Of a DNA stretch of 32,000 nt, positions 1 to 32,000 are shown piece after piece (within the stretch, counting starts at the first letter, position 1; the number at the start of each line of letters is the position of its first letter). Below the pieces are notes generated by a model. It made no database searches. It saw only the letters and a program-made list of their open reading frames with translations, and had not been told where the DNA came from. The stretch is from Candidatus Flavonifractor intestinigallinarum (GTDB taxonomy: Bacteria > Bacillota > Clostridia > Oscillospirales > Oscillospiraceae), in contig DWXO01000087.1 in NCBI GenBank assembly GCA_019119165.1, forward strand, positions 8,356 through 40,355. Reading direction: 5' to 3'. The position numbers were made by a program, and so were the translations under genes.

Positions 1-306
1 CACCACAAATCCAGGTACCATGTTCTGGATCAGCTCTCCGTCCTGATTATAGTACCGCAGTACATAGGGGTAATATCCCGGGATGGGCTCCAGCACCGAG
101 GGCAGCTGCTCCACATCCACCGGGCCGGTCTCCAGCAGACCGCCCAGGTACTCCTCCTCCCCATAGAGTTCTGTCTCCTGAACGACCTGCTCCTCTGTCT
201 GGTAAAAATCCTCCGCAAAGTCCATGGTTGTTCCACGGGATGAGCAGCCCGCGGCGGTGCAGGCAATACACAGAGCCGCCAGAATCATAATCGCTTTCTT
301 TTTCAT
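1..306 (-). CDS. Lipoprotein, N-terminal part only (gene runs off the window start)
   Basis: Absent from the ORF track because there is no stop in the window. The reverse complement from ATG (306-304) reads MKKKAIMILAALCIACTAAGCSSRGTT... with no stop down to position 1. AGGAGG (319-314) lies 7 nt upstream. Signal peptide with a lipobox-like AAGC. Confidence 0.7.
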   Translation of the reverse strand, partial: MKKKAIMILAALCIACTAAGCSSRGTTMDFAEDFYQTEEQVVQETELYGEEEYLGGLLETGPVDVEQLPSVLEPIPGYYPYVLRYYNQDGELIQNMVPGFVV

Positions 307-423
307 AGTAGTTCCTCCTGTTCTTTGGTTCATCTTGGGACGTCAATCATAAGAGCCACAACCATGGCCCCAGGTTTTATCCCGCACAAAAATTTTTTCT
401 CTCTGTTCAGGGTCTCCGCCTTC

Positions 424-432
424 TGCTACAAT
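424..432 (+). promoter_or_regulatory. Extended -10 promoter element (TGcTACAAT) for the sigma-LRR gene
   Basis: TACAAT at 427-432 is preceded by TG at 424-425. The -35 (TGTTCA-like) is weak. AAGGAGAGG RBS precedes the ATG at 458. Confidence 0.35.
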
Positions 433-457
433 AGAACCTGAAAAAGGAGAGGATCAC

Positions 458-2200
458 ATGGAATTGACGGAAGCGGTCCGCCTGGCCCAGGAGAGGGACC
501 GGCAGGCAGCGGAGGAACTGTACCGGCAGACCTGCCAGCGTGTGTATGCCCTGGCCCTGCGGCTCACCAACAACCCGGACCGGGCCATGGACGCCGTGCA
601 GGAAACCTATCTGTCCGCCCTGCAGCATTTGGATAATCTGCGCAGTCCCGAGGCCTTCCCCAGCTGGATTCTCCAGATTGCAGCCAACTGCTGTCACCGG
701 ATTCACCGGCAGGAGGGGCACTATGTCTCCGTCAGCGGCAAGGAAGACGGGGACAGCGGATTTCTAGAGGCCATTCCCGACCCGGACGAGGGCATCCTGC
801 CCGAGTCGGCGGTGGAACACGAAGAGACCCGGCGCTTGGTGCTGGGTCTGGTCCAGGACTTACCCGACACCCAGCGGGAGTGCGTCATTTTATTCTATTT
901 CTCCCGGTTTACAGTGGAAGAGATCGCCCAGATCCAGAACTGTTCCACAGGCACCGTAAAAAGCCGTCTGAATTACGCCCGCAAAAAACTGAAAACCGAT
1001 GTGCTGGCTCTGGAGTCCCGGGACGGCATCCGTCTCCACACTCTGGTCCCCATCGGCCTTCTGCTGCCCTGTGTGGGGAGCGAACTGCCCGCTGCCACCG
1101 CCTTCGCAGAGGCCTGGCAGGCCGTTACCGCTGGGCTCGGCGCGGCGGGCGCCGGGGCGGCAGCGGCGGGCGCCCATGCCCTGGGCACGGGAACGGCGGT
1201 CAAGGGTGCGGCCGCCGGAGCGCTGAAGGTAAAGATCGCCGCCGGCATTGCCGCCGTCGGCCTGGTGGCCGGAGGCGTGGGGGTGGCCCTCCATGAACCG
1301 GCTGTAACCTTCCAGGACCCGGTCTTTGAGCACAATATCCGCATCCTGCTCGACAAGCCGGAGGGCCCCCTGCACACCAGCGATCTGGCACAGATTGGAA
1401 GTCTCTATATCACCGCCGACGGTATGGCTCTGGAGGAAATCTCCAGCGAGGAACAGCTGGCGTGTATCGGGGCGGAGGGAACGAAGCCGGTCAGCAGTCT
1501 GGAGGACCTGGACCTTCTGCCCAATCTTGACGGCGTTTTCTGCCGTATGTCCGATGATGCGGCGCTGCTGAATACCATGGACTGCGACACTCTGCGCGTT
1601 CTGATGGTCGTGTCCGACCGTGGCACGGACCTTCAGATGACCAATCTGGACTTTTTAGCCGATCTGCCCCAGCTGGAGTCCCTGAATCTGTCAGTATCCG
1701 GCCAGGCCGACTTGGAGCCGCTGGAGAACTGCTCCACCCTCACAAGCCTGAGCATTCAACTGGCGGGCAACGACCTGGATCTAAGCCGGCTGACCAGCCT
1801 CCGATCCCTGGCCGTTTCCAACTATGGACAGACCTCCGCCCGGCTGACCGCCTCATCCGACCTGCCCCAGTTGAAGCTGCTCTATCTGTTCGGCCCGTCC
1901 GGCCTGGACTCTCTGGAGTTTCTGTCCCATGCGCCCCAGCTGGAGTATCTTCGGGTCTACGCATGGTCGGGGATGGACCTTACCCCCCTCTCCCAGCTGG
2001 AGCACTTCCGCATGGCGGATATCCACACCATGGAAACTCCCGTGGATCTGACGCCCCTAACTCTCTGCCCCAGTCTGGAGGCCTGCTGCCTGGACAACGC
2101 GCCGGAGGGCTCCGTGGTACCGACCCAGCTGCCCATGGCAACGGAGGGGGCGGATCACGGCAACCCCACCTATGACGCCATCCAGCAGTCGGTATTTTGA
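458..2200 (+). CDS. ECF-type sigma-70 family factor fused to an Ala/Gly-rich linker, one TM helix and a C-terminal leucine-rich-repeat domain
   Basis: The N-terminus has sigma region 2 (DAVQETYLSALQHLDNLRSPEAFPSWILQIAANCC) and region 4 HTH (LPDTQRECVILFYFSRFTVEEIAQIQNCSTGTVKSRLNYARKKL). Next come a poly-Ala/Gly stretch and a hydrophobic helix (IAAGIAAVGLVAGGVGVAL). The last ~250 aa have LxxLxxLxL periodicity (LPQLESLNLS, LTSLSIQLAGNDLDLSRLTSLRSLAV, LPQLKLLYLF, APQLEYLRVY). Good RBS. Confidence 0.85.
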   Translation: MELTEAVRLAQERDRQAAEELYRQTCQRVYALALRLTNNPDRAMDAVQETYLSALQHLDNLRSPEAFPSWILQIAANCCHRIHRQEGHYVSVSGKEDGDSGFLEAIPDPDEGILPESAVEHEETRRLVLGLVQDLPDTQRECVILFYFSRFTVEEIAQIQNCSTGTVKSRLNYARKKLKTDVLALESRDGIRLHTLVPIGLLLPCVGSELPAATAFAEAWQAVTAGLGAAGAGAAAAGAHALGTGTAVKGAAAGALKVKIAAGIAAVGLVAGGVGVALHEPAVTFQDPVFEHNIRILLDKPEGPLHTSDLAQIGSLYITADGMALEEISSEEQLACIGAEGTKPVSSLEDLDLLPNLDGVFCRMSDDAALLNTMDCDTLRVLMVVSDRGTDLQMTNLDFLADLPQLESLNLSVSGQADLEPLENCSTLTSLSIQLAGNDLDLSRLTSLRSLAVSNYGQTSARLTASSDLPQLKLLYLFGPSGLDSLEFLSHAPQLEYLRVYAWSGMDLTPLSQLEHFRMADIHTMETPVDLTPLTLCPSLEACCLDNAPEGSVVPTQLPMATEGADHGNPTYDAIQQSVF

Positions 2201-2231
2201 ACCTATTCTCACAGAAAGGGATGCAACCCAC

Positions 2232-2543
2232 ATGAATGAAACCTGGAGCTCCGGCTTTGATCTGGAGGACGAATCGGAAACCGAGCTGCTGGAGGCCTCC
2301 ACCGGCTTTTCCCTTTTGGAGGAGGAGCCGGACAACAGCGAAATGCTGCGGGTGCTGGAGCGGCAGATTGGCACACTCCAGGTCCAGTTGGACAATCTGG
2401 AGGAGGATCTGTCCCGGCTGGCGGAGGAACCGGCCGGAAACGAGGCCCGGCAGGAGCTGCTCCTCCGCCTCACGACCCAGGCGGACCGGCTGGCCGCCCG
2501 TATCGCAGAGCTGGAGGCCCAGGCAGACGCCCTGGAGAACTAA
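2232..2543 (+). CDS. Small acidic coiled-coil protein (103 aa), unknown function
   Basis: I chose the internal ATG at 2232 (AAAGGGA upstream) over the track start at 2172, which overlaps the preceding gene. The sequence is a heptad-like, Glu/Leu-rich helix (LERQIGTLQVQLDNLEEDLSRLAEE...RIAELEAQADALEN). A terminator follows. Confidence 0.6.
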   Translation: MNETWSSGFDLEDESETELLEASTGFSLLEEEPDNSEMLRVLERQIGTLQVQLDNLEEDLSRLAEEPAGNEARQELLLRLTTQADRLAARIAELEAQADALEN

Positions 2544-2556
2544 ATATCATAAGAAA

Positions 2557-2600
2557 GCGCAGCCCGCGGACATAAGTCTGCGGGCTGCGCTGTTCAGGCA
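2557..2600 (+). terminator. Rho-independent terminator
   Basis: GCGCAGCCCGC (2557-2567), 12-nt loop, GCGGGCTGCGC (2580-2590), then a T-containing tail TGTTCAGGCATTTTC. Confidence 0.7.
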
Positions 2601-2685
2601 TTTTCTTTTCTGGTCCCGCATACCCATCACAGAAGGCATACAAACGAGAACTTTGTCTTTCCATGGAACAATTTGTAACTTCCTG

Positions 2686-2714
2686 TTGACTTCTTTTCCC
2701 ACTACCCGTACAAT
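2686..2714 (+). promoter_or_regulatory. Sigma-70 type promoter of the zinc-ribbon/ABC operon
   Basis: TTGACT (2686-2691), 17-nt spacer, TACAAT (2709-2714). Confidence 0.7.
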
Positions 2715-2792
2715 CGTGGTGTGTGGATACAGAGAAGGAAGTATTGCGCGCAGCCTTGGGGCTGCCGCCATCTTTTTAAGGGAGGAACCGTC

Positions 2793-4514
2793 ATGAAAAC
2801 CTGTCTCAACTGCGGCCATCCGCTGCACAGCGAGGCCGCCTTCTGTCAAAACTGCGGCGCCGCCGTCCCCAAGGATACCGCCCCTACCGAAACCCCCGCC
2901 TTTTGCAGCAACTGCGGCGAGCAGCTCACCCCGGGCACCAAGTTCTGCGTCAACTGCGGCGTCCCCATCGAGCAGCTCCCCGTCTCCTCCCAGGAGGAAC
3001 AGCCCGAGACCGGCTCCAAGCCCGCCGCTTCCGGACGTAAGGGCAAGCTGATCATTGGAGCCATTGCCGCCGCAGTTGTGGTGGTAGCGGGTATTCTGGT
3101 CATTCCCCGCCTCTTTTCCTCTCCCTCCCAGCAGTTTGTCTCCTACCAGCAGGATCTGTTTGCGGACCGCGCCCTGGAGCTGCTGGAGGAGGGTGTAGAT
3201 ACCCTCGGCAGCGGCCAGTTTTCCTCTGACCTGACAGTCACAGCTTCCACCGACAATGTGGACATCAACCAGTACCTGCAGGATTCCTCAGTCAGCCTGA
3301 AAGTGGACCTGAACCGGGACACCCTGCTGGCCAACGGAGAGTTTACCCTGATGGGCAGCCCCATCCTCACGGGGGCGCTGTCCTATGACAAGGGTACCCT
3401 GGGCTTCTACCTGCCCGAGATTGAGGACACCTATTACACCATGAATCTCTCCCAGACCGTGGAGGCCCTCACCGGTCAGGAAGTAGATCTGAGTGTGCTG
3501 ACTCTGCCGGAGATCTCGGGCAAGGAGTGGCGCTCCCTGTTGGAGTCCTATCTGGATATCGTCTATACGGTTGTCAATGAAGGAAATGTGACGGTGGAGA
3601 ACGGGGTGTCCTTCTCATTGCCCCAGCTTGGCAGCTATATGACGGGCACCCGCTACACCTTCCAGCCCCGGGCGGAGGATGTGGAGGCCATGCTGCTCAA
3701 ACTGGCCCAAACCCTGCGGGAGGATGAGAACCTGCGGCAGCTGATCCTGAAACTCATCAACCCAGATATGCTCACCGCTGCCTTCGGCTCCGACATTTTC
3801 AACGGCTACGATCTGGAGCAAGAGCTGGACAACGCCCTGCTCTCCCTGGCCGATGAACTGGAATATAACGCCGCCGACGCGGGCCGGGAGGTGGAGGAGT
3901 CCGGCTTCACCTGGGAGCTCTATGTAGAGGGCAACCAGGTCCGTATGATCCGCCTCTTCACCACCTATTCCGATACCGTTCTGGTCTATGAGTCTCAGGG
4001 TTCGGAATCCGACCGGCGGCAGGAGGCCTTCTATGCGGAGTACTACGGCGAGCCCCAGTTCATCCTCACCCACGACTACACCAAAAACGGCAGCGTCTCC
4101 GACGGCGTGATGAGCCTTACCCAGCCTTACGGTCCCTCTCTGGAGATCCGGTACGACATGGATTCGGAGAAGAAGTCTCCTCTGGGCATTCCTCAGGGCT
4201 CCTATCGGCTGTACTCGGATATGCTGCCTGTGAGCCTGACGCTGGATGTGACCCCGGGGCAGAACGACAGCGTGGACCATACCCTCCAGATTCAGGGGGA
4301 CTCCTATGTGTTTGACGGCGTCTTCAGCTCTCTGGAGGTCAACATCAACGCCACCGACGGCTCCTCCGCCAAAGCCCCCGGCGTACCCCCCTACGACATC
4401 AGCGACTTTAGCTATTCGGAATACTATGATTTGTTCCAGAGACTGGGCACCTCCGTGGAGCAGGATCTGATCCGCAACCTGGAGCCCTTGATGGATGCCT
4501 CCTATGGATGGTAA
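2793..4514 (+). CDS. Double zinc-ribbon membrane protein with a large extracytoplasmic domain
   Basis: Start at 2793 (GGGAGGAA RBS) rather than the track start 2721, which would coincide with the predicted transcription start. The N-terminus has two CxxC...CxxC ribbons (CLNCGHPLHSEAAFCQNCG; CSNCGEQLTPGTKFCVNCG). These are followed by a Pro/Ser linker, a TM helix (LIIGAIAAAVVVVAGILVIP) and ~440 aa with no family I recognise. Confidence 0.8.
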   Translation: MKTCLNCGHPLHSEAAFCQNCGAAVPKDTAPTETPAFCSNCGEQLTPGTKFCVNCGVPIEQLPVSSQEEQPETGSKPAASGRKGKLIIGAIAAAVVVVAGILVIPRLFSSPSQQFVSYQQDLFADRALELLEEGVDTLGSGQFSSDLTVTASTDNVDINQYLQDSSVSLKVDLNRDTLLANGEFTLMGSPILTGALSYDKGTLGFYLPEIEDTYYTMNLSQTVEALTGQEVDLSVLTLPEISGKEWRSLLESYLDIVYTVVNEGNVTVENGVSFSLPQLGSYMTGTRYTFQPRAEDVEAMLLKLAQTLREDENLRQLILKLINPDMLTAAFGSDIFNGYDLEQELDNALLSLADELEYNAADAGREVEESGFTWELYVEGNQVRMIRLFTTYSDTVLVYESQGSESDRRQEAFYAEYYGEPQFILTHDYTKNGSVSDGVMSLTQPYGPSLEIRYDMDSEKKSPLGIPQGSYRLYSDMLPVSLTLDVTPGQNDSVDHTLQIQGDSYVFDGVFSSLEVNINATDGSSAKAPGVPPYDISDFSYSEYYDLFQRLGTSVEQDLIRNLEPLMDASYGW

Positions 4515-5166
4515 GGCGGTCTTATGTACCCTGCATCAGGTGGAGAAGCGGTATGCCCGCCGTGCCGCCCCTGTGCTGGGTCCCCTGTCTCTGACTCTGT
4601 CCCAGGGGGAGGTGCTGGGTATCCGGGGGGCCAACGGCGCGGGCAAGAGCACCCTGCTGTCCATCCTGACCGGGGTGCTGCGGCCTGACGCCGGGGAATA
4701 CCGACTGGCCCCGGAGGCGATGGGCAAGGTGGCCTATGTGCCCCAGGAGCTCTCGCTGTACCACACCCTCACGGGGCTGGATAACCTGCGGTTCTGGGGG
4801 CGGGCCTGCGGCCTGCCCCGGCAGGCCATCTCCATTCGCAGCCGCTGGCTGCTGGAGCGGCTGGACCTGACCGAAAAGGGAAAACAGCCGGTCTCCGCCT
4901 ACTCCGGCGGAATGCAGCGCCGACTCCACCTGGCCAGCGCCCTGATGATCACCCCCAAGGTGCTGCTGCTGGACGAGCCCACCGTGGGCGCCGACGCCCG
5001 CTCGGTGGAGCTCATCCTGTCCATGGTGGAGCACCTGCGGGATATGGGCTGCGCCATCGCCATGATCTCCCACCAGCCCGGTGAGCTGGAGCGGGTGTGC
5101 AGCCGGGTGCTCACCCTGGAGGCGGGACGCCCCGTCCAGGAGGAGGGGAACCCATGTCCGGACTGA
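4495..5166 (+). CDS. ABC transporter ATP-binding protein
   Basis: Walker A GANGAGKST, signature YSGGMQRR, Walker B LLLDEPTVGAD. The start overlaps the preceding stop. Alternative ATG at 4504. Confidence 0.9.
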   Translation: MPPMDGKAVLCTLHQVEKRYARRAAPVLGPLSLTLSQGEVLGIRGANGAGKSTLLSILTGVLRPDAGEYRLAPEAMGKVAYVPQELSLYHTLTGLDNLRFWGRACGLPRQAISIRSRWLLERLDLTEKGKQPVSAYSGGMQRRLHLASALMITPKVLLLDEPTVGADARSVELILSMVEHLRDMGCAIAMISHQPGELERVCSRVLTLEAGRPVQEEGNPCPD

Positions 5167-7502
5167 AAGCCGCCCTTTGCAAGGACCTGAAGCTGTTTTT
5201 CAGCGGCGCCGGGGTGGCCGCCCTGCTGCTGCCCTTTCTGCTGCTGGCGGCCTTCCGCATCGGCCTGGGGGATCTCACCGCCCAGAGCTATGTACAGCCC
5301 TTCCCCATCGCCGTGCGGGACCAGGACGACACCATCATGTCCCGCTCCCTCATCGCCCAGATGAAGCGCATCGAGCTGTTCTCCGATGTGGCCGTGCTGG
5401 AGGAGGAAACCAGCGACGCCCAGGCCCTGGACCAGGGCGCGGCGGCGGTCATCACCATCCCCAAGGACTTTTTCTACGACCTGTACACCATGACCGACTG
5501 CCCGGTGTCCATCGTCCTCAACGAGGATATGCAGCTGGAATCCACCCTGATCTACTCCATCTTCGGTTCCGTCATGGATATCATCCGGGGCAATCAGGTG
5601 GCCTACACCGCCGTATACCAGCTGTGCTACGGCGAACTGGACCACGACCGGCAGTGGGCCCTCTATCAGGAGTCCTCCGTCAACCTGCTTCAGGACGCTC
5701 TAGGCCGCCAGAACGTCTTTGAAAATGAGGCGGTTCAGGCCGACCTCCAGGGGGCGCTGGAGCGGCGGCTGACCGCCTGCGTGCTGTCGGTGCTGGCCCT
5801 CTTTTTCTCCATCGCCGCCGTCAAGACTCTGCCCGAGGAGCTGGGTATGGGCATCCTGCCCCGGTACCGGGCACTGGGCGGCTCCACGGGAGCCTTTGTT
5901 CTGTCCAAGTTCCTGGTGGCCTACCTGCTGACCCTGCCCACTCAAATTCTGATGCTGGCGGTCTTTCAGCCGGAACGCCCCATCCTCTTTCTGGCCCTTG
6001 CCCTGCTCCTGCTGGCCGCCGCCTTCGGCATTCTGTTGGGGCTGGCCGCGTGGCTGGGCAACCCCAGCTCGGTCCAGCGGTGGGGCAATCTGCTGCTGTT
6101 CCTGTCCCTGGTGCTGGGGGGCACTCTATGGCCCCGGCAGCTGCTCCCCGCCCCCCTGCCCCTGCTGGGCAAGTTCACCCTGCCCTACTACGCCGGGCTG
6201 GGGCTGGAGGCCGCCGCCTACGGTCTGCCGCCGGCGGAGCTGTTGGGCCTGCTCTGGCCCATCCTGGCCATGGGAGGGGCCGGACTGCTTTTTGCCGTGG
6301 TCCTGCTGCACCGGAAGAGGCGGGGCAGGGCCGCCCCTGCCTTCCGGGGCAGCCAGGCCAAACAACCCGCAGCCGTTCCCGCCCTGCTCCCCTTCCCCGC
6401 CCGACTGGCCAGCCTGTCCGGTATCAAGCTCACCGCCATGTCCGGCGGTCTGCGGGGCCTGACGGCCCTGCTGGCGGTGGCCCTGCTGTGCGGCATGGCC
6501 GCCTCCTCCGTTCAGTCCGGGGGTAGACAGCAGCTCTGTCTGGCGGTCTATGACCAGGATCAAAGCCCTCTGTCCCAGGAGCTGGCCCAGCGTCTGGGGC
6601 AGCACACCGAGCTTTCCGTCCGCAGCTGCGGCAGAGAGGAGGGCCTTCACCTGCTCCTGCTGGGGGAGGTGGAAGGTATGCTCACCATCGGCCAGGGCTA
6701 TGGTCAGTCCCTAGCCAGAGAGGAACAGATCCCCCTCCGCTATGAGGGGGCCTCGGCGGCAGTCTCCCTCCAGGGCGCCCGGGAGATCATCGCCGGGCAG
6801 GTCTCCCTCCAGCGCAGCCGGGCCCAGGCGGAGGGCAACGCGGAGGCCCATCTGGGCCGACCTCTTTCCGACCAGGAATCCGCTCAGCTCCAGGCGCTGA
6901 TGGACCAGGCCGAGGCCTCCATGCCCCCGCTCTATCAGATGCAGATGCAAAGCGGCGCCTCGGCTCCTCTGCCCTTCGTCCCCAGCCAGTTCAGCTTTAC
7001 GGCTCTGATGGTCCTGTTCACCCTGCTGACCTCGGCGGCCTGGACCGGAGGCCGGGACGGCCGCCTGGTGGAGCGGCGGATGTGGTCCCTCCCCTTTGGC
7101 CGAGTGCTGTCCTACGGCAGCGACTGTCTGGCCCTGGTGGGACTGGGGCTTCTGGTCTCCCTGTGCATCCTCCTCTTTGGGGGCTGTACCGATCTGTGGA
7201 CCGCCGCCGCCACCCTGGCCTATACCCTGTGCGTCTCCGCCCTGGCCCTGATGCTCATTCGGTTCACCAATACCGATGGGCGGGTGGATGGACTGGCTCC
7301 CTTTTTGGCCCTCATCCTCTGCCTGCTGGGCGGGTGCTTTATGGACCTGTCCCAGCTCTCCCCCGCCCTGCGGACCGTCTCCCTGCTCACCCCGCCCGGT
7401 CTGGCTCTGGAGGCCTCCCAGGGCACCTGGCCCGCTCTGCTGGCTCTGCTGTGCGCCGCGGTGGTTTTCTTTGCCATCGGCCTGCGTCCCCGCAGAAAAT
7501 AA
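5154..7502 (+). CDS. ABC-2 type permease, two permease modules fused in tandem (782 aa)
   Basis: ATG at 5154 follows AGGAGGAGGGG and overlaps the ATPase stop. There are two successive units, each with an N-terminal TM helix, a large soluble loop and a cluster of ~5 TM helices (first unit aa ~1-400, second ~430-782). Confidence 0.8.
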   Translation: MSGLKAALCKDLKLFFSGAGVAALLLPFLLLAAFRIGLGDLTAQSYVQPFPIAVRDQDDTIMSRSLIAQMKRIELFSDVAVLEEETSDAQALDQGAAAVITIPKDFFYDLYTMTDCPVSIVLNEDMQLESTLIYSIFGSVMDIIRGNQVAYTAVYQLCYGELDHDRQWALYQESSVNLLQDALGRQNVFENEAVQADLQGALERRLTACVLSVLALFFSIAAVKTLPEELGMGILPRYRALGGSTGAFVLSKFLVAYLLTLPTQILMLAVFQPERPILFLALALLLLAAAFGILLGLAAWLGNPSSVQRWGNLLLFLSLVLGGTLWPRQLLPAPLPLLGKFTLPYYAGLGLEAAAYGLPPAELLGLLWPILAMGGAGLLFAVVLLHRKRRGRAAPAFRGSQAKQPAAVPALLPFPARLASLSGIKLTAMSGGLRGLTALLAVALLCGMAASSVQSGGRQQLCLAVYDQDQSPLSQELAQRLGQHTELSVRSCGREEGLHLLLLGEVEGMLTIGQGYGQSLAREEQIPLRYEGASAAVSLQGAREIIAGQVSLQRSRAQAEGNAEAHLGRPLSDQESAQLQALMDQAEASMPPLYQMQMQSGASAPLPFVPSQFSFTALMVLFTLLTSAAWTGGRDGRLVERRMWSLPFGRVLSYGSDCLALVGLGLLVSLCILLFGGCTDLWTAAATLAYTLCVSALALMLIRFTNTDGRVDGLAPFLALILCLLGGCFMDLSQLSPALRTVSLLTPPGLALEASQGTWPALLALLCAAVVFFAIGLRPRRK

Positions 7503-7513
7503 TGCTCATTACA

Positions 7514-7556
7514 AAAAGGAAGCCTGTAACCGCAATGGTTACAGGCTTCCTTTTAT
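7514..7556. terminator. Bidirectional intrinsic terminator between convergent operons
   Basis: AAAAGGAAGCCTGTAACC, loop GCAAT, GGTTACAGGCTTCCTTTT. There is an A-run on one side and a T-run on the other, so it serves both strands. Confidence 0.85.
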
Positions 7557-7564
7557 TCTATTTT

Positions 7565-7789
7565 TCATGGCTGGTCCTGCCACAGGCGGCGGATCTCCCG
7601 CCCTTCAAGTCCCGTCAGATCGGCGCACTGGGCGGAGCAACCGCATACCACCAGCAGCTGGTCGTAGCAAACTCCGGGGATTGCCCCCTCGAAGGTATCC
7701 TCCTGCCGCTCCCTCCGGATGCGCTCCACCAGGGCCACCCGGTCATACCGGGGATTGCAGCCGCCGCAGTATTTCACTCCGACCCGCAC
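7565..7789 (-). CDS. Small Cys-rich protein (74 aa; CGGC...CGC..C), unknown function
   Basis: GTG start with GGGGAGAG 5 nt upstream. It overlaps the 3' end of the NifU-like gene by 16 nt (translational coupling). Motifs KYCGGCNPRYDR and VVCGCSAQC suggest metal or Fe-S binding. Any CGGC-domain resemblance is recollection only. Confidence 0.55.
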   Translation of the reverse strand: MRVGVKYCGGCNPRYDRVALVERIRRERQEDTFEGAIPGVCYDQLLVVCGCSAQCADLTGLEGREIRRLWQDQP

Positions 7790-8085
7790 GGACGCTCTCC
7801 CCGCAGGATCGCCCGGGCCTGATCCAGCAGTTCCTGGCTCACACCCCCCACCAGCACCACGTCCTTCAGCTCAGGGACAGATTCCAGCAGGGCGGAGCGG
7901 ATCAGGTTTTCCGTGGTCAGCATGGCGGAGGGACACCCGGCGCACTGGCCGGTGAGCTGAAAGCGGTACACCCCGTCCTTGCAGTCCAGGCTGCGGATGT
8001 TGCCGCCGTGAAGGGACAGATTGGGGCGCACCTTCTCCTCCAGAACCCCTTCGATCCGGTCCAGGATCTCACTGTGCTCAGACAC
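7774..8085 (-). CDS. NifU-like (Nfu-type) Fe-S cluster scaffold domain protein
   Basis: GTG start; the AAGGAG RBS lies in the last codons of abfD. The sequence ...VRPNLSLHGGNIRSLDCKDGVYRFQLTGQCAGCPSAMLTTENLIRSALLESVPE... has the Nfu C-terminal CxxC fold pattern. Confidence 0.75.
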   Translation of the reverse strand: MSEHSEILDRIEGVLEEKVRPNLSLHGGNIRSLDCKDGVYRFQLTGQCAGCPSAMLTTENLIRSALLESVPELKDVVLVGGVSQELLDQARAILRGERPCGSE

Positions 8086-8091
8086 CTTTTC

Positions 8092-9543
8092 TCACTCCTT
8101 GACGTGGGCGATCTTCTTGGCCAGTTCCTTCTTCATGGGCAGGTTGCCCTGGCGGGCGATCATGATGCGCTGAGCCTGGGGAGAGCCGGCGCCATGGAGG
8201 GACTCGGTACGGTAGCCCACGGCGGCGGTGCCCAGGGTCAGGTTCTCAATGAGGCGCAGGATGCGGAAGCGGTTCTCTACCGACACGCCGGGGGCGGCCT
8301 TGAAATACTTTTCCACATAGGGCCCCAGCTTGGGGTCCTTCAAATCGGCCTCGGCGGGGGCGGTGACCACCACGCCGCCGGCAATGTCCTCGGCCAGCCG
8401 GGCAATCTCATAGGGGAAGCGGGTGACGTTCTGCTTGCACACGTTGGCCAGCAGCAGGTCGATGATGTAGTTGCCGCTGGCGGTGGCGTGTCCCTCGGCG
8501 GAGCAAGCAATGCCGCAGCAGTACAGAGTCTCGTTCAGGTGGGTCATCTCAATGAGCTTATCCTTGATGTGGGATGCCTTGGCACAGCCGTTGTAGTCGG
8601 CGGCCACGGCGGCGGCGCCGATGAGCACGTCGCCCACGCCCACCTTGCACCCGCCGTAGCTCTGGCGGTGATAGCCGGCAAACCGCTCCACCAGCATCCC
8701 GGCGAATTCGGTCTCACCGCACATGAAGATGCGGTCGTTGGGCACAAACACGTCGTCAAAGACTACCAGGGCCTCCACGCCGCCAAACTCGGCATTGCCC
8801 ACGTCCAGCTCGCTGCCCTCCAGCTTCCGGGTGTCGCAGCTCTGGCGGCCGATGATCATGAAGATGCCCTCGGCGTCCATGGGTACGGCAAAGGACACAG
8901 CGTAGTCCTTGTCCTCCGGCCCCATGGAGATGGTGGGCATAATGATGATCTCATGGCTGTTCAGCGCGCCGGTCTGGTGGGCCTTGGCGCCCCGGACCAC
9001 AATGCCATCTGGGCGGCGCTCCACCACACGCAGGAACAGATCGGGATCCTCCTGCTCATGAGGAGCCTTGGACCGGTCACCCTTGGGGTCGGTCATGGCA
9101 CCGTCCACCGTCAGGTCGTGCTCCTGGACATAGGCGGCAAACTTCTTGAAATTCTCATGATAGCTGGTACCATACTTCTGGTCAATCTCGTAGGTGGTGG
9201 AATAGACGGCGTTGAAGGCGTCCATACCCACGCACCGCTGGAAGCAGGCGGCGGTCTGCTGACCCAGCAGCCGCTGCATCTTTACCTTCTTCACCAGGTC
9301 CTGGGCAGACTGGTGAATGTGGGTGAAGCGGTTGACCTGCTGGCCGGTCAGGTTGGAGGTGGCGGTCATCAGGTCCTGGTACTCCGGCTTCTGGGCCAGG
9401 TCATAGGTCATGCGCACGCTGTTCAGCGAGGGGCGGAGGATGGGATCGTCCACCGGATTCTCCACCTTCTTGCCAAACATATAGACCTGCATCTTCATAT
9501 TGCGGATGCTCTCAATGTACTGTTCCCCTGTCATCAGTGCCAT
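8092..9543 (-). CDS. abfD: 4-hydroxybutyryl-CoA dehydratase / vinylacetyl-CoA delta-isomerase
   Basis: Collinear along its full length with Clostridium aminobutyricum AbfD as I recall it. Shared blocks include KVKMQRLLGQQTAACFQRCVGMDAFNAV, DGAMTDPKGDRS, FAGYHRQSYGGCKVGVGDV, MTHLNETLYCCGIACSAEG, LLANVCKQNVTRFPYEI and GYRTESLHGAGSPQAQRIMIARQGN. Confidence 0.9.
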   Translation of the reverse strand: MALMTGEQYIESIRNMKMQVYMFGKKVENPVDDPILRPSLNSVRMTYDLAQKPEYQDLMTATSNLTGQQVNRFTHIHQSAQDLVKKVKMQRLLGQQTAACFQRCVGMDAFNAVYSTTYEIDQKYGTSYHENFKKFAAYVQEHDLTVDGAMTDPKGDRSKAPHEQEDPDLFLRVVERRPDGIVVRGAKAHQTGALNSHEIIIMPTISMGPEDKDYAVSFAVPMDAEGIFMIIGRQSCDTRKLEGSELDVGNAEFGGVEALVVFDDVFVPNDRIFMCGETEFAGMLVERFAGYHRQSYGGCKVGVGDVLIGAAAVAADYNGCAKASHIKDKLIEMTHLNETLYCCGIACSAEGHATASGNYIIDLLLANVCKQNVTRFPYEIARLAEDIAGGVVVTAPAEADLKDPKLGPYVEKYFKAAPGVSVENRFRILRLIENLTLGTAAVGYRTESLHGAGSPQAQRIMIARQGNLPMKKELAKKIAHVKE

Positions 9544-9562
9544 GTTGTTCCCTTCCTTTCTC

Positions 9563-10408
9563 TTACTTCAGGCTGAGGATCTCCCGGGCCTCGTCGGGGG
9601 TGGCAACCTTCTTGCCGAACTCCTCGATGACCCGGCGGGCCCGATCCACGAACTGGACGTTGCTCTCAGCCAGCACGCCCTTGGTGTACATCACGTTGTC
9701 CTCCATGCCCACACGGATGTGGCCGCCCAGGGCCACAGCGCCGTACAGCATGGTGAGGGCGGAGTGGCCCACGCCGAAGCAGCTCCAGGTGGAGCCGGGG
9801 CACAGGGACTCCATGGTCTCCTTCATAAAGATCAGGTTCTTCATGGTGCCCGGGATACCGTTGGCGCAGCCCATGCAGAACTGGAAGTGCAGCGGAGCCT
9901 TCAGCACGCCCTTTTTGAGGTAATACTGGGCATTGGCGATCATACCAGGATCAAAGGCCTCGATCTCCGGCTTGATGTGGTTGTCCTCCATGATCTTGCC
10001 CAGCTTCTCCAGGAAGGCGGGGGGATTGAGGAACAGGCCGGTGTGCATCCAGTTCATGGAACCGCAGTCATAGGAGGCCATCTCGGGACGCAGCTCCACA
10101 ATGTGCTCATAGCGGCACTCCTCGTTGGGGAAGGAGGCGGCGCCAGAGGTGGTCATATTCAGAATGATATCGCAGTCGGGATGGTTGCCCCGCAGCAGCT
10201 CCACCGTCTGACGGAATTTGTTTTTGTCCATGGCGCCGTTGCCTTCGTCGTCCCGCATATGGATATGGGCGATGGCGGCTCCCGCCTTCCAGCAGGCGTA
10301 GATGTCCTCCGCAATCTCCGCGGGGGTCATGGGCACGTTGGGGTTGTTCTCTTTCTTGGGCCACGCGCCGGTGGTGGCCACGGTAATAATGGTCTTGTCC
10401 TGGCTCAT
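9563..10408 (-). CDS. BKACE family enzyme (beta-keto acid cleavage enzyme, DUF849 / 3-keto-5-aminohexanoate cleavage enzyme-like)
   Basis: Typical BKACE features: N-terminus IITVATTG...PMTPAEIAEDIYACWKAGAAIAHIHMRDDEG, then NMTTSG and GGHIRVGMEDN. I chose the second ATG (10408) because AGGAGG is too close to the ATG at 10414. Confidence 0.85.
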   Translation of the reverse strand: MSQDKTIITVATTGAWPKKENNPNVPMTPAEIAEDIYACWKAGAAIAHIHMRDDEGNGAMDKNKFRQTVELLRGNHPDCDIILNMTTSGAASFPNEECRYEHIVELRPEMASYDCGSMNWMHTGLFLNPPAFLEKLGKIMEDNHIKPEIEAFDPGMIANAQYYLKKGVLKAPLHFQFCMGCANGIPGTMKNLIFMKETMESLCPGSTWSCFGVGHSALTMLYGAVALGGHIRVGMEDNVMYTKGVLAESNVQFVDRARRVIEEFGKKVATPDEAREILSLK

Positions 10409-10476
10409 TTCCATTCCTCCTTAATTCCTGATGTCCGCCCCCTCTGGGCCGGATCTCATAACAGCAAAATTAAAAA

Positions 10477-10492
10477 GCAAAACTCATGCCAA
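10477..10492 (-). promoter_or_regulatory. Sigma-54 (-24/-12) promoter for the BKACE-abfD-nifU-like operon
   Basis: The minus strand reads TTGGCATGAGTTTTGC. GG and GC are 12 nt apart as in the TGGCAC-N5-TTGC consensus. It lies about 70 nt upstream of the start codon. Confidence 0.8.
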
Positions 10493-10529
10493 TTTATTTT
10501 CACCCTTTTGGGCCGCTTTGCGCCGCCGC

Positions 10530-10589
10530 CATTGCATTTTGGAAACAGACCTCGCTTATTTTTCTATTCCCTGTTGCATACCTGCATCA
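10530..10589. promoter_or_regulatory. Pair of enhancer-like dyads (UAS) between divergent sigma-54 promoters
   Basis: CATTGC-ATTTTG-GAAACA (10530-10547) and TGTTGC-ATACCT-GCATCA (10572-10589). Both are variants of TGTTGC-N6-GCAACA, with centres 42 bp apart. Confidence 0.6.
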
Positions 10590-10637
10590 TCCGCCAATTT
10601 AACCGGGCGGTTTTATACAGAAACCAGCCAAGATTGT

Positions 10638-10653
10638 TGGCATCCGGCTTGCA
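10638..10653 (+). promoter_or_regulatory. Sigma-54 (-24/-12) promoter for the thiolase/alcohol dehydrogenase operon
   Basis: TGGCATCCGGCTTGCA, about 50 nt upstream of the ATG at 10704. Confidence 0.8.
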
Positions 10654-10703
10654 TAGTCTCTCTCCAGAATCCACCTCACCACTTTCAGAGAGGAGACATA
10701 CTT

Positions 10704-11882
10704 ATGAATCATGTTGCCATCGTTGCCGCCTGCCGCACCCCCATCGGGACCATCGGCGGCCAGTTCAAAACCCTCACCGCTCTGGACCTGTCTGTTCCGG
10801 TGATGCAGGCCCTGGTACAGCGCTCCGGCGTAGACCCCGCCCTCATTGATGATGTGATCTGGGGCTGTAACTACCAGCGCACCTATCTGGAGAACAACCT
10901 TGCCCGGGTGGCCGCCGTCAAGGCCGGTCTGCCCGACACCGTGCCCGGCATCACCGTCCACCGCAACTGCACCTCCTCCATGTCCTCCATTCAGCTGGGT
11001 TTCTATCAGATCATGGCGGGAGAGGCCAAGTGCATCATGGCCGGCGGCGCCGACTGCATGAGCGCCGCTCCCTTTATGGTGTTTGACGCCCGCTACGGCA
11101 AGAAATACGGCCACATGGAGCTGCGGGACTCCATGTGGGACTCCCTGACCAACCTGGGGGTGGGCCCCGCCATGGGCATCACCGCTGAGAACGTGGCCGA
11201 CGCCTACAACGTTACCCGGGAGGATATGGATCAGTACGCCCTCCGCTCCCAGCAGCGGGCCGCCGCTGCTATTGATGCGGGCAAGTTCGAGGAGGAGATC
11301 ATCCCCATCACCGTCCACGGCAGAAAGGGCGATACCGTCATTACCACCGACGAGCACGTCCGCCGGGACACCACCCTGGAGAAGCTGGCCAAGCTGAAGC
11401 CCACCTTCAAGGCCGATGGCCGGGTCACCGCCGGCAACTCCTCCGGCATGAACGACGCCTCCTCCGGCGTGCTGCTGATGGAGGAAGAGCTGGCCAAATC
11501 CCTGGGGCTGCCTGTGCTGGCCCGGGTGGTGGCCACCGCCACTACCGGCGTCTCCCCCGACCTGATGGGCATCGGCCCCATCAGCGCCACCCAGAAAACT
11601 CTGGAGAAGGCAGGCCTCACTGTGGCCGACATCGATCTCTTTGAGATCAACGAGGCCTTTGCCGCCCAGTGCGTGGCCTGCCAGCGCACCCTGGGCATTG
11701 ACGAGGACAAGCTGAACGTCAACGGCGGCGGCATCTCCCTGGGCCATCCCGTGGGCGCCACCGGCAGCCGTCTGGTGGTCACCCTGCTCCACGAGCTCAA
11801 GCGCCGGGGCGGCAGATACGGCCTGGCCACCCTGTGCGCCGGCGGCGGCATGGGTACCGCCGTCCTTATTGAGATGGCCTGA
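10704..11882 (+). CDS. Acetyl-CoA C-acetyltransferase (thiolase)
   Basis: Start at 10704 (GAGAGGAGA RBS). The upstream part of the track ORF covers the promoter region. Thiolase blocks: VAACRTPIG, NRNCTSSMSSI (nucleophile Cys), NEAFAAQ, GGGISLGHPVGATG, CAGGGMG. Confidence 0.9.
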   Translation: MNHVAIVAACRTPIGTIGGQFKTLTALDLSVPVMQALVQRSGVDPALIDDVIWGCNYQRTYLENNLARVAAVKAGLPDTVPGITVHRNCTSSMSSIQLGFYQIMAGEAKCIMAGGADCMSAAPFMVFDARYGKKYGHMELRDSMWDSLTNLGVGPAMGITAENVADAYNVTREDMDQYALRSQQRAAAAIDAGKFEEEIIPITVHGRKGDTVITTDEHVRRDTTLEKLAKLKPTFKADGRVTAGNSSGMNDASSGVLLMEEELAKSLGLPVLARVVATATTGVSPDLMGIGPISATQKTLEKAGLTVADIDLFEINEAFAAQCVACQRTLGIDEDKLNVNGGGISLGHPVGATGSRLVVTLLHELKRRGGRYGLATLCAGGGMGTAVLIEMA

Positions 11883-11896
11883 GCTTCGGTACGCCT

Positions 11897-13063
11897 ATGA
11901 AAGACTTTACATTTTCCTTCCCCACCCGGGTCATCTTCGGGCGGGATGCGGAGGGGCGGGCCGGGGAGCTGGCCGCCCCCTTCGGCCCCAATGTCATGGT
12001 TCTCTACGGCAGCGACCGCATCCGCCGCAGCGGCCTGCTGGACCGGCTCACCGCCGATCTGGAGAGCCACGGCCTGACGGTCACTCTGTTCGGAGGTATT
12101 CAGGAAAATCCCCTCCTCTCCAAGGCGGAGGAGGGGCGGCGGCTGGCCCGGGAGAAGAAGATCACCCTCCTGCTGGCCGTGGGCGGCGGCAGCGTCATTG
12201 ACACCGCCAAAGCCGTCAGTCTGGGGGCCAAAAGCACCGCGCCTCTCTGGGACATCTACTCCGGCAAGGGAAAAGCCCAAAAGGCCCTGCCCATCGGGGT
12301 GGTGCTCACCACCGCCGCCACCGCCAGCGAGGCCTACAGCGTATCGGTGCTCTGTCACGATGAGCTCCATTTAAAGGTAGCTCTGGAGGAGCCGCTGACC
12401 CGGCCCCGTTTCGCCCTGATGGACCCGGCCCTCACCTTCTCCCTACCCCCCCGGCAGACCGCCTCCTGCGGGGTGGACATCTTCTCCCACGCCTTTGAGC
12501 GCTACTTCCACAAGGGCCAGCAGGGTACCCTCCGCAGCCAGATGTGCGCCGCCGTGATGCGCACCGTTATCGCCGAACTGCCCAAGGCACTGGCCCATCC
12601 CGACGACTACGACGCCCGCAGTCAGCTCATGTGGGCCGCCACCGTGGCCCACAGCGATATGCTGGGGTTTGAGGGGGATTTCGCCTGTCACGCCATCTCC
12701 CACGTCCTCACCACCGCCCTGGGGCTCCCCCACGGCGTGGCTCTGGGCATTCTCATGACCGCCTGGTGCAAGTATATGCTCACCGATGAGACCCAGGCCA
12801 TTGCCGACTTCTCCACCCTGGTGTGGCAGGTCCCCCCCTGCTCCAGCCAGATCCAGACCGCTCAGAACGGCATCTCCGCCTTCCAGGAGTTTCTCTGCTC
12901 GGCGGGCCTGCCCGTTACCCTGCGGGAGGCCGGTTTCGGCAATGTCTCTCTGGAGGAGCTGGCCGGGCTGGCCCTCCCAGGCGGGGCCGGCACTCTGGGG
13001 GGGAATTTCCGCCCCCTGGATTACAGCGCGGTGCTGAGCTTGTTGCAGCTGGCCCGGGGTTAA
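11897..13063 (+). CDS. Iron-containing (group III) alcohol dehydrogenase, butanol dehydrogenase/YqhD-like
   Basis: F.FPTRVIFG start, the GGGSVIDTAKAV nucleotide loop, and His-rich metal site region (HAISHVL, PHGVALGI). Lies 14 nt after the thiolase gene. Confidence 0.85.
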   Translation: MKDFTFSFPTRVIFGRDAEGRAGELAAPFGPNVMVLYGSDRIRRSGLLDRLTADLESHGLTVTLFGGIQENPLLSKAEEGRRLAREKKITLLLAVGGGSVIDTAKAVSLGAKSTAPLWDIYSGKGKAQKALPIGVVLTTAATASEAYSVSVLCHDELHLKVALEEPLTRPRFALMDPALTFSLPPRQTASCGVDIFSHAFERYFHKGQQGTLRSQMCAAVMRTVIAELPKALAHPDDYDARSQLMWAATVAHSDMLGFEGDFACHAISHVLTTALGLPHGVALGILMTAWCKYMLTDETQAIADFSTLVWQVPPCSSQIQTAQNGISAFQEFLCSAGLPVTLREAGFGNVSLEELAGLALPGGAGTLGGNFRPLDYSAVLSLLQLARG

Positions 13064-13065
13064 GC

Positions 13066-13103
13066 TGTTGCAATTCGGAAATACCCATTGCCGCTGTGCA
13101 ACA
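13066..13103. promoter_or_regulatory. Pair of enhancer-like dyads upstream of the MFS gene
   Basis: TGTTGC-AATTCG-GAAATA (13066-13083) and CATTGC-CGCTGT-GCAACA (13086-13103). Centres 20 bp apart, about 70 bp upstream of the -24 element. Confidence 0.55.
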
Positions 13104-13163
13104 GGTAAGTACCTTTCCTCCCGCTCAGCGGGCAATTTTAACCCCATTTCCCTGTTTTTGTGT

Positions 13164-13179
13164 TGGCATCAGGATTGCT
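13164..13179 (+). promoter_or_regulatory. Sigma-54 (-24/-12) promoter for the MFS transporter
   Basis: TGGCATCAGGATTGCT. Confidence 0.8.
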
Positions 13180-13299
13180 TTTATTCTGTTTCGCTAAATC
13201 AAGTGCGGAGAGAGGAGGCACGTCTTGCAGCCGGAGCAAACCCGGCACAGCGCAGCCAACATCCACATCCTACAGCGCAAATGAGGAGTGAGTAAAACT

Positions 13300-14598
13300 A
13301 TGAGTAAAAAGAACCCCCAGATCGCCAGTGAAAACATGAAGATGAATTTCTCCAAAGGTTGGGGCATCATTCTCTACCAGGCTCTGATGTTCTTCTTCCT
13401 GATCGGTTTCTCCATCGACGGTCTGAACATCGTGGCTCCGGCCTTCTCCGAGGCCACCGGCGTAGACTACCCCAGCGTACTGAGTATGGCTACCGTGGCC
13501 GGCATGATCGGCGTGGTGGTTTACATCTTCATTGCCCGTATCAACGTGAAGGTGGGCGCCCGGCTGCTGTCCGGTGTGTGCCTCATCGGCGCCGGCGCCT
13601 CCTACATCTTCCTGGGCAACAGCAAGACTCTGGTGACCTACTGCATCGCCCTGACTCTGGTCACCTGCTTCATCAACGGCGCCGCCTATATCGCCGGCAA
13701 CACCCTGATCGCCCAGTGGTTCCCCAAGAAGAAGGGCCTGGCCAACGGCTTCACCACCATGGGCCACAACTGCGGCTCCGCCTTCTATGTGCCTCTGATC
13801 TCCTTCGCCATCGGCACCTTCGGCTTTGCCAGCGGCATGAGCTATGTGGCCATCGGCGCCATCGTGCTGGGCATCATCGGCCTACTTTTCGTCCGCAACA
13901 CCCCCCAGGAGTGCGGAATGTACCCCGACAACGTTACCAAGGAAGTGTATGAGCGGGAGTATTTCCAGGGCAACAGCGAGGACAACGGCGGCTGGACCGC
14001 GGGCAAGCTGCTCAAGACCCGTGAGCTGTGGCTGTGCGCCCTCATCATCGGCATCAACCAGCTGGTCACCACCGGCGTCATGAGCCAGCTGGTGGTCCGC
14101 AACACCAGCCTGGGCTTCTCCCAGGAGTCTGCCGTGGGCCTGATGACCGTGTGCGCCATCATCGGTGTGTGCGGCTCCTACCTCTTCGGCGCCATTGACC
14201 AGAAGTTCGGCGTCAAGAAGGCCATCATTCTCTTCCTCATCTGGTACTGCATCGCTCTGGCCGTCAACTGCACCGACACCACCATCGGCGTGTATGTGTC
14301 CGTGGCCATGATCGGCATCGCCGTGGGCGCCGCCGCCAACTTTATCGTGTCCCTGCCCGCTTCCGTGTTCGGCCGTCACGGCTTCACCATGGTGAACTCC
14401 GTGTTCTTCCCCCTGATGCAGATCGTGCTGATGACCAACTACCTGGTCAACGCCTTCGCGCTGAAGATCACCGGCAGCCTGCGGGGCGCCTACATCTTCT
14501 ACATCGGCCTGCTGGTGGTCAACATAATCCTCACCGCCGTGATCAACCCCACCAAGTACAACAAGGACGTGGCTACCGAGCAGGAGCTGCTGAAGTAA
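13300..14598 (+). CDS. MFS transporter (12-TM, oxalate/formate-antiporter-like subfamily guess)
   Basis: ATG at 13300 lies 12 nt after AGGAG; the GTG at 13288 abuts the RBS. The protein is hydrophobic throughout with two six-helix halves separated by a charged loop (PDNVTKEVYEREYFQGNSEDNGG). Confidence 0.85.
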   Translation: MSKKNPQIASENMKMNFSKGWGIILYQALMFFFLIGFSIDGLNIVAPAFSEATGVDYPSVLSMATVAGMIGVVVYIFIARINVKVGARLLSGVCLIGAGASYIFLGNSKTLVTYCIALTLVTCFINGAAYIAGNTLIAQWFPKKKGLANGFTTMGHNCGSAFYVPLISFAIGTFGFASGMSYVAIGAIVLGIIGLLFVRNTPQECGMYPDNVTKEVYEREYFQGNSEDNGGWTAGKLLKTRELWLCALIIGINQLVTTGVMSQLVVRNTSLGFSQESAVGLMTVCAIIGVCGSYLFGAIDQKFGVKKAIILFLIWYCIALAVNCTDTTIGVYVSVAMIGIAVGAAANFIVSLPASVFGRHGFTMVNSVFFPLMQIVLMTNYLVNAFALKITGSLRGAYIFYIGLLVVNIILTAVINPTKYNKDVATEQELLK

Positions 14599-14637
14599 GC
14601 TGATTCCATTCCCTTTCTATTCCATTTATATCCCTCT

Positions 14638-14681
14638 AAGCAGCAAGGCCCGCCGGAAGATTCCGGCGGGCCTTGCTGCTT
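14638..14681. terminator. Bidirectional terminator hairpin between the MFS gene and the activator gene
   Basis: AAGCAGCAAGGCCCGCCGGAAGATTCCGGCGGGCCTTGCTGCTT, a long perfect stem followed by ATTTG. Confidence 0.8.
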
Positions 14682-14688
14682 ATTTGAA

Positions 14689-16260
14689 TCAGCTTCTGCG
14701 GTTTTCATAGTCGATCTCGTACTGTTTGATCTTGCGGCAGATGGTGGAGGCGTTGATATTCAGCTTGCGGCTGGCGTCCCGCAGGTTAGAGGAGCCTTTC
14801 AGCACTTGCTCCAGGAGGCGCTTTTCAAAGTCCGCCACCGCTGTATTGAAGTCCACACCCTCGGCGGGCAGCTCAGGGGCGGGCTCCGGCCGGGGCGGCT
14901 CCGCCTTGGGAGCGGCGGGCTGGGGCTCGGGGATCTCCTCCGGCACGTTCAGCAGGCCGCGGAGCACGTCGTCCTCAATCCGGCCAATGCCGGAGCTGCA
15001 CAGGATCAGATACTCCATCACGTTTTCCAGTTCCCGGATGTTGCCCGGCCAGGAATAGCGCTTCATATAGTCGATCTGCCACTGAGTCAGGCTGAAGGTG
15101 CGGTCGTACTTCTTGGTAAAGCGGTCAATGAAGTACTCACACAGGTCCTCAAAGTCCTCGGTGCGCTGCCGCAGGGCGGGCACCGCAATGGGGATCACAT
15201 TGAGCCGGTAGTAGAGGTCCTGCCGGAAGGTGCCCTCCGACACCTTTTTCTTCAAATCCGCGTTGGTCAGGGCCAGAAAACGGATGTCCAGCTTGATGGG
15301 CCGGGTGCCGCCGATGCGGGTAATCTCCTGGGACTGGATGGCCCGCAGCAGCTTCACCTGCAGATCCATGGGCATATCCCCGATCTCATCCAGCATCAGG
15401 GTGCCGTGGTTGGCGTACTCAAAGAGGCCCACCTTGCCCTTGGCGTTGGCGCCGGTAAAGGCCCCCTTCTCATAGCCGAACAGCTCGGACTCCAGCAGGT
15501 GGCCCGGGATGGAGGCGCAGTTGATCTTCACATAGGGCTTGTCCCGGCGCAGACTGCGGCGGTAGATCTCGTCGGCCACCACCTCCTTGCCCACTCCCGA
15601 CTCGCCGGTGATGAGCACCGAGGCGTCGGTGGGCGCGATCCGGTCCAGCAGGGTATCGATCTGTTTCAGAGAGCCGTATTTTCCCACCATGCTGCCCGAC
15701 AGATGCTTGTCCGAATCCTTGCTGATGGTTCTGGGATGGATGGCGTTGACCTCCTTGACAAAGGCCTCGAAATCCTCCTGCAGGGAACTGAGGCTCATAA
15801 TGGGCCGGCTACAGGCCACCACCTGCCGCAGGCTGCCGTCCGGCTTGAAGATGGGGGTTCCCATCACATAGCCCACCAGGGGCTCCCCAGTTTTATAGGT
15901 GGTGGACAGGCGGAAGGCGCTCTTTTTGTTCTCCAGCACACTGGTCACCGCCCCGCCGGTAAAAAGCTTGTCCTCCCCGATCAGGGTGTGGATATCCCGG
16001 TTCAGGACCTCCTCCTCGGTGATCCCCGTATTGCGGGTATAGGCAGGATTGACATAGAGGACGGTCCCATCGGCATCCGTGATCATGATGCTGTCGTCCA
16101 GCCCGTCCACTACCTCTTTAAAGTCAATGCCCCGGTCATGGAAGGCCTGCAGGCGGTGATCGATCTCCTCCAGCTTGGCCACCAGCTCCGGGCGGTCACT
16201 CTCATCCATCACAAGCCGCAGCAGCTTTCTTACTTCTCTTATGGCGGAATATTGGTTCAT
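14689..16260 (-). CDS. Sigma-54-dependent transcriptional activator (PAS sensor - AAA+ - Fis-type HTH)
   Basis: Start at 16260 (GAGGAGGAG RBS). Domains in order: PAS-like (IMITDADGTVLYVNPAYTRNTGI), Walker A GESGVGKE, the sigma-54 contact loop GAFTGA, Walker B LDEIGDM, a Pro-rich linker, and C-terminal HTH (LRDASRKLNINASTICRKIKQYEI). Confidence 0.9.
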   Translation of the reverse strand: MNQYSAIREVRKLLRLVMDESDRPELVAKLEEIDHRLQAFHDRGIDFKEVVDGLDDSIMITDADGTVLYVNPAYTRNTGITEEEVLNRDIHTLIGEDKLFTGGAVTSVLENKKSAFRLSTTYKTGEPLVGYVMGTPIFKPDGSLRQVVACSRPIMSLSSLQEDFEAFVKEVNAIHPRTISKDSDKHLSGSMVGKYGSLKQIDTLLDRIAPTDASVLITGESGVGKEVVADEIYRRSLRRDKPYVKINCASIPGHLLESELFGYEKGAFTGANAKGKVGLFEYANHGTLMLDEIGDMPMDLQVKLLRAIQSQEITRIGGTRPIKLDIRFLALTNADLKKKVSEGTFRQDLYYRLNVIPIAVPALRQRTEDFEDLCEYFIDRFTKKYDRTFSLTQWQIDYMKRYSWPGNIRELENVMEYLILCSSGIGRIEDDVLRGLLNVPEEIPEPQPAAPKAEPPRPEPAPELPAEGVDFNTAVADFEKRLLEQVLKGSSNLRDASRKLNINASTICRKIKQYEIDYENRRS

Positions 16261-16321
16261 CGCGCTCCTCCTCACCGTTTCTGTCGGGCATTGTACCGGC
16301 ACGCAAGTGCCGCAAAGGGAT

Positions 16322-17188
16322 TTAAAAGGTCAGCTCCTTGATCTGGGCAATGCCCTCCCGCTGGACGCCCCTGGCATAGGGATACTCCGGATAGCCGAAC
16401 CCCAGAATCAAGCTGTAATACCGGTCTTTAGGAATTTGCAGCAGCTGTTCCACCTCCGGCATATGGGACAGAGCCCCCACCGGGTAGGACATAATGATGG
16501 ACCCCAGCCCGTGGGAGGCGCAGATCAGGTCAAACCAGGCCGCGGCCAGCACCGGGTCGGTCTGCCACTGACCTCTGCCCCGCTGGGAGTGGATCACCAG
16601 AATGTGGGGCGCGTTGACGAAGAACATATCGCCCGGGTTGCGGCCAGGCTCCCACTCCAGCTGCTTCTCCCAATCGCTTTTGGTGAAGGAACCGGGGTAG
16701 ATCCCCTGCTCCGCCAGCCGGAAGGCCTCCTCCCGCACCAGCTTGCGCAGCTTGTCCATCTCCGCCTTCCGGTACACCACGTTGAAGCCCAGAGTCTGCA
16801 AGTTGCTGCCGGTAGGCACGTTCTCCAGCAGCCGGAGCATCTGGTCGATCTCCTCCCGGGGCACCTCCCGGTCCTGATAGCGGCGGCAGGCCCGCCGGTT
16901 GCGCATCAGGGCCTCCAGCTGGCGGGCGTTGGCCCCCTCCTCGGGCAGCAGGGAGTCCTTGGGGTCCTTGTCAAAGATGGAAATGGCGCCGGTGGGGCAC
17001 ACCGCCAGACAGTGCTGGCAGCGATAGCAGCCGTCCCAGCCTGCCACGCCGTCGGCCTCCTCCTTCATTCTGGGGACTCCCTGCCCGTCAAAGTACAGGA
17101 TCACCGAAGAACAGGATGCAACGCACCTGCCGCAGTGGATACATTGATCCGGGTTTGCCTTGAAATGAAAGCTCTTCACCAGCTCCAC
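16322..17188 (-). CDS. 4Fe-4S dicluster ferredoxin domain fused to a nitroreductase-family flavoprotein
   Basis: N-terminal CIHCGRCVASC and CYRCQHCLAVCP motifs. The rest is nitroreductase-like (RRACRRYQDREVP...NVPTGSNLQ...). GTG start at 17188 or GTG at 17179; the exact start is uncertain. Confidence 0.8.
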   Translation of the reverse strand: MELVKSFHFKANPDQCIHCGRCVASCSSVILYFDGQGVPRMKEEADGVAGWDGCYRCQHCLAVCPTGAISIFDKDPKDSLLPEEGANARQLEALMRNRRACRRYQDREVPREEIDQMLRLLENVPTGSNLQTLGFNVVYRKAEMDKLRKLVREEAFRLAEQGIYPGSFTKSDWEKQLEWEPGRNPGDMFFVNAPHILVIHSQRGRGQWQTDPVLAAAWFDLICASHGLGSIIMSYPVGALSHMPEVEQLLQIPKDRYYSLILGFGYPEYPYARGVQREGIAQIKELTF

Positions 17189-17277
17189 GCTCCTTGTCGC
17201 TCCATTTGAGTAATCTCTATTATAGCCTGCTTGTCAACTCGATGTCTAATGGGCGCAGGCCTAACAAAAGGAATTAA

Positions 17278-17293
17278 GCAAATTGGATGCCAG
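17278..17293 (-). promoter_or_regulatory. Sigma-54 (-24/-12) promoter for the ferredoxin-nitroreductase gene (and probably the activator)
   Basis: The minus strand reads CTGGCATCCAATTTGC, about 90 nt upstream of the start. Confidence 0.8.
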
Positions 17294-17331
17294 CTTTATC
17301 CATATGATGCCGGCCCAATGTTGCCCTCGCC

Positions 17332-17392
17332 CATTGCATTTTTGCAACTTGTTGCCGATTCGCCTTCTGGGCGCTGTTGCTATTCCGCAACA
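17332..17392. promoter_or_regulatory. Pair of enhancer-like dyads between divergent sigma-54 promoters
   Basis: CATTGC-ATTTTT-GCAACT (17332-17349) and the perfect TGTTGC-TATTCC-GCAACA (17375-17392), centres 43 bp apart. Extra TGTTGC half-sites at 17319 and 17350. The layout matches 10530-10589. Confidence 0.65.
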
Positions 17393-17438
17393 TTCCCCGA
17401 TCATCCGGGAAAACAGGGCTGTTTTCCCCTGAAATTTT

Positions 17439-17454
17439 TGGCATGGGATTTGCA
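17439..17454 (+). promoter_or_regulatory. Sigma-54 (-24/-12) promoter for the 3-hydroxyacyl dehydrogenase gene
   Basis: TGGCATGGGATTTGCA. Confidence 0.8.
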
Positions 17455-17528
17455 TTATTCACAGGCAAGCACAATGTTGTCCGCGACAACCCAGCTGACA
17501 AAGATCAAAAAGAAATGAGGAATCAACC

Positions 17529-18434
17529 ATGGGCAAGATCAAAGCAGTGTTTGTTGGCACCGGCATGATCGGAGCCGGCCTGGCTGCCAACGCCATGCTG
17601 AACGGCTACGAGACCGTCCTCTACGATGTGGTCCCCCAGGAGAAGATGCGGGAGAACATCAGCCACATTCTGGACATTCTGGTGGAGGCGGGGGCCGCCA
17701 CCAGGGCCCAGGCCGACCAGGCTCTGGCCGACTGCCAGTTCTCCAACAACCTGGAGGAGGCGGTCAAGGGGGCTCACTTCGTGCAGGAGTGCATCCCCGA
17801 GCGGCTGGAGCTGAAAAAATCCACCTATGCCGCCATCCAGAAGGTGACCGGCCCCGACGCCGTCATTTGCAGCTCCACCTCCAAGCTCTTCCCCACCAAG
17901 CTGCAGGAGGACGCCCTCTATCCCCAGTCCATCCTGGTGGGCCACCCCTACAATCCCTCCTATCTGCTCCCCCTCATTGAACTGTGCGGCGGCGAGCAGA
18001 CCTCCCCGGAGGCCATCCAGCAGGCCAAGGAGATCTACACCGGCATGGGCAAGGTGGCGGTGGTCTGCAAGAAGGAGATCTACGGCTTCATCGTCAACCG
18101 CCTGTCCTGGGCCGCGCTGGAGGCCGCCAAAGAGTGCGTGCGCGACGGCGTCTGCTCCGTGGAGGATATGGACAAGGCCATCATGTTCGGCCCCGGTATG
18201 CGTATGGCGGTGACCGGCCAGCTGCTCACCATCAGCCTGGGTGTGGACGGCGGTTTCCGGGCCATCGCCGAGAAATACGGCGAGGAGCCCACCCCCTGGA
18301 ATGAGGTGTACGCCCAGGGCGTGGACGAGGAGATCGCCAACCGGGACCCCGCCATGGGCAACACGGTGGACGGCGTGTGCAAGTTCCGGGATCACGCCTT
18401 TGCGGAGCTGCTGAAGCTGCACAAGCTGCTCTGA
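17529..18434 (+). CDS. 3-hydroxyacyl-CoA dehydrogenase family protein (carnitine/gulonate 3-dehydrogenase-like; may act on a free beta-hydroxy acid)
   Basis: Rossmann loop VGTGMIGAGLA, ECIPERLELKK, GHPYNPSYLLPLIEL, and C-terminal dimerisation domain. GAGGAA RBS. Confidence 0.8.
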   Translation: MGKIKAVFVGTGMIGAGLAANAMLNGYETVLYDVVPQEKMRENISHILDILVEAGAATRAQADQALADCQFSNNLEEAVKGAHFVQECIPERLELKKSTYAAIQKVTGPDAVICSSTSKLFPTKLQEDALYPQSILVGHPYNPSYLLPLIELCGGEQTSPEAIQQAKEIYTGMGKVAVVCKKEIYGFIVNRLSWAALEAAKECVRDGVCSVEDMDKAIMFGPGMRMAVTGQLLTISLGVDGGFRAIAEKYGEEPTPWNEVYAQGVDEEIANRDPAMGNTVDGVCKFRDHAFAELLKLHKLL

Positions 18435-18454
18435 TCCCGCCCCAATCCGCCGGT

Positions 18455-18502
18455 TGTTTCATTTTTGCAACAGAGCATCTTGCTTGTGTCAGTTGCGCAA
18501 CA
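18455..18502. promoter_or_regulatory. Pair of enhancer-like dyads upstream of the DUF362 operon
   Basis: TGTTTC-ATTTTT-GCAACA (18455-18472) and TGTGTC-AGTTGC-GCAACA (18485-18502), centres 30 bp apart. Confidence 0.6.
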
Positions 18503-18552
18503 AAATTCCTCCGTTATTTTCCAAAAATCAGGCCGTTTACCCCAAAAATACT

Positions 18553-18568
18553 TGGCATTTGATTTGCA
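18553..18568 (+). promoter_or_regulatory. Sigma-54 (-24/-12) promoter for the DUF362/small protein/cyclase operon
   Basis: TGGCATTTGATTTGCA. Confidence 0.8.
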
Positions 18569-18620
18569 GTTATCATGAGTGTAATGAATGACACACCAAA
18601 TTCTGAAGGGAGAACTGAGT

Positions 18621-19907
18621 ATGTCTGACAAAAAAGCGCTGGTCGCTCTGGCCAAGGAGGCCAGCATCCAGGAGAGCGTCACCAAGGTCTTTGACCTGAT
18701 GGGCGGCGTCACCAACATGATCAAGCCCGGCACCACCGTAATGCTCAAGCCCAACGCCGGTCACGCCTCCCCCGCCGACACCTCCGTGTGTACCAACCCC
18801 GAGGTGGTTCGTGCCGTCATCCGTGAGGTCAAGAAGGCCAATCCCAAGAGCATCGTTATCGCTGAGGCCGCCGCCATCGGCTGCGATACCATGGAGTGCT
18901 ATGAGGTTTCCGGCATCGCCGACGTAGCCCGGGAGGAGGGCGTGGAGCTCTACGACATCAAGGCCGACAAGGACCTGATCAATGTAGCCGTCCGGGGCTA
19001 CCGCTCCAATCTGCACCACGTCAAGCTGCCCCGCCGTCTGCTGGAGGCCGACCACCTGATCAACCTGCCCATCCTGAAGGCCCACGCCAGCATGGTGTTC
19101 TCCTGCGCCCTGAAGAACATCAAGGGCGTGGTGCAGGACGCCGTCCACCTGCAGATGCACCAGCAGAATCTGACCATGGCCATGATGGACGTGTGGAGCG
19201 TCTGCCGGGCCGACATCAACATCGTGGACGCCATCCGTCCCGCCAGCGGCTACTCCCCCCACACCCCGGTGCCCATCGAGGTGGGCTGCATTCTGGGTTC
19301 CACCGACCCCGTGGCCGTGGACCTGATCGCCTGCGACCTGGTGGGCATCGACGCCGAGGCGGTGGACTACTTCCGGGTGGCCGCCGAGACCGGCCTGGGC
19401 ATCACCGAGCGGGAGGACATCGACGTGGTGGGCGCCTCCGTCAAGGACTGCTACAAGAAGATGTGGGTCCCCTACATTGGCGACATGAGCACCCGCTGGC
19501 CTGAGTACAAGGTGCTGTGCGACGGCGCCTGCTCCAGCTGCCAGGCCCTGCTGGCCATCAACATGGAGACGCTGAAGGCCATTGGCGACTACGAGCGCCG
19601 TTCCGATTTCGTGGTAGTGGCCGGCGGCAAGAACCAGATCCCCGCCGACGTGGACGACAAGAAGCTGGTGCTCCACGGCAACTGCACCCGCAAGTACCTG
19701 AAGGATCACCCCGACGCCATCCACATCGAGGGCTGCCCCCCCTCCGAGCCGCTGCTCTATATGTCCATCAGCAACGGCGAGCTGGTCCACGGCAAGGGCG
19801 GCCAGATGAGCGAGTACATCCGTCCCCGCATGGCCGCCGACCAGCCGGTGTGGCGCAAGTATGTGGAGGAGCAGGCCAAGAAGTTCTACGGCAGTCAGGA
19901 AGGTTGA
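18621..19907 (+). CDS. DUF362-like protein with a C-terminal Cys cluster (uncharacterised, possibly Fe-S/metal binding)
   Basis: Start at 18621 (GAAGGGAGA RBS). The track start 18588 would be almost leaderless relative to the sigma-54 promoter. The N-terminal pattern (VMLKPNAG...TNPEVVRAVIREV...IVIAEA) matches my memory of DUF362. C-terminal CDGACSSCQALL...HGNCTRKY...EGCPPSE. Confidence 0.6.
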   Translation: MSDKKALVALAKEASIQESVTKVFDLMGGVTNMIKPGTTVMLKPNAGHASPADTSVCTNPEVVRAVIREVKKANPKSIVIAEAAAIGCDTMECYEVSGIADVAREEGVELYDIKADKDLINVAVRGYRSNLHHVKLPRRLLEADHLINLPILKAHASMVFSCALKNIKGVVQDAVHLQMHQQNLTMAMMDVWSVCRADINIVDAIRPASGYSPHTPVPIEVGCILGSTDPVAVDLIACDLVGIDAEAVDYFRVAAETGLGITEREDIDVVGASVKDCYKKMWVPYIGDMSTRWPEYKVLCDGACSSCQALLAINMETLKAIGDYERRSDFVVVAGGKNQIPADVDDKKLVLHGNCTRKYLKDHPDAIHIEGCPPSEPLLYMSISNGELVHGKGGQMSEYIRPRMAADQPVWRKYVEEQAKKFYGSQEG

Positions 19908-19909
19908 CC

Positions 19910-20182
19910 ATGGCGTTTCAATATGTGGACTATCCCCAGGAGATGAAGGATCTGCTCAGCCGCATTTTCAGCGACGCTTTTATGCAGACCCATACCCGCT
20001 TCCAGTCCTTTGAGGGCTTCCGCTACTCCAGCGCGGTGTTCGTCAACTGGAATTCCGACCAGCTCATCTATAATGAGGCTCTGCTGGACCGCTTCGTCCA
20101 GGAAAGCACCCAGTTCTCCTCCTGGGAGGAGATGGTGCGTACCGCCGCCGACCAGTGCTTTCAGCCCGCCGTTTGTTCCTGA
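19910..20182 (+). CDS. Hypothetical 90-aa protein
   Basis: The ATG lies 2 nt after the DUF362 stop, with CAGGAAGG upstream. Codon usage is like its neighbours. It sits inside a longer track ORF (19517-20182) whose upstream part is an alternate frame of the DUF362 gene. No family recognised. Confidence 0.55.
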   Translation: MAFQYVDYPQEMKDLLSRIFSDAFMQTHTRFQSFEGFRYSSAVFVNWNSDQLIYNEALLDRFVQESTQFSSWEEMVRTAADQCFQPAVCS

Positions 20183-20227
20183 ATCCAGAGAATATCCATC
20201 CATTCTAAACGAAAAGGAGTTATCACT

Positions 20228-21046
20228 ATGAGCAAGACCGTTCTTGTAGACCTGTCTCACCCCTTCGGCCGGGGCAATCCCCTGTGGCCCTCCAACGGCG
20301 ATTTCCATATCGACCGCGTGCAGCATATGCCCATGCACTACCGTCTGCTGCAGACCTTTAACGACTTCCATATGCACAACTCCACCCACGCCGACTCCCC
20401 CTCCCACGTGATCCCCGAGGGCGCCTTCACCCATGAGCTGCCCCTGGAAAATTACTACGGCCCCGCCGTCTGCCTGGACATCCCCAAGAAGCACTGGGAG
20501 CTCATCACCGTGGAGGACATCGAAAAGGCCGCCGCCAAGGTGGAGGGCGGCATCCAGGAGGGCGACTGGGTGCTCATCTGCACCGGCATGAACAAGCGCT
20601 GGGGCGAGAATGACGACTACTTCATGTACTCCCCCGGTATGTCCATCGAGGGCGCCCACTGGCTGGTGGATCACAAGGTCAAGGGCGTGGGCTTCGACCT
20701 GCAGGCTCTGGACCACATCCTGTACACCTACGCCGCCCAGCACGGCCCCGGGCCCTACGTCCCCCGCATCGTGGACGAGTACAAGAAGGAGTTCGGCCAT
20801 GAGCCCCTGGAGGACTTCCCCGAGTGGGAGCCCGTCCACACCATCCTGCTGAGCAACAACGTCATGGGCATCGAGAACCTGGGCGGCGACATCGAGAAGG
20901 TCAAGGGTCAGCGCTTCACCTTCTGCGCCTTCCCCCTGCGCTGGTACATGGGCGACGGCACCATCGTCCGGGCCGTGGCCATGATCGACGAGGACAAGAT
21001 CAACAAGGACGTGCCCGACCGCGTCTACAAGTACGGCGTGTATTGA
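20228..21046 (+). CDS. Cyclase-family metal-dependent hydrolase (kynurenine formamidase / isatin hydrolase / dihydrophloroglucinol cyclohydrolase superfamily)
   Basis: Carries the diagnostic H-x-x-x-T-H-x-D-x-P-x-H motif as HMHNSTHADSPSH, in a ~270-aa protein. AAGGAG RBS. Confidence 0.8.
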   Translation: MSKTVLVDLSHPFGRGNPLWPSNGDFHIDRVQHMPMHYRLLQTFNDFHMHNSTHADSPSHVIPEGAFTHELPLENYYGPAVCLDIPKKHWELITVEDIEKAAAKVEGGIQEGDWVLICTGMNKRWGENDDYFMYSPGMSIEGAHWLVDHKVKGVGFDLQALDHILYTYAAQHGPGPYVPRIVDEYKKEFGHEPLEDFPEWEPVHTILLSNNVMGIENLGGDIEKVKGQRFTFCAFPLRWYMGDGTIVRAVAMIDEDKINKDVPDRVYKYGVY

Positions 21047-21181
21047 TCCGCCGCTCATAAAAGAAAAAGAGATGACAGGCCAAGGGCTACTCCTCACAAG
21101 GACATCTTGAGATTAACCCAAGAATGACCGATTGAGAGAAGCCCTGGGGTGTCTGCCCCAAATGTTTCAAATGGGGAAATA

Positions 21182-21220
21182 GCCGCAAGCCACAACAAGA
21201 TGGCTTGCGGCCATTATTTA
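21182..21220 (+). terminator. Probable terminator of the DUF362-cyclase operon
   Basis: GCCGCAAGCCA, 8-nt loop, TGGCTTGCGGC, then CATTATTTATAT (a weak T tract). Confidence 0.5.
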
Positions 21221-21291
21221 TATCATAGGCATGATAGAAATCGAAACAAGTCAATTTGTTGGTTTTGTGCTGCACGGGGATATAATTATAC

Positions 21292-21320
21292 TTGCAATCA
21301 GCAAAAGATTGCGGTATACT
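21292..21320 (+). promoter_or_regulatory. Sigma-70 promoter of the riboswitch-controlled operon
   Basis: TTGCAA (21292-21297), 17-nt spacer, TATACT (21315-21320). A second candidate, TTGGTT-N16-TATAAT, lies just upstream (21259-21286). Confidence 0.65.
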
Positions 21321-21369
21321 AAAAAAGTATAAAGTAAATATCAAGCAGATACGATGAGAAACTTGTGTG

Positions 21370-21533
21370 ACACAGGTGCTCTTTATCATAAGCCGGTGAG
21401 AGTCCGGCGCGAAAGGCCGTGTTCGTCGTGAGACATCAGCCGGCAGTGATCGTACATCAGGGAGCACCCTCTTGGGAGTCGTAGGCTGTTTTGTATCCAT
21501 GCGGTCTTTCCGAAGAGGAAAGACCGTTTTTTT
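21370..21533 (+). ncRNA. Unclassified structured leader element (possibly a compact cobalamin-like aptamer or an sRNA) with its own intrinsic terminator
   Basis: The closing helix pairs GGTGCTC (21375-21381) with GAGCACC (21462-21468). It encloses the hairpin GCCGG-TGAGAGT-CCGGC and a GCGAAAG loop. A strong terminator follows: CGGTCTTTCC-GAAGA-GGAAAGACCG plus T7 (21502-21533). Confidence 0.4.
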
Positions 21534-21554
21534 ATGCCAGAATAAAATATAGCT

Positions 21555-21840
21555 TTTTGTGGCCGCAGAGGAAGATTCGGGCGGCTGAACAAGGGAATCG
21601 GGTGAGAATCCCGGACGGTAACCGCCGCTGTATGCGTGATGTCCGCTGCTCGTCAACGAAAGTTCGCCATTGGGGACGTGCCCTGAGAAGGCAGAGCAGA
21701 CCGGCGAAGGCAGGAATACCCTGCCCCAAGCGCAAGTCAGAAGACCTACAAAAAGAGACCGGCCAGGTGTGGGACGCTGCACTTGGCATTCGTTACGCAG
21801 AAAAACGGCTGTGGATCTCAGGATCCGCAGCCGTTTTTTC
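21555..21840 (+). promoter_or_regulatory. Cobalamin (B12) riboswitch with terminator expression platform
   Basis: Conserved core AAGGGAATCGGGTGAGAATCCCGGACGGTAACCGCCGCTGTA (21591-21632) and B12 box AAGTCAGAAGACC (21734-21746). Outer pairing GGCCG/CGGCC. Terminator ACGGCTGTGGATC-TCAG-GATCCGCAGCCGT plus a T run (21805-21839), immediately before the RBS/ATG at 21855. Confidence 0.85.
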
Positions 21841-21854
21841 AGGGAGGGATAGGA

Positions 21855-22859
21855 ATGGCGGAAGAAATCAACAAAAATCAGCTGCTGGAGCAGAAAAAAG
21901 CGGTGTTCGACATGATCGTGGAAGGCCCCAAGCTCACAGGAGAGGCGGAGGCGAAAGAGGACGATCAGTACTCACTGGACACCGAGCGAGGCGCGCAGCT
22001 CTACGCATCCTTTTCTGATGACGAGCTGCTGGAACTTCTGCGCGGAAGCGCCCAGTATCTGGGACATTCTCCCTCTCAGGGAGAGGTGCATTGGATCCTG
22101 CGTGCATATCTCAAAGCTCGTTTCAAAAATTGGCCGAGGGCATTGCGTGCAGCGGGATTGAGCCGGTCGGCGGGTCGGGGCGGAATGCCCTCAGAGCAGA
22201 TGTCTCAGAAGAACGAGGAGTACCAGCAGATGCTCAATCAAATTCGAGGTATGGCGGAACAGCTGGGCCGAATCCCACACCCGTCGGAGCTGCCTGAGAT
22301 ATGCCGGAAACTGAAAAAACGCTATCGTACCTGGGGCGAGGTTTTAGCTGCTGCCGGAGTTGAGGAAGCAGTGGCTGTCCATCTGCAGAAAGAAGAAAAC
22401 CTAAAGGATGATGAGTTGCGTATGCTCCAAGAATTGAGAACCCTCGCGGAAAGGCTGAATCGCCCGCCCCTTCGCGGTGAAGTGGAGCAAAGCCTGCGGG
22501 AATCCCTGCTCCGGCGTTTTGGATCGTGGCGGAACGCACTCTATCAGATCGATCTGGAACCGGTTCGGCGCATCACCCCCTTTGTGAATGCTCCGCTGCA
22601 GCGGGAAAAAGACAAGCAGAGGGCAACCCACCGGCAGGAACTGTACGACTGCCACTACCGGCTTTTAAAGCTGGATCCCCAAACGCAAGCAGATTTGGCG
22701 TTGGTACGGAAACTGGCGCAGCAGCTGGGACACGCTCCCGGCCGCAGGGAGGTGCCATCGGAAGTCCGAATGCGCCTACAGCGGGCCTGCGGCTCCTGGT
22801 CAAACGCCCTGTTTCAACTGGGGTTACAGGAAAAGCGTGGCAGATTCCGGCAGCGTTGA
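21855..22859 (+). CDS. Tandem-repeat protein: four copies of a ~50-aa helical repeat resembling the homing-endonuclease-associated repeat
   Basis: ATG at 21855 after GGGAGGGA. The upstream part of the track ORF covers the terminator. Four units follow the pattern L..L...A..LG..P...E.......(R)FGSW..AL...GL. An example is RMLQELRTLAERLNRPPLRGEVEQSLRESLLRRFGSWRNALYQIDL. Confidence 0.7.
   Translation: MAEEINKNQLLEQKKAVFDMIVEGPKLTGEAEAKEDDQYSLDTERGAQLYASFSDDELLELLRGSAQYLGHSPSQGEVHWILRAYLKARFKNWPRALRAAGLSRSAGRGGMPSEQMSQKNEEYQQMLNQIRGMAEQLGRIPHPSELPEICRKLKKRYRTWGEVLAAAGVEEAVAVHLQKEENLKDDELRMLQELRTLAERLNRPPLRGEVEQSLRESLLRRFGSWRNALYQIDLEPVRRITPFVNAPLQREKDKQRATHRQELYDCHYRLLKLDPQTQADLALVRKLAQQLGHAPGRREVPSEVRMRLQRACGSWSNALFQLGLQEKRGRFRQR
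22014..22826 (+). repeat. Four divergent in-frame protein-level repeats inside 21855-22859
   Basis: Repeat units lie at about aa 54-102, 121-168, 185-234 and 278-324. Shared motifs are LG(H/R)xP and (F/Y)(G/K/R)(S/T/N)W. The repeats are diverged at DNA level. Confidence 0.6.
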
Positions 22860-22886
22860 TTTGCTTTTGCGAGGTGAGGAATGTAG

Positions 22887-23828
22887 ATGAAACGAAAAAT
22901 AGGCTATCGGCTTGCCCATATTTTTCTGGTGCTGCTGGGCGTCAGCTTTTTAAGCTTCCTGCTGATGTATGTGTCGCCGGGCGATCCGGTCCGGGCCATG
23001 TACGCTGTCAGCGGCAGTATCCCGTCGGAGGAAGTATTGGAGCAAACCAGAGAGGAACTGGGACTCAACGATCCGTTTATCATCCAGTACGGCAACTGGA
23101 TCTCCAACTGTCTCCGGGGAGACTTCGGCACATCCTACTCAAAGGGCGAAGCGGTAGCGACCCTTTTGATGGAGCGGGTCATGCCCACCATCCAACTGGC
23201 GCTGCTGTCCTTGGTGATCATGGTTCTTGTGGCCGTACCCATCGGCGTATACTCCGCTTTGCGACAGAACAGCATACTGGACTATCTTTTGCGGGGCACC
23301 ACATTTATTAGCATTTCCATGCCGAATTTCTGGGTGGGATTGCTGCTGCTCTATGTGGTGGCCATGAAGCTGGGATGGCTTCCAGTGGTGTCCAACCAAA
23401 TGAACTTCCAGCGGTTGATCCTGCCAGCCGTGACATTGGCCATTGCCATGGCGGGGAAATACGCCCGGCAGGTTCGGGCGGCTATTTTGGAGGAACTGCG
23501 TCAGGACTATGTGGCAGGCGCCAGGGCCCGGGGGCTGTCGGAACGGTGCGTGCTCTGGTGCCATGTGCTTCCAAATGCTGTTTTGCCCCTCATCACTATG
23601 CTGGGGCTGTCTTTGGGCTCTCTGCTGGGCGGCACCGCCGTGGTGGAAGTGATCTTCTCCTATCCGGCACTGGGCAGCCTGGCGATCTCCGCCATTACCT
23701 CCAGAGACTATCCGCTGATCCAAGGCTATGTACTGTGGATTGCTCTGATCTATATGGCGGTCAATCTGGTGGTGGATCTCTCTTATAACCGGCTGGATCC
23801 CCGGCTGAGAAAGGAGCTGCAGGCATGA
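22887..23828 (+). CDS. ABC transporter permease, Opp/Dpp/Nik family (OppB/NikB-like)
   Basis: N-terminus RLAHIFLVLLGVSFLSFLLMYVSPGDPVRAM. Contains the EAA-type loop region (YVAGARARGLSERCVLWCHVLPNA). Confidence 0.9.
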   Translation: MKRKIGYRLAHIFLVLLGVSFLSFLLMYVSPGDPVRAMYAVSGSIPSEEVLEQTREELGLNDPFIIQYGNWISNCLRGDFGTSYSKGEAVATLLMERVMPTIQLALLSLVIMVLVAVPIGVYSALRQNSILDYLLRGTTFISISMPNFWVGLLLLYVVAMKLGWLPVVSNQMNFQRLILPAVTLAIAMAGKYARQVRAAILEELRQDYVAGARARGLSERCVLWCHVLPNAVLPLITMLGLSLGSLLGGTAVVEVIFSYPALGSLAISAITSRDYPLIQGYVLWIALIYMAVNLVVDLSYNRLDPRLRKELQA

Positions 23829-26284
23829 CCGCTGCGAAAAAGCGTTTTTTGGTGTTTGGCCTGATGGCCCTGGCTATTCTTCTTGTGGCGGTGCTGGCCC
23901 CTGTCATTGCCACCCATGATCCCAACACCTCCGTTCTGGCGGATGCGGTACAGTCCCCCAGCGGAGAACACTGGTTTGGTACAGACAAAATGGGGCGGGA
24001 TCTGTTCTCCCGTGTCATTTATGGCACCAGAACCTCCATTTTATCCACCATGGTGCTGGTGCTCAGCATTTTGCTCGTAGGCGGCGCTCTGGGCATCGTA
24101 GCCGGTTATGTCGGCGGTGTGGTGGAAACCGTCATCATGCGCGTTGCCGACATGATGGTTTCCTTTCCCGGTATGGCTCTTGCCATTGCCCTGGCCGGTA
24201 TGCTTGGCGGCAGTATCACCAGCGCCATCCTGGCCATTATGGCGGTAAGCTGGACGAAATATGCCCGTCTGGCCCGCAGCTTGGTGCTGAAGGTCAAGCA
24301 CCAGGACTATGTGCTGGCTGCTCGGATCTCCGGGACCCGGGAGCGGGACATCCTGCTGCGCTATATGGTGCCGTCAGCCCTTCCCACACTGGTCATCACC
24401 GCTGCCACCGATGTGGGAGGGATGATGCTGGAGTTGGCCGGCTTCTCCTTCCTGGGCCTGGGCGCCCAATCCACCTCCATCGAGTGGGGATATATGCTCA
24501 ACGAGGGACGGGCCTATATGGAATCGGCGCCGTGGCTGATGGTATTTCCGGGGCTTGCTATCTTTCTGACTGTGGTGATCTTCAACCTGCTGGGGGACAG
24601 CCTGCGGGATATCCTGGATCCCAGAGAGGATGAGGCGCAGCCCCATTCAAAATCAAAGAAAAGAGGAGACAAGATGAAGCGTTTGAAACAAGTATCCACA
24701 AAGGCTGCCGCCCTTCTGGTTGGAGCGATGCTGCTCTCCGGTGTACTCACCGGCTGTGGCGGCACTCCGTCCGCGGAACAGACGGAGCAGACTCACCTGA
24801 ACTTTGGTTGTTACAGTTACTCTGACTCTCTGGACCCCATTACCACAGTCAATTCCAGCTGGGCCGGCATGCGCTACGGCATCCTGGAGTGTCTGTTCCG
24901 GTTTGACGATCAGGTGGTGGCCCAGCCCTGGCTCTGTGATACCTACGAGGTCTCGGACGACTATACCACCTGGATCCTGCACATCCGGGAGGGCGTGCAG
25001 TTCTCCAACGGAAATCCTGTGACTCCCTCTGCCGTCCAGGCCGCCTTTGGGCGGCTGTACGCTGAGACAGACGCCGACCGGGGCGGCACCGGCAACTCCA
25101 ATCCGGAAATCTACCTGCCTGAGCCTGCTTTAACGGCGGATGATGAAGCGGGCACCCTGACCGTGGTCTGCCAGCGCCCCACGGGAAATCTGCCCGGTAT
25201 TCTGGCCTACCCCTATTTCTCTGTGATTGATGTGTCGGTGGTGGAGCAGGGCATCGTCAGCACTGGCCCATATAAGCTGGACAGCATGCAAGCCGGTGTA
25301 GGCGCTGAACTATCCCGTAACGAGTATTACTGGAACGGAGAAGTTCCCTACGATACCGTTTCTATTCTTTTCATCGAGGACAGCTCTACCAAAGCCATGG
25401 CCCTCCAGAGCGGGGATGTAGATTTGGTGGAAAACATCACCACCGCCAGTGATCTGGAGAAGCTGGAAGCGGATGACCGCTTTTATGTCTCCACCGCCGC
25501 AGGCGTCCGCACCGGCAACTCTTATATGAACTTCAACGGCCCTCTGGGCAATGCCGCCCTGCGGCAGGCAATTCTTATGGCCCTCGATCATGAAACCATG
25601 TGCAATGTAACAGTGGCAGGTATGTATACTCCTGGCTTTGCGGCGCTGCCGTCCTCTTTGGCCTACAACTACGATCAGCTTACCAATCCCTATCCCTATG
25701 ATGTAGAAAAGGCCAAGGAGACCCTGGATGAGGCTGGGATCGTGGACACCGATGGGGACGGCATCCGGGAGCTGGACGGCGAGAACATCAATCTGGTTTA
25801 TCTGGCCTACACCAGCCGCAATCTCAACGATTTTGCCCAGGCCATTGCCCTCCAGCTGGAGGAGATCGGCATCGGCGTTACGCTGAATGTCAGCGACTAT
25901 GACACCATCACCGCACTCCAGAACGCCGGAGAGTTCGATCTGGTTACCGCCAACACCACCACTGTGGGAACCGGCGATCCCCAGGATTTCCTCAGCTACT
26001 GGTATTCCGGCAATTCGGGAAGTTATGGCTACTATCACAATGAGGAGTACGACGCCTGCTTTGAGGAGCTGGAGGTGACCACCGACCAGGACCGGCGACT
26101 GGAATTGATTACCCGGATGCAGCAGATCCTCATCGACGATGCGGCCACCATCATCCACGGCTATTATAATAGCCGGATGATCAGCTGGACGGATCGGGTC
26201 ACCGGCGCGGAGATCGCCACCATCGACTACTATTGGCTCACCAGTGATATTGCACCCGCGGCGGAGGAAAGCAGCAATGCTTGA
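23825..26284 (+). CDS. Opp/Nik-type permease (OppC/NikC-like, ~270 aa) fused in frame to a family-5 substrate-binding lipoprotein (~536 aa)
   Basis: The permease part ends ...LGDSLRDILDPRE. It reads through 17 codons with no stop into MKRLKQVSTKAAALLVGAMLLSGVLTGCGG, a lipoprotein signal with lipobox LTGC. An internal ATG at 24674 has its own GAGGAG RBS. The C-terminal part is a typical peptide/nickel SBP. Confidence 0.75.
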   Translation: MTAAKKRFLVFGLMALAILLVAVLAPVIATHDPNTSVLADAVQSPSGEHWFGTDKMGRDLFSRVIYGTRTSILSTMVLVLSILLVGGALGIVAGYVGGVVETVIMRVADMMVSFPGMALAIALAGMLGGSITSAILAIMAVSWTKYARLARSLVLKVKHQDYVLAARISGTRERDILLRYMVPSALPTLVITAATDVGGMMLELAGFSFLGLGAQSTSIEWGYMLNEGRAYMESAPWLMVFPGLAIFLTVVIFNLLGDSLRDILDPREDEAQPHSKSKKRGDKMKRLKQVSTKAAALLVGAMLLSGVLTGCGGTPSAEQTEQTHLNFGCYSYSDSLDPITTVNSSWAGMRYGILECLFRFDDQVVAQPWLCDTYEVSDDYTTWILHIREGVQFSNGNPVTPSAVQAAFGRLYAETDADRGGTGNSNPEIYLPEPALTADDEAGTLTVVCQRPTGNLPGILAYPYFSVIDVSVVEQGIVSTGPYKLDSMQAGVGAELSRNEYYWNGEVPYDTVSILFIEDSSTKAMALQSGDVDLVENITTASDLEKLEADDRFYVSTAAGVRTGNSYMNFNGPLGNAALRQAILMALDHETMCNVTVAGMYTPGFAALPSSLAYNYDQLTNPYPYDVEKAKETLDEAGIVDTDGDGIRELDGENINLVYLAYTSRNLNDFAQAIALQLEEIGIGVTLNVSDYDTITALQNAGEFDLVTANTTTVGTGDPQDFLSYWYSGNSGSYGYYHNEEYDACFEELEVTTDQDRRLELITRMQQILIDDAATIIHGYYNSRMISWTDRVTGAEIATIDYYWLTSDIAPAAEESSNA

Positions 26285-27056
26285 GATCAATGGGCTGACG
26301 GTTGCTTATGGAGAGCGCCTGGCATTGCGGAATTTCTCTCTTTCCATGCAGGAGGGAGAGATCGTAGCCCTGGTAGGTGAGAGCGGCAGCGGCAAGACCA
26401 CCGCCATCCGCTCTGTTCTGGGGCTTCTGCCGCCGGGAGGAGCCGTGACCGAAGGAACGATCTCTTTTGAAGGCCAGCAACTGCAGGGACTTTCACCCCG
26501 GGAGTGGAAAGCGCTGCGGGGGAAGAAACTTTCCATGATCTTTCAGGATTCCGGCGCCATGCTCAATCCCATCCGTACCATAGGCTCCCAATTCCGTGAA
26601 TATGTCCGTACCCACAGCAGTCTTTCCAAAAAAGAGGCGGGGGCGCTGAGCCAGGAAATGCTGGAACGGATGGGGCTTTCCGACCCGGAGAGTATTTTGG
26701 GCGCCTATCCCTTTCAACTCAGCGGAGGTCAGCGCCAGCGGGTGGGCATCGCTATGGCCATGGTCTTCCAGCCAAAGCTCCTGTTGGCGGATGAGCCTAC
26801 CAGCGCATTGGATGTGACCACCCAGGCGCAGATTGTCCGGCAAATGCTGGAGTTGCGGGATACCTATGGCACGGCTATTCTTCTGGTGACCCATAACCTG
26901 GCGGTGGCTGCCTACATGGCCAGCCGCATCCTGGTTATGCGCAACGGCAGCACTGTGGAACAAGGCGACCGGGAGAGCCTTCTGCGAAGTCAGGAGCCAT
27001 ACACCCGCCAACTGCTCCAGGCGGTTCCGGATCTGGGAGGGAAGCGTTATGTCTGA
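26277..27056 (+). CDS. ABC transporter ATP-binding protein (OppD/NikD-like)
   Basis: ATG at 26277 follows GGAGGAAA and overlaps the SBP stop. Walker [10 protein letters not shown], signature LSGGQRQR, Walker [13 protein letters not shown]. Confidence 0.9.
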
Positions 27057-28002
27057 ATGCATTTTGGAGGGGCGGGGGCTTACACGCCGTTACCGGCGAC
27101 CGGATGGGCGAATTCTGACCGCCTGCCAGCAGATTGATCTTCGCCTTTATCCCGGAGAGACACTGGGAATCGTAGGGGAAAGCGGCTGCGGCAAGAGCAC
27201 GCTGCTACGGATGTTGTCCCAGCTGGAGCGGCCTGATGAGGGACAATTGCTGTTTCGTGGGGAAGATGTGACCGGCTGGAAGGGCGAAAACCTGCGCCGG
27301 CACCGCAGGCATATCCAGATGGTCTTTCAGGACCCTGCCGCCGCCTTTTTCCCACGAATGCGGGTATGGGATGCCGTGACGGAACCGCTGCGCAACTATT
27401 CCTCCTGCTCCAGAGGAGAGTTGCGGGAGAAAGCCAAGCAGTTACTGGAAATGGTAGAACTCCCACAGGAGTTTCTGGACCGGTATCCCCACTCCATGAG
27501 CGGCGGCCAGCGCCAGCGGCTGGGCATTGCCCGGGCCCTGGCGCTGGAGCCCGAGGTGCTTTTATGTGATGAGGCCACCTCTGCTCTGGATGTCTCCACC
27601 CAGGATCAGTTGGTAGAACTGCTGGTGGAGCTCCAGCGGCAGCGGGAGCTTGCCATCCTGTTTGTCTGCCACGATCTGGCCTTGGTCCAGTCCCTTTCCC
27701 ACCGGATCATGGTGATGTATCTCGGCGTAGTGGTGGAGTCGCTCCCCAGCAGCTGTCTTGCAAAAGACGCCCTTCACCCCTATGCAAAGGCCCTTCTGGA
27801 GTCTGTCTTTTCTCTGCATGACAACCATGAGAGACTCATTGTCCCTCTCTGCGGGGAGGTGCCAAGTCCCATTGACCGTCCTGCCGGCTGCCCCTTCCAT
27901 ACCCGCTGTTCCCACTGCACAGAGCTTTGCCGTACCAAAATGCCGCAAATGACCGCTGTGGGGCCGGAGCATTGGGTGGCCTGCCACCGATACAGCGATT
28001 GA
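27049..28002 (+). CDS. ABC transporter ATP-binding protein (OppF/NikE-like, with Cys-containing C-terminal extension)
   Basis: Walker A GESGCGKST, signature MSGGQRQR, Walker B LLCDEATSALD. The C-terminal CPFHTRCSHCTELC is typical of Opp-type ATPases. It overlaps the preceding stop. Confidence 0.9.
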   Translation: MSECILEGRGLTRRYRRPDGRILTACQQIDLRLYPGETLGIVGESGCGKSTLLRMLSQLERPDEGQLLFRGEDVTGWKGENLRRHRRHIQMVFQDPAAAFFPRMRVWDAVTEPLRNYSSCSRGELREKAKQLLEMVELPQEFLDRYPHSMSGGQRQRLGIARALALEPEVLLCDEATSALDVSTQDQLVELLVELQRQRELAILFVCHDLALVQSLSHRIMVMYLGVVVESLPSSCLAKDALHPYAKALLESVFSLHDNHERLIVPLCGEVPSPIDRPAGCPFHTRCSHCTELCRTKMPQMTAVGPEHWVACHRYSD

Positions 28003-28019
28003 TTTTAGGAGGAACCGCC

Positions 28020-28955
28020 ATGCAGATAACAGATAGGAAAGAGTGGGAGGCCGGTCGGATCACCGGCACACTGCCCGTACGGGGCGGCCCAGGCCTGCCG
28101 GTATGGATGATTTGCGGAGCATCGGACGGTCCAACTCTGGTGCTGACCGCAGGCGTCCATGGCTGTGAATATGTGGGCATCATGACGCTACGGCGGCTCT
28201 TTGCTCAATTGGCTCCGGCCCAGATTCGGGGGCGGGTGATCCTGCTGCCGCTGGTCAATAGCGAGGGCTTTTATGCCGGAAGCAAACAGGTGGTGCCAAG
28301 CGATGGAAAGAATATCAACCGGGTCTTTCCGCCTCCGGAGAAGGGTACGATGGCCCAGGAGATCGCCCGGACTGTGGTGGAGCAGATCTACCAGGAGGCC
28401 GACTTTCTTCTGGACCTCCACGGCGGAGATGTAAATGAGGCGATGACGCCCCTGGTGTTTTACCCGGCTACGGCTGCGCCGGAGGTGACGGCACAGGCCC
28501 GGGAGGCTGCACAGCATCTGGAAGTTCTGTACCGCATTCCCTCCACCGCCCAAAACGGATTGTACAGCTATGCAGCCCAATGCGGCATTCCCGCTCTGCT
28601 GATGGAGGTGGGCGGCATGGGCCTCTGGACGGAGGAGCAGGTGGAACTGGAACTGCGCAGCATACAGAGTCTGATGGGATATCTGGATATGGGACCAACT
28701 CCTGTCAAAAACAGCCGACAGCAGGAAACGATGGAGATGTGTTATACAGAGGCGGATACCCCGGGTCTATGGTTTCCTGAGGTTAAGGCAGAACAGTTGA
28801 TTTCCGCCGGGCAGATGCTGGGAAGAATCGAGGATCTGGAGGGCCGCATCCTCCAGACGATCCACGCCCGCTGGGATGGCATGGCGCTATACCATACGGT
28901 CTCCTTGGGCGTGACAACAGGAGATGCCCTTGTGGCATACGGGAAGATAGGATAA
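28020..28955 (+). CDS. Succinylglutamate desuccinylase/aspartoacylase family (M14-like zinc deacylase)
   Basis: ATG at 28020 after TAGGAGGAA. Zn motif region LTAGVHGCEYVG, then NRVFP and DLHGGD blocks. Confidence 0.75.
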   Translation: MQITDRKEWEAGRITGTLPVRGGPGLPVWMICGASDGPTLVLTAGVHGCEYVGIMTLRRLFAQLAPAQIRGRVILLPLVNSEGFYAGSKQVVPSDGKNINRVFPPPEKGTMAQEIARTVVEQIYQEADFLLDLHGGDVNEAMTPLVFYPATAAPEVTAQAREAAQHLEVLYRIPSTAQNGLYSYAAQCGIPALLMEVGGMGLWTEEQVELELRSIQSLMGYLDMGPTPVKNSRQQETMEMCYTEADTPGLWFPEVKAEQLISAGQMLGRIEDLEGRILQTIHARWDGMALYHTVSLGVTTGDALVAYGKIG

Positions 28956-29122
28956 ACGAACCGCAATGACAACTTGCTGCAATAATTCAGAGTTCTTTTT
29001 AGTAAAGCATCTATTTTCCTGTTCCTTACCCAAGCAAGATAATTTACTGTATAAAGATAAAAGACCAGTAGATATGTTGGACGTCTTGTGGTATTGTGTG
29101 TTGCTACCAGGAGGTGCAACGC

Positions 29123-29443
29123 ATGAACAAACTACTGAAAGACATCTACGACTGCTTCTATACCCCGCCTGAGTTTTCGGAGCAGAAGCAGGAAGTGGAA
29201 GAATGCCACCAGGCACTGATTAAAGTCCTGGAGAAGCCGGAACGGCGGCTGGTGCTTCGAATCATGGATGCCCAGGGTCTGATGGCAGAGGAACGCTCCA
29301 TCGACAGCTTTATCTCTGGATTTGAGCTGGCGTGGCAGCTCTCCATGGAACTGAATCAATATGAAAAAGAGCGCTCAGTCTCTCGTTGTACGGCGAGGAG
29401 ATCGGGCGCTCTTTCCATGTCCGGAAAGGAGGAAGCAACATGA
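29123..29443 (+). CDS. Small helical hypothetical protein (106 aa)
   Basis: ATG at 29123 after AGGAGGTG. MNKLLKDIYDCFYTPPEFSEQKQEVEECHQALIKVLEKPERRLVLRIMD... The stop overlaps the next start (ATGA). Confidence 0.6.
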   Translation: MNKLLKDIYDCFYTPPEFSEQKQEVEECHQALIKVLEKPERRLVLRIMDAQGLMAEERSIDSFISGFELAWQLSMELNQYEKERSVSRCTARRSGALSMSGKEEAT

Positions 29444-29904
29444 AGAAACGAATCATCACTGCCGCAGCGTTCGCCGCCTGTCTGGCTCTGTGTGCCGCTG
29501 TGTGGCCACGGAACGAATCAGCTGGGGAAACACCCACACCGACCACGCCAGCCGCTGTAATCGCCACACAGCCCGAAGTTCCGGAGATACCAGAAATAGA
29601 AGAAGTCAAATCATCAGAGGAAGAAAAGGCGCGAGAAACACTGCCGGAACTGGTCGAGGAAGCTGACATTGTCCCGGAGCCATCGCCTGCTCAAACGCCC
29701 CCAGTGAGTGAAGTACCGGTTCTACCTGAACAGGATGCCATACCACAGCAAGAACCGGAGCCTAACCAGGCATCAACTGACAGCGCGCCGGACAACATGG
29801 TCTATGTGCCGGGCTTCGGCTGGGTAGAAAGCCAAGGACCCAACCATGCGGAATACGCCGAGGATATGTATGAGAACGGCAATAAAATCGGAAGCATGGG
29901 ATAA
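29440..29904 (+). CDS. Secreted/lipoprotein-like protein with a Pro/Glu-rich linker and conserved C-terminal segment
   Basis: ATG at 29440 after AAGGAGGAAG. Signal peptide MKKRIITAAAFAACLALCAAV, then a PE-rich low-complexity region, and the C-terminus NMVYVPGFGWVESQGPN...YENGNKIGSMG. Confidence 0.65.
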   Translation: MKKRIITAAAFAACLALCAAVWPRNESAGETPTPTTPAAVIATQPEVPEIPEIEEVKSSEEEKARETLPELVEEADIVPEPSPAQTPPVSEVPVLPEQDAIPQQEPEPNQASTDSAPDNMVYVPGFGWVESQGPNHAEYAEDMYENGNKIGSMG

Positions 29905-29909
29905 ATGAA

Positions 29910-29951
29910 AAGCAGTGCGGTATCAGGACAAAGCCTGGTGCCGTACTGCTT
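29910..29951. terminator. Long hairpin between convergent genes
   Basis: AAGCAGTGCGGTATCAGG, loop ACAAAG, CCTGGTGCCGTACTGCTT (with G-U pairs), followed by ATTGTGTTT. It overlaps the last codons of the minus-strand sigma gene. Confidence 0.55.
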
Positions 29952-30918
29952 ATTGTGTTTCCTGCTCCAACGCGTCGCTGAACATCTCATGGACGTGGAT
30001 CAGCGAAACAACTTCACAGAGAAACCGCTCCGTCAGTTCCTTTTCGTCCAGCCAGGTGGTCTGCGGCGGCACATAGTAGCCGGAATCAGCTTCTGCCTCC
30101 GCTCTGGCCTTGAGAATGGCTTTCTGGATGGAGAGCCACTGGCTGTAAGTGCCGCCGTTCAACTGCTTTCTCAGTTTCCGGATGACAGCCTTATATGCTT
30201 TCTCCGCACCGCTGGGGCCGTTGTAGTTGAGCCGGATAGCCAGTTCCTGAAAGGTCATGCTCTGCTCGTTGGGTTGGCCAATTCCCAAATAACAGCGCAC
30301 CAAATTCAACTCTCTGGGGCTCAGCACCTCCCCCATGCGCTGGAGGAGCAGCGTCCGGCGCATGAAGCGGTCGTAGGCCCTGGCGGGGTCACCACCACAA
30401 CTAAGGTCAAAGACACGCTCACCCAGAGACTCGATCTGAAACACAGTACGGTATTCTTCCAGCAAACGCTTGGCCACTTTGACGGAGACTTCCAACTTCT
30501 CTTGAATGGCAGTCAGCAAATCTTCTTCGGCATCCTCCTGCTCGTGTATGGCATAGAGAAATGCCACCTGGCGCAGCTGGCGGTAACGGTTCAGCGGGAA
30601 CGACAGAGAGAAAGAACCCTGGGCGGCGCAGTCCCGCATGGCTGTCTCAATGGCGGGGGTCGCATAGGTCAGCAGCTTTGTTCCATAGGAGGGATCAAAC
30701 CTTGTCGATGCATCCAGCAGTGCCAGCGCCCCCTCCTGCTTGAGGTCGTCCACCAGAAAATCCTGAGAAAATTGCTCGCAGTAGCTTGCGGCCAGCATGG
30801 TCAGATATCCCTCGTTCTGGGAGAGCAGGAGCGGCGCGGCCTGCGGATCGCCGTCCTGTATCCGCAGTGCAAGCTCCTCGTTGCTTGGGCAGAGATCATC
30901 ACAGCAATACATGCTCAT
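29950..30918 (-). CDS. Sigma-70 family RNA polymerase sigma factor with C-terminal extension
   Basis: Region 2-like DLKQEGALALLDASTRFDPSYGTKLLTYATPAIETAMRD. Region 4 HTH LSPRELNLVRCYLGIG...MTFQELAIRLNYNGPSGAEKAYKAVIRKLR. The start overlaps the upstream gene stop by 4 nt. Confidence 0.8.
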   Translation of the reverse strand: MSMYCCDDLCPSNEELALRIQDGDPQAAPLLLSQNEGYLTMLAASYCEQFSQDFLVDDLKQEGALALLDASTRFDPSYGTKLLTYATPAIETAMRDCAAQGSFSLSFPLNRYRQLRQVAFLYAIHEQEDAEEDLLTAIQEKLEVSVKVAKRLLEEYRTVFQIESLGERVFDLSCGGDPARAYDRFMRRTLLLQRMGEVLSPRELNLVRCYLGIGQPNEQSMTFQELAIRLNYNGPSGAEKAYKAVIRKLRKQLNGGTYSQWLSIQKAILKARAEAEADSGYYVPPQTTWLDEKELTERFLCEVVSLIHVHEMFSDALEQETQ

Positions 30919-31994
30919 GGCCGGTCCTCCCGGGCAAGGCGTACTTTCGCCTGGGCATAGATTGCTTCCTGCTCCATGTCGTGTGCATAACCGTTGGCGG
31001 CATAGTCGTTGTCCATGAGCGCCTTATCACGCAGACTCTCCGCTACATACAGGGCTTCATTGCGCAGCTCGTCGGAGATTTTTCCTCTCTGGTGGTGCTT
31101 GCGGATGGTGTTGGTGCGGGTGGTGAACAGGCGGTAGACCGGGTGCTGTTTGTTTTGCTCCTTCTGCCGCATCATGGCACCGTACTGTCGGCAGGTCATG
31201 CGGGGATCCTGAGGCGCAATGCCATCGCAGTATTTCGGTATATGGCCGTTGGTGGTGAGAAAGTATGTTCCGCAGCCACAGCACCGGCTGGGCGCATGGC
31301 CGTGCTGCAATCCGTTCATCAAGTCAAAGATGTAGAAGCTCATGGCATGGTCAAAGAAATACCGGTTCACAAATACGGTTTCCTTTTCCTGTTTCGGATG
31401 TCTGGCAAAGACATAGGAGGATCTCAGGTTCGGTGTGATGGTGAATGGCTCAACATCCGGTACCGGCAAATCACGCATCATATCCCAGAACCATTCGCTG
31501 TTGAAGCAGTCGTGGGCGGCCATAGCAAAGAAGGTCTCTGTCCGTTTCTTCAGCCGTCGCAGATAGCCCTCCTCAAAATATCGTGCCGCCACGGCAAAGT
31601 GCTGGATGCCCAGGGGAATGCTGAAGGCGGCCACCAGATAGCGGAAGAAAAATTCCCGGACGGGCGAAGCCGGCTTCAGCAGATCGTTGTGGGATGCCGG
31701 GGAAAACATCACCTCCAATGTGTGCTGCTCCTTTGCTTTGTCCATCAGGCTGTACGGTGGACATTGCCACAGGGCATCCAGCAGCTTCTCCAGAGAGGCG
31801 CGGGTCCCGTCCAGCAGGTTGATAAATTCACCTCGCCCGGCCAAGGCCAGGGCCTCCACCTGATGGCTGATGGTGCCGCCGTGGGTGACCAGTTCCCGTA
31901 TGGTCTCCTCGGGAACATTCAACAGTTCGGCGGCAAAGTGGCCGGCCGGGTAGACGGTCTCGTTAAAAAAGATCTGATCCTGCCAGACATCCAT
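30915..31994 (-). CDS. Conserved hypothetical protein with a Cys cluster (CCGCG...C...C), translationally coupled to the sigma factor
   Basis: 359-aa ORF with coherent codon usage. Motif HAPSRCCGCGTYFLTTNGHIPKYCDGIAPQDPRMTCRQ suggests a zinc-binding module. The 4-nt overlap with the sigma gene start suggests coupling. Confidence 0.65.
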   Translation of the reverse strand: MDVWQDQIFFNETVYPAGHFAAELLNVPEETIRELVTHGGTISHQVEALALAGRGEFINLLDGTRASLEKLLDALWQCPPYSLMDKAKEQHTLEVMFSPASHNDLLKPASPVREFFFRYLVAAFSIPLGIQHFAVAARYFEEGYLRRLKKRTETFFAMAAHDCFNSEWFWDMMRDLPVPDVEPFTITPNLRSSYVFARHPKQEKETVFVNRYFFDHAMSFYIFDLMNGLQHGHAPSRCCGCGTYFLTTNGHIPKYCDGIAPQDPRMTCRQYGAMMRQKEQNKQHPVYRLFTTRTNTIRKHHQRGKISDELRNEALYVAESLRDKALMDNDYAANGYAHDMEQEAIYAQAKVRLAREDRP

Positions 31995-32000
31995 TGTCAG

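Follow-up and report, generated by a model that had tools for sequence, protein, structure and literature searches.

The window (the whole 32,000-nucleotide stretch of DNA that was analysed) carries on its minus strand four genes that form a single tightly packed operon, as read directly from their junctions. All four were found where the original prediction had placed them, and they and the signals around them are as follows:

10476-10491, minus strand: sigma-54 promoter of the BKACE-abfD-nifU-AF_0334 operon (TGGCAT-N5-TTGCT)
9563-10414, minus strand: BKACE, TAL-type paralogue, 283 aa (PF05853 (DUF849), E = 1e-104)
8092-9543, minus strand: AbfD, 4-hydroxybutyryl-CoA dehydratase / vinylacetyl-CoA isomerase, 483 aa (HpaB_N and HpaB)
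7774-8085, minus strand: Nfu/NifU-like single-domain protein, 103 aa, GTG start (PF01106, E = 2e-18)
7565-7789, minus strand: 74-aa Cys protein, AF_0334 family (PF27236, Pfam 38.1; atlas match)
7514-7554, no strand assigned: hairpin with a 19-bp stem between the convergent operon and ABC-2 permease gene

The BKACE and abfD genes are separated by 19 nt that carry a GAAAGGAAGGG ribosome-binding site, and the GTG start of the NifU-like gene follows abfD after a 6-nt gap. The ribosome-binding site that had been placed inside the end of abfD is the AAGGAG ahead of this GTG, and the 16-nt overlap noted earlier was confirmed for the NifU-like/Cys gene pair. Co-transcription of the four genes is upheld by these tight junctions, by the sigma-54 promoter in front (10491-10476, with 62 nt between it and the BKACE start) and the strong hairpin behind, which is likely a bidirectional terminator, and by a terminator scan that found no terminator-like site on the minus strand inside the four genes. 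The operon has both elements of a sigma-54-dependent unit, a -24 GG / -12 GC promoter and a cognate activator gene (14689-16302).

The BKACE protein matches PF05853 over its full length (profile positions 1-274 of 274) and scores below the cut-offs of the NCBIfam Kce, 3-oxoadipate and dioxohexanoate equivalogs; for the Kce equivalog NF052387, which was rejected, it reaches 298 bits against an NCBI curated cut-off of 382. A five-paralogue alignment shows no variation at its Zn ligands His50, His52 and Glu238, which align with those of Kce (His46, His48 and Glu230, a His-x-His and a Glu). The protein is 85% identical to the BKACE of a canonical phloroglucinol cluster (SDR, 3HCDH, cyclase, BKACE and MFS) on contig C12 of its own genome. 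In triacetate acetoacetate-lyase (TAL) a Trp replaces Glu14 of Kce (Zhou et al. 2023, PMC10470551), and the window BKACE has Trp18 at this position in common with the C12 BKACE; the C46 and L054 BKACEs have Val, and the C22 paralogue, the true Kce-type BKACE of the host genome, has Glu. Twelve of the 41 differences between the window and C12 BKACEs fall within residues 92-107 (hypergeometric P = 3e-8), a loop that follows the TTSG motif. When the two AbfD-linked Flavonifractor BKACEs are compared with four phloroglucinol-cluster TALs from three genera, ten positions set the groups apart, among them D92A, K106V and a Phe95 insertion. By a loop definition of our own, drawn from those four sequences rather than from the literature, a TAL has Asp92, no insertion and Lys106, and both AbfD-linked copies have Ala92, the inserted Phe95 and Val106 instead.

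The window BKACE is, from these alignments, a duplicate of the C12 TAL in which one loop beside an active-site motif has been remodelled, and it can no longer be regarded as a free-standing novelty. The active-site residues place it in the TAL-type (Trp18) and not the Kce subgroup, and the Kce or dehydrocarnitine specificity that the original prediction had allowed for does not apply to an enzyme with Trp instead of Glu14. That prediction had also named 6-hydroxy-3-oxohexanoate as the substrate, provided that AbfD takes the BKACE product. This does not stand as written, since the 85% identity to TAL and Trp18 mean that the ancestry of the enzyme points to a 3,5-dioxo acid instead; a direct BKACE route to 4-hydroxybutyryl-CoA could still operate, as the TTSG loop is remodelled and the acetonyl and 3-hydroxypropyl side chains are of similar size, so 6-hydroxy-3-oxohexanoate is one candidate among several.

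AbfD matches C. aminobutyricum AbfD (PDB 1U8V) with 820 bits (E = 7e-246). The cluster ligands (CxxxC and H...C) and the equivalents of Y296, E257, E455, T190 and K300 are conserved in the alignment; in 1U8V numbering the [4Fe-4S] ligands are Cys99, Cys103, His292 and Cys299 and the catalytic residues Tyr296, Glu257, Glu455 and Thr190. The proposed orthology to the enzyme of GABA fermentation therefore holds, and the protein looks like a standard 4-hydroxybutyryl-CoA dehydratase; sequence comparison found no residue signature that separates the AbfDs of the island described below from AbfT-linked AbfDs. The gene is single copy in the host genome. Neither of the canonical AbfD neighbours, AbfT and 4-hydroxybutyrate dehydrogenase, lies at the window locus. 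The absence of an AbfT/Cat2-type CoA-transferase from the window had been noted before, and searches with PF13336 and with the L033 AbfT (tblastn) found none in the window or in the rest of the assembly (a MAG, 86% complete). Two AtoDA-type (family I) CoA-transferase pairs are present on other contigs, C46 and C61, and no further strict-motif sigma-54 unit in the assembly adjoins a transferase.

The NifU-like protein covers PF01106 positions 1-67 of 67, and its CxxC (C48, C51) is invariant in 71 homologues. The Cys protein had no match in the Pfam copy searched, which contains no PF27236 model; its assignment to AF_0334 comes from PF27236 being present in 100% of the atlas cluster members. Its homologues, among the matches listed, all carry PF27236 and are mostly called "hypothetical" by the naming sources, and the pattern CGGCN...R...(C)GC...C is invariant or almost so. 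Of 80 abfD loci, 69 have a NifU-like gene next to abfD and 56 have the Cys gene there, so that the two accompany abfD in most loci with or without a BKACE, and each of the six AF_0334 copies in five other genomes has an AbfD homologue at a distance of 41-377 bp. By these linkages the two proteins look like AbfD-specific accessory factors. The tight coupling to AbfD that had been suggested earlier is borne out; the two proteins are general companions of AbfD and not special to the BKACE context.

The operon belongs to a 13.5-kb island with six sigma-54 units that is, judged from its genes, a paralogue of the phloroglucinol pathway. The window has 6 sigma-54 sites compared to 0.08 expected by chance, the 2.29-Mb assembly has only 8 strict-motif sites, of which 6 are inside the island, and an rpoN homologue is present on contig C22 of the host genome. 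The other features of the island are:

10638-10653, plus strand: sigma-54 promoter of the divergent thiolase-FeADH unit (motif match)
10704-11882, plus strand: thiolase (Pfam and NCBIfam)
11897-13063, plus strand: Fe-dependent alcohol dehydrogenase (FeADH), closest to YqhD
13164-13179, plus strand: sigma-54 promoter of the MFS transporter (motif match)
13288-14598, plus strand: MFS transporter (Pfam), 45% identity to its counterpart in the canonical phloroglucinol cluster
14689-16302, minus strand: PAS-AAA+-HTH sigma-54 activator (PAS-Sigma54_activat-HTH_8; profile search)
16322-17188, minus strand: ferredoxin-nitroreductase fusion (profile search)
17277-17292, minus strand: sigma-54 promoter of the ferredoxin-nitroreductase/activator unit (motif match)
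17439-17454, plus strand: sigma-54 promoter of the dehydrogenase gene (motif match)
17529-18434, plus strand: 3-hydroxyacyl-CoA-dehydrogenase-family enzyme, closest to carnitine dehydrogenases
18553-18568, plus strand: sigma-54 promoter of the DUF362/cyclase unit (motif match)
18588-19907, plus strand: DUF362 protein (profile search)
19908-20227, plus strand: stretch without an assigned gene
20228-21046, plus strand: cyclase-family metal hydrolase, "cyclase-prime" (profile search)

A long ORF at 19517-20182 that overlaps the unassigned stretch has no Pfam family match. Cyclase-prime is 36% identical to the DPGC-type cyclase of the host genome; it keeps the metal motif, has Ser in place of DPGC Tyr22 and lacks two DPGC insertions. 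The thiolase is conserved across six genomes (73-86% identity; 77% to L032 and 86% to L012) and could stand between BKACE and AbfD. The FeADH is 49-79% identical to those of four sister clusters, and the activator shares 59-60% identity with its counterparts in the L032 and L086 clusters. With only 26% identity to a canonical 4hbD, the FeADH was ruled out as that enzyme. The earlier account had left out this context of a cyclase-family C-C hydrolase, a 3-hydroxyacid dehydrogenase and a conserved thiolase.

The island was found in six genomes, and none of its copies has an AbfT. Of the 80 abfD loci, 75 lack the island cyclase and 55 of these have AbfT, as against none of the 5 with the cyclase, and canonical 4hbD is likewise missing from all five sister loci. 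The island cyclase, 71-100% identical in five other genomes, is present in 2-3 of 301 Oscillospiraceae genomes and gave no hit at E <= 1e-60 in two further genomes from the genus of the window host; one sister cluster sits in Catenibacillus, and the window host is Flavonifractor-like. A BKACE is present in 6 of 6 island genomes versus 41 of 399 sampled Clostridia genomes, and canonical DPGC also occurs in 5 of the 6. The arrangement with a BKACE gene immediately ahead of abfD occurs for two unrelated lineages of BKACE, one in the window and L012 and the other in L054 (48% identity). The L054 cluster adds an acetoacetyl-CoA-synthetase-like ligase, which fits an acetoacetate by-product, and L012 has a TRAP transporter at the place of the MFS. 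The island AbfDs are polyphyletic, with at least four changes on the tree, so linkage of the island to abfD arose repeatedly. Three of the six sister clusters (L032, L043 and L086) contain no BKACE, which means that it is not an obligatory in-cluster partner of AbfD. These three would need to rely on a BKACE encoded elsewhere in their own genome, and those available are the phloroglucinol-cluster TAL in G001 and G002 and a 48%-identical thiolase-linked BKACE in G003.

What supplies AbfD with a CoA-bound substrate at such loci? The reading we prefer, to which we give about an even chance, is that the operon encodes the terminal, CoA-level part of a sigma-54-controlled catabolic island in which acyl transfer by BKACE stands in for AbfT and feeds AbfD. 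The MFS transporter (or the TRAP transporter in the sister genome) would import a phloroglucinol-related, cyclic beta-dicarbonyl substrate, the metal hydrolase would open its ring, and the 3-hydroxyacid dehydrogenase would oxidise the resulting 3-hydroxy acid to a beta-keto acid; the FeADH may reduce a ring carbonyl or an aldehyde. BKACE with acetyl-CoA would then cleave the beta-keto acid to acetoacetate and an acyl-CoA, a Claisen-type transfer replacing the AbfT CoA-transferase of canonical abfD clusters, and this product, directly or after one thiolase round, would give a 4-hydroxyacyl-CoA. The simplest candidate is 4-hydroxybutyryl-CoA, because the window AbfD is indistinguishable from canonical enzymes. 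AbfD would dehydrate it to an enoyl-CoA (crotonyl-CoA) that enters butyrate/acetate fermentation, and the NifU-like protein, with its Nfu CxxC carrier motif, and the AF_0334 protein would most plausibly insert or repair the oxygen-labile [4Fe-4S] cluster of AbfD. The gene identities, operon and regulon structure, phloroglucinol-cluster paralogy, linkage patterns and conserved residues were observed; we infer the order of these steps, the transfer of a BKACE or thiolase product to AbfD, the FeADH reaction and the Fe-S role of the small proteins. Several points count against the preferred reading. An unsubstituted six-membered 1,3-dione yields a 5-oxo acid on retro-Claisen cleavage and not a 6-hydroxy acid, so 4-hydroxybutyryl-CoA would need a substituted ring or unseen chemistry. 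Three sister clusters have no BKACE, abfD had previously been predicted to be part of a XanR-type sigma-54 regulon (PMC6615313), L054 and L043 have AMP-forming ligases, and the host assembly, 86% complete, has family-I CoA-transferases on other contigs.

The original prediction had a shorter scheme, in which BKACE, with acetyl-CoA, converts 6-hydroxy-3-oxohexanoate to acetoacetate and 4-hydroxybutyryl-CoA that passes straight to AbfD; the thiolase would then only recycle acetoacetyl-CoA. We consider this scheme unlikely. The two independent BKACE lineages immediately upstream of abfD, the normal 4-hydroxybutyryl-CoA enzyme that AbfD looks to be, a 3-hydroxypropyl side chain about the size of the triacetate acetonyl group, the remodelled TTSG loop with its loss of TAL-conserved Asp92, and a YqhD-like FeADH that could make the 6-hydroxyl from an aldehyde all agree with it, but the enzyme keeps the TAL hallmark Trp18 and is 85% identical to a bona fide TAL from a phloroglucinol cluster, and the three sister clusters have no in-cluster BKACE. 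We also found no plausible ring precursor, as metal-hydrolase retro-Claisen cleavage leads to a C5 methyl ketone and not a C6 oxygen (from the DPGC reaction, PMC10470551), and our literature search found no description of a route from 6-hydroxy-3-oxohexanoate to 4-hydroxybutyryl-CoA. It is improbable, in our estimate, that the two modules are uncoupled, with BKACE a second TAL for phloroglucinol/triacetate and abfD-nifU-AF_0334 an ordinary 4-hydroxybutyrate/succinate-to-butyrate module, joined only by a common XanR-type sigma-54 activator, and 4-hydroxybutyrate activated by a family-I CoA-transferase or ligase elsewhere. The identity of BKACE to TAL and the AtoDA-type transferases on C46 and C61 speak for this, as do the ligases of L054 and L043, AMP-forming enzymes that could activate a free 4-hydroxy acid. 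In addition, abfD-nifU-hyp has already been assigned, by prediction, to a XanR-type sigma-54 regulon (PMC6615313), so a common regulator could by itself account for some of the linkage. On the other side are the absence of AbfT and canonical 4hbD from all five sister loci (against AbfT in 55 of the other 75), the at least four origins of the island-abfD linkage, a host genome in which neither a second abfD nor any AbfT was found, the concentration of the BKACE differences from TAL in one loop rather than evenly, and the lack of a further strict-motif sigma-54 unit next to a transferase.

A long shot is that 2-(2-hydroxyalkyl)phloroglucinols are what the island breaks down, chiefly the 1-aryl-3-(2,4,6-trihydroxyphenyl)propan-2-ols formed from catechins by Eggerthellaceae. 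Reduction of the ring, its hydrolysis by the cyclase, oxidation, cleavage by BKACE and a thiolysis step would give 4-hydroxy-5-arylvaleryl-CoA, to be lactonised to a phenyl-gamma-valerolactone or dehydrated by AbfD towards phenylvaleric/phenylpropionic acids. In its favour, the carbon bookkeeping of the phloroglucinol enzymes on a 2-substituted ring leads to R-CH2-CO-SCoA, exactly the CoA ester of the known Flavonifractor product (PMC13620794); the cyclase, with Ser at the substrate-contact Tyr22 of DPGC and two insertions missing, may have a roomier site, the dedicated thiolase is conserved, and the hosts are Flavonifractor-like and, for a sister cluster, Catenibacillus. Against this, the island AbfDs fall polyphyletically among the canonical ones and show no signature of specificity, so that a bulky secondary-alcohol substrate would be unexpected; the cyclase is rare, yet F. 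plautii strains perform A-ring fission; and the L012 TRAP transporter hints at an anionic substrate. It is similarly a slim prospect that the island is the missing gut-bacterial route for flavan-3-ol A-ring fission products, with AbfD doing the so far unassigned 4-dehydroxylation that leads to phenylvaleric and phenylpropionic acids and the small proteins maturing AbfD. In that reading 2-(2-hydroxy-3-arylpropyl)phloroglucinols would go to 4-hydroxy-5-arylvaleryl-CoA and, by spontaneous lactonisation, to phenyl-gamma-valerolactones.

Returning to the reading in which BKACE feeds AbfD, the island is a rare sister of the anaerobic phloroglucinol pathway that seems to supply AbfD with its CoA-bound substrate without the usual CoA-transferase. 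If the coupling holds, AbfD, a radical [4Fe-4S]/FAD enzyme of butyrate formation, would be fed from plant-polyphenol ring cleavage, BKACE would carry out the CoA activation done elsewhere by a CoA-transferase, and a second phloroglucinol-type pathway of gut Clostridia would be tied to butyrate. The island offers a concrete set of candidate genes for steps of dietary polyphenol breakdown that lack assigned genes. Whatever the pathway, the near-obligate abfD-nifU-AF_0334 triad provides two candidate helper proteins for AbfD, which is oxygen-labile and wanted for engineered 4-hydroxybutyrate pathways and, as noted in PMC13288912 and PMC10249356, for engineered CO2-fixation pathways.

Among the closest known systems is the characterised anaerobic phloroglucinol pathway of Clostridium scatologenes, with PGR, DPGC, TfD and TAL (Zhou et al. 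2023, PMC10470551), whose cluster the C12 cluster matches in composition. The island has in common with this pathway a cyclase-family metal hydrolase, a 3HCDH-family 3-hydroxyacid dehydrogenase, a Trp-type BKACE, a thiolase, an MFS transporter and one regulator. It differs in having no SDR-type phloroglucinol reductase, in a cyclase and a dehydrogenase only 36% and 28% identical to the canonical copies, in the remodelled BKACE loop that has lost the Asp92 conserved in TAL, in its sigma-54 control, and in the addition of AbfD, NifU-like, AF_0334, YqhD-like FeADH, ferredoxin-nitroreductase and DUF362 proteins. Kce is of the same fold family and has the same Zn ligands (208 bits to the window BKACE), but its Glu14, which binds the 5-amino group, is Trp in the window enzyme. 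Canonical abfD clusters for GABA, 4-hydroxybutyrate or succinate have the arrangement abfD-abfT-4hbD, or abfD-nifU-hyp-ach-golB in the "XanR" regulon (Nie et al. 2019, PMC6615313). The window resembles them in all AbfD catalytic residues, in the NifU-like and AF_0334 genes that follow, and in a sigma-54 promoter with a PAS-AAA+ activator; it differs in that AbfT (ach) and canonical 4hbD (golB) are absent, abfD has a BKACE gene in front of it, and the remainder of the regulon is taken up by genes for ring cleavage. Our search found no experimental work on a free-standing abfD-linked NifU-like protein. Like the Nfu-type Fe-S carriers (the NifU C-terminal domain and NfuA), the window protein has one NifU C-terminal domain with a CxxC, but it has neither an IscU-type scaffold domain nor an A-type domain and is instead a free-standing protein of 103 aa that is genetically fixed to abfD.

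The BKACE gene heads four minus-strand genes that span 7565-10414 in the window annotation, as follows:

minus strand, full-length BKACE (PF05853, E 1e-104)
minus strand, AbfD-type protein (HpaB_N and HpaB domains)
minus strand, single-domain NifU-like protein (PF01106)
minus strand, 74-aa Cys-rich protein (no match in the local Pfam copy)

Direct reading of the operon sequence bore out the originally predicted gene junctions: the 19 nt gap between BKACE and abfD contains a purine-rich ribosome-binding site, the GTG start of the NifU gene lies 6 nt from abfD with an AAGGAG within the abfD end, and the NifU and Cys genes share 16 nt. The BKACE start is preceded, at a distance of 62 nt, by a sigma-54 promoter, a hairpin with a 19-bp stem lies 3' of the last gene, and a terminator scan found no minus-strand terminator-like sites inside the operon, so the co-transcription of the four genes proposed in the original prediction is well supported by these sequence signals.

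The sigma-54 motif TGGCAY-N5-TTGCW occurs 6 times in the window, compared with 0.08 expected by chance, and only 8 times in the whole 2.29-Mb assembly. The six sites in the window each head one transcription unit between 7565 and 21046:

unit 1, BKACE-abfD-nifU-Cys
unit 2, thiolase and FeADH
unit 3, MFS transporter
unit 4, ferredoxin-nitroreductase, then a PAS-AAA+-HTH activator
unit 5, carnitine-dehydrogenase-like 3HCDH
unit 6, DUF362, then the cyclase-family hydrolase (island cyclase)

No co-regulated CoA-transferase was found elsewhere: strict motifs outside this island occur only on contigs C7 and C40, and the assembly has no AbfT, the usual CoA-transferase beside AbfD. XanR is the predicted regulator of abfD-nifU-hyp-ach-golB (Nie et al., PMC6615313). 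DUF362 is assigned only LarA clan membership in the literature, and no solved structural relative of it was found. Elsewhere in the window, one ORF (458-2200) fuses an ECF-type sigma factor (regions 2 and 4) to about 400 more residues with a weak leucine-rich-repeat match, and a 358-aa protein of four HNH_repeat (PF18780) units (21783-22859) lies 5' of an Opp/Nik-type ABC importer in which a single gene (23825-26284) encodes a permease joined to a family-5 solute-binding protein.

The original view of the AbfD as the GABA-fermentation type stands: it matches the C. aminobutyricum enzyme (PDB 1U8V) with 820 bits (E 7e-246), and in the alignment it keeps all cluster ligands and the catalytic Tyr, Glu, Thr and Lys positions, which makes it canonical as judged by sequence. 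It is the sole HpaB_N-family gene in the assembly. Eight 1U8V residues are absent at about residues 398-405 (window 8330-8360), an apparent surface loop. Could it nevertheless be specialised for a different substrate? The comparison drew on 80 further loci, whose AbfDs are 77-99% identical to that of the window; at no alignment position do five or more of the six island AbfDs share a residue that is uncommon in 54 AbfT-linked ones. In a quick maximum-likelihood tree, the six AbfDs whose loci hold the island cyclase do not group together but branch at four or more points among canonical AbfDs of their own taxa, and this polyphyly also disfavours specialisation. The simplest reading of these comparisons is that AbfD would use its ordinary substrate, 4-hydroxybutyryl-CoA, here.

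The genome has four BKACE genes. One lies in a canonical phloroglucinol cluster (C12:140-5864, locus L007) of co-directional SDR reductase, 3HCDH, DPGC-type cyclase, TAL-type BKACE and MFS genes, identical in composition to the characterised C. scatologenes cluster (PMC10470551). The window BKACE and this C12 protein share 85% identity, and both have Trp at the position of the amino-group-binding Glu14 of Kce, the BKACE of lysine fermentation; Trp in place of this Glu is the feature by which Zhou et al. recognised TAL, the triacetate acetoacetate-lyase (PMC10470551). The C22 BKACE (C22:36416-37234) has Glu at this position and so is likely the lysine-fermentation Kce; an rpoN homologue (C22:29213-30589) lies about 6 kb from it. 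The C46 BKACE (C46:27161-28045) has Val there, and near it are AtoDA-type CoA-transferase genes, a thiolase and a 3HCDH. The active-site residue check proposed in the original prediction thus places the window BKACE, with Trp18, in the TAL type, and by sequence it is a duplicated TAL. Specificity for the Kce substrate or dehydrocarnitine, which the original prediction had raised against its own scheme, is ruled out by Trp18, the NCBIfam scores and the separate Glu-bearing Kce-type copy on C22, and a specificity arisen de novo is likewise inapplicable.

The window BKACE differs from the C12 TAL at 41 residues, 12 of which lie within residues 92-107 (P = 3e-8). Ten positions show fixed differences between the two AbfD-linked Flavonifractor BKACEs and four TALs of phloroglucinol clusters in three genera; among these, Asp92 is lost, one residue is inserted and Lys106 is replaced by Val. 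Residue 92 is four positions past the Thr aligned with Kce Ser82, which we take to be an active-site residue. The clustering of these differences suggests a change of substrate after duplication.

The two small proteins go with AbfD and not with BKACE. A NifU-like gene lies within the fetched flanks of 69 of the 80 abfD loci and a Cys gene within those of 56, usually in the order abfD-nifU-Cys. Conversely, the Cys protein family, the recently defined AF_0334 (PF27236), occurs in 7 Clostridia genomes out of a sample of 399, and in five genomes checked each of the six copies has an AbfD homologue at a distance of 41-377 bp, these homologues including two paralogues of 59-60% identity. The genetic association is thus strong in both directions. 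PF27236 is borne by every Cys-protein database match listed (644 at E <= 0.001); where sources name these proteins they are mostly 'hypothetical', and a few JGI records bear names apparently copied from neighbouring genes. Among homologues the CxxC (Nfu carrier motif) of the NifU-like protein is invariant, and the Cys protein retains a CGGCN, an Arg and a (C)GC...C pattern, with five Cys-motif positions invariant and Cys49 at least 90% conserved. The predicted Cys protein model is confident (pLDDT 90); Foldseek gave no PDB match at E <= 0.001, and a wide VIA-align search gave only generic flavodoxin-like matches (Z <= 5.2). The AbfD cluster is known to be labile, and together with the motifs this suggests a possible role of the two proteins in Fe-S delivery or repair.

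The island cyclase (71-100% identity) was found in five further abfD loci, as follows:

L012, Flavonifractor MAG
L032, Catenibacillus
L043, Eubacterium sp.
L054, Bacillota MAG
L086, Lachnospiraceae MAG

All five also have the thiolase (73-86%) and 3HCDH, four have a related FeADH and three DUF362; AbfT is present in none of them, compared with 55 of the remaining 75 abfD loci. BKACE is immediately 5' of abfD in L012 and L054 as well. The L054 BKACE shares only 48% identity and carries Val in place of Glu14, which by sequence marks it as an independent recruitment; this locus also has an OYE-type reductase, a Zn-ADH and an acetoacetyl-CoA-synthetase-like ligase. The other three clusters contain no BKACE, and their genomes carry it elsewhere; the out-of-cluster genes of genomes G001 and G002 are within a canonical phloroglucinol cluster. 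BKACE is thus present in all six island genomes, compared with about one in ten sampled Clostridia genomes, and a canonical DPGC in five of the six. The island cyclase itself is rare. Sampling of 301 Oscillospiraceae genomes gave 2-3 that have it, and in 400 other Clostridia genomes the one case is a fragment, in a genome that also has a decayed BKACE. In that genome, G330, the cyclase fragment (C11:9469-9981) is 81% identical over residues 5-175 and the BKACE (C2:91328-91919) has three internal stop codons; these remnants may stem from a copy of the pathway that is decaying.

The clusters vary in their other genes. L012 has a TRAP transporter in place of the MFS, between two cyclase copies: at 11900-17020 two island cyclase genes (about 93% nucleotide identity to the window's) flank DctP, DctQ and DctM, and the locus has no MFS, DUF362 or ferredoxin-nitroreductase genes. 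The Lachnospiraceae versions, L032 and L086, have their own rpoN (L032:11567-13012 and L086:8043-9485) inside the cluster, adjoining abfD. In L043 (12319-16257) genes for a CaiC-type acyl-CoA ligase, LuxE and LuxC lie 3' of abfD-nifU-Cys and match the acp-caiC-luxEC unit described for the XanR regulon (PMC6615313); this locus unites that unit with the island cyclase, 3HCDH, thiolase and FeADH.

The island appears to encode a sister pathway to that of phloroglucinol, one that would act on a related ring compound, and it probably borrows the canonical cluster's reductase in most genomes and sometimes its TAL. NCBIfam models for PGR, DPGC or TfD gave no match. In the island cyclase the metal motif is kept and the DPGC substrate-contact Tyr22 is replaced by Ser. 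The ring would be hydrolysed by this enzyme, the 3-hydroxyl oxidised, the product cleaved by BKACE using acetyl-CoA, and the remainder thiolysed; a free acid would thus reach the CoA-ester level with no CoA-transferase involved, and this would account for the dispensability of AbfT. The FeADH is a candidate for reduction of a ring carbonyl or aldehyde.

By such known reactions a ring with substituent R between two oxygens would yield R-CH2-CO-SCoA, but what would R be? With 2-hydroxyethyl the product would be 4-hydroxybutyryl-CoA, which the canonical features of AbfD favour, although no abundant natural source compound for it is known to us under this ring scheme. On paper, resorcinol, pyrogallol, hydroxyhydroquinone, gallate, lactones and lactams give no 4-hydroxybutyryl unit via retro-Claisen and BKACE steps without an extra assumption. 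A direct BKACE route to the same product from 6-hydroxy-3-oxohexanoate, as originally proposed, is possible. With 2-hydroxy-3-arylpropyl, as in catechin-derived diarylpropan-2-ols, the product would be the CoA ester of 4-hydroxy-5-arylvalerate, a known Flavonifractor product (PMC13620794). The island is a testable, if improbable, candidate for a gut-bacterial route to the A-ring fission products of flavan-3-ols.

Searches of the literature on BKACE with AbfD, AbfD with NifU and later phloroglucinol-enzyme work gave no description of this cluster. What is new, as far as the searchable literature goes, is the fusion of phloroglucinol-type and abfD/XanR-type gene sets, with a remodelled TAL before abfD and AbfT lost; all parts of the island come from known families, and its two nearest counterparts, the phloroglucinol pathway and the abfD/XanR regulon, are already described.

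Follow-up and report, generated by a model that had tools for sequence, protein, structure and literature searches.

Does a gene island in a Flavonifractor genome encode a phloroglucinol-type ring-cleavage pathway that lacks the usual reductase, and which protein might take the place of that enzyme? The island covers positions 7565–21083 of the window, the whole 32-kb stretch of DNA that was analysed. It comprises genes for AbfD/NifU, a BKACE, a thiolase, an Fe-ADH, an MFS protein, a sigma54 activator, a ferredoxin-nitroreductase, a 3-hydroxyacid dehydrogenase (3HCDH), a DUF362 protein with a 90-aa partner and a cyclase (Table 1). Every gene listed in the earlier note was recovered at or near its reported position, and its view that the island fits the core chemistry of the Clostridium scatologenes phloroglucinol pathway (PMC10470551), with the SDR reductase missing, was supported. 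Searching the window by tblastn with three PGR-type SDRs gave a best E value of 0.09 over 54 aa; together with Pfam analysis of the flanking ORFs, it detected neither an SDR nor a cupin in any reading frame of the 32-kb stretch. Near-identical contigs, which cover the right flank and the island interior, revealed no adjacent PGR outside the window.

Promoters and gene content of the island

Table 1. Features of the island with positions in the window, strand and supporting evidence.
Feature	Position	Strand	Evidence
74-aa Cys-rich protein (CGGC...CGC)	7565..7789	-	downstream of AbfD/NifU
NifU-like Fe-S scaffold domain protein, 103 aa	7774..8085	-	Pfam PF01106, 67 bits
AbfD, 4-hydroxybutyryl-CoA dehydratase / vinylacetyl-CoA isomerase	8092..9543	-	HpaB_N + HpaB
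BKACE, triacetate acetoacetate-lyase (TAL) type	9563..10414	-	PF05853, 350 bits
Sigma54 -24/-12 promoter, BKACE-AbfD-NifU operon	10476..10491	-	exact TGGCATGAGTTTTGCT
Sigma54 promoter, thiolase-FeADH operon	10638..10653	+	
Acetyl-CoA C-acetyltransferase (thiolase), 392 aa	10704..11882	+	Thiolase_N/C; TIGR01930, 479 bits (above cut-off, 240.55)
Fe-dependent alcohol/aldehyde dehydrogenase, YqhD/butanol-DH-like	11897..13063	+	PF00465/PF25137
Sigma54 promoter, MFS gene	13164..13179	+	exact match
MFS importer	13288..14598	+	homology
Sigma54-dependent activator (PAS sensor, AAA+, Fis-type HTH)	14689..16302	-	PF00158, 224 bits; PAS; HTH_8
Nitroreductase-family flavoprotein with a fused 2x[4Fe-4S] ferredoxin domain, accessory gene	16322..17188	-	
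Sigma54 promoter, ferredoxin-nitroreductase (possibly activator too)	17277..17292	-	exact match
Sigma54 promoter, 3HCDH	17439..17454	+	
L-3-hydroxyacid dehydrogenase, lambda-crystallin/carnitine-DH type	17529..18434	+	3HCDH_N/3HCDH
Sigma54 promoter, DUF362-partner-cyclase	18553..18568	+	exact match
DUF362 protein, candidate hydride-transfer enzyme	18621..19907	+	PF04015, 165 bits
90-aa DUF362 partner, orphan family	19910..20182	+	adjacent to DUF362 in 79/80 loci
Cyclase-family metal hydrolase, DPGC-like	20228..21046	+	PF04199, 125 bits

Six sigma54 promoters matching TGGCAY-N5-TTGCW exactly are located in the intergenic regions of the island, all in the correct orientation, compared with 0.08 expected (0 of 100 shuffles). 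Since the same gene set was also found again in many genomes, this grouping is not due to chance. Judged from the promoter sequences, all units of the island are one sigma54-controlled regulon, to which AbfD/NifU and the ferredoxin-nitroreductase belong. The promoter regions of thiolase-FeADH and 3HCDH have the box CCATTGCATTTT in common, at 10529–10540 (108 bp upstream of the former promoter) and 17331–17342 (107 bp upstream of the latter). A 95-aa ORF at 17231–17518 was rejected as a gene and is considered spurious because it has no homolog, is not called in L001–L007 and overlies two of the sigma54 promoters.

AbfD matches the C. aminobutyricum enzyme (1U8V) with 820 bits and about 75% identity over the full length. 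The NifU-like gene always follows AbfD, with adjacency in L008, L013-like loci, L019, L021 and L022/L096. The counterpart of the 74-aa Cys-rich protein in L008 is annotated as PF27236 AF_0334, and a homolog accompanies AbfD-NifU in L019 and L094. AbfD is genuine, co-regulated and recurrent, and cleavage products may possibly feed 4-hydroxybutyryl-CoA, as the earlier note proposed. The phloroglucinol-type scheme proposed below leaves it unaccounted for, which counts against that scheme.

Enzymes related to the phloroglucinol pathway

The cyclase contains the motif HMHNSTHADSPSH quoted earlier. It is 53–58% identical to the cyclases of cupin-SDR-3HCDH-cyclase-BKACE (PGR) clusters of Brevibacillus and Rubrivivax and 40% identical to the long canonical DPGC type. 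Its signature is LWPS together with NGDFHIDRVQHMPMHYRLLQTFN, whereas the canonical type has LWPY; this exchange of Tyr22 for Ser is strictly conserved and suggests that the substrate may differ from dihydrophloroglucinol. Going by its signature, the cyclase is a member of a distinct LWPS subfamily. In L001–L003/L018 a DAPG/phloretin-hydrolase gene adjoins the cyclase and an enoate-reductase module lies nearby; the module is also present in L096. These neighbours connect the island type with flavonoids.

The BKACE carries the Trp (TTGAWP) regarded as the TAL signature (PMC10470551), is 57% identical to the TAL-type BKACEs of canonical clusters (L009/L014) and scores under every NCBIfam equivalog cut-off. 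Most related clusters possess a BKACE of the Val-Thr-Thr type and not of the TAL Trp type. Identity with lysine Kce was rejected, as the score was 298 bits versus an equivalog cut-off of 382 and Trp replaces the amino-group-binding Glu. With this Trp in the BKACE, and with the cyclase close to those of PGR clusters, the island enzymes fall outside lysine Kce and kynurenine formamidase, the two other affiliations that had been envisaged. The thiolase is 75% identical to that of L013, and the MFS protein shows 61% identity to the L013 MFS and 35% to the MFS beside a canonical phloroglucinol cluster (L009).

The 3-hydroxy-acid dehydrogenase had been taken for the pathway enzyme. It is not a TfD ortholog (29–30% identity to TfD-type proteins), and its best PDB matches are lambda-crystallin (3F3S/3ADO). 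It is a lambda-crystallin/carnitine-DH-like protein that is predicted to act on free 3-hydroxy acids. The best NCBIfam match of the Fe-ADH, PRK15138, remained under the cut-off (215 bits). One of two non-orthologous kinds of Fe-ADH occurs in 41 of 80 related loci, and none is in view in the other 39.

The DUF362 protein and its partner

A non-SDR, ferredoxin-linked ring reductase had been suggested in the earlier note. The lack of an SDR agrees with this, but the ferredoxin-nitroreductase is strain-variable, being present in L004–L007 and absent from L001–L003 and all 80 scan loci, and the DUF362 protein with its 90-aa partner is the likelier candidate. Overall, the earlier interpretation was thus partly supported: pathway kinship and the missing SDR stood, the reductase and dehydrogenase assignments did not.

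To our knowledge, a function has not been assigned to any DUF362 protein. The true start of the DUF362 ORF is an internal Met; its homologs in 80 species have 427–428 aa, and identities are 65–97%. The C-terminal Cys residues are conserved. The partner family has 133 representatives, all small and stand-alone, and no Pfam match. The scan set consisted of 80 species-level loci from gut Clostridia; E. ramulus, F. plautii and Catenibacillus scindens are among the carriers. Across this set the pair, nearly always adjacent, co-occurs with thiolase (60), MFS (54), the activator encoded inside the island (42), LWPS cyclase (42), Fe-ADH (41), BKACE (39) and TfD (36), while a PGR-like SDR lies beside DUF362 in a single locus (L068). 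The association of the pair with cyclase, TfD, BKACE and thiolase takes several gene orders and extends to single operons such as that of L096. An acetoacetate-CoA ligase gene in L096 supports acetoacetate as a product, and this ligase or CtfAB is present in sister clusters. In type-2 clusters, for instance F. plautii L035, the order is DUF362-partner-3HCDH-CtfAB-thiolase-BKACE and a cyclase is missing. C. catus-type clusters contain DUF362, partner, BKACE and CoA-transferase and no NAD-dependent dehydrogenase (SDR, Fe-ADH and 3HCDH all absent), which favours a redox role for DUF362.

For the AF2 model of the DUF362 protein (pLDDT 89), the top 18 Foldseek PDB matches were all LarA-type nickel-pincer enzymes, with TM-scores of just 0.35–0.40. 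DUF362 and LarA_N belong to one Pfam clan, CL0471 (PMC11770544); sequence similarity between PF04015 and LarA was not detectable, and no alignment of the LarA cofactor-binding residues onto DUF362 was obtained. LarB, LarC1, LarC2 and LarE, the proteins that make the nickel-pincer cofactor, scored above NCBIfam equivalog cut-offs beside DUF362 in L030, L076, L097, L013 and L096, and the gene calls of L013, L076, L096 and L097 included no DUF2088 (LarA). A Lar gene (LarB/C/E) lies beside DUF362 in 31 of the 80 loci, and related loci with larB, larC1/C2 and larE also have a Ni-type transporter or repressor nearby. The Flavonifractor loci had no Lar gene within 10 kb, and the window had none either. 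As the modelled fold and the Lar genes in relatives suggest, the DUF362 protein is a candidate LarA-like hydride-transfer enzyme, probably with a nickel-pincer cofactor, and the pair is likely the replacement of the missing SDR reductase.

Proposed pathway, alternatives and known systems

We see an even chance that the island encodes an anaerobic ring-cleavage pathway of the phloroglucinol type in a variant not described so far, organized as one sigma54 regulon, with LarA-like DUF362 hydride transfer and a TAL-type lower half, and conserved across many gut Clostridia. The PAS-domain activator would turn on the six promoters, and the MFS protein, related to that of the canonical cluster, would import flavonoid-derived phloroglucinol or a close analogue. 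The LarA-fold DUF362 protein and its partner, and not an SDR PGR, would then carry out the hydride transfer by which the ring becomes open to hydrolysis, probably with a tightly bound nickel-pincer nucleotide and perhaps assisted by Fe-ADH. The fold, the LarB/LarC/LarE linkage in relatives and the occurrence of DUF362 in place of cupin and SDR point to this step. By homology to DPGC, the LWPS cyclase may hydrolyse the cyclic 1,3-dione in a retro-Claisen reaction and so open the ring. The resulting 3-hydroxy acid could be converted to the beta-keto acid by 3HCDH, or by cofactor-bound DUF362 returning or borrowing the hydride. The TAL-type BKACE is expected from homology to form acetoacetate and acyl-CoA with acetyl-CoA, and the thiolase to cleave acetoacetyl-CoA. 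The low TM-scores, the unaligned cofactor-binding residues, the lack of Lar genes near the Flavonifractor loci, the SDR of L068 and the cyclase-free type-2 clusters tell against this reading.

A search for PGR elsewhere had also been advised; none is present at the island, but F. plautii and other Flavonifractor genomes have canonical PGR-TfD-DPGC-TAL clusters at other sites, and E. ramulus, Emergencia and Brotonthovivens also carry canonical PGR clusters. The island is therefore a parallel pathway and not the genome's sole phloroglucinol route. Such a PGR could act in trans, and the coexistence also argues for a different substrate.

It is possible, if rather unlikely, that the pair acts after ring opening as a LarA-like racemase, epimerase or keto-shift isomerase, interconverting (R)- and (S)-3-hydroxy-5-oxohexanoate or converting 3-hydroxy-5-oxo- to 5-hydroxy-3-oxohexanoate, while ring reduction would fall to Fe-ADH or to the canonical PGR that the same genomes encode elsewhere. 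Characterised LarA relatives are all 2-hydroxyacid racemases or epimerases and none is a reductase (PMC11770544), although the DUF362 family is distinct from LarA and its conserved Cys is not known to be needed by LarA. Fe-ADH often adjoins DUF362, yet its slot is filled by two non-orthologous kinds or empty in view. The cyclase-free type-2 clusters put DUF362 beside hydroxy-acid steps, and the Val-Thr-Thr BKACE is compatible with a 5-hydroxy-3-oxo acid; against this, C. catus-type clusters keep DUF362 and BKACE without any reductase.

We consider it improbable that the substrate is a ring other than free phloroglucinol whose products include a 4-hydroxyacyl-CoA handled by AbfD. Candidates include C-alkylated phloroglucinols, for example the catechin-derived 1-(3,4-dihydroxyphenyl)-3-(2,4,6-trihydroxyphenyl)propan-2-ol, for which A-ring fission would lead to 4-hydroxy-5-arylvaleryl-CoA or valerolactone. 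On paper, reduction, hydrolysis, oxidation, BKACE and thiolase acting on this diarylpropanol give acetoacetate, acetyl-CoA and 4-hydroxy-5-arylvaleryl-CoA, and F. plautii is a known A-ring-fission organism with enzymes still unassigned (PMC13515148). The strictly conserved change in the cyclase pocket, the coexisting canonical cluster and a co-regulated AbfD repeatedly beside BKACE fit this proposal. However, a bulky 5-aryl substrate is unlikely for an AbfD so similar to the 4-hydroxybutyryl-CoA enzyme, the cluster occurs in many taxa without known valerolactone formation, and phloretin hydrolase, adjoining in some loci, yields plain phloroglucinol. Hydroxyhydroquinone or a pyrogallol-type ring are further candidates, but on paper a 1,2,4-oxygenated ring cannot give 6-hydroxy-3-oxohexanoate by retro-Claisen chemistry.

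That the island is a redundant copy of the known lower half with PGR in trans, and DUF362, partner, Fe-ADH, AbfD and nitroreductase mere neighbours, is very improbable: canonical PGR clusters elsewhere in Flavonifractor and a compact cyclase-TfD-BKACE paralog cluster without DUF362 in F. plautii favour it, but the sigma54 promoters are common to all island units and the pair keeps company with the pathway genes across 80 species.

Read as a phloroglucinol-type variant, the island shares with the C. scatologenes pathway (PGR, DPGC, TfD, TAL; Zhou et al., 2023, PMC10470551) a C-C hydrolase of the cyclase family, a 3-hydroxyacid dehydrogenase of the 3HCDH family, a TAL-Trp BKACE, thiolase, MFS transporter and regulator, as well as the phloretin-hydrolase link in some genomes and flavonoid-degrading gut Clostridia as hosts. 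It differs by the lack of SDR PGR and cupin, the LWPS cyclase and a 3HCDH that is not a TfD ortholog, and adds DUF362 with its partner, Fe-ADH, AbfD/NifU and sigma54 control, with LarB/C/E in relatives. A published survey contains such clusters as partial matches only (F. plautii YL31 cluster 188 in Data S2; PMC10470551). With the LarA superfamily (DUF2088), DUF362 shares clan, predicted fold (LarA-type matches only) and larB/larC1/C2/larE adjacency in relatives, whereas it represents another Pfam family, has conserved cysteines near its C terminus and an obligatory 90-aa partner, and stands in a BKACE/ring-cleavage context instead of 2-hydroxyacid racemisation. Lysine Kce has the BKACE fold and is the best NCBIfam and PDB (2Y7D, 208 bits) sequence match of the island BKACE, but the island contains neither lysine aminomutases nor Kdd. 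A genuine AbfD with NifU-like helper and an Fe-ADH recall the 4-aminobutyrate/succinate-to-butyrate route (AbfD, AbfT, 4-hydroxybutyrate dehydrogenase); in contrast to that route, the island has no 4-hydroxybutyrate CoA-transferase, its Fe-ADH is nearer the YqhD type and its AbfD is co-transcribed with BKACE under sigma54 control. The aldolase-dependent pathway of Collinsella also varies the phloroglucinol route and shares its upper steps: there PGR and DPGC are kept and the lower half is changed, whereas the island changes the upper half and keeps the lower half.

Gene content and predicted sigma54 control of the island

The gene map was based on Pfam and NCBIfam scans of the open reading frames of both strands, with small ORFs read individually, and bears out the gene inventory of the earlier note. 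No SDR and no cupin was detected in any frame of the window or among the Pfam-scanned ORFs, in agreement with its statement that an SDR-type reductase is missing here. A canonical SDR phloroglucinol reductase (PGR) just outside the window had been a concern, and in near-identical contigs none adjoins the island, at least on its right flank. The ferredoxin-nitroreductase was set aside as ring reductase or electron donor, since it is absent from most related loci. A 95-aa ORF (17231-17518), considered as a second small partner, was dropped as spurious.

Genes and predicted sigma54 promoters of the island (window positions)
Feature	Position	Strand	Remark
74-aa Cys-rich ORF	7565-7789	-	
NifU-like protein	7774-8085	-	
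AbfD	8092-9543	-	
BKACE	9563-10414	-	
sigma54 promoter	10476	-	serves BKACE-AbfD-NifU
sigma54 promoter	10638	+	serves thiolase-FeADH
thiolase	10704-11882	+	
Fe-ADH	11897-13063	+	
sigma54 promoter	13164	+	serves MFS
MFS transporter	13288-14598	+	
PAS-AAA-HTH sigma54 activator	14689-16302	-	PF00158, 224 bits
2x[4Fe-4S]-nitroreductase	16322-17188	-	
sigma54 promoter	17277	-	serves nitroreductase
sigma54 promoter	17439	+	serves 3HCDH
3HCDH	17529-18434	+	
sigma54 promoter	18553	+	serves DUF362-partner-cyclase
DUF362	18621-19907	+	Pfam: PF04015 only
90-aa ORF (partner)	19910-20182	+	
cyclase	20228-21046	+	PF04199

The motif TGGCAY-N5-TTGCW occurred exactly six times in the 32 kb (0.08 expected; 0 of 100 shuffles), and all six matches are intergenic, lie within the island and point at a transcription unit. 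The island thus combines a bEBP carrying an AAA+ sigma54-interaction domain with a -24/-12 promoter for each unit and is, on these predictions, one regulon. As predicted sigma54 promoters precede every unit, AbfD and the nitroreductase would be co-regulated with the ring-cleavage genes. An identical box, CCATTGCATTTT, is localized at 10529-10540 and 17331-17342, i.e. in both divergent intergenic regions, approximately 108 bp upstream of the two plus-strand sigma54 promoters and approximately 50 bp upstream of the divergent minus-strand ones; taken alone it has no statistical significance and is a positional observation only. Together with TGTTGC...GCAACA repeats found near it in both regions, the box probably marks activator binding sites.

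At the DNA level the island shares 93-95% identity with a group of contigs, GCA_002161085.1 among them, and 83-84% with F. plautii ATCC 29863; the window thus derives from a Flavonifractor other than F. plautii. The similarity to four related loci (L004-L007) stops at approximately 21083. The flanks are unrelated to the island. Upstream, an ECF sigma-factor domain fused to a C-terminal extension of approximately 400 aa (458-2200) precedes a double zinc-ribbon protein and an ABC-2 exporter. The downstream flank carries an HNH-repeat protein, an Opp-like ABC system and an AstE-like gene; an 819-aa ORF (23825-26284) joins an ABC permease domain (BPD_transp_1) to a family-5 solute-binding domain. 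The HNH-endonuclease-associated repeat protein with its four repeats (21783-22859) and the DUF6809/DUF6550/DUF6076 genes (29096-31994) look like mobile-element content.

The DUF362 cluster family and canonical phloroglucinol clusters

A DUF362 scan of species-representative genomes gave 80 loci with 65-97% identity. All of them belong to Clostridia of the gut or rumen, classic flavonoid degraders among them. Carriers are, among others, F. plautii (two copies), Pseudoflavonifractor, Catenibacillus scindens, Eubacterium ramulus, Emergencia timonensis, Hornefia, Coprococcus catus, Brotonthovivens, Intestinimonas and Dysosmobacter. Components were counted by tblastn, and as many contigs are short the numbers are minimum values: the 90-aa partner was present in at least 79 of the 80 loci, thiolase in 60, MFS in 54, the sigma54 activator and the LWPS cyclase in 42 each, Fe-ADH in 41, BKACE in 39, a TfD-type 3HCDH in 36, LarC in 28, CtfAB in 16, AbfD in 15, LarB in 11 and LarE in six. 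A PGR-like SDR was found in a single locus (L068:11747-12517), directly after DUF362-partner, with 37% identity to Brevibacillus PGR (169 bits). The partner belongs to an orphan family, whose 133 representatives showed no informative fusions.

Contigs with an identical cyclase share a constant core of BKACE / thiolase-FeADH-MFS / activator / 3HCDH-DUF362-partner-cyclase, and AbfD/NifU and the nitroreductase vary among them. Three architectures recur. Type 1 (39 loci) contains the LWPS cyclase. Type 2 (nine loci) has no cyclase and reads MFS-DUF362-partner-3HCDH-MFS-CtfAB-thiolase-two crotonase-fold proteins-BKACE; the crotonase-fold proteins may be beta-diketone hydrolases. Examples, with a LysR / MFS start, are L035:8689-19533 (F. 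plautii ATCC 29863), L036, L045, L050, L055, L075, L083 and L095. Type 3, which is Coprococcus-like, consists of DUF362-partner with CtfAB and BKACE, to which some loci add a 47%-identical cyclase; the C. catus cluster encodes two crotonase-fold proteins besides an MBL-fold hydrolase and lacks any NAD-dependent dehydrogenase. A further arrangement, BKACE-AbfD-NifU-AF_0334-cyclase-DctPQM-cyclase, places two LWPS cyclase copies around a TRAP transporter (L008:2935-10819). In L001-L003 (L001:10894-11751) a gene of the DAPG/phloretin-hydrolase family abuts the cyclase. A set of further genes recurs beside the cluster in two lineages (L001:20739+ and L096:5621-7573): an Fcr-like enoate reductase with OYE + Pyr_redox_2 domains, a 2-hydroxyacid dehydrogenase and a sugar ABC module.

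The breakdown of flavonoids and tannins, in anoxic soils as in the gut, passes through phloroglucinol as the common intermediate, and to our knowledge the SDR-type PGR is the sole reductase type that makes its ring cleavable. The pathway described for C. scatologenes comprises PGR, DPGC, TfD and TAL (mBio 2023, PMC10470551). The cblaster table of that study lists three clusters for F. plautii YL31: a canonical one, PGR-TfD-DPGC-TAL, in which DPGC and CsDPGC share 75% identity, a compact one without PGR, and a third match with TAL (61%), TfD (55%) and, 12 kb away, a 38.7%-identical 819-nt cyclase (PMC10470551). Judged by its layout, the third match is probably the ortholog of the island; loci of the DUF362 type were treated in that survey as partial pathway matches (PMC10470551). 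Canonical clusters were detected in further Flavonifractor species too, and hence the source genome probably encodes a PGR outside the island. A compact paralog cluster of F. plautii (L010:10001-12834, L011, L012) lies beside eutBC with transposases on its flanks; it comprises an LWPS cyclase 95% identical to that of the window, a TfD-like 3HCDH and a Val-Thr-Thr BKACE, and the 1.2-1.6 kb upstream of the cyclase hold no called gene.

A LarA-like fold in DUF362 and a putative hydride-borrowing pathway

The AF2 model of DUF362 (pLDDT 89.2, pTM 0.89) was compared with the PDB using Foldseek. The best 18 matches were all LarA or LarA-homolog nickel-pincer enzymes (probability 1.00, E 1e-7 to 1e-4, TM 0.35-0.40), and unrelated folds appeared only at E > 5e-3. 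The model thus assigns to DUF362 the two-domain fold of LarA. At the sequence level the protein matched PF04015 only and not DUF2088/LarA_N, and neither a single-sequence nor an alignment-profile search of PDB sequences returned LarA; the latter gave no alignment on which the invariant residues K153/H155/K165/K168/H176/H180 could be mapped to the cofactor-tethering Lys and the Ni-binding/catalytic His of LarA. DUF362 and LarA_N are placed in the same Pfam clan, CL0471 (PMC11770544).

At least one lar gene lies within reach of DUF362 in 31 of the 80 loci. In five loci the identification rests on scores above the cut-offs of curated NCBIfam equivalog models: LarC in L013 and L096; LarB and LarC with CbiM/Q/O-like transporter genes in L097; LarB, an RcnR-like repressor and LarC beside DUF362 in L030 (E. 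ramulus); and LarB, an RcnR-like repressor, LarC1, LarE and LarC2, followed by rpoN and AbfD, in L076. DUF2088 was absent from the precomputed Pfam matches of the called genes of L013, L096 and L097 and from the L076 ORFs assigned by tblastn, Pfam or NCBIfam. Neither the window nor the 10 kb around DUF362 in Flavonifractor loci contains a lar gene, and the best 120 matches of a LarB homologue search were mostly from Anaerovoracaceae. As lar genes occur in one or two copies per genome, their enrichment beside DUF362 is very large, and DUF362 is likely a client of the nickel-pincer cofactor machinery. Next to DUF362, an RcnR/CsoR-like metal-responsive repressor gene lies between larB and larC in L030 (11138-11542), L076 (15572-15934) and 10 more loci, which hints that cofactor synthesis is under nickel-responsive control.

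In our proposal the lower half follows the known pathway: a 3-hydroxy acid would be converted to a beta-keto acid and this to acetoacetate and an acyl-CoA, with thiolase as the next step. Acetoacetate as product is supported by the acetoacetate-CoA ligase that L096 encodes (810 bits, cut-off 521) and by CtfAB elsewhere. In the upper pathway DUF362 and its partner, often with Fe-ADH, would replace the canonical cupin and SDR pair. Because a bound pincer cofactor can only shuttle hydride, hydride borrowing is the simplest scheme that would also explain the dehydrogenase-free type 3 clusters: DUF362 would reduce the ring, after which the hydride would return to DUF362 or its complex from the 3-hydroxy acid formed by ring opening. 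In sum, ring + H2O would give a beta-keto acid. We rate the chances of this family of explanations as about even. Only tentatively do we suggest its full form, that DUF362 with its partner is the first nickel-pincer-nucleotide enzyme beyond the LarA racemases, dearomatising a phloroglucinol-type ring and re-oxidising the 3-hydroxy acid without free NAD(P)H, and that the cluster family is the gut route by which polyphenols lose A-ring carbon, which might extend to the conversion of flavan-3-ols to phenylvalerolactones in Flavonifractor.

The main rival, which we consider doubtful, invokes the LarA-like fold for racemase, epimerase or keto-shift chemistry on a ring-opened hydroxy acid. It is unlikely that the substrate differs from phloroglucinol, in which case the island may serve A-ring fission of catechin-derived diarylpropanols in F. 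plautii (PMC13515148); the altered cyclase pocket, the coexistence with canonical clusters and the otherwise unexplained AbfD speak for it. AbfD is unexplained in that paper chemistry from hydroxyhydroquinone, pyrogallol, resorcinol and tetrahydroxybenzene gave no route to 4-hydroxybutyryl-CoA with the enzymes present. Pure redundancy, with neighbours that are unrelated, is very improbable.

The island would be a variant of a phloroglucinol-type pathway in which one component could be categorically new enzymology, the reductase slot being taken by DUF362, a family without known function. If the LarA fold and the Lar linkage do reflect cofactor use, this would be a first function for DUF362, would extend nickel-pincer chemistry past 2-hydroxyacid racemisation and would provide candidate genes for the as yet unassigned A-ring carbon-loss steps of dietary polyphenols (PMC13515148). 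Our literature searches returned nothing on DUF362 function, on any connection of nickel-pincer enzymes with polyphenol catabolism, or on the pairs BKACE and DUF362, nickel-pincer and phloroglucinol, or AbfD and phloroglucinol. Current annotation tools would call these loci incomplete phloroglucinol pathways.

Core enzymes compared with known systems

The identification of AbfD in the earlier note was sound: judged by its approximately 75% identity to 1U8V, the protein is a genuine AbfD. Compared with the AbfD 4-hydroxybutyrate route, the Pfam-scanned ORFs of the window include no CoA-transferase, and Fe-ADH scores higher on a YqhD-like model (215 bits) than on the 4-HB-DH model (109 bits). 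The proposed match to the phloroglucinol core held in part. It failed for the 3HCDH, which shares only 29-30% identity with TfD-type proteins, resembles lambda-crystallin and carnitine dehydrogenase and is not a TfD ortholog, although TfD-type genes occur in 36 of the 80 sister loci. It stood for the TAL-type BKACE; the cyclase is a PF04199 relative.

For the BKACE frame (9563-10408), a comparison with TAL, Kce and the dehydrocarnitine cleavage enzyme had been suggested, and the protein proved TAL-like. It is 57% identical to the BKACEs of canonical clusters (L009, L014) and, as in TAL of the canonical pathway, has Trp (in TTGAWP) at the position of Glu14 of Kce, a replacement that discriminates TAL from Kce (PMC10470551). 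All NCBIfam equivalogs scored below cut-off (Kce 298 bits, cut-off 382; 3,5-dioxohexanoate model 212, cut-off 430). A lysine Kce was rejected on this score, the Trp and the absence of aminomutase and Kdd from the Pfam-scanned ORFs of the window; carnitine dehydrogenase/dehydrocarnitine cleavage and 3-oxoadipate enzymes were likewise below the cut-offs, and Trp signature and neighbours favour TAL.

The cyclase is 95% identical to one F. plautii protein, 53-58% identical to the short cyclases of cupin-SDR-3HCDH-cyclase-BKACE clusters of Brevibacillus and Rubrivivax, and 40% identical to the long canonical type. CsDPGC contacts its substrate through Trp20/Tyr22 (PMC10470551), and every PGR-linked cyclase examined has the matching signature LWPY; in the DUF362-linked cyclases of type 1 the signature is LWPS without exception, and a nearly invariant NGDFHIDRVQHMPMHYRLLQTFN comes next. 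Compared with CsDPGC, the window cyclase thus keeps the PF04199 domain and Trp20, but carries Ser in place of Tyr22 and differs in the segment that follows.

Follow-up and report, generated by a model that had tools for sequence, protein, structure and literature searches.

The window, which is the whole 32-kb stretch of DNA analysed here, comes from a Flavonifractor-like genome of the gut Clostridia and contains an island of catabolic genes that was originally put at ~13 kb. Its size agrees with that estimate (13.5 kb), although the island extends beyond the coordinates given at the time, from about 7,565 to 21,046. The following genes and hairpins were assigned to it; its six transcription units are named after promoters P1 to P6, listed further below.

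7514..7554: hairpin with a 19-bp stem and a T run, likely end of the P1 unit
7565..7789, minus strand: Cys-rich ORF of 74 aa, last gene of the P1 unit, AF_0334-like in L090
7774..8085, minus strand: NifU-like protein (PF01106)
8092..9543, minus strand: HpaB-family protein, the abfD of the P1 unit
9563..10414, minus strand: BKACE (beta-keto acid cleavage enzyme), first gene of the P1 unit
10704..11882, plus strand: thiolase
11897..13063, plus strand: iron-containing alcohol dehydrogenase (Fe-ADH)
13301..14598, plus strand: MFS transporter, lactate or oxalate:formate type
14689..16260, minus strand: enhancer-binding protein (EBP) of 523 aa, the presumed dyad reader
16322..17188, minus strand: 2x[4Fe-4S]-nitroreductase fusion, first gene of the P4 unit
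17529..18434, plus strand: 3HCDH-family dehydrogenase
18621..19907, plus strand: DUF362 protein
19910..20182, plus strand: ORF of 90 aa
20228..21046, plus strand: cyclase-family metal hydrolase (PF04199), last gene of the P6 unit
21182-21211: terminator-like hairpin 3′ of the cyclase-family hydrolase gene

The BKACE was recognised by PF05853 (350 bits) and has Kce 2y7d as its closest solved structure. The abfD product was assigned by a Pfam domain search and metagenome matches, and shows 66–80% identity over the aligned stretch to HpaB/AbfD-type ORFs of two metagenome loci (L128 and L130); the order abfD-nifU is found also in the related loci L081 and L090. For the 74-aa Cys-rich ORF there was no match in the Pfam copy used, and its equivalent in L090 carries PF27236. 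The thiolase, Fe-ADH and MFS transporter were identified by domain or model matches and the DUF362 protein by a domain match. The transporter start was taken from L090, and the gene length in L090 makes ATG 18621, not 18588, the most likely start of the DUF362 gene. The 90-aa ORF, which gave no Pfam match, always comes after DUF362 in related loci, and the nitroreductase fusion gene adjoins the activator gene in L090 and L089 as well. As the 3HCDH-family dehydrogenase is lambda-crystallin- or carnitine-dehydrogenase-like, its substrate is probably a free beta-hydroxy acid.

The only regulator encoded in the island had been described as a PAS-AAA+(GAFTGA)-HTH protein, and exactly these domains were found in the EBP, whose start is at 16260: a sigma-54 AAA+ domain (PF00158, 224 bits), a PAS domain (PF00989, 49 bits) and a Fis-type HTH (PF02954, HTH_8; 27.7 bits, cutoff 22). 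Both the GAFTGA motif, at ORF residue 280, and the recognition helix NAST..RKI.Q of the HTH are invariant across the orthologues, which show 52–98% identity in full-length alignment.

Six -24/-12 elements in canonical GG/GC register had been reported for the island. All six read as quoted, each being TGGCAT-N5-TTGC, and they are given here with a sigma-70-like box.

10477..10492, minus strand: promoter P1, TTGGCATGAGTTTTGC, for BKACE-abfD-nifU-small ORF; conserved in L090, L081 and L083
10637..10653, plus strand: promoter P2, TTGGCATCCGGCTTGCA, for thiolase and Fe-ADH; conserved in the alignments
13163..13179, plus strand: promoter P3, TTGGCATCAGGATTGCT, for the MFS transporter
17219..17248, minus strand: sigma-70-like TAGACA-18-TATAAT, downstream of P4, 11/12 positions matching
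17277..17293, minus strand: promoter P4, CTGGCATCCAATTTGCT, for the Fer4-nitroreductase, then the activator gene; conserved in L090
17438..17454, plus strand: promoter P5, TTGGCATGGGATTTGCA, for the 3-hydroxyacid dehydrogenase; conserved in the alignments
18552..18568, plus strand: promoter P6, TTGGCATTTGATTTGCA, for DUF362, small ORF and cyclase; conserved in the alignments

Exact matches to TGGCAT-N5-TTGC number 6 in the 32-kb window vs. 0.13 expected, a count reached in none of 100 shuffles, and all of them lie between genes and face a gene (6/6 each). The only further TGGCA-N7-TGC within the 32 kb, at 9601 on the plus strand, is antisense inside the BKACE gene. The P3 sequence is identical in L090 and also in many gut metagenome contigs, and at the position equivalent to P4, L081 has a promoter facing its own activator gene. 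The proposed distance of 50–110 nt between promoters and gene starts fails for P3, which has a leader of ~122 nt (to the ATG at 13301); it stands for P6 if the DUF362 gene starts at its more likely ATG, 18621, 54 nt away (21 nt if the start were 18588). The TAGACA-18-TATAAT box may, from its sequence, serve as a basal promoter for the nitroreductase and activator genes. No rpoN is present in the 32-kb window; an rpoN adjoins a XanR-type cluster in the metagenome locus L130, and sigL was reported in the relatives F. plautii YL31 and Intestinimonas (Nie et al. 2019, Table S1, PMC6615313).

Eight dyads, two per intergenic region and with a perfect copy at 17375-17392, were located where the original prediction had placed them. 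Scored against the 18-bp consensus TGTTGC-N6-GCAACA they have 0–3 mismatches; distances are from the dyad centre to the GG of the -24 element.

10530..10547: UAS dyad, CATTGCATTTTGGAAACA, 3 mismatches, 49 bp to P1 and 101 bp to P2, conserved block
10572..10589: UAS dyad, TGTTGCATACCTGCATCA, 1 mismatch, 91 bp to P1 and 59 bp to P2
13066..13083: UAS dyad, TGTTGCAATTCGGAAATA, 2 mismatches, 91 bp to P3
13086..13103: UAS dyad, CATTGCCGCTGTGCAACA, 2 mismatches, 71 bp to P3
17332..17349: UAS dyad, CATTGCATTTTTGCAACT, 3 mismatches, 50 bp to P4 and 100 bp to P5
17375..17392: UAS dyad, TGTTGCTATTCCGCAACA, perfect, 93 bp to P4 and 57 bp to P5
18455..18472: UAS dyad, TGTTTCATTTTTGCAACA, 1 mismatch, 91 bp to P6
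18485..18502: UAS dyad, TGTGTCAGTTGCGCAACA, 2 mismatches, 61 bp to P6

At ≤2 mismatches the 32-kb window holds 7 dyads vs. 1.32 expected (0/100 shuffles reached 7), and 6 of these 7 fall inside the 1,052 bp that make up the four intergenic regions (binomial 9e-9). Among the eight, three show 3 mismatches or a single weak half-site. For the dyad at 13086..13103, relatives show a perfect GTTGCCGCCGTGCAAC at 70 bp. Elsewhere the dyad is rare: 1.41 Mb from loci of unrelated activators held 0 perfect copies and only 6 with one mismatch. One control region also has a second palindrome, at 17407-17428.

Spacings between dyads of 42, 20, 43 and 30 bp had been claimed, together with a common layout of the two divergent regions, and both are correct; the dyad-to-GG distances are 49/91 and 59/101 bp in one region and 50/93 and 57/100 bp in the other. 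The dyad centres, at 49–101 bp from the -24 GG, are in helical phase: the 12 distances in the window fall at 4.5–9.0 modulo 10.5 (vector length R = 0.77), the best period is ~10.5 bp with L081 and L083 pooled in, and the same pattern is seen in L081 and L083 separately, these distances being non-independent because dyads are shared between promoters and the loci are homologous. The divergent arrangement occurs twice in the one island in near-identical form, with ~150 bp from GG to GG and dyads 42–43 bp apart. This spacing of four turns is found also in Flavonifractor L081, and the counterpart pair in Oscillibacter L083 is separated by ~40 bp, with a third, weaker site in between. The proximal dyads in the window, at ~50–60 bp, are closer than the UAS distance of 100–250 bp typical in Nie et al. 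(PMC6615313), and a simple DNA loop would therefore be tight.

Multi-genus alignments with the orthologous Flavonifractor and Oscillibacter loci show conserved blocks at the -24/-12 elements and at the dyads, while the flanks diverge, and no further conserved motif was found in those alignments. The same elements stand 5′ of the same gene families beside orthologous activators in Flavonifractor, Oscillibacter, Catenibacillus-like and Clostridium sp. SY8519 loci. They recur in Lachnospiraceae loci, some of which have several promoters without a recognisable dyad within 220 bp. Of the 28 sigma-54-type promoters in the orthologue loci, 17 have a dyad ≤150 bp upstream; in the loci of unrelated EBPs, none of 47 such promoters has one (Fisher 7e-10). 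These sequence comparisons tie the dyads to the activator family and show the promoters to be conserved across genera.

The motif has a published counterpart. The XanR group in Clostridium comprises Cbei_2099, CKL_3021 and CTK_RS03630, and its predicted motif upstream of abfD-nifU is GTTGCA-N4-TGCAAC (Nie, Dong, Yang 2019, BMC Genomics 20:565, PMC6615313). Sites such as GTTGCGTTTTTGCAAC and GTTGCATACATGCATC are given there as UAS 5′ of the sigma-54 promoters of abfD-nifU operons, XanR binding itself being a comparative-genomic prediction (PMC6615313). Common to both systems are the UAS core GTTGC-N6-GCAAC, the promoter type TTGGCAT-N5-TTGC, the abfD-nifU target (in the window the P1 unit, BKACE-abfD-nifU) and, with the proteins compared by domain architecture alone, the PAS-HTH_8 organisation of CTK_RS03630. 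Window positions 10573-10588 match the C. tyrobutyricum (CTK) site GTTGCATACATGCATC at 15 of 16 positions. The published target acp-caiC-luxEC is found beside orthologues of the window activator in L087 and L089, and is absent from the 32-kb window. The two systems differ in lineage (Oscillospiraceae and Lachnospiraceae vs. Clostridium) and in the CBS-PAS arrangement of two of the three published members. Published regulons comprise 1–2 operons with the UAS ~110–220 bp from the promoter, whereas in the window six promoters share 13.5 kb, the UAS lies at 49–101 bp in helical phase, and two of the control regions are bidirectional; moreover, BKACE, thiolase, Fe-ADH, transporter, 3HCDH, DUF362, cyclase and nitroreductase are not among the published targets. 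The motif and the abfD-nifU link were thus already predicted in 2019, and the island is a well-documented further XanR-type example. It adds a new lineage, a larger local regulon, a compact layout that is phased and bidirectional, and a new enzyme content.

We consider it very probable that one XanR-type EBP controls the island as a local sigma-54 regulon, for which we infer activator binding and sigma-54 dependence. In silico evidence supports one PAS-AAA+(GAFTGA)-HTH activator driving six units over 7,565-21,046. Dimers of the 523-aa activator would bind the (T)GTTGC-N6-GCAAC(A) dyads, two per control region on the same helix face, ~50–60 and ~90–100 bp upstream of the -24 GG. The PAS domain would sense a small molecule, upon which the activator would assemble its AAA+ ring; the GAFTGA loops would touch sigma-54 holoenzyme parked at TGGCAT-N5-TTGC, with ATP used for promoter opening. 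The units so controlled would be BKACE-abfD-nifU-small ORF; thiolase-FeADH; MFS transporter; nitroreductase-activator; 3-hydroxyacid dehydrogenase; and DUF362-small ORF-cyclase. With the activator gene lying in the P4 unit, the protein probably drives its own gene too, which would give autoregulation by positive feedback from a basal level that the sigma-70-like promoter may provide.

The geometry makes it reasonable to suppose that, in each divergent region, the same dyad pair, in phase with both promoters, probably serves both. A variant of this model, which we hold to be rather unlikely, has each divergent promoter activated mainly from one dyad or by a separate assembly, allowing independent tuning. 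It would accommodate the proximal dyad that every divergent promoter has at 49–59 bp, the asymmetry in dyad quality (3 mismatches at the minus-strand promoter side vs. 0–1 at the plus-strand side) and the pairs only 20–30 bp apart at the co-directional P3 and P6. Yet it sits poorly with the phasing of both dyads to both promoters and with the four-turn spacing kept in the window and L081 (~40 bp in L083), which suggests one cooperative assembly across both dyads. Ring formation by NtrC-type activators also needs more than one dimer, a point against partitioned dyads.

Much less probable is that the sigma-54 promoters are real and the dyads are operators of another protein, a repressor or global regulator encoded elsewhere, with the activator binding another sequence or none. 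Dyad binding by the activator is predicted from sequence comparison, and the recognition helices of Fis-type HTHs are similar across many EBP groups, so that the protein sequence by itself cannot assign the motif; the palindrome at 17407-17428 also speaks for this reading. Against it, the dyad co-occurs with activator orthologues in two Clostridia families, whereas all 47 promoters belonging to other EBPs lack it. Its position (-74 to -125) and its phase relative to the -24 element are enhancer-like and not those of a promoter-overlapping operator, the alignments hold no other conserved motif, and a PAS or CBS-PAS EBP group whose genes lie beside abfD was given this motif in an independent study (PMC6615313). 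A chance or compositional origin of the matches, with no regulatory role, is effectively refuted by the comparative data: intergenic DNA in the window is AT-richer than coding DNA, so that whole-window shuffles slightly underestimate the local expectation, but the observed counts were reached in 0/100 shuffles, position and sequence are kept across genera while flanks diverge, and the dyad is specific to the activator family.

The XanR-type regulon may be set beside known sigma-54 systems. Divergent sigma-54 layouts are known from orp1/orp2 and from zraP/zraSR and hyc/hyp of E. coli. These resemble the island in that a single EBP governs operons from one shared intergenic region, and differ from it in that the island has the arrangement twice with near-identical geometry and no IHF involved; Bacillota are not known to have IHF, and no IHF site is expected in the window. 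The NifA enhancer is TGT-N10-ACA. With NtrC/NifA-type enhancers, as with the 15 Clostridiales EBP groups described as having TGT-N10-12-ACA motifs (PMC6615313), the island has in common a dyad-symmetric UAS, TGT-N12-ACA ends, paired sites and an activator with GAFTGA AAA+ and Fis-type HTH domains; in contrast, the XanR-type group alone has the inner half-site TTGC/GCAA, and the window activator has a single PAS as sensor, without a response-regulator or GAF domain. PMC8359166 describes the orp operons of Desulfovibrio vulgaris (orp1/orp2) together with OrpR as their EBP.

For the pathway encoded, the anaerobic phloroglucinol degradation cluster (PGR, DPGC, TfD, TAL, thiolase, transporter, regulator; Zhou et al. 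2023, mBio, PMC10470551) was considered as a candidate. At the level of families the island resembles it in the cyclase-family hydrolase, the 3HCDH-family dehydrogenase (probably on a free beta-hydroxy acid), BKACE, thiolase, transporter and regulator. Flavonoid degraders are known among several of the host taxa. The hydrolase, dehydrogenase and thiolase families are all present, the nearest solved structures being only distant for the first two. Neither the scanned window ORFs nor the called genes of related loci include an SDR-type phloroglucinol reductase, and the BKACE scores below the cutoff of the 3,5-dioxohexanoate (triacetate) transferase model (NF053538, 211.7 bits vs. cutoff 430); the Kce model fits it better, yet also below cutoff (298 against 382). 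The transporters of the window and related loci are carboxylate types (MFS or TRAP), and the window has extra abfD, nifU, Fe-ADH, DUF362 and nitroreductase genes. The enzyme content is thus similar to that of phloroglucinol degradation, but the tests that define this pathway, the SDR reductase and a triacetate-type BKACE, failed.

As a tentative proposal, on which we place less than even confidence, the regulon may encode an uncharacterised anaerobic route in which a cyclase-family ring or lactone hydrolase is followed by the free beta-hydroxy-acid dehydrogenase, BKACE and thiolase, a module linked to a 4-hydroxybutyryl-CoA-dehydratase-like enzyme plus NifU, Fe-ADH, DUF362 and ferredoxin-nitroreductase. 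The substrate would be a carboxylated compound taken up by the cell, with polyphenols or deoxy-sugar acids as its possible source, and the products would be acetoacetate and crotonyl-CoA, with block-wise activation by the XanR-type activator from unusually close, phased, bidirectional enhancers. If this is true, gut Oscillospiraceae and Lachnospiraceae would use the acetoacetate and crotonyl-CoA to form butyrate.

The genes of the island were mapped from Pfam and NCBIfam matches, and its promoters and dyads were re-read from the sequence. The resulting arrangement is as follows, with the six sigma-54 -24/-12 promoters (P1–P6) and the starts of the eight 18-bp dyads given for each control region.

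Genes and control regions of the island
7565-7789, minus, small Cys-rich ORF
7774-8085, minus, NifU-like protein
8092-9543, minus, HpaB/AbfD-type protein
9563-10414, minus, beta-keto acid cleavage enzyme (BKACE)
10415-10703, divergent control region 1 (P1, P2; dyads 10530, 10572)
10704-11882, plus, thiolase
11897-13063, plus, iron alcohol dehydrogenase (Fe-ADH)
13064-13300, control region 2 (P3; dyads 13066, 13086)
13301-14598, plus, MFS transporter
14689-16260, minus, activator
16322-17188, minus, ferredoxin-nitroreductase fusion
17189-17528, divergent control region 3 (P4, P5; dyads 17332, 17375)
17529-18434, plus, 3HCDH-family dehydrogenase
18435-18620, control region 4 (P6; dyads 18455, 18485)
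18621-19907, plus, DUF362
19910-20182, plus, 90-aa ORF
20228-21046, plus, cyclase-family hydrolase

The island is bracketed by strong hairpins, each followed by a T run (7514-7554 and 21182-21211). The DUF362 gene most likely starts at the ATG at 18621, preceded by GAAGGGAGA, which places P6 54 nt upstream. The GC content of the window is 59.8%, and the best protein matches (84–85% identity to named isolates, 98% to metagenome contigs) place it near Flavonifractor and Pseudoflavonifractor (Oscillospiraceae). An Rfam scan gave no leader RNA in the island; its sole match, a cobalamin riboswitch (RF00174, 85.6 bits; 21540-21767, plus), falls outside, directly 5′ of a 358-aa protein with four HNH_repeat domains. 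This gene and an Opp/Nik-like ABC system, whose second permease is fused to an SBP_bac_5 binding protein (819 aa, 23825-26284), occupy 21783-28002, and an ORF overlapping the riboswitch (21087-21782, minus) is probably spurious. At 458-4514 the gene for a 580-aa protein, which has an ECF sigma factor domain at its N terminus and is long extended at its C terminus, precedes that for a 597-aa double zinc-ribbon protein; the opposite window end (29096-31994) carries DUF6809, DUF6550 and DUF6076 genes, which resemble part of an integrated mobile element.

All six promoter elements read identically to those of the original prediction, and all eight dyads related to TGTTGC-N6-GCAACA lie where it had placed them, with 0–3 mismatches. 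TGGCAT-N5-TTGC matches six times in the 32-kb window vs. 0.13 expected from 100 dinucleotide-preserving shuffles of the window, none of which reached six. The looser TGGCA-N7-TGC adds one site only, at 9601-9615 (plus), antisense within the BKACE coding region; this match recurs in the same-species locus L090 and is probably a by-product of coding sequence. For dyads with at most two mismatches, 7 were observed vs. 1.32 expected in the window, and six of the seven are confined to the four intergenic regions, 1,052 bp in total (binomial 9e-9). A stretch of 1.41 Mb around unrelated sigma-54 activators contained no perfect copy and only six with one mismatch. The dyad-dyad spacings of 42, 20, 43 and 30 bp were correct as well, as was the layout shared by both divergent regions. 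The original observation is thus confirmed, and its interpretation is supported by every in silico test available. No rpoN gene lies within the 32-kb window; sigL is found in the relatives F. plautii and Intestinimonas (Nie et al., PMC6615313).

We then measured the distance from each dyad centre to the GG of the -24 element.

Dyad-to-promoter distances
P1 (10477-10492, minus): distal dyad 91 bp, proximal dyad 49 bp
P2 (10637-10653, plus): distal dyad 101 bp, proximal dyad 59 bp
P3 (13163-13179, plus): distal dyad 91 bp, proximal dyad 71 bp
P4 (17277-17293, minus): distal dyad 93 bp, proximal dyad 50 bp
P5 (17438-17454, plus): distal dyad 100 bp, proximal dyad 57 bp
P6 (18552-18568, plus): distal dyad 91 bp, proximal dyad 61 bp

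These distances put the sites at centres of roughly -74 to -125. All 12 fall at 4.5–9.0 modulo 10.5 (vector length R = 0.77), the same phase is seen in the Flavonifractor and Oscillibacter loci, and a period scan of the distances pooled from the window and these two loci (L081, L083) peaks at ~10.5 bp. As the distances are non-independent, with shared dyads and homologous loci, the phasing is descriptive and carries no formal probability. In the divergent pairs, every dyad lies on the same side of the helix relative to both promoters, and phasing to the GG is a stronger result than the dyad-dyad spacing remarked on originally. A metagenome scan for a perfect dyad followed by a promoter, meant as an independent test of phasing, gave 120 matches. 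Homologues of island genes could be recognised in about a quarter of the matches, of which roughly 25 (61 or 70–72 bp from dyad to promoter) were highly redundant homologous control regions; the matches outside this quarter lacked related genes and were background-like. The scan is consistent with the phasing, not decisive.

The control regions hold further elements. Between dyad 17375 and P5 lies a perfect 10-bp inverted repeat, GGGAAAACAG-gg-CTGTTTTCCC (17407-17428), present with one change in L090 and not in the Flavonifractor locus, which might serve as a site for a second regulator or form a hairpin in RNA or DNA. The P3 leader, differing from L090 at a single position, may encode a 19-codon upstream ORF (13225-13284, plus) with a TTG start 6 nt past GAGAGGAGG and a TGA overlapping the ribosome-binding site of the MFS gene. 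Taken jointly, the dyad pair of control region 2 (13065-13104) makes an imperfect inverted repeat of 18 nt (78% complementary) right after the Fe-ADH stop and could also act as an RNA hairpin ending the thiolase-FeADH transcript.

Orthologous activators were compared on contigs of Flavonifractor sp. AGMB03687 (L081), Oscillibacter (L083), an organism resembling Catenibacillus scindens (L085) and Clostridium sp. SY8519 (L087) and on metagenome contigs L088, L089 and L090, the last from the same species as the window. The orthologues compared, including those of the fetched contigs, are 55–98% identical to the window protein in full-length alignment. On every fetched contig the activator is surrounded by genes drawn from one common set of families: 3HCDH, cyclase (one or two copies), transporter (TRAP or MFS), thiolase, Fe-ADH, BKACE, AbfD-type protein, NifU, nitroreductase, and DUF362 together with its small ORF. 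Sigma-54-type promoters and dyads stand upstream of these genes in most orthologue loci, and the promoter-dyad-dyad-promoter order of the thiolase/BKACE divergent region is kept in Flavonifractor and Oscillibacter with near-identical distances. When the intergenic regions are aligned with MAFFT, little beyond the GG/GC elements and the dyad half-sites is invariant, and the flanking sequence has diverged.

As a negative control we used L001–L080, the loci of distant enhancer-binding proteins (EBPs) from a genome scan with the activator protein; the back-translated patterns being generic AAA+ motifs, that scan gave no EBPs but distant ones. Of the strict sigma-54-type promoters in the orthologue loci, 17 of 28 have a dyad no more than 150 bp upstream, as do 6/6 in the window, vs. 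0/47 in the unrelated-activator loci (Fisher 7e-10). By these counts, the dyad is specific to this activator family. The activator itself has PAS, sigma-54 interaction (224 bits), AAA lid and Fis-type HTH domains in Pfam and contains GAFTGA; since all orthologues are 521–529 aa long, translation must truly begin at the Met at 16260. The HTH recognition helix (NAST..RKI.Q) does not vary among the orthologues, which fits an unaltered DNA motif. Linking helix to motif through the HTHs of unrelated EBPs near perfect dyads was uninformative, the Fis-type helix being too generic.

Three metagenome loci deserve separate mention. In L148 and L197 the thiolase-FeADH genes are 94% and 84% identical to those of the window, with the same downstream dyad and promoter, and next to them stands an activator that is another EBP (38% identity); this points to replacement of the activator, or to a second EBP, in some strains at this locus. 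In L130 (contig OAWV01000135.1), an rpoN gene with Sigma54_AID, CBD and DBD domains (8347-9654) lies directly 3′ of an abfD<>nifU-maoC-MBL-luxE-luxC-AMP-ligase cluster; in this cluster, 61 bp separate a perfect dyad, GTTGCAAAAATGCAAC, from a TGGCAT-N5-TTGC promoter.

Sigma-54 regulons were reconstructed in 57 Clostridiales genomes by Nie, Dong and Yang (2019; PMC6615313), who described 39 activator groups, most with one operon and 93 activators with two to six, and UAS sites usually 100–250 bp from the promoter. Their XanR group (Cbei_2099, CKL_3021, CTK_RS03630) is assigned the targets abfD-nifU-... and acp-caiC-luxEC, and UAS sites including GTTGCGTTTTTGCAAC, GATGCAGAAGTGCAAC, GTTGCAATTATGCATA, TATGCAAAATTGCAAC and GTTGCATACATGCATC; its tabulated distribution is Clostridium only, and the nine activators of F. 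plautii are in the set (PMC6615313). The GTTGC-N6-GCAAC core is common to XanR and the window, where 10573-10588 (GTTGCATACCTGCATC) is one position off a C. tyrobutyricum site. CTK_RS03630 shares the PAS-HTH_8 architecture of the window protein, whereas the other two members are CBS-PAS. The abfD-nifU target is present in both; a luxEC-type operon is absent from the window and adjoins the orthologous activators in L087 and L089. Because UAS core, abfD-nifU target and architecture agree, the window system would work like XanR and very probably belongs to that group, as compared by motif, targets and domain architecture. It differs in its lineage, its six local promoters (the top of the published range), short UAS-promoter distances, phasing and duplicated bidirectional layout.

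The standard enhancer mechanism is the best-supported one for the island. Activator dimers would occupy the paired dyads, a ligand would be sensed via the PAS domain, and the AAA+ ring would form and touch the sigma-54 holoenzyme via GAFTGA, followed by ATP-driven promoter opening, with the six units turned on together. P4 would drive the nitroreductase gene and then the activator gene, giving positive feedback; in Flavonifractor sp. a sigma-54-type promoter also faces the activator gene. Between P4 and the start of the nitroreductase gene there is a sigma-70-like TAGACA-18-TATAAT element (17219-17248, minus; a match at 11 of 12 positions), which could supply the basal level of activator needed by the loop. 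Here we infer that the activator binds, that the promoters depend on sigma-54, that the dyads work in both directions and that an effector exists; as a transcription mechanism, this is textbook.

Several of the host taxa are known to degrade flavonoids. In C. scatologenes, anaerobic phloroglucinol breakdown (Zhou et al. 2023, PMC10470551) uses cyclase hydrolase, free beta-hydroxy-acid dehydrogenase, BKACE and thiolase families, and the island has members of these four families. However, no SDR-type phloroglucinol reductase was found in the window or any related locus, the BKACE scored 211.7, far below the cutoff of 430, on the 3,5-dioxohexanoate transferase model, and island-type loci carry carboxylate-type transporters. 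For these reasons the island was not assigned to this pathway. A search found no solved structures of characterised phloroglucinol enzymes. The AbfD-type protein, NifU and Fe-ADH instead connect the island with 4-hydroxybutyrate, the theme of the published XanR regulons, and our literature search returned no paper tying the cluster to sigma-54 and none on a BKACE-AbfD cluster. A more novel reading, rather less likely than not, is an uncharacterised catabolic route feeding butyrate under a compact bidirectional enhancer.

Six promoters, eight sites and one activator make a clean, testable cis/trans map of a conserved catabolic island in butyrate-producing gut Clostridia. The range of the XanR motif is widened from Clostridium to Oscillospiraceae and Lachnospiraceae, and the co-regulated genes form a candidate pathway. 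Compact, phased and bidirectional, these enhancers may offer a test bed for short-range sigma-54 activation without IHF.

Follow-up and report, generated by a model that had tools for sequence, protein, structure and literature searches.

What does a cobalamin riboswitch control when the genes behind it encode no B12 importer of a familiar type? The question is raised by an operon in a window of 32,000 nucleotides (the whole stretch of DNA that was analysed) from Candidatus Flavonifractor intestinigallinarum, whose genome is labelled G000 here. On balance, and with some reserve, we read it as a B12-repressed uptake operon for a predicted Nik-type cobalt importer, accompanied by an M14-type hydrolase and a repeat protein. 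The core of this reading, a B12 riboswitch before a Nik-type ABC importer with predicted cobalt uptake, is already published. New here are the counts of linkage between M14 and Nik genes, the association with CbiD, the lack of a NikA-type pocket in the substrate-binding protein (SBP) and the conservation of a NikC~SBP fusion; the most novel part is a repeat-protein family tied to cobalamin riboswitches. Many other gut bacteria likewise have the M14 partner and the repeat-encoding gene, in company with such importers or downstream of B12 riboswitches.

Riboswitch and leader

Upstream of the operon, the following elements are found:
21292-21320, + strand: promoter-like site TTGCAA-17-TATACT (consensus match only)
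21346-21535, + strand: structured leader element 5' of the riboswitch, with its own terminator at 21501-21527 plus T7
21540-21767, + strand: cobalamin riboswitch aptamer (RF00174), full-length covariance-model match
about 21800-21846, + strand: intrinsic terminator of the expression platform (18-bp stem, U6)

A preliminary description of this DNA called the aptamer from its core and B12 box. The call is borne out by RF00174, which scores 85.6 bits (E 5.5e-20; gathering score 31.5) with model positions 1-189 fully covered. The terminator lies 33 nt 3' of the aptamer, and the region 21735-21848 folds at -50.4 kcal/mol (z -5.7 vs shuffles); the platform is thus predicted to be able to switch gene expression. 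It is followed by a ribosome-binding site and an ATG at 21855. No other promoter-like site precedes the operon on the + strand. With ample adenosylcobalamin, the aptamer would favour the terminator, halting transcription ahead of the first gene; under B12 shortage, all six ORFs behind it would be transcribed as one unit.

The riboswitch is orthologous to that of the operons of L040 and L044, which lack the repeat gene (alignment A5). The leader element upstream of it has no Rfam match at E<=10 and is 98% identical to its counterpart in L038. Its resemblance to the cobalamin aptamer core is limited to 35 nt (model R1, local match at 21392-21426, 14.9 bits, model positions 46-78).

Operon structure

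Six close-packed ORFs on the + strand follow the riboswitch, the third of which (23825-26284, 819 aa) has two parts:
21855-22859, + strand: HNH_repeat protein, 334 aa (PF18780, four copies, 142.9 bits)
22887-23828, + strand: NikB-type permease (NikB/Opp2B; NF045470 Opp2B 393.9 bits, cut-off 350)
23825-24673, + strand: NikC-type permease part of the 819-aa ORF (NF045474 Opp2C 307.8 bits, cut-off 300)
24674-26284, + strand: family-5 substrate-binding lipoprotein part (SBP_bac_5) of the same ORF (PF00496 248 bits)
26244-27056, + strand: NikD-like ATPase (TIGR02770 231.8 bits, below the cut-off of 318.7)
27049-28002, + strand: NikE/DppF-like ATPase with oligo_HPY C-terminal region (Pfam/NCBIfam profile matches)
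28020-28955, + strand: AstE/AspA-family (M14-like) zinc hydrolase, 311 aa (PF24827 AstE_AspA_cat 104.5 bits, cut-off 25)

Successive reading frames are separated by a gap of 27 nt, by -4 nt, by an in-frame junction (NikC to SBP), by an overlap, by -8 nt and by a gap of 17 nt. Seven close-packed genes had been placed under the riboswitch; the operon structure stands, and the count falls to six ORFs, as NikC~SBP is one. Internal promoters had been named as a possible uncoupler of the downstream genes, and no promoter-like site is found on the + strand within the operon. Nor does it contain a terminator-like hairpin that matches the strength of the two leader terminators. The view that this is not a BtuFCD/ECF-type system also holds; the operon proteins match BPD_transp_1 and SBP_bac_5 only. 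A BtuFCD or ECF-CbrT corrinoid importer was rejected on the Pfam content of the operon proteins, which include neither a FecCD-type permease with a cluster-A SBP nor an ECF S-component.

Importer components

Both permeases clear NCBIfam's equivalog cut-offs for nickel permeases and fall well short of the Opp and Dpp ones. Equivalog level is not reached by NikD (231.8 bits vs 318.7) or NikE (241.2 bits vs 332.6); the latter is best matched as DppF-like, with DppF and OppF as its top-scoring models. Both NikA models leave the SBP below cut-off (145.6 vs 393 and 221.8 vs 600).

There is no stop codon between NikC and the SBP, and the 819-aa ORF continues in frame. The SBP part has an LTGC lipobox and retains start signals of its own, a ribosome-binding site (AGAGGAG) and an ATG at 24674. 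The fusion is kept in five loci of the clade; it is shared with L038, L040, L044 and L025 and, independently, with L019.

The ligand residues of the SBP had been singled out for comparison with NikA, CntA and OppA structures; the pocket is not of the NikA type. The residues checked were Tyr22, Met27, Arg97, Trp100, Arg137, Trp398, Tyr402 and His416 of the E. coli NikA metal-chelate pocket, as confirmed in PMC11091072. None of the eight is conserved in the window's SBP clade (MAFFT alignment at about 22% identity, in which single positions may be misplaced). SBPs of the riboswitch-less, LysR-type relatives keep seven of eight, with Tyr in place of His416, and the second SBP of G462 keeps them all.

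The M14-type hydrolase

The hydrolase keeps the His-x-x-Glu ... His zinc site and the catalytic Glu of PF24827; H47, E50, H134, R101 and E196 are invariant among 12 sequences (alignment A1). It aligns to 3cdx, the nearest solved structure (E 1.3e-24), and to DoeB structures. Three equivalog identities were tried and rejected: DoeB (79.8 bits vs a cut-off of 402.7), aspartoacylase (21.7 vs 180) and N-acetylornithine deacetylase (18.9 vs 400).

The cobalt precedent had been said to leave this enzyme unexplained. That remark now needs qualifying, as the enzyme is a real and conserved partner of Nik-type importers, with Nik-type ABC genes alongside it at about 60 of 80 loci; a role in processing the carrier molecule is therefore a reasonable inference. 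Co-occurrence with B12-regulated Nik-like operons was looked for and found: riboswitch-linked copies fall in at least five separate parts of the M14 tree. The order riboswitch, NikB, NikC~SBP, NikD, NikE, M14 recurs in G358 (54-73% identity), L038, L040 and L044. Other gene orders combine the riboswitch, M14 and Nik genes in G060, G462, G248 and L089. M14 lies directly behind the riboswitch in G097 and L092, and G097 has no transporter. At most M14-Nik loci a LysR gene is present and a riboswitch absent, so the general role of the module need not concern B12.

No cbi genes were found beside any M14 locus. At the level of genomes, CbiD is present in 41 of 50 M14-bearing genomes, as against 38 of 196 genomes sampled across the class (with relatives not independent of one another). 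G000 and the four other riboswitch-M14 genomes tested have it. M14-bearing genomes are mostly de novo B12 producers. Metal-related genes also accompany the module. In G462 the riboswitch-controlled unit includes a CsoR/RcnR-family gene, and a heavy-metal P-type ATPase of the CPC type recurs beside the riboswitch-bearing versions. We take SPC, not CPC, to be the motif of cobalt-type P1B-4 pumps. A MatE exporter gene recurs beside the importer in relatives of the window operon.

The repeat protein

The first gene encodes a predicted cytoplasmic array of four helix-turn-helix-like HNH_repeat modules. Each is helical and about 50 aa long, and the protein has no signal peptide; the AF2 model is all helical (pLDDT 82). 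An HNH homing endonuclease was rejected as its identity, since Pfam gives PF18780 repeats only and no nuclease domain. PF18780 is present in all 91 homologues (the 'longer' length class being left out), a few of which carry additional fused domains, for example PF04539 (Sigma70_r3). One homologue, P0209, carries the JGI name 'LexA'. Each module superposes over 50-64 residues on the N-terminal domains of TetR-type proteins (Z 4-5.3, rmsd 2.2-2.8 A), below the tool's meaningful level for helical proteins; fold matches this weak (Z about 5) count against reading the protein as a nucleic-acid binder. Foldseek gave no significant match to the protein.

This gene had seemed an unexplained oddity of a single operon, which no longer describes it, since its family is linked to cobalamin riboswitches in Clostridia. 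A cobalamin riboswitch lies directly upstream of, or flanks, members of the repeat family in 19 of 33 places; by taxonomy, homologues are flanked in 14 of 28 places in the same family and in 3 of 3 in others. Five kinds of operon follow these riboswitches: Nik-type ABC (two kinds), ECF-like, DUF4430/SLH corrinoid-binder-like and CarboxypepD_reg. Most carry genes for B12 or cobalt uptake. A second paralogue in G000 also lies behind a cobalamin riboswitch. Our best guess is that the protein binds nucleic acid and is produced only when B12 is limiting.

The gene may instead be a selfish remnant of the homing-endonuclease type, settled beside riboswitch sequences as conserved multi-copy DNA targets and with no role in B12 physiology. 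We consider this rather unlikely. The Pfam family is named after homing endonucleases, genomes hold several paralogues with 1-4 repeats each, and presence is patchy across orthologous operons (found in the window, L038 and L121, absent from L040, L044 and G358). The L038 copy has a premature stop, and a comparison of the window with L121 gives a dS double that of the neighbouring nikB. Set against these points are the missing nuclease domain, a dN/dS of 0.12-0.23, which shows purifying selection on the family, and the dedicated short riboswitches, passing the Rfam threshold, that some copies possess. Upstream riboswitches are also always on the same strand and just before the gene; L130/L147 and L146 have same-strand matches downstream only.

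A bolder version of the nucleic-acid-binder reading makes the HNH_repeat protein a new class of trans-acting, B12-riboswitch-controlled factor, and joins to it a cobalt-metallophore cycle in gut anaerobes, formed by the Nik-type importer, M14 and the MatE exporter of relatives. The combination is doubtful. If true, the factor would extend the B12 regulon past genes with their own riboswitch, and importer, M14 and MatE would make up a previously undescribed cycle.

Predicted cargo and its alternatives

We infer what the importer carries, and what the two accessory proteins do, as follows. NikB, NikC~SBP, NikD and NikE would form an ABC importer of the peptide/nickel family, with cobalt on a small organic chelator as the likeliest cargo. 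The metal would feed the cell's own anaerobic B12 pathway alongside CbiMNQO, and in the cytoplasm M14 would probably hydrolyse the carrier after import, or else a small acyl-amino compound akin to it, as its conserved linkage suggests. Cobalt is supported by the CsoR/RcnR-family gene of G462, the heavy-metal ATPase neighbours, the NikA-like partner SBPs and the CbiD association. Several observations point the other way: the absence of the NikA pocket residues from the window SBP, the sub-threshold Nik scores of NikD, NikE and SBP, the CPC motif of the ATPase, the lack of cbi genes beside M14 loci, and the transporterless riboswitch-M14 pair of G097. With CbiMNQO under riboswitch control already present in G000, there is no strict need for another cobalt importer.

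The importer might take up a corrinoid or a late precursor such as cobinamide or cobyric acid, with M14 as an amidohydrolase acting on it in a CbiZ-like role. Repeat paralogues elsewhere precede DUF4430 surface proteins (transcobalamin-type; PMC4350170). The window SBP pocket is not NikA-like, and the single FecCD-type permease found in G000 is not on any contig with a riboswitch match (genome 85.6% complete). Family-5 SBPs can hold tetrapyrroles such as haem, but we know of none that transports corrinoids. The commonest M14 partner SBPs have the NikA metal-chelate pocket, and the same clusters also hold a metal-sensor-family repressor and a heavy-metal ATPase. De novo producers make up the great majority of M14-bearing genomes, whereas salvage would be expected in auxotrophs too. 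Corrinoid import is accordingly judged improbable. Uptake of a metallophore or of an acylated or peptide-linked corrinoid precursor, followed by deacylation, had been suggested earlier; carrier processing remains reasonable, and no positive evidence favours such a corrinoid, which is made less attractive by the association of M14 with de novo producers and canonical NikA-like SBPs.

Imported peptides or N-acyl amino acids (a methionine source, for instance) could, as organic nutrients, spare a B12-dependent reaction, M14 freeing the amino acid. The ABC family, the DppF and OppF matches of NikE, the deacylation of N-acyl amino acids implied by AstE/AspA family names, and the LysR-type regulator of most relatives, as often found in catabolic or salvage operons, fit this. 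The permeases fit it poorly, passing the nickel-permease cut-offs and staying well below those of Opp and Dpp, and so do the NikA pocket of LysR-type partner SBPs, the CbiD association and the metal-related neighbours; we regard it as very unlikely. Those same permease scores suit an importer mainly for nickel, with the riboswitch as secondary or inherited control. This is more improbable still, as the riboswitch is conserved before orthologous operons in several families and the published reading (PMC2667541) gives cobalt to Nik systems preceded by B12 elements.

Comparison with known systems

The operon has its closest precedent in Clostridium tetani and in Desulfitobacterium hafniense, whose B12-riboswitch-preceded NikABCDE systems were predicted to be cobalt-specific (Rodionov 2006, as cited in Zhang et al. 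2009, PMC2667541); the precedent invoked in the preliminary description is thus genuine. These systems share with the window a cobalamin riboswitch before an ABC importer of the peptide/nickel family, the genome being clostridial and B12-producing, and a cobalt supply predicted to be repressed when B12 suffices. Set against that account, the window differs in an SBP without the NikA pocket that continues in frame from NikC, and in co-transcribing an M14 hydrolase and an HNH_repeat protein.

E. coli NikABCDE, which takes up Ni-(L-His)2 (PMC11091072 and references there), has the same five-component architecture, and its NikB and NikC are clearly related, the window permeases scoring 278-310 bits with the models of these two proteins. 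Unlike it, the window has a B12 riboswitch in place of NikR, the gene order B-C-A-D-E, and a lipoprotein SBP fused to a permease that differs at all the pocket residues checked.

In the staphylopine Cnt system, a metallophore is made in the cell, exported by the MFS protein CntE and recovered by the Opp-family importer CntABCDF. The window is predicted to resemble it in an Opp/Nik-family importer of a metal-chelator complex, and its relatives do so in the MatE exporter gene beside the importer. It differs in having a hydrolase in place of a synthase and no exporter gene in the operon; CntKLM-type biosynthesis genes are lacking, and the Cnt models score far below cut-offs. The hydrolase shares PF24827, the His-Glu-His zinc ligands, the Arg and the catalytic Glu with the known AstE/AspA enzymes (succinylglutamate desuccinylase, aspartoacylase and the N-acetyl-diaminobutyrate deacetylase DoeB), but it belongs to its own clade, linked to Nik-type importers.

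B12 riboswitches of Listeria and Enterococcus control regulatory RNAs for pdu and eut genes. The window riboswitch would likewise control a diffusible factor in addition to genes in cis; in this case the candidate would be a protein, built of HTH-like repeats and hypothetical in its regulatory role.

Riboswitch and operon structure

The cobalamin riboswitch is the sole Rfam family above threshold in the window. It is a full RF00174 element, and the aptamer call of the preliminary description stands. It precedes six ORFs, which overlap or are spaced by at most 27 nt as far as 28955:

21540-21767, + strand: cobalamin riboswitch aptamer, complete (Rfam, 85.6 bits against a gathering score of 31.5, E 5.5e-20)
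from 33 bases 3' of the aptamer, + strand: expression-platform hairpin, an 18-bp stem followed by six U
3' of this terminator hairpin, + strand: RBS, then ATG at 21855
21855-22859, + strand: repeat protein, 334 aa, four PF18780 'HNH_repeat' modules
next ORF, + strand: NikB-type permease (Opp2B model, 393.9 bits, above cut-off)
next ORF, + strand: NikC~SBP, 819 aa, a NikC-type permease (Opp2C, 307.8 bits, above cut-off) and then, in frame, a family-5 substrate-binding lipoprotein (SBP, 24674-26284)
between NikC~SBP and the hydrolase, + strand: two ATPases (NikD, NikE)
28020-28955, + strand: AstE/AspA-type (M14-like) zinc hydrolase (M14), 311 aa, ATG at 28020

The region 21735-21848 has a predicted folding energy of -50.4 kcal/mol (z -5.7 relative to shuffled sequences). 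Seven genes had been placed under the riboswitch in the preliminary description; the layout stands, and the count falls to six ORFs as NikC and the SBP share one. Internal promoters had been raised as a means of uncoupling the downstream genes; there is no + strand promoter-like site inside the operon, nor a terminator-like hairpin there that matches the strength of the two in the leader. No terminator was seen 3' of the M14 stop codon (28956-29123). An AT-rich spacer is followed there by genes with DUF6550 and DUF6076, which resemble mobile-element cargo; transcriptional read-through from the operon into these genes is possible.

The sequence contains no stop codon between the NikC and SBP parts. 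The SBP part still has a ribosome-binding site (AGAGGAG) and a start codon (ATG at 24674) to itself, and it has an LTGC lipobox. The same in-frame junction is found in L038 (a near-identical relative), in L040 and L044, and in G358, a genome of another family, with NikC identity down to 73%. It occurs independently in L019, and every other layout lacks it. The junction is therefore a conserved feature rather than an assembly error. The signal sequence of the lipoprotein part could act as a membrane tether.

A structured leader with a strong terminator of its own (21346-21535) lies immediately 5' of the riboswitch. It matches no Rfam family at E<=10, and its likeness to the cobalamin aptamer core is limited to 35 nt (21392-21426; 14.9 bits with the covariance model built here). 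It is 98% identical in L038, too alike for covariation to be assessed; it may be a decayed aptamer, a variant aptamer or a small RNA. A leader alignment identifies the window riboswitch and terminator as orthologues of those in L040 and L044, whose operons have no repeat gene. This speaks against a cassette of riboswitch plus repeat gene inserted behind an older, decayed riboswitch. Only the repeat gene is thus interposed between terminator and nikB, and the leader further upstream is an element distinct from the riboswitch.

The M14 hydrolase and its importer partners

The His-x-x-Glu...His zinc site, the Arg of the NR-FP motif and the catalytic Glu of M14 are invariant in twelve diverse homologues. 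Among solved structures, the closest are AstE/AspA proteins without a characterised function, and DoeB; against equivalog models M14 scores far under every cut-off. From its linkage to importer genes, we infer that the likely substrate of M14 is an organic molecule that carries the imported metal, or else a related acyl-amino compound. Among the papers searched, none joins a cobalamin riboswitch with a succinylglutamate desuccinylase.

M14 is rare, occurring in 12 of 151 genomes of the same family and 13 of 401 genomes of the class. In the genomes searched, its genes nearly always adjoin Nik/Opp-type ABC genes. The best orthologous operon, in G358, consists of a riboswitch, NikB, NikC~SBP (830 aa), NikD, NikE and M14; its proteins are 54-73% identical to those of the window and the repeat gene is absent. 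The order in G060 is riboswitch, M14, SBP, NikBCDE. In G462 and G248 it is riboswitch, a CsoR/RcnR-family gene, M14, NikBC-SBP-DE. The co-occurrence of M14 with B12-regulated Nik-like operons, proposed earlier as a check, is seen in these genomes. G097 has a riboswitch and M14 without a transporter, which shows that the hydrolase itself is wanted under B12 limitation.

Reading of the G462 ORFs places a LysR gene between M14 and NikB. The locus (L029 8773-11677) thus has two protein regulators, a CsoR/RcnR-family repressor and the LysR regulator, within one riboswitch-controlled unit. A second riboswitch, at 16970, lies 5' of another SBP. B12-riboswitch-controlled Nik-type operons repeatedly end in, or adjoin, a class-I SAM methyltransferase gene (L150 2127-3110; L151 3736-4587; L029 5937-6824).

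Scanned reference genomes yielded another 80 M14 loci, spanning Oscillospiraceae, Lachnospiraceae, Clostridiaceae, Negativicutes, Desulfovibrionaceae and Synergistaceae. Nik-type genes adjoin M14 in about 60 of them. The order met most often is LysR, SBP, NikBCDE, M14, and it has no riboswitch. The covariance model, trained on ten riboswitches found in this analysis, detects riboswitches in L038, L040, L044 (weakly), L089, L092 and the Phascolarctobacterium group. Riboswitch-linked M14 falls in at least five separate places of a quick maximum-likelihood tree of 99 M14 sequences. B12 control is present in several separate M14 lineages, through repeated gain or frequent loss. Given the adjacency across wide taxa and this scatter, the link between hydrolase and importer is old and general.

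Cargo of the importer

Four lines of evidence point to a metal as the cargo, and to cobalt in the window operon. In line with the preliminary description, Nik systems preceded by a B12 riboswitch have been predicted to be cobalt-specific; the statement is made in Zhang et al. (2009, PMC2667541), citing Rodionov 2006. CbiD is present in G000, the genome of the window, and in 4/4 other riboswitch-M14 genomes tested. It is found in 41 of 50 M14-bearing genomes; near-complete genomes sampled from across the class give 38 of 196. Related genomes are not independent, and the difference is a strong tendency rather than a formal test. CbiD is a marker of the anaerobic corrin pathway. The link between B12 and Nik systems itself is an old prediction, and we know of no experimental test of it.

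The CsoR/RcnR-family repressor of the clusters has a C-H-C fingerprint and a His-rich N-terminus, and a heavy-metal P-type ATPase and a MatE exporter are recurrent in M14 clusters. The ATPase is a 636-aa, CPC-type protein without an N-terminal metal-binding domain (L023 9722-12981; L024 670-3974; L099-L116) and adjoins riboswitch-bearing Nik-M14 clusters in Oscillospiraceae, Butyricicoccus and Negativicutes. The MatE gene recurs beside riboswitch-bearing as well as riboswitch-less clusters (L023, L024, L099-L116). The SPC motif marks cobalt-type P1B-4 pumps; assignment of the ATPase to this type was dropped, since its motif is CPC rather than SPC.

The NikA pocket for Ni-(L-His)2 and Ni-aspergillomarasmine comprises Tyr22, Met27, Arg97, Trp100, Arg137, Trp398, Tyr402 and His416 (PMC11091072). 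These eight residues were compared after alignment of the SBPs with E. coli NikA. In the SBPs of the common LysR-type loci, seven of these residues are conserved and the eighth, His416, is Tyr; this Tyr in place of the metal-ligating His is seen in the riboswitch-less LysR-NikABCDE-M14 loci L047, L053 and L093. All eight are present in the SBP behind the second riboswitch of G462. The usual partners of the hydrolase are therefore true NikA-like metal-chelate binders. The comparison with NikA, suggested earlier for the window SBP, went the other way: its clade keeps none of the eight, and the protein falls below the NikA model cut-offs. Judged by sequence, the window transporter is Nik-family by its permeases and no NikA by its pocket.

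The importer may instead carry a corrinoid or a precursor. Besides the absent pocket and the CPC motif of the neighbouring ATPase, the cobalt reading is weakened by a riboswitch-controlled CbiMNQO already present in G000, beside which the window importer would be a second cobalt route. There are also no cbi biosynthesis genes beside the M14 loci, where ATPase cross-matches were the only hits, and a single FecCD-type permease was found in G000, on a contig without a riboswitch match. Import of a corrinoid or precursor is therefore possible, though less likely: M14 genomes are biased towards de novo B12 producers and the hydrolase has NikA-like SBP partners, both of which speak against it.

The repeat protein

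At M14 loci the repeat gene is absent except in L038. Its family is found elsewhere, frequently behind cobalamin riboswitches. A paralogue in G000 is the first gene behind another such riboswitch, which has its own terminator; the two proteins match in pairwise BLASTP (E 1e-8) and have a common N-terminal SFSD-ELLE motif. The locus (L120 6250-8211, contig C89) reads:

about 6598: start of the paralogue
next: 306-aa protein with three CarboxypepD_reg domains
next: polA

Homologues occur in 20 of 401 genomes of the family. Outside G000 they occupy 28 distinct places, with a riboswitch within the 3-4 kb locus in 14; these include all six orthologues of 58-81% identity, each with a riboswitch directly upstream. 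Among 400 class genomes, three from other families have a homologue, again with a riboswitch directly upstream (3/3). With four cobalamin riboswitches in the 2.3 Mb of G000, a 3.5-kb locus picked at random would be expected to contain one in about 0.6% of cases.

The genes 3' of the repeat gene vary. They encode the window's Nik-type importer in L121, a different Nik-type importer with SBP first and methyltransferase last in L150-L152, an ECF-like transporter in L168, and DUF4430 proteins in L169 and, as 1617-2042-aa SLH-anchored proteins, in L160 and L162. Transcobalamins have DUF4430 as their C-terminal domain (PMC4350170). At several loci the repeat gene lies between two riboswitches, one 5' and one 3'; the L160 pair is Rfam-confirmed (45.7 and 69.9 bits). 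L160 (2050-9256) and L162 (4020-10567) carry a short cobalamin riboswitch, a repeat paralogue, a second riboswitch and an SLH protein with Big_2 and DUF4430. The SLH-anchored proteins look like B12-regulated cell-surface corrinoid binders.

The AlphaFold model of the repeat protein (pLDDT 82) has four three-helix modules, each weakly similar to TetR-type HTH domains (Z 4-5.3). Foldseek against the PDB gave nothing significant, and in the ESM Atlas the protein matched only its own cluster. Fusions to other domains, including sigma-70 region 3, are seen in a few distant homologues, and one homologue is annotated 'LexA' at its source. Purifying selection acts on the family (dN/dS 0.12-0.23). We read it as a candidate nucleic-acid-binding factor specific to B12 limitation. 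It may just as well be an element, domesticated or selfish, with a habit of settling beside riboswitches. In the window, the position of the gene between terminator and nikB suggests insertion there. Between the window and L121, dS is 0.89 for the repeat gene, about twice that of the adjacent nikB (0.40; 21855-23828), which hints at a different history or exchange. In L038 (3785-4789, 95% identical) there is an in-frame TAG at codon 48, and the remaining gene is intact.

Comparison with known systems

Gut anaerobes can make only as much B12 as their cobalt supply allows, and gut communities are shaped by B12 and its analogues. With a non-NikA SBP tethered to a permease and a conserved hydrolase, the operon family offers concrete proteins for studying capture and release of chelated cobalt. 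The repeat-protein family opens a way to study a B12 regulon member that had gone unrecognised; where its genes follow riboswitches, the operons behind them are of five kinds, and the majority of these encode proteins for uptake of B12 or cobalt. Among the papers searched, none concerned its association with riboswitches or the homing endonuclease associated repeat, and the single one on PF18780 dealt with repeat modelling.

The core of the operon is of a known kind, the B12-repressed Nik-family importers that are predicted cobalt carriers. What is new is the absence of the NikA pocket in the window clade, in contrast to its conservation in LysR-type relatives, together with the conserved permease-SBP fusion, the CbiD association of M14 and the riboswitch-repeat-protein association. 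The B12-regulated Nik systems described previously (PMC2667541) have the B12-riboswitch-Nik core in common with the window operon, to which the latter adds a non-NikA SBP fused to the permease.
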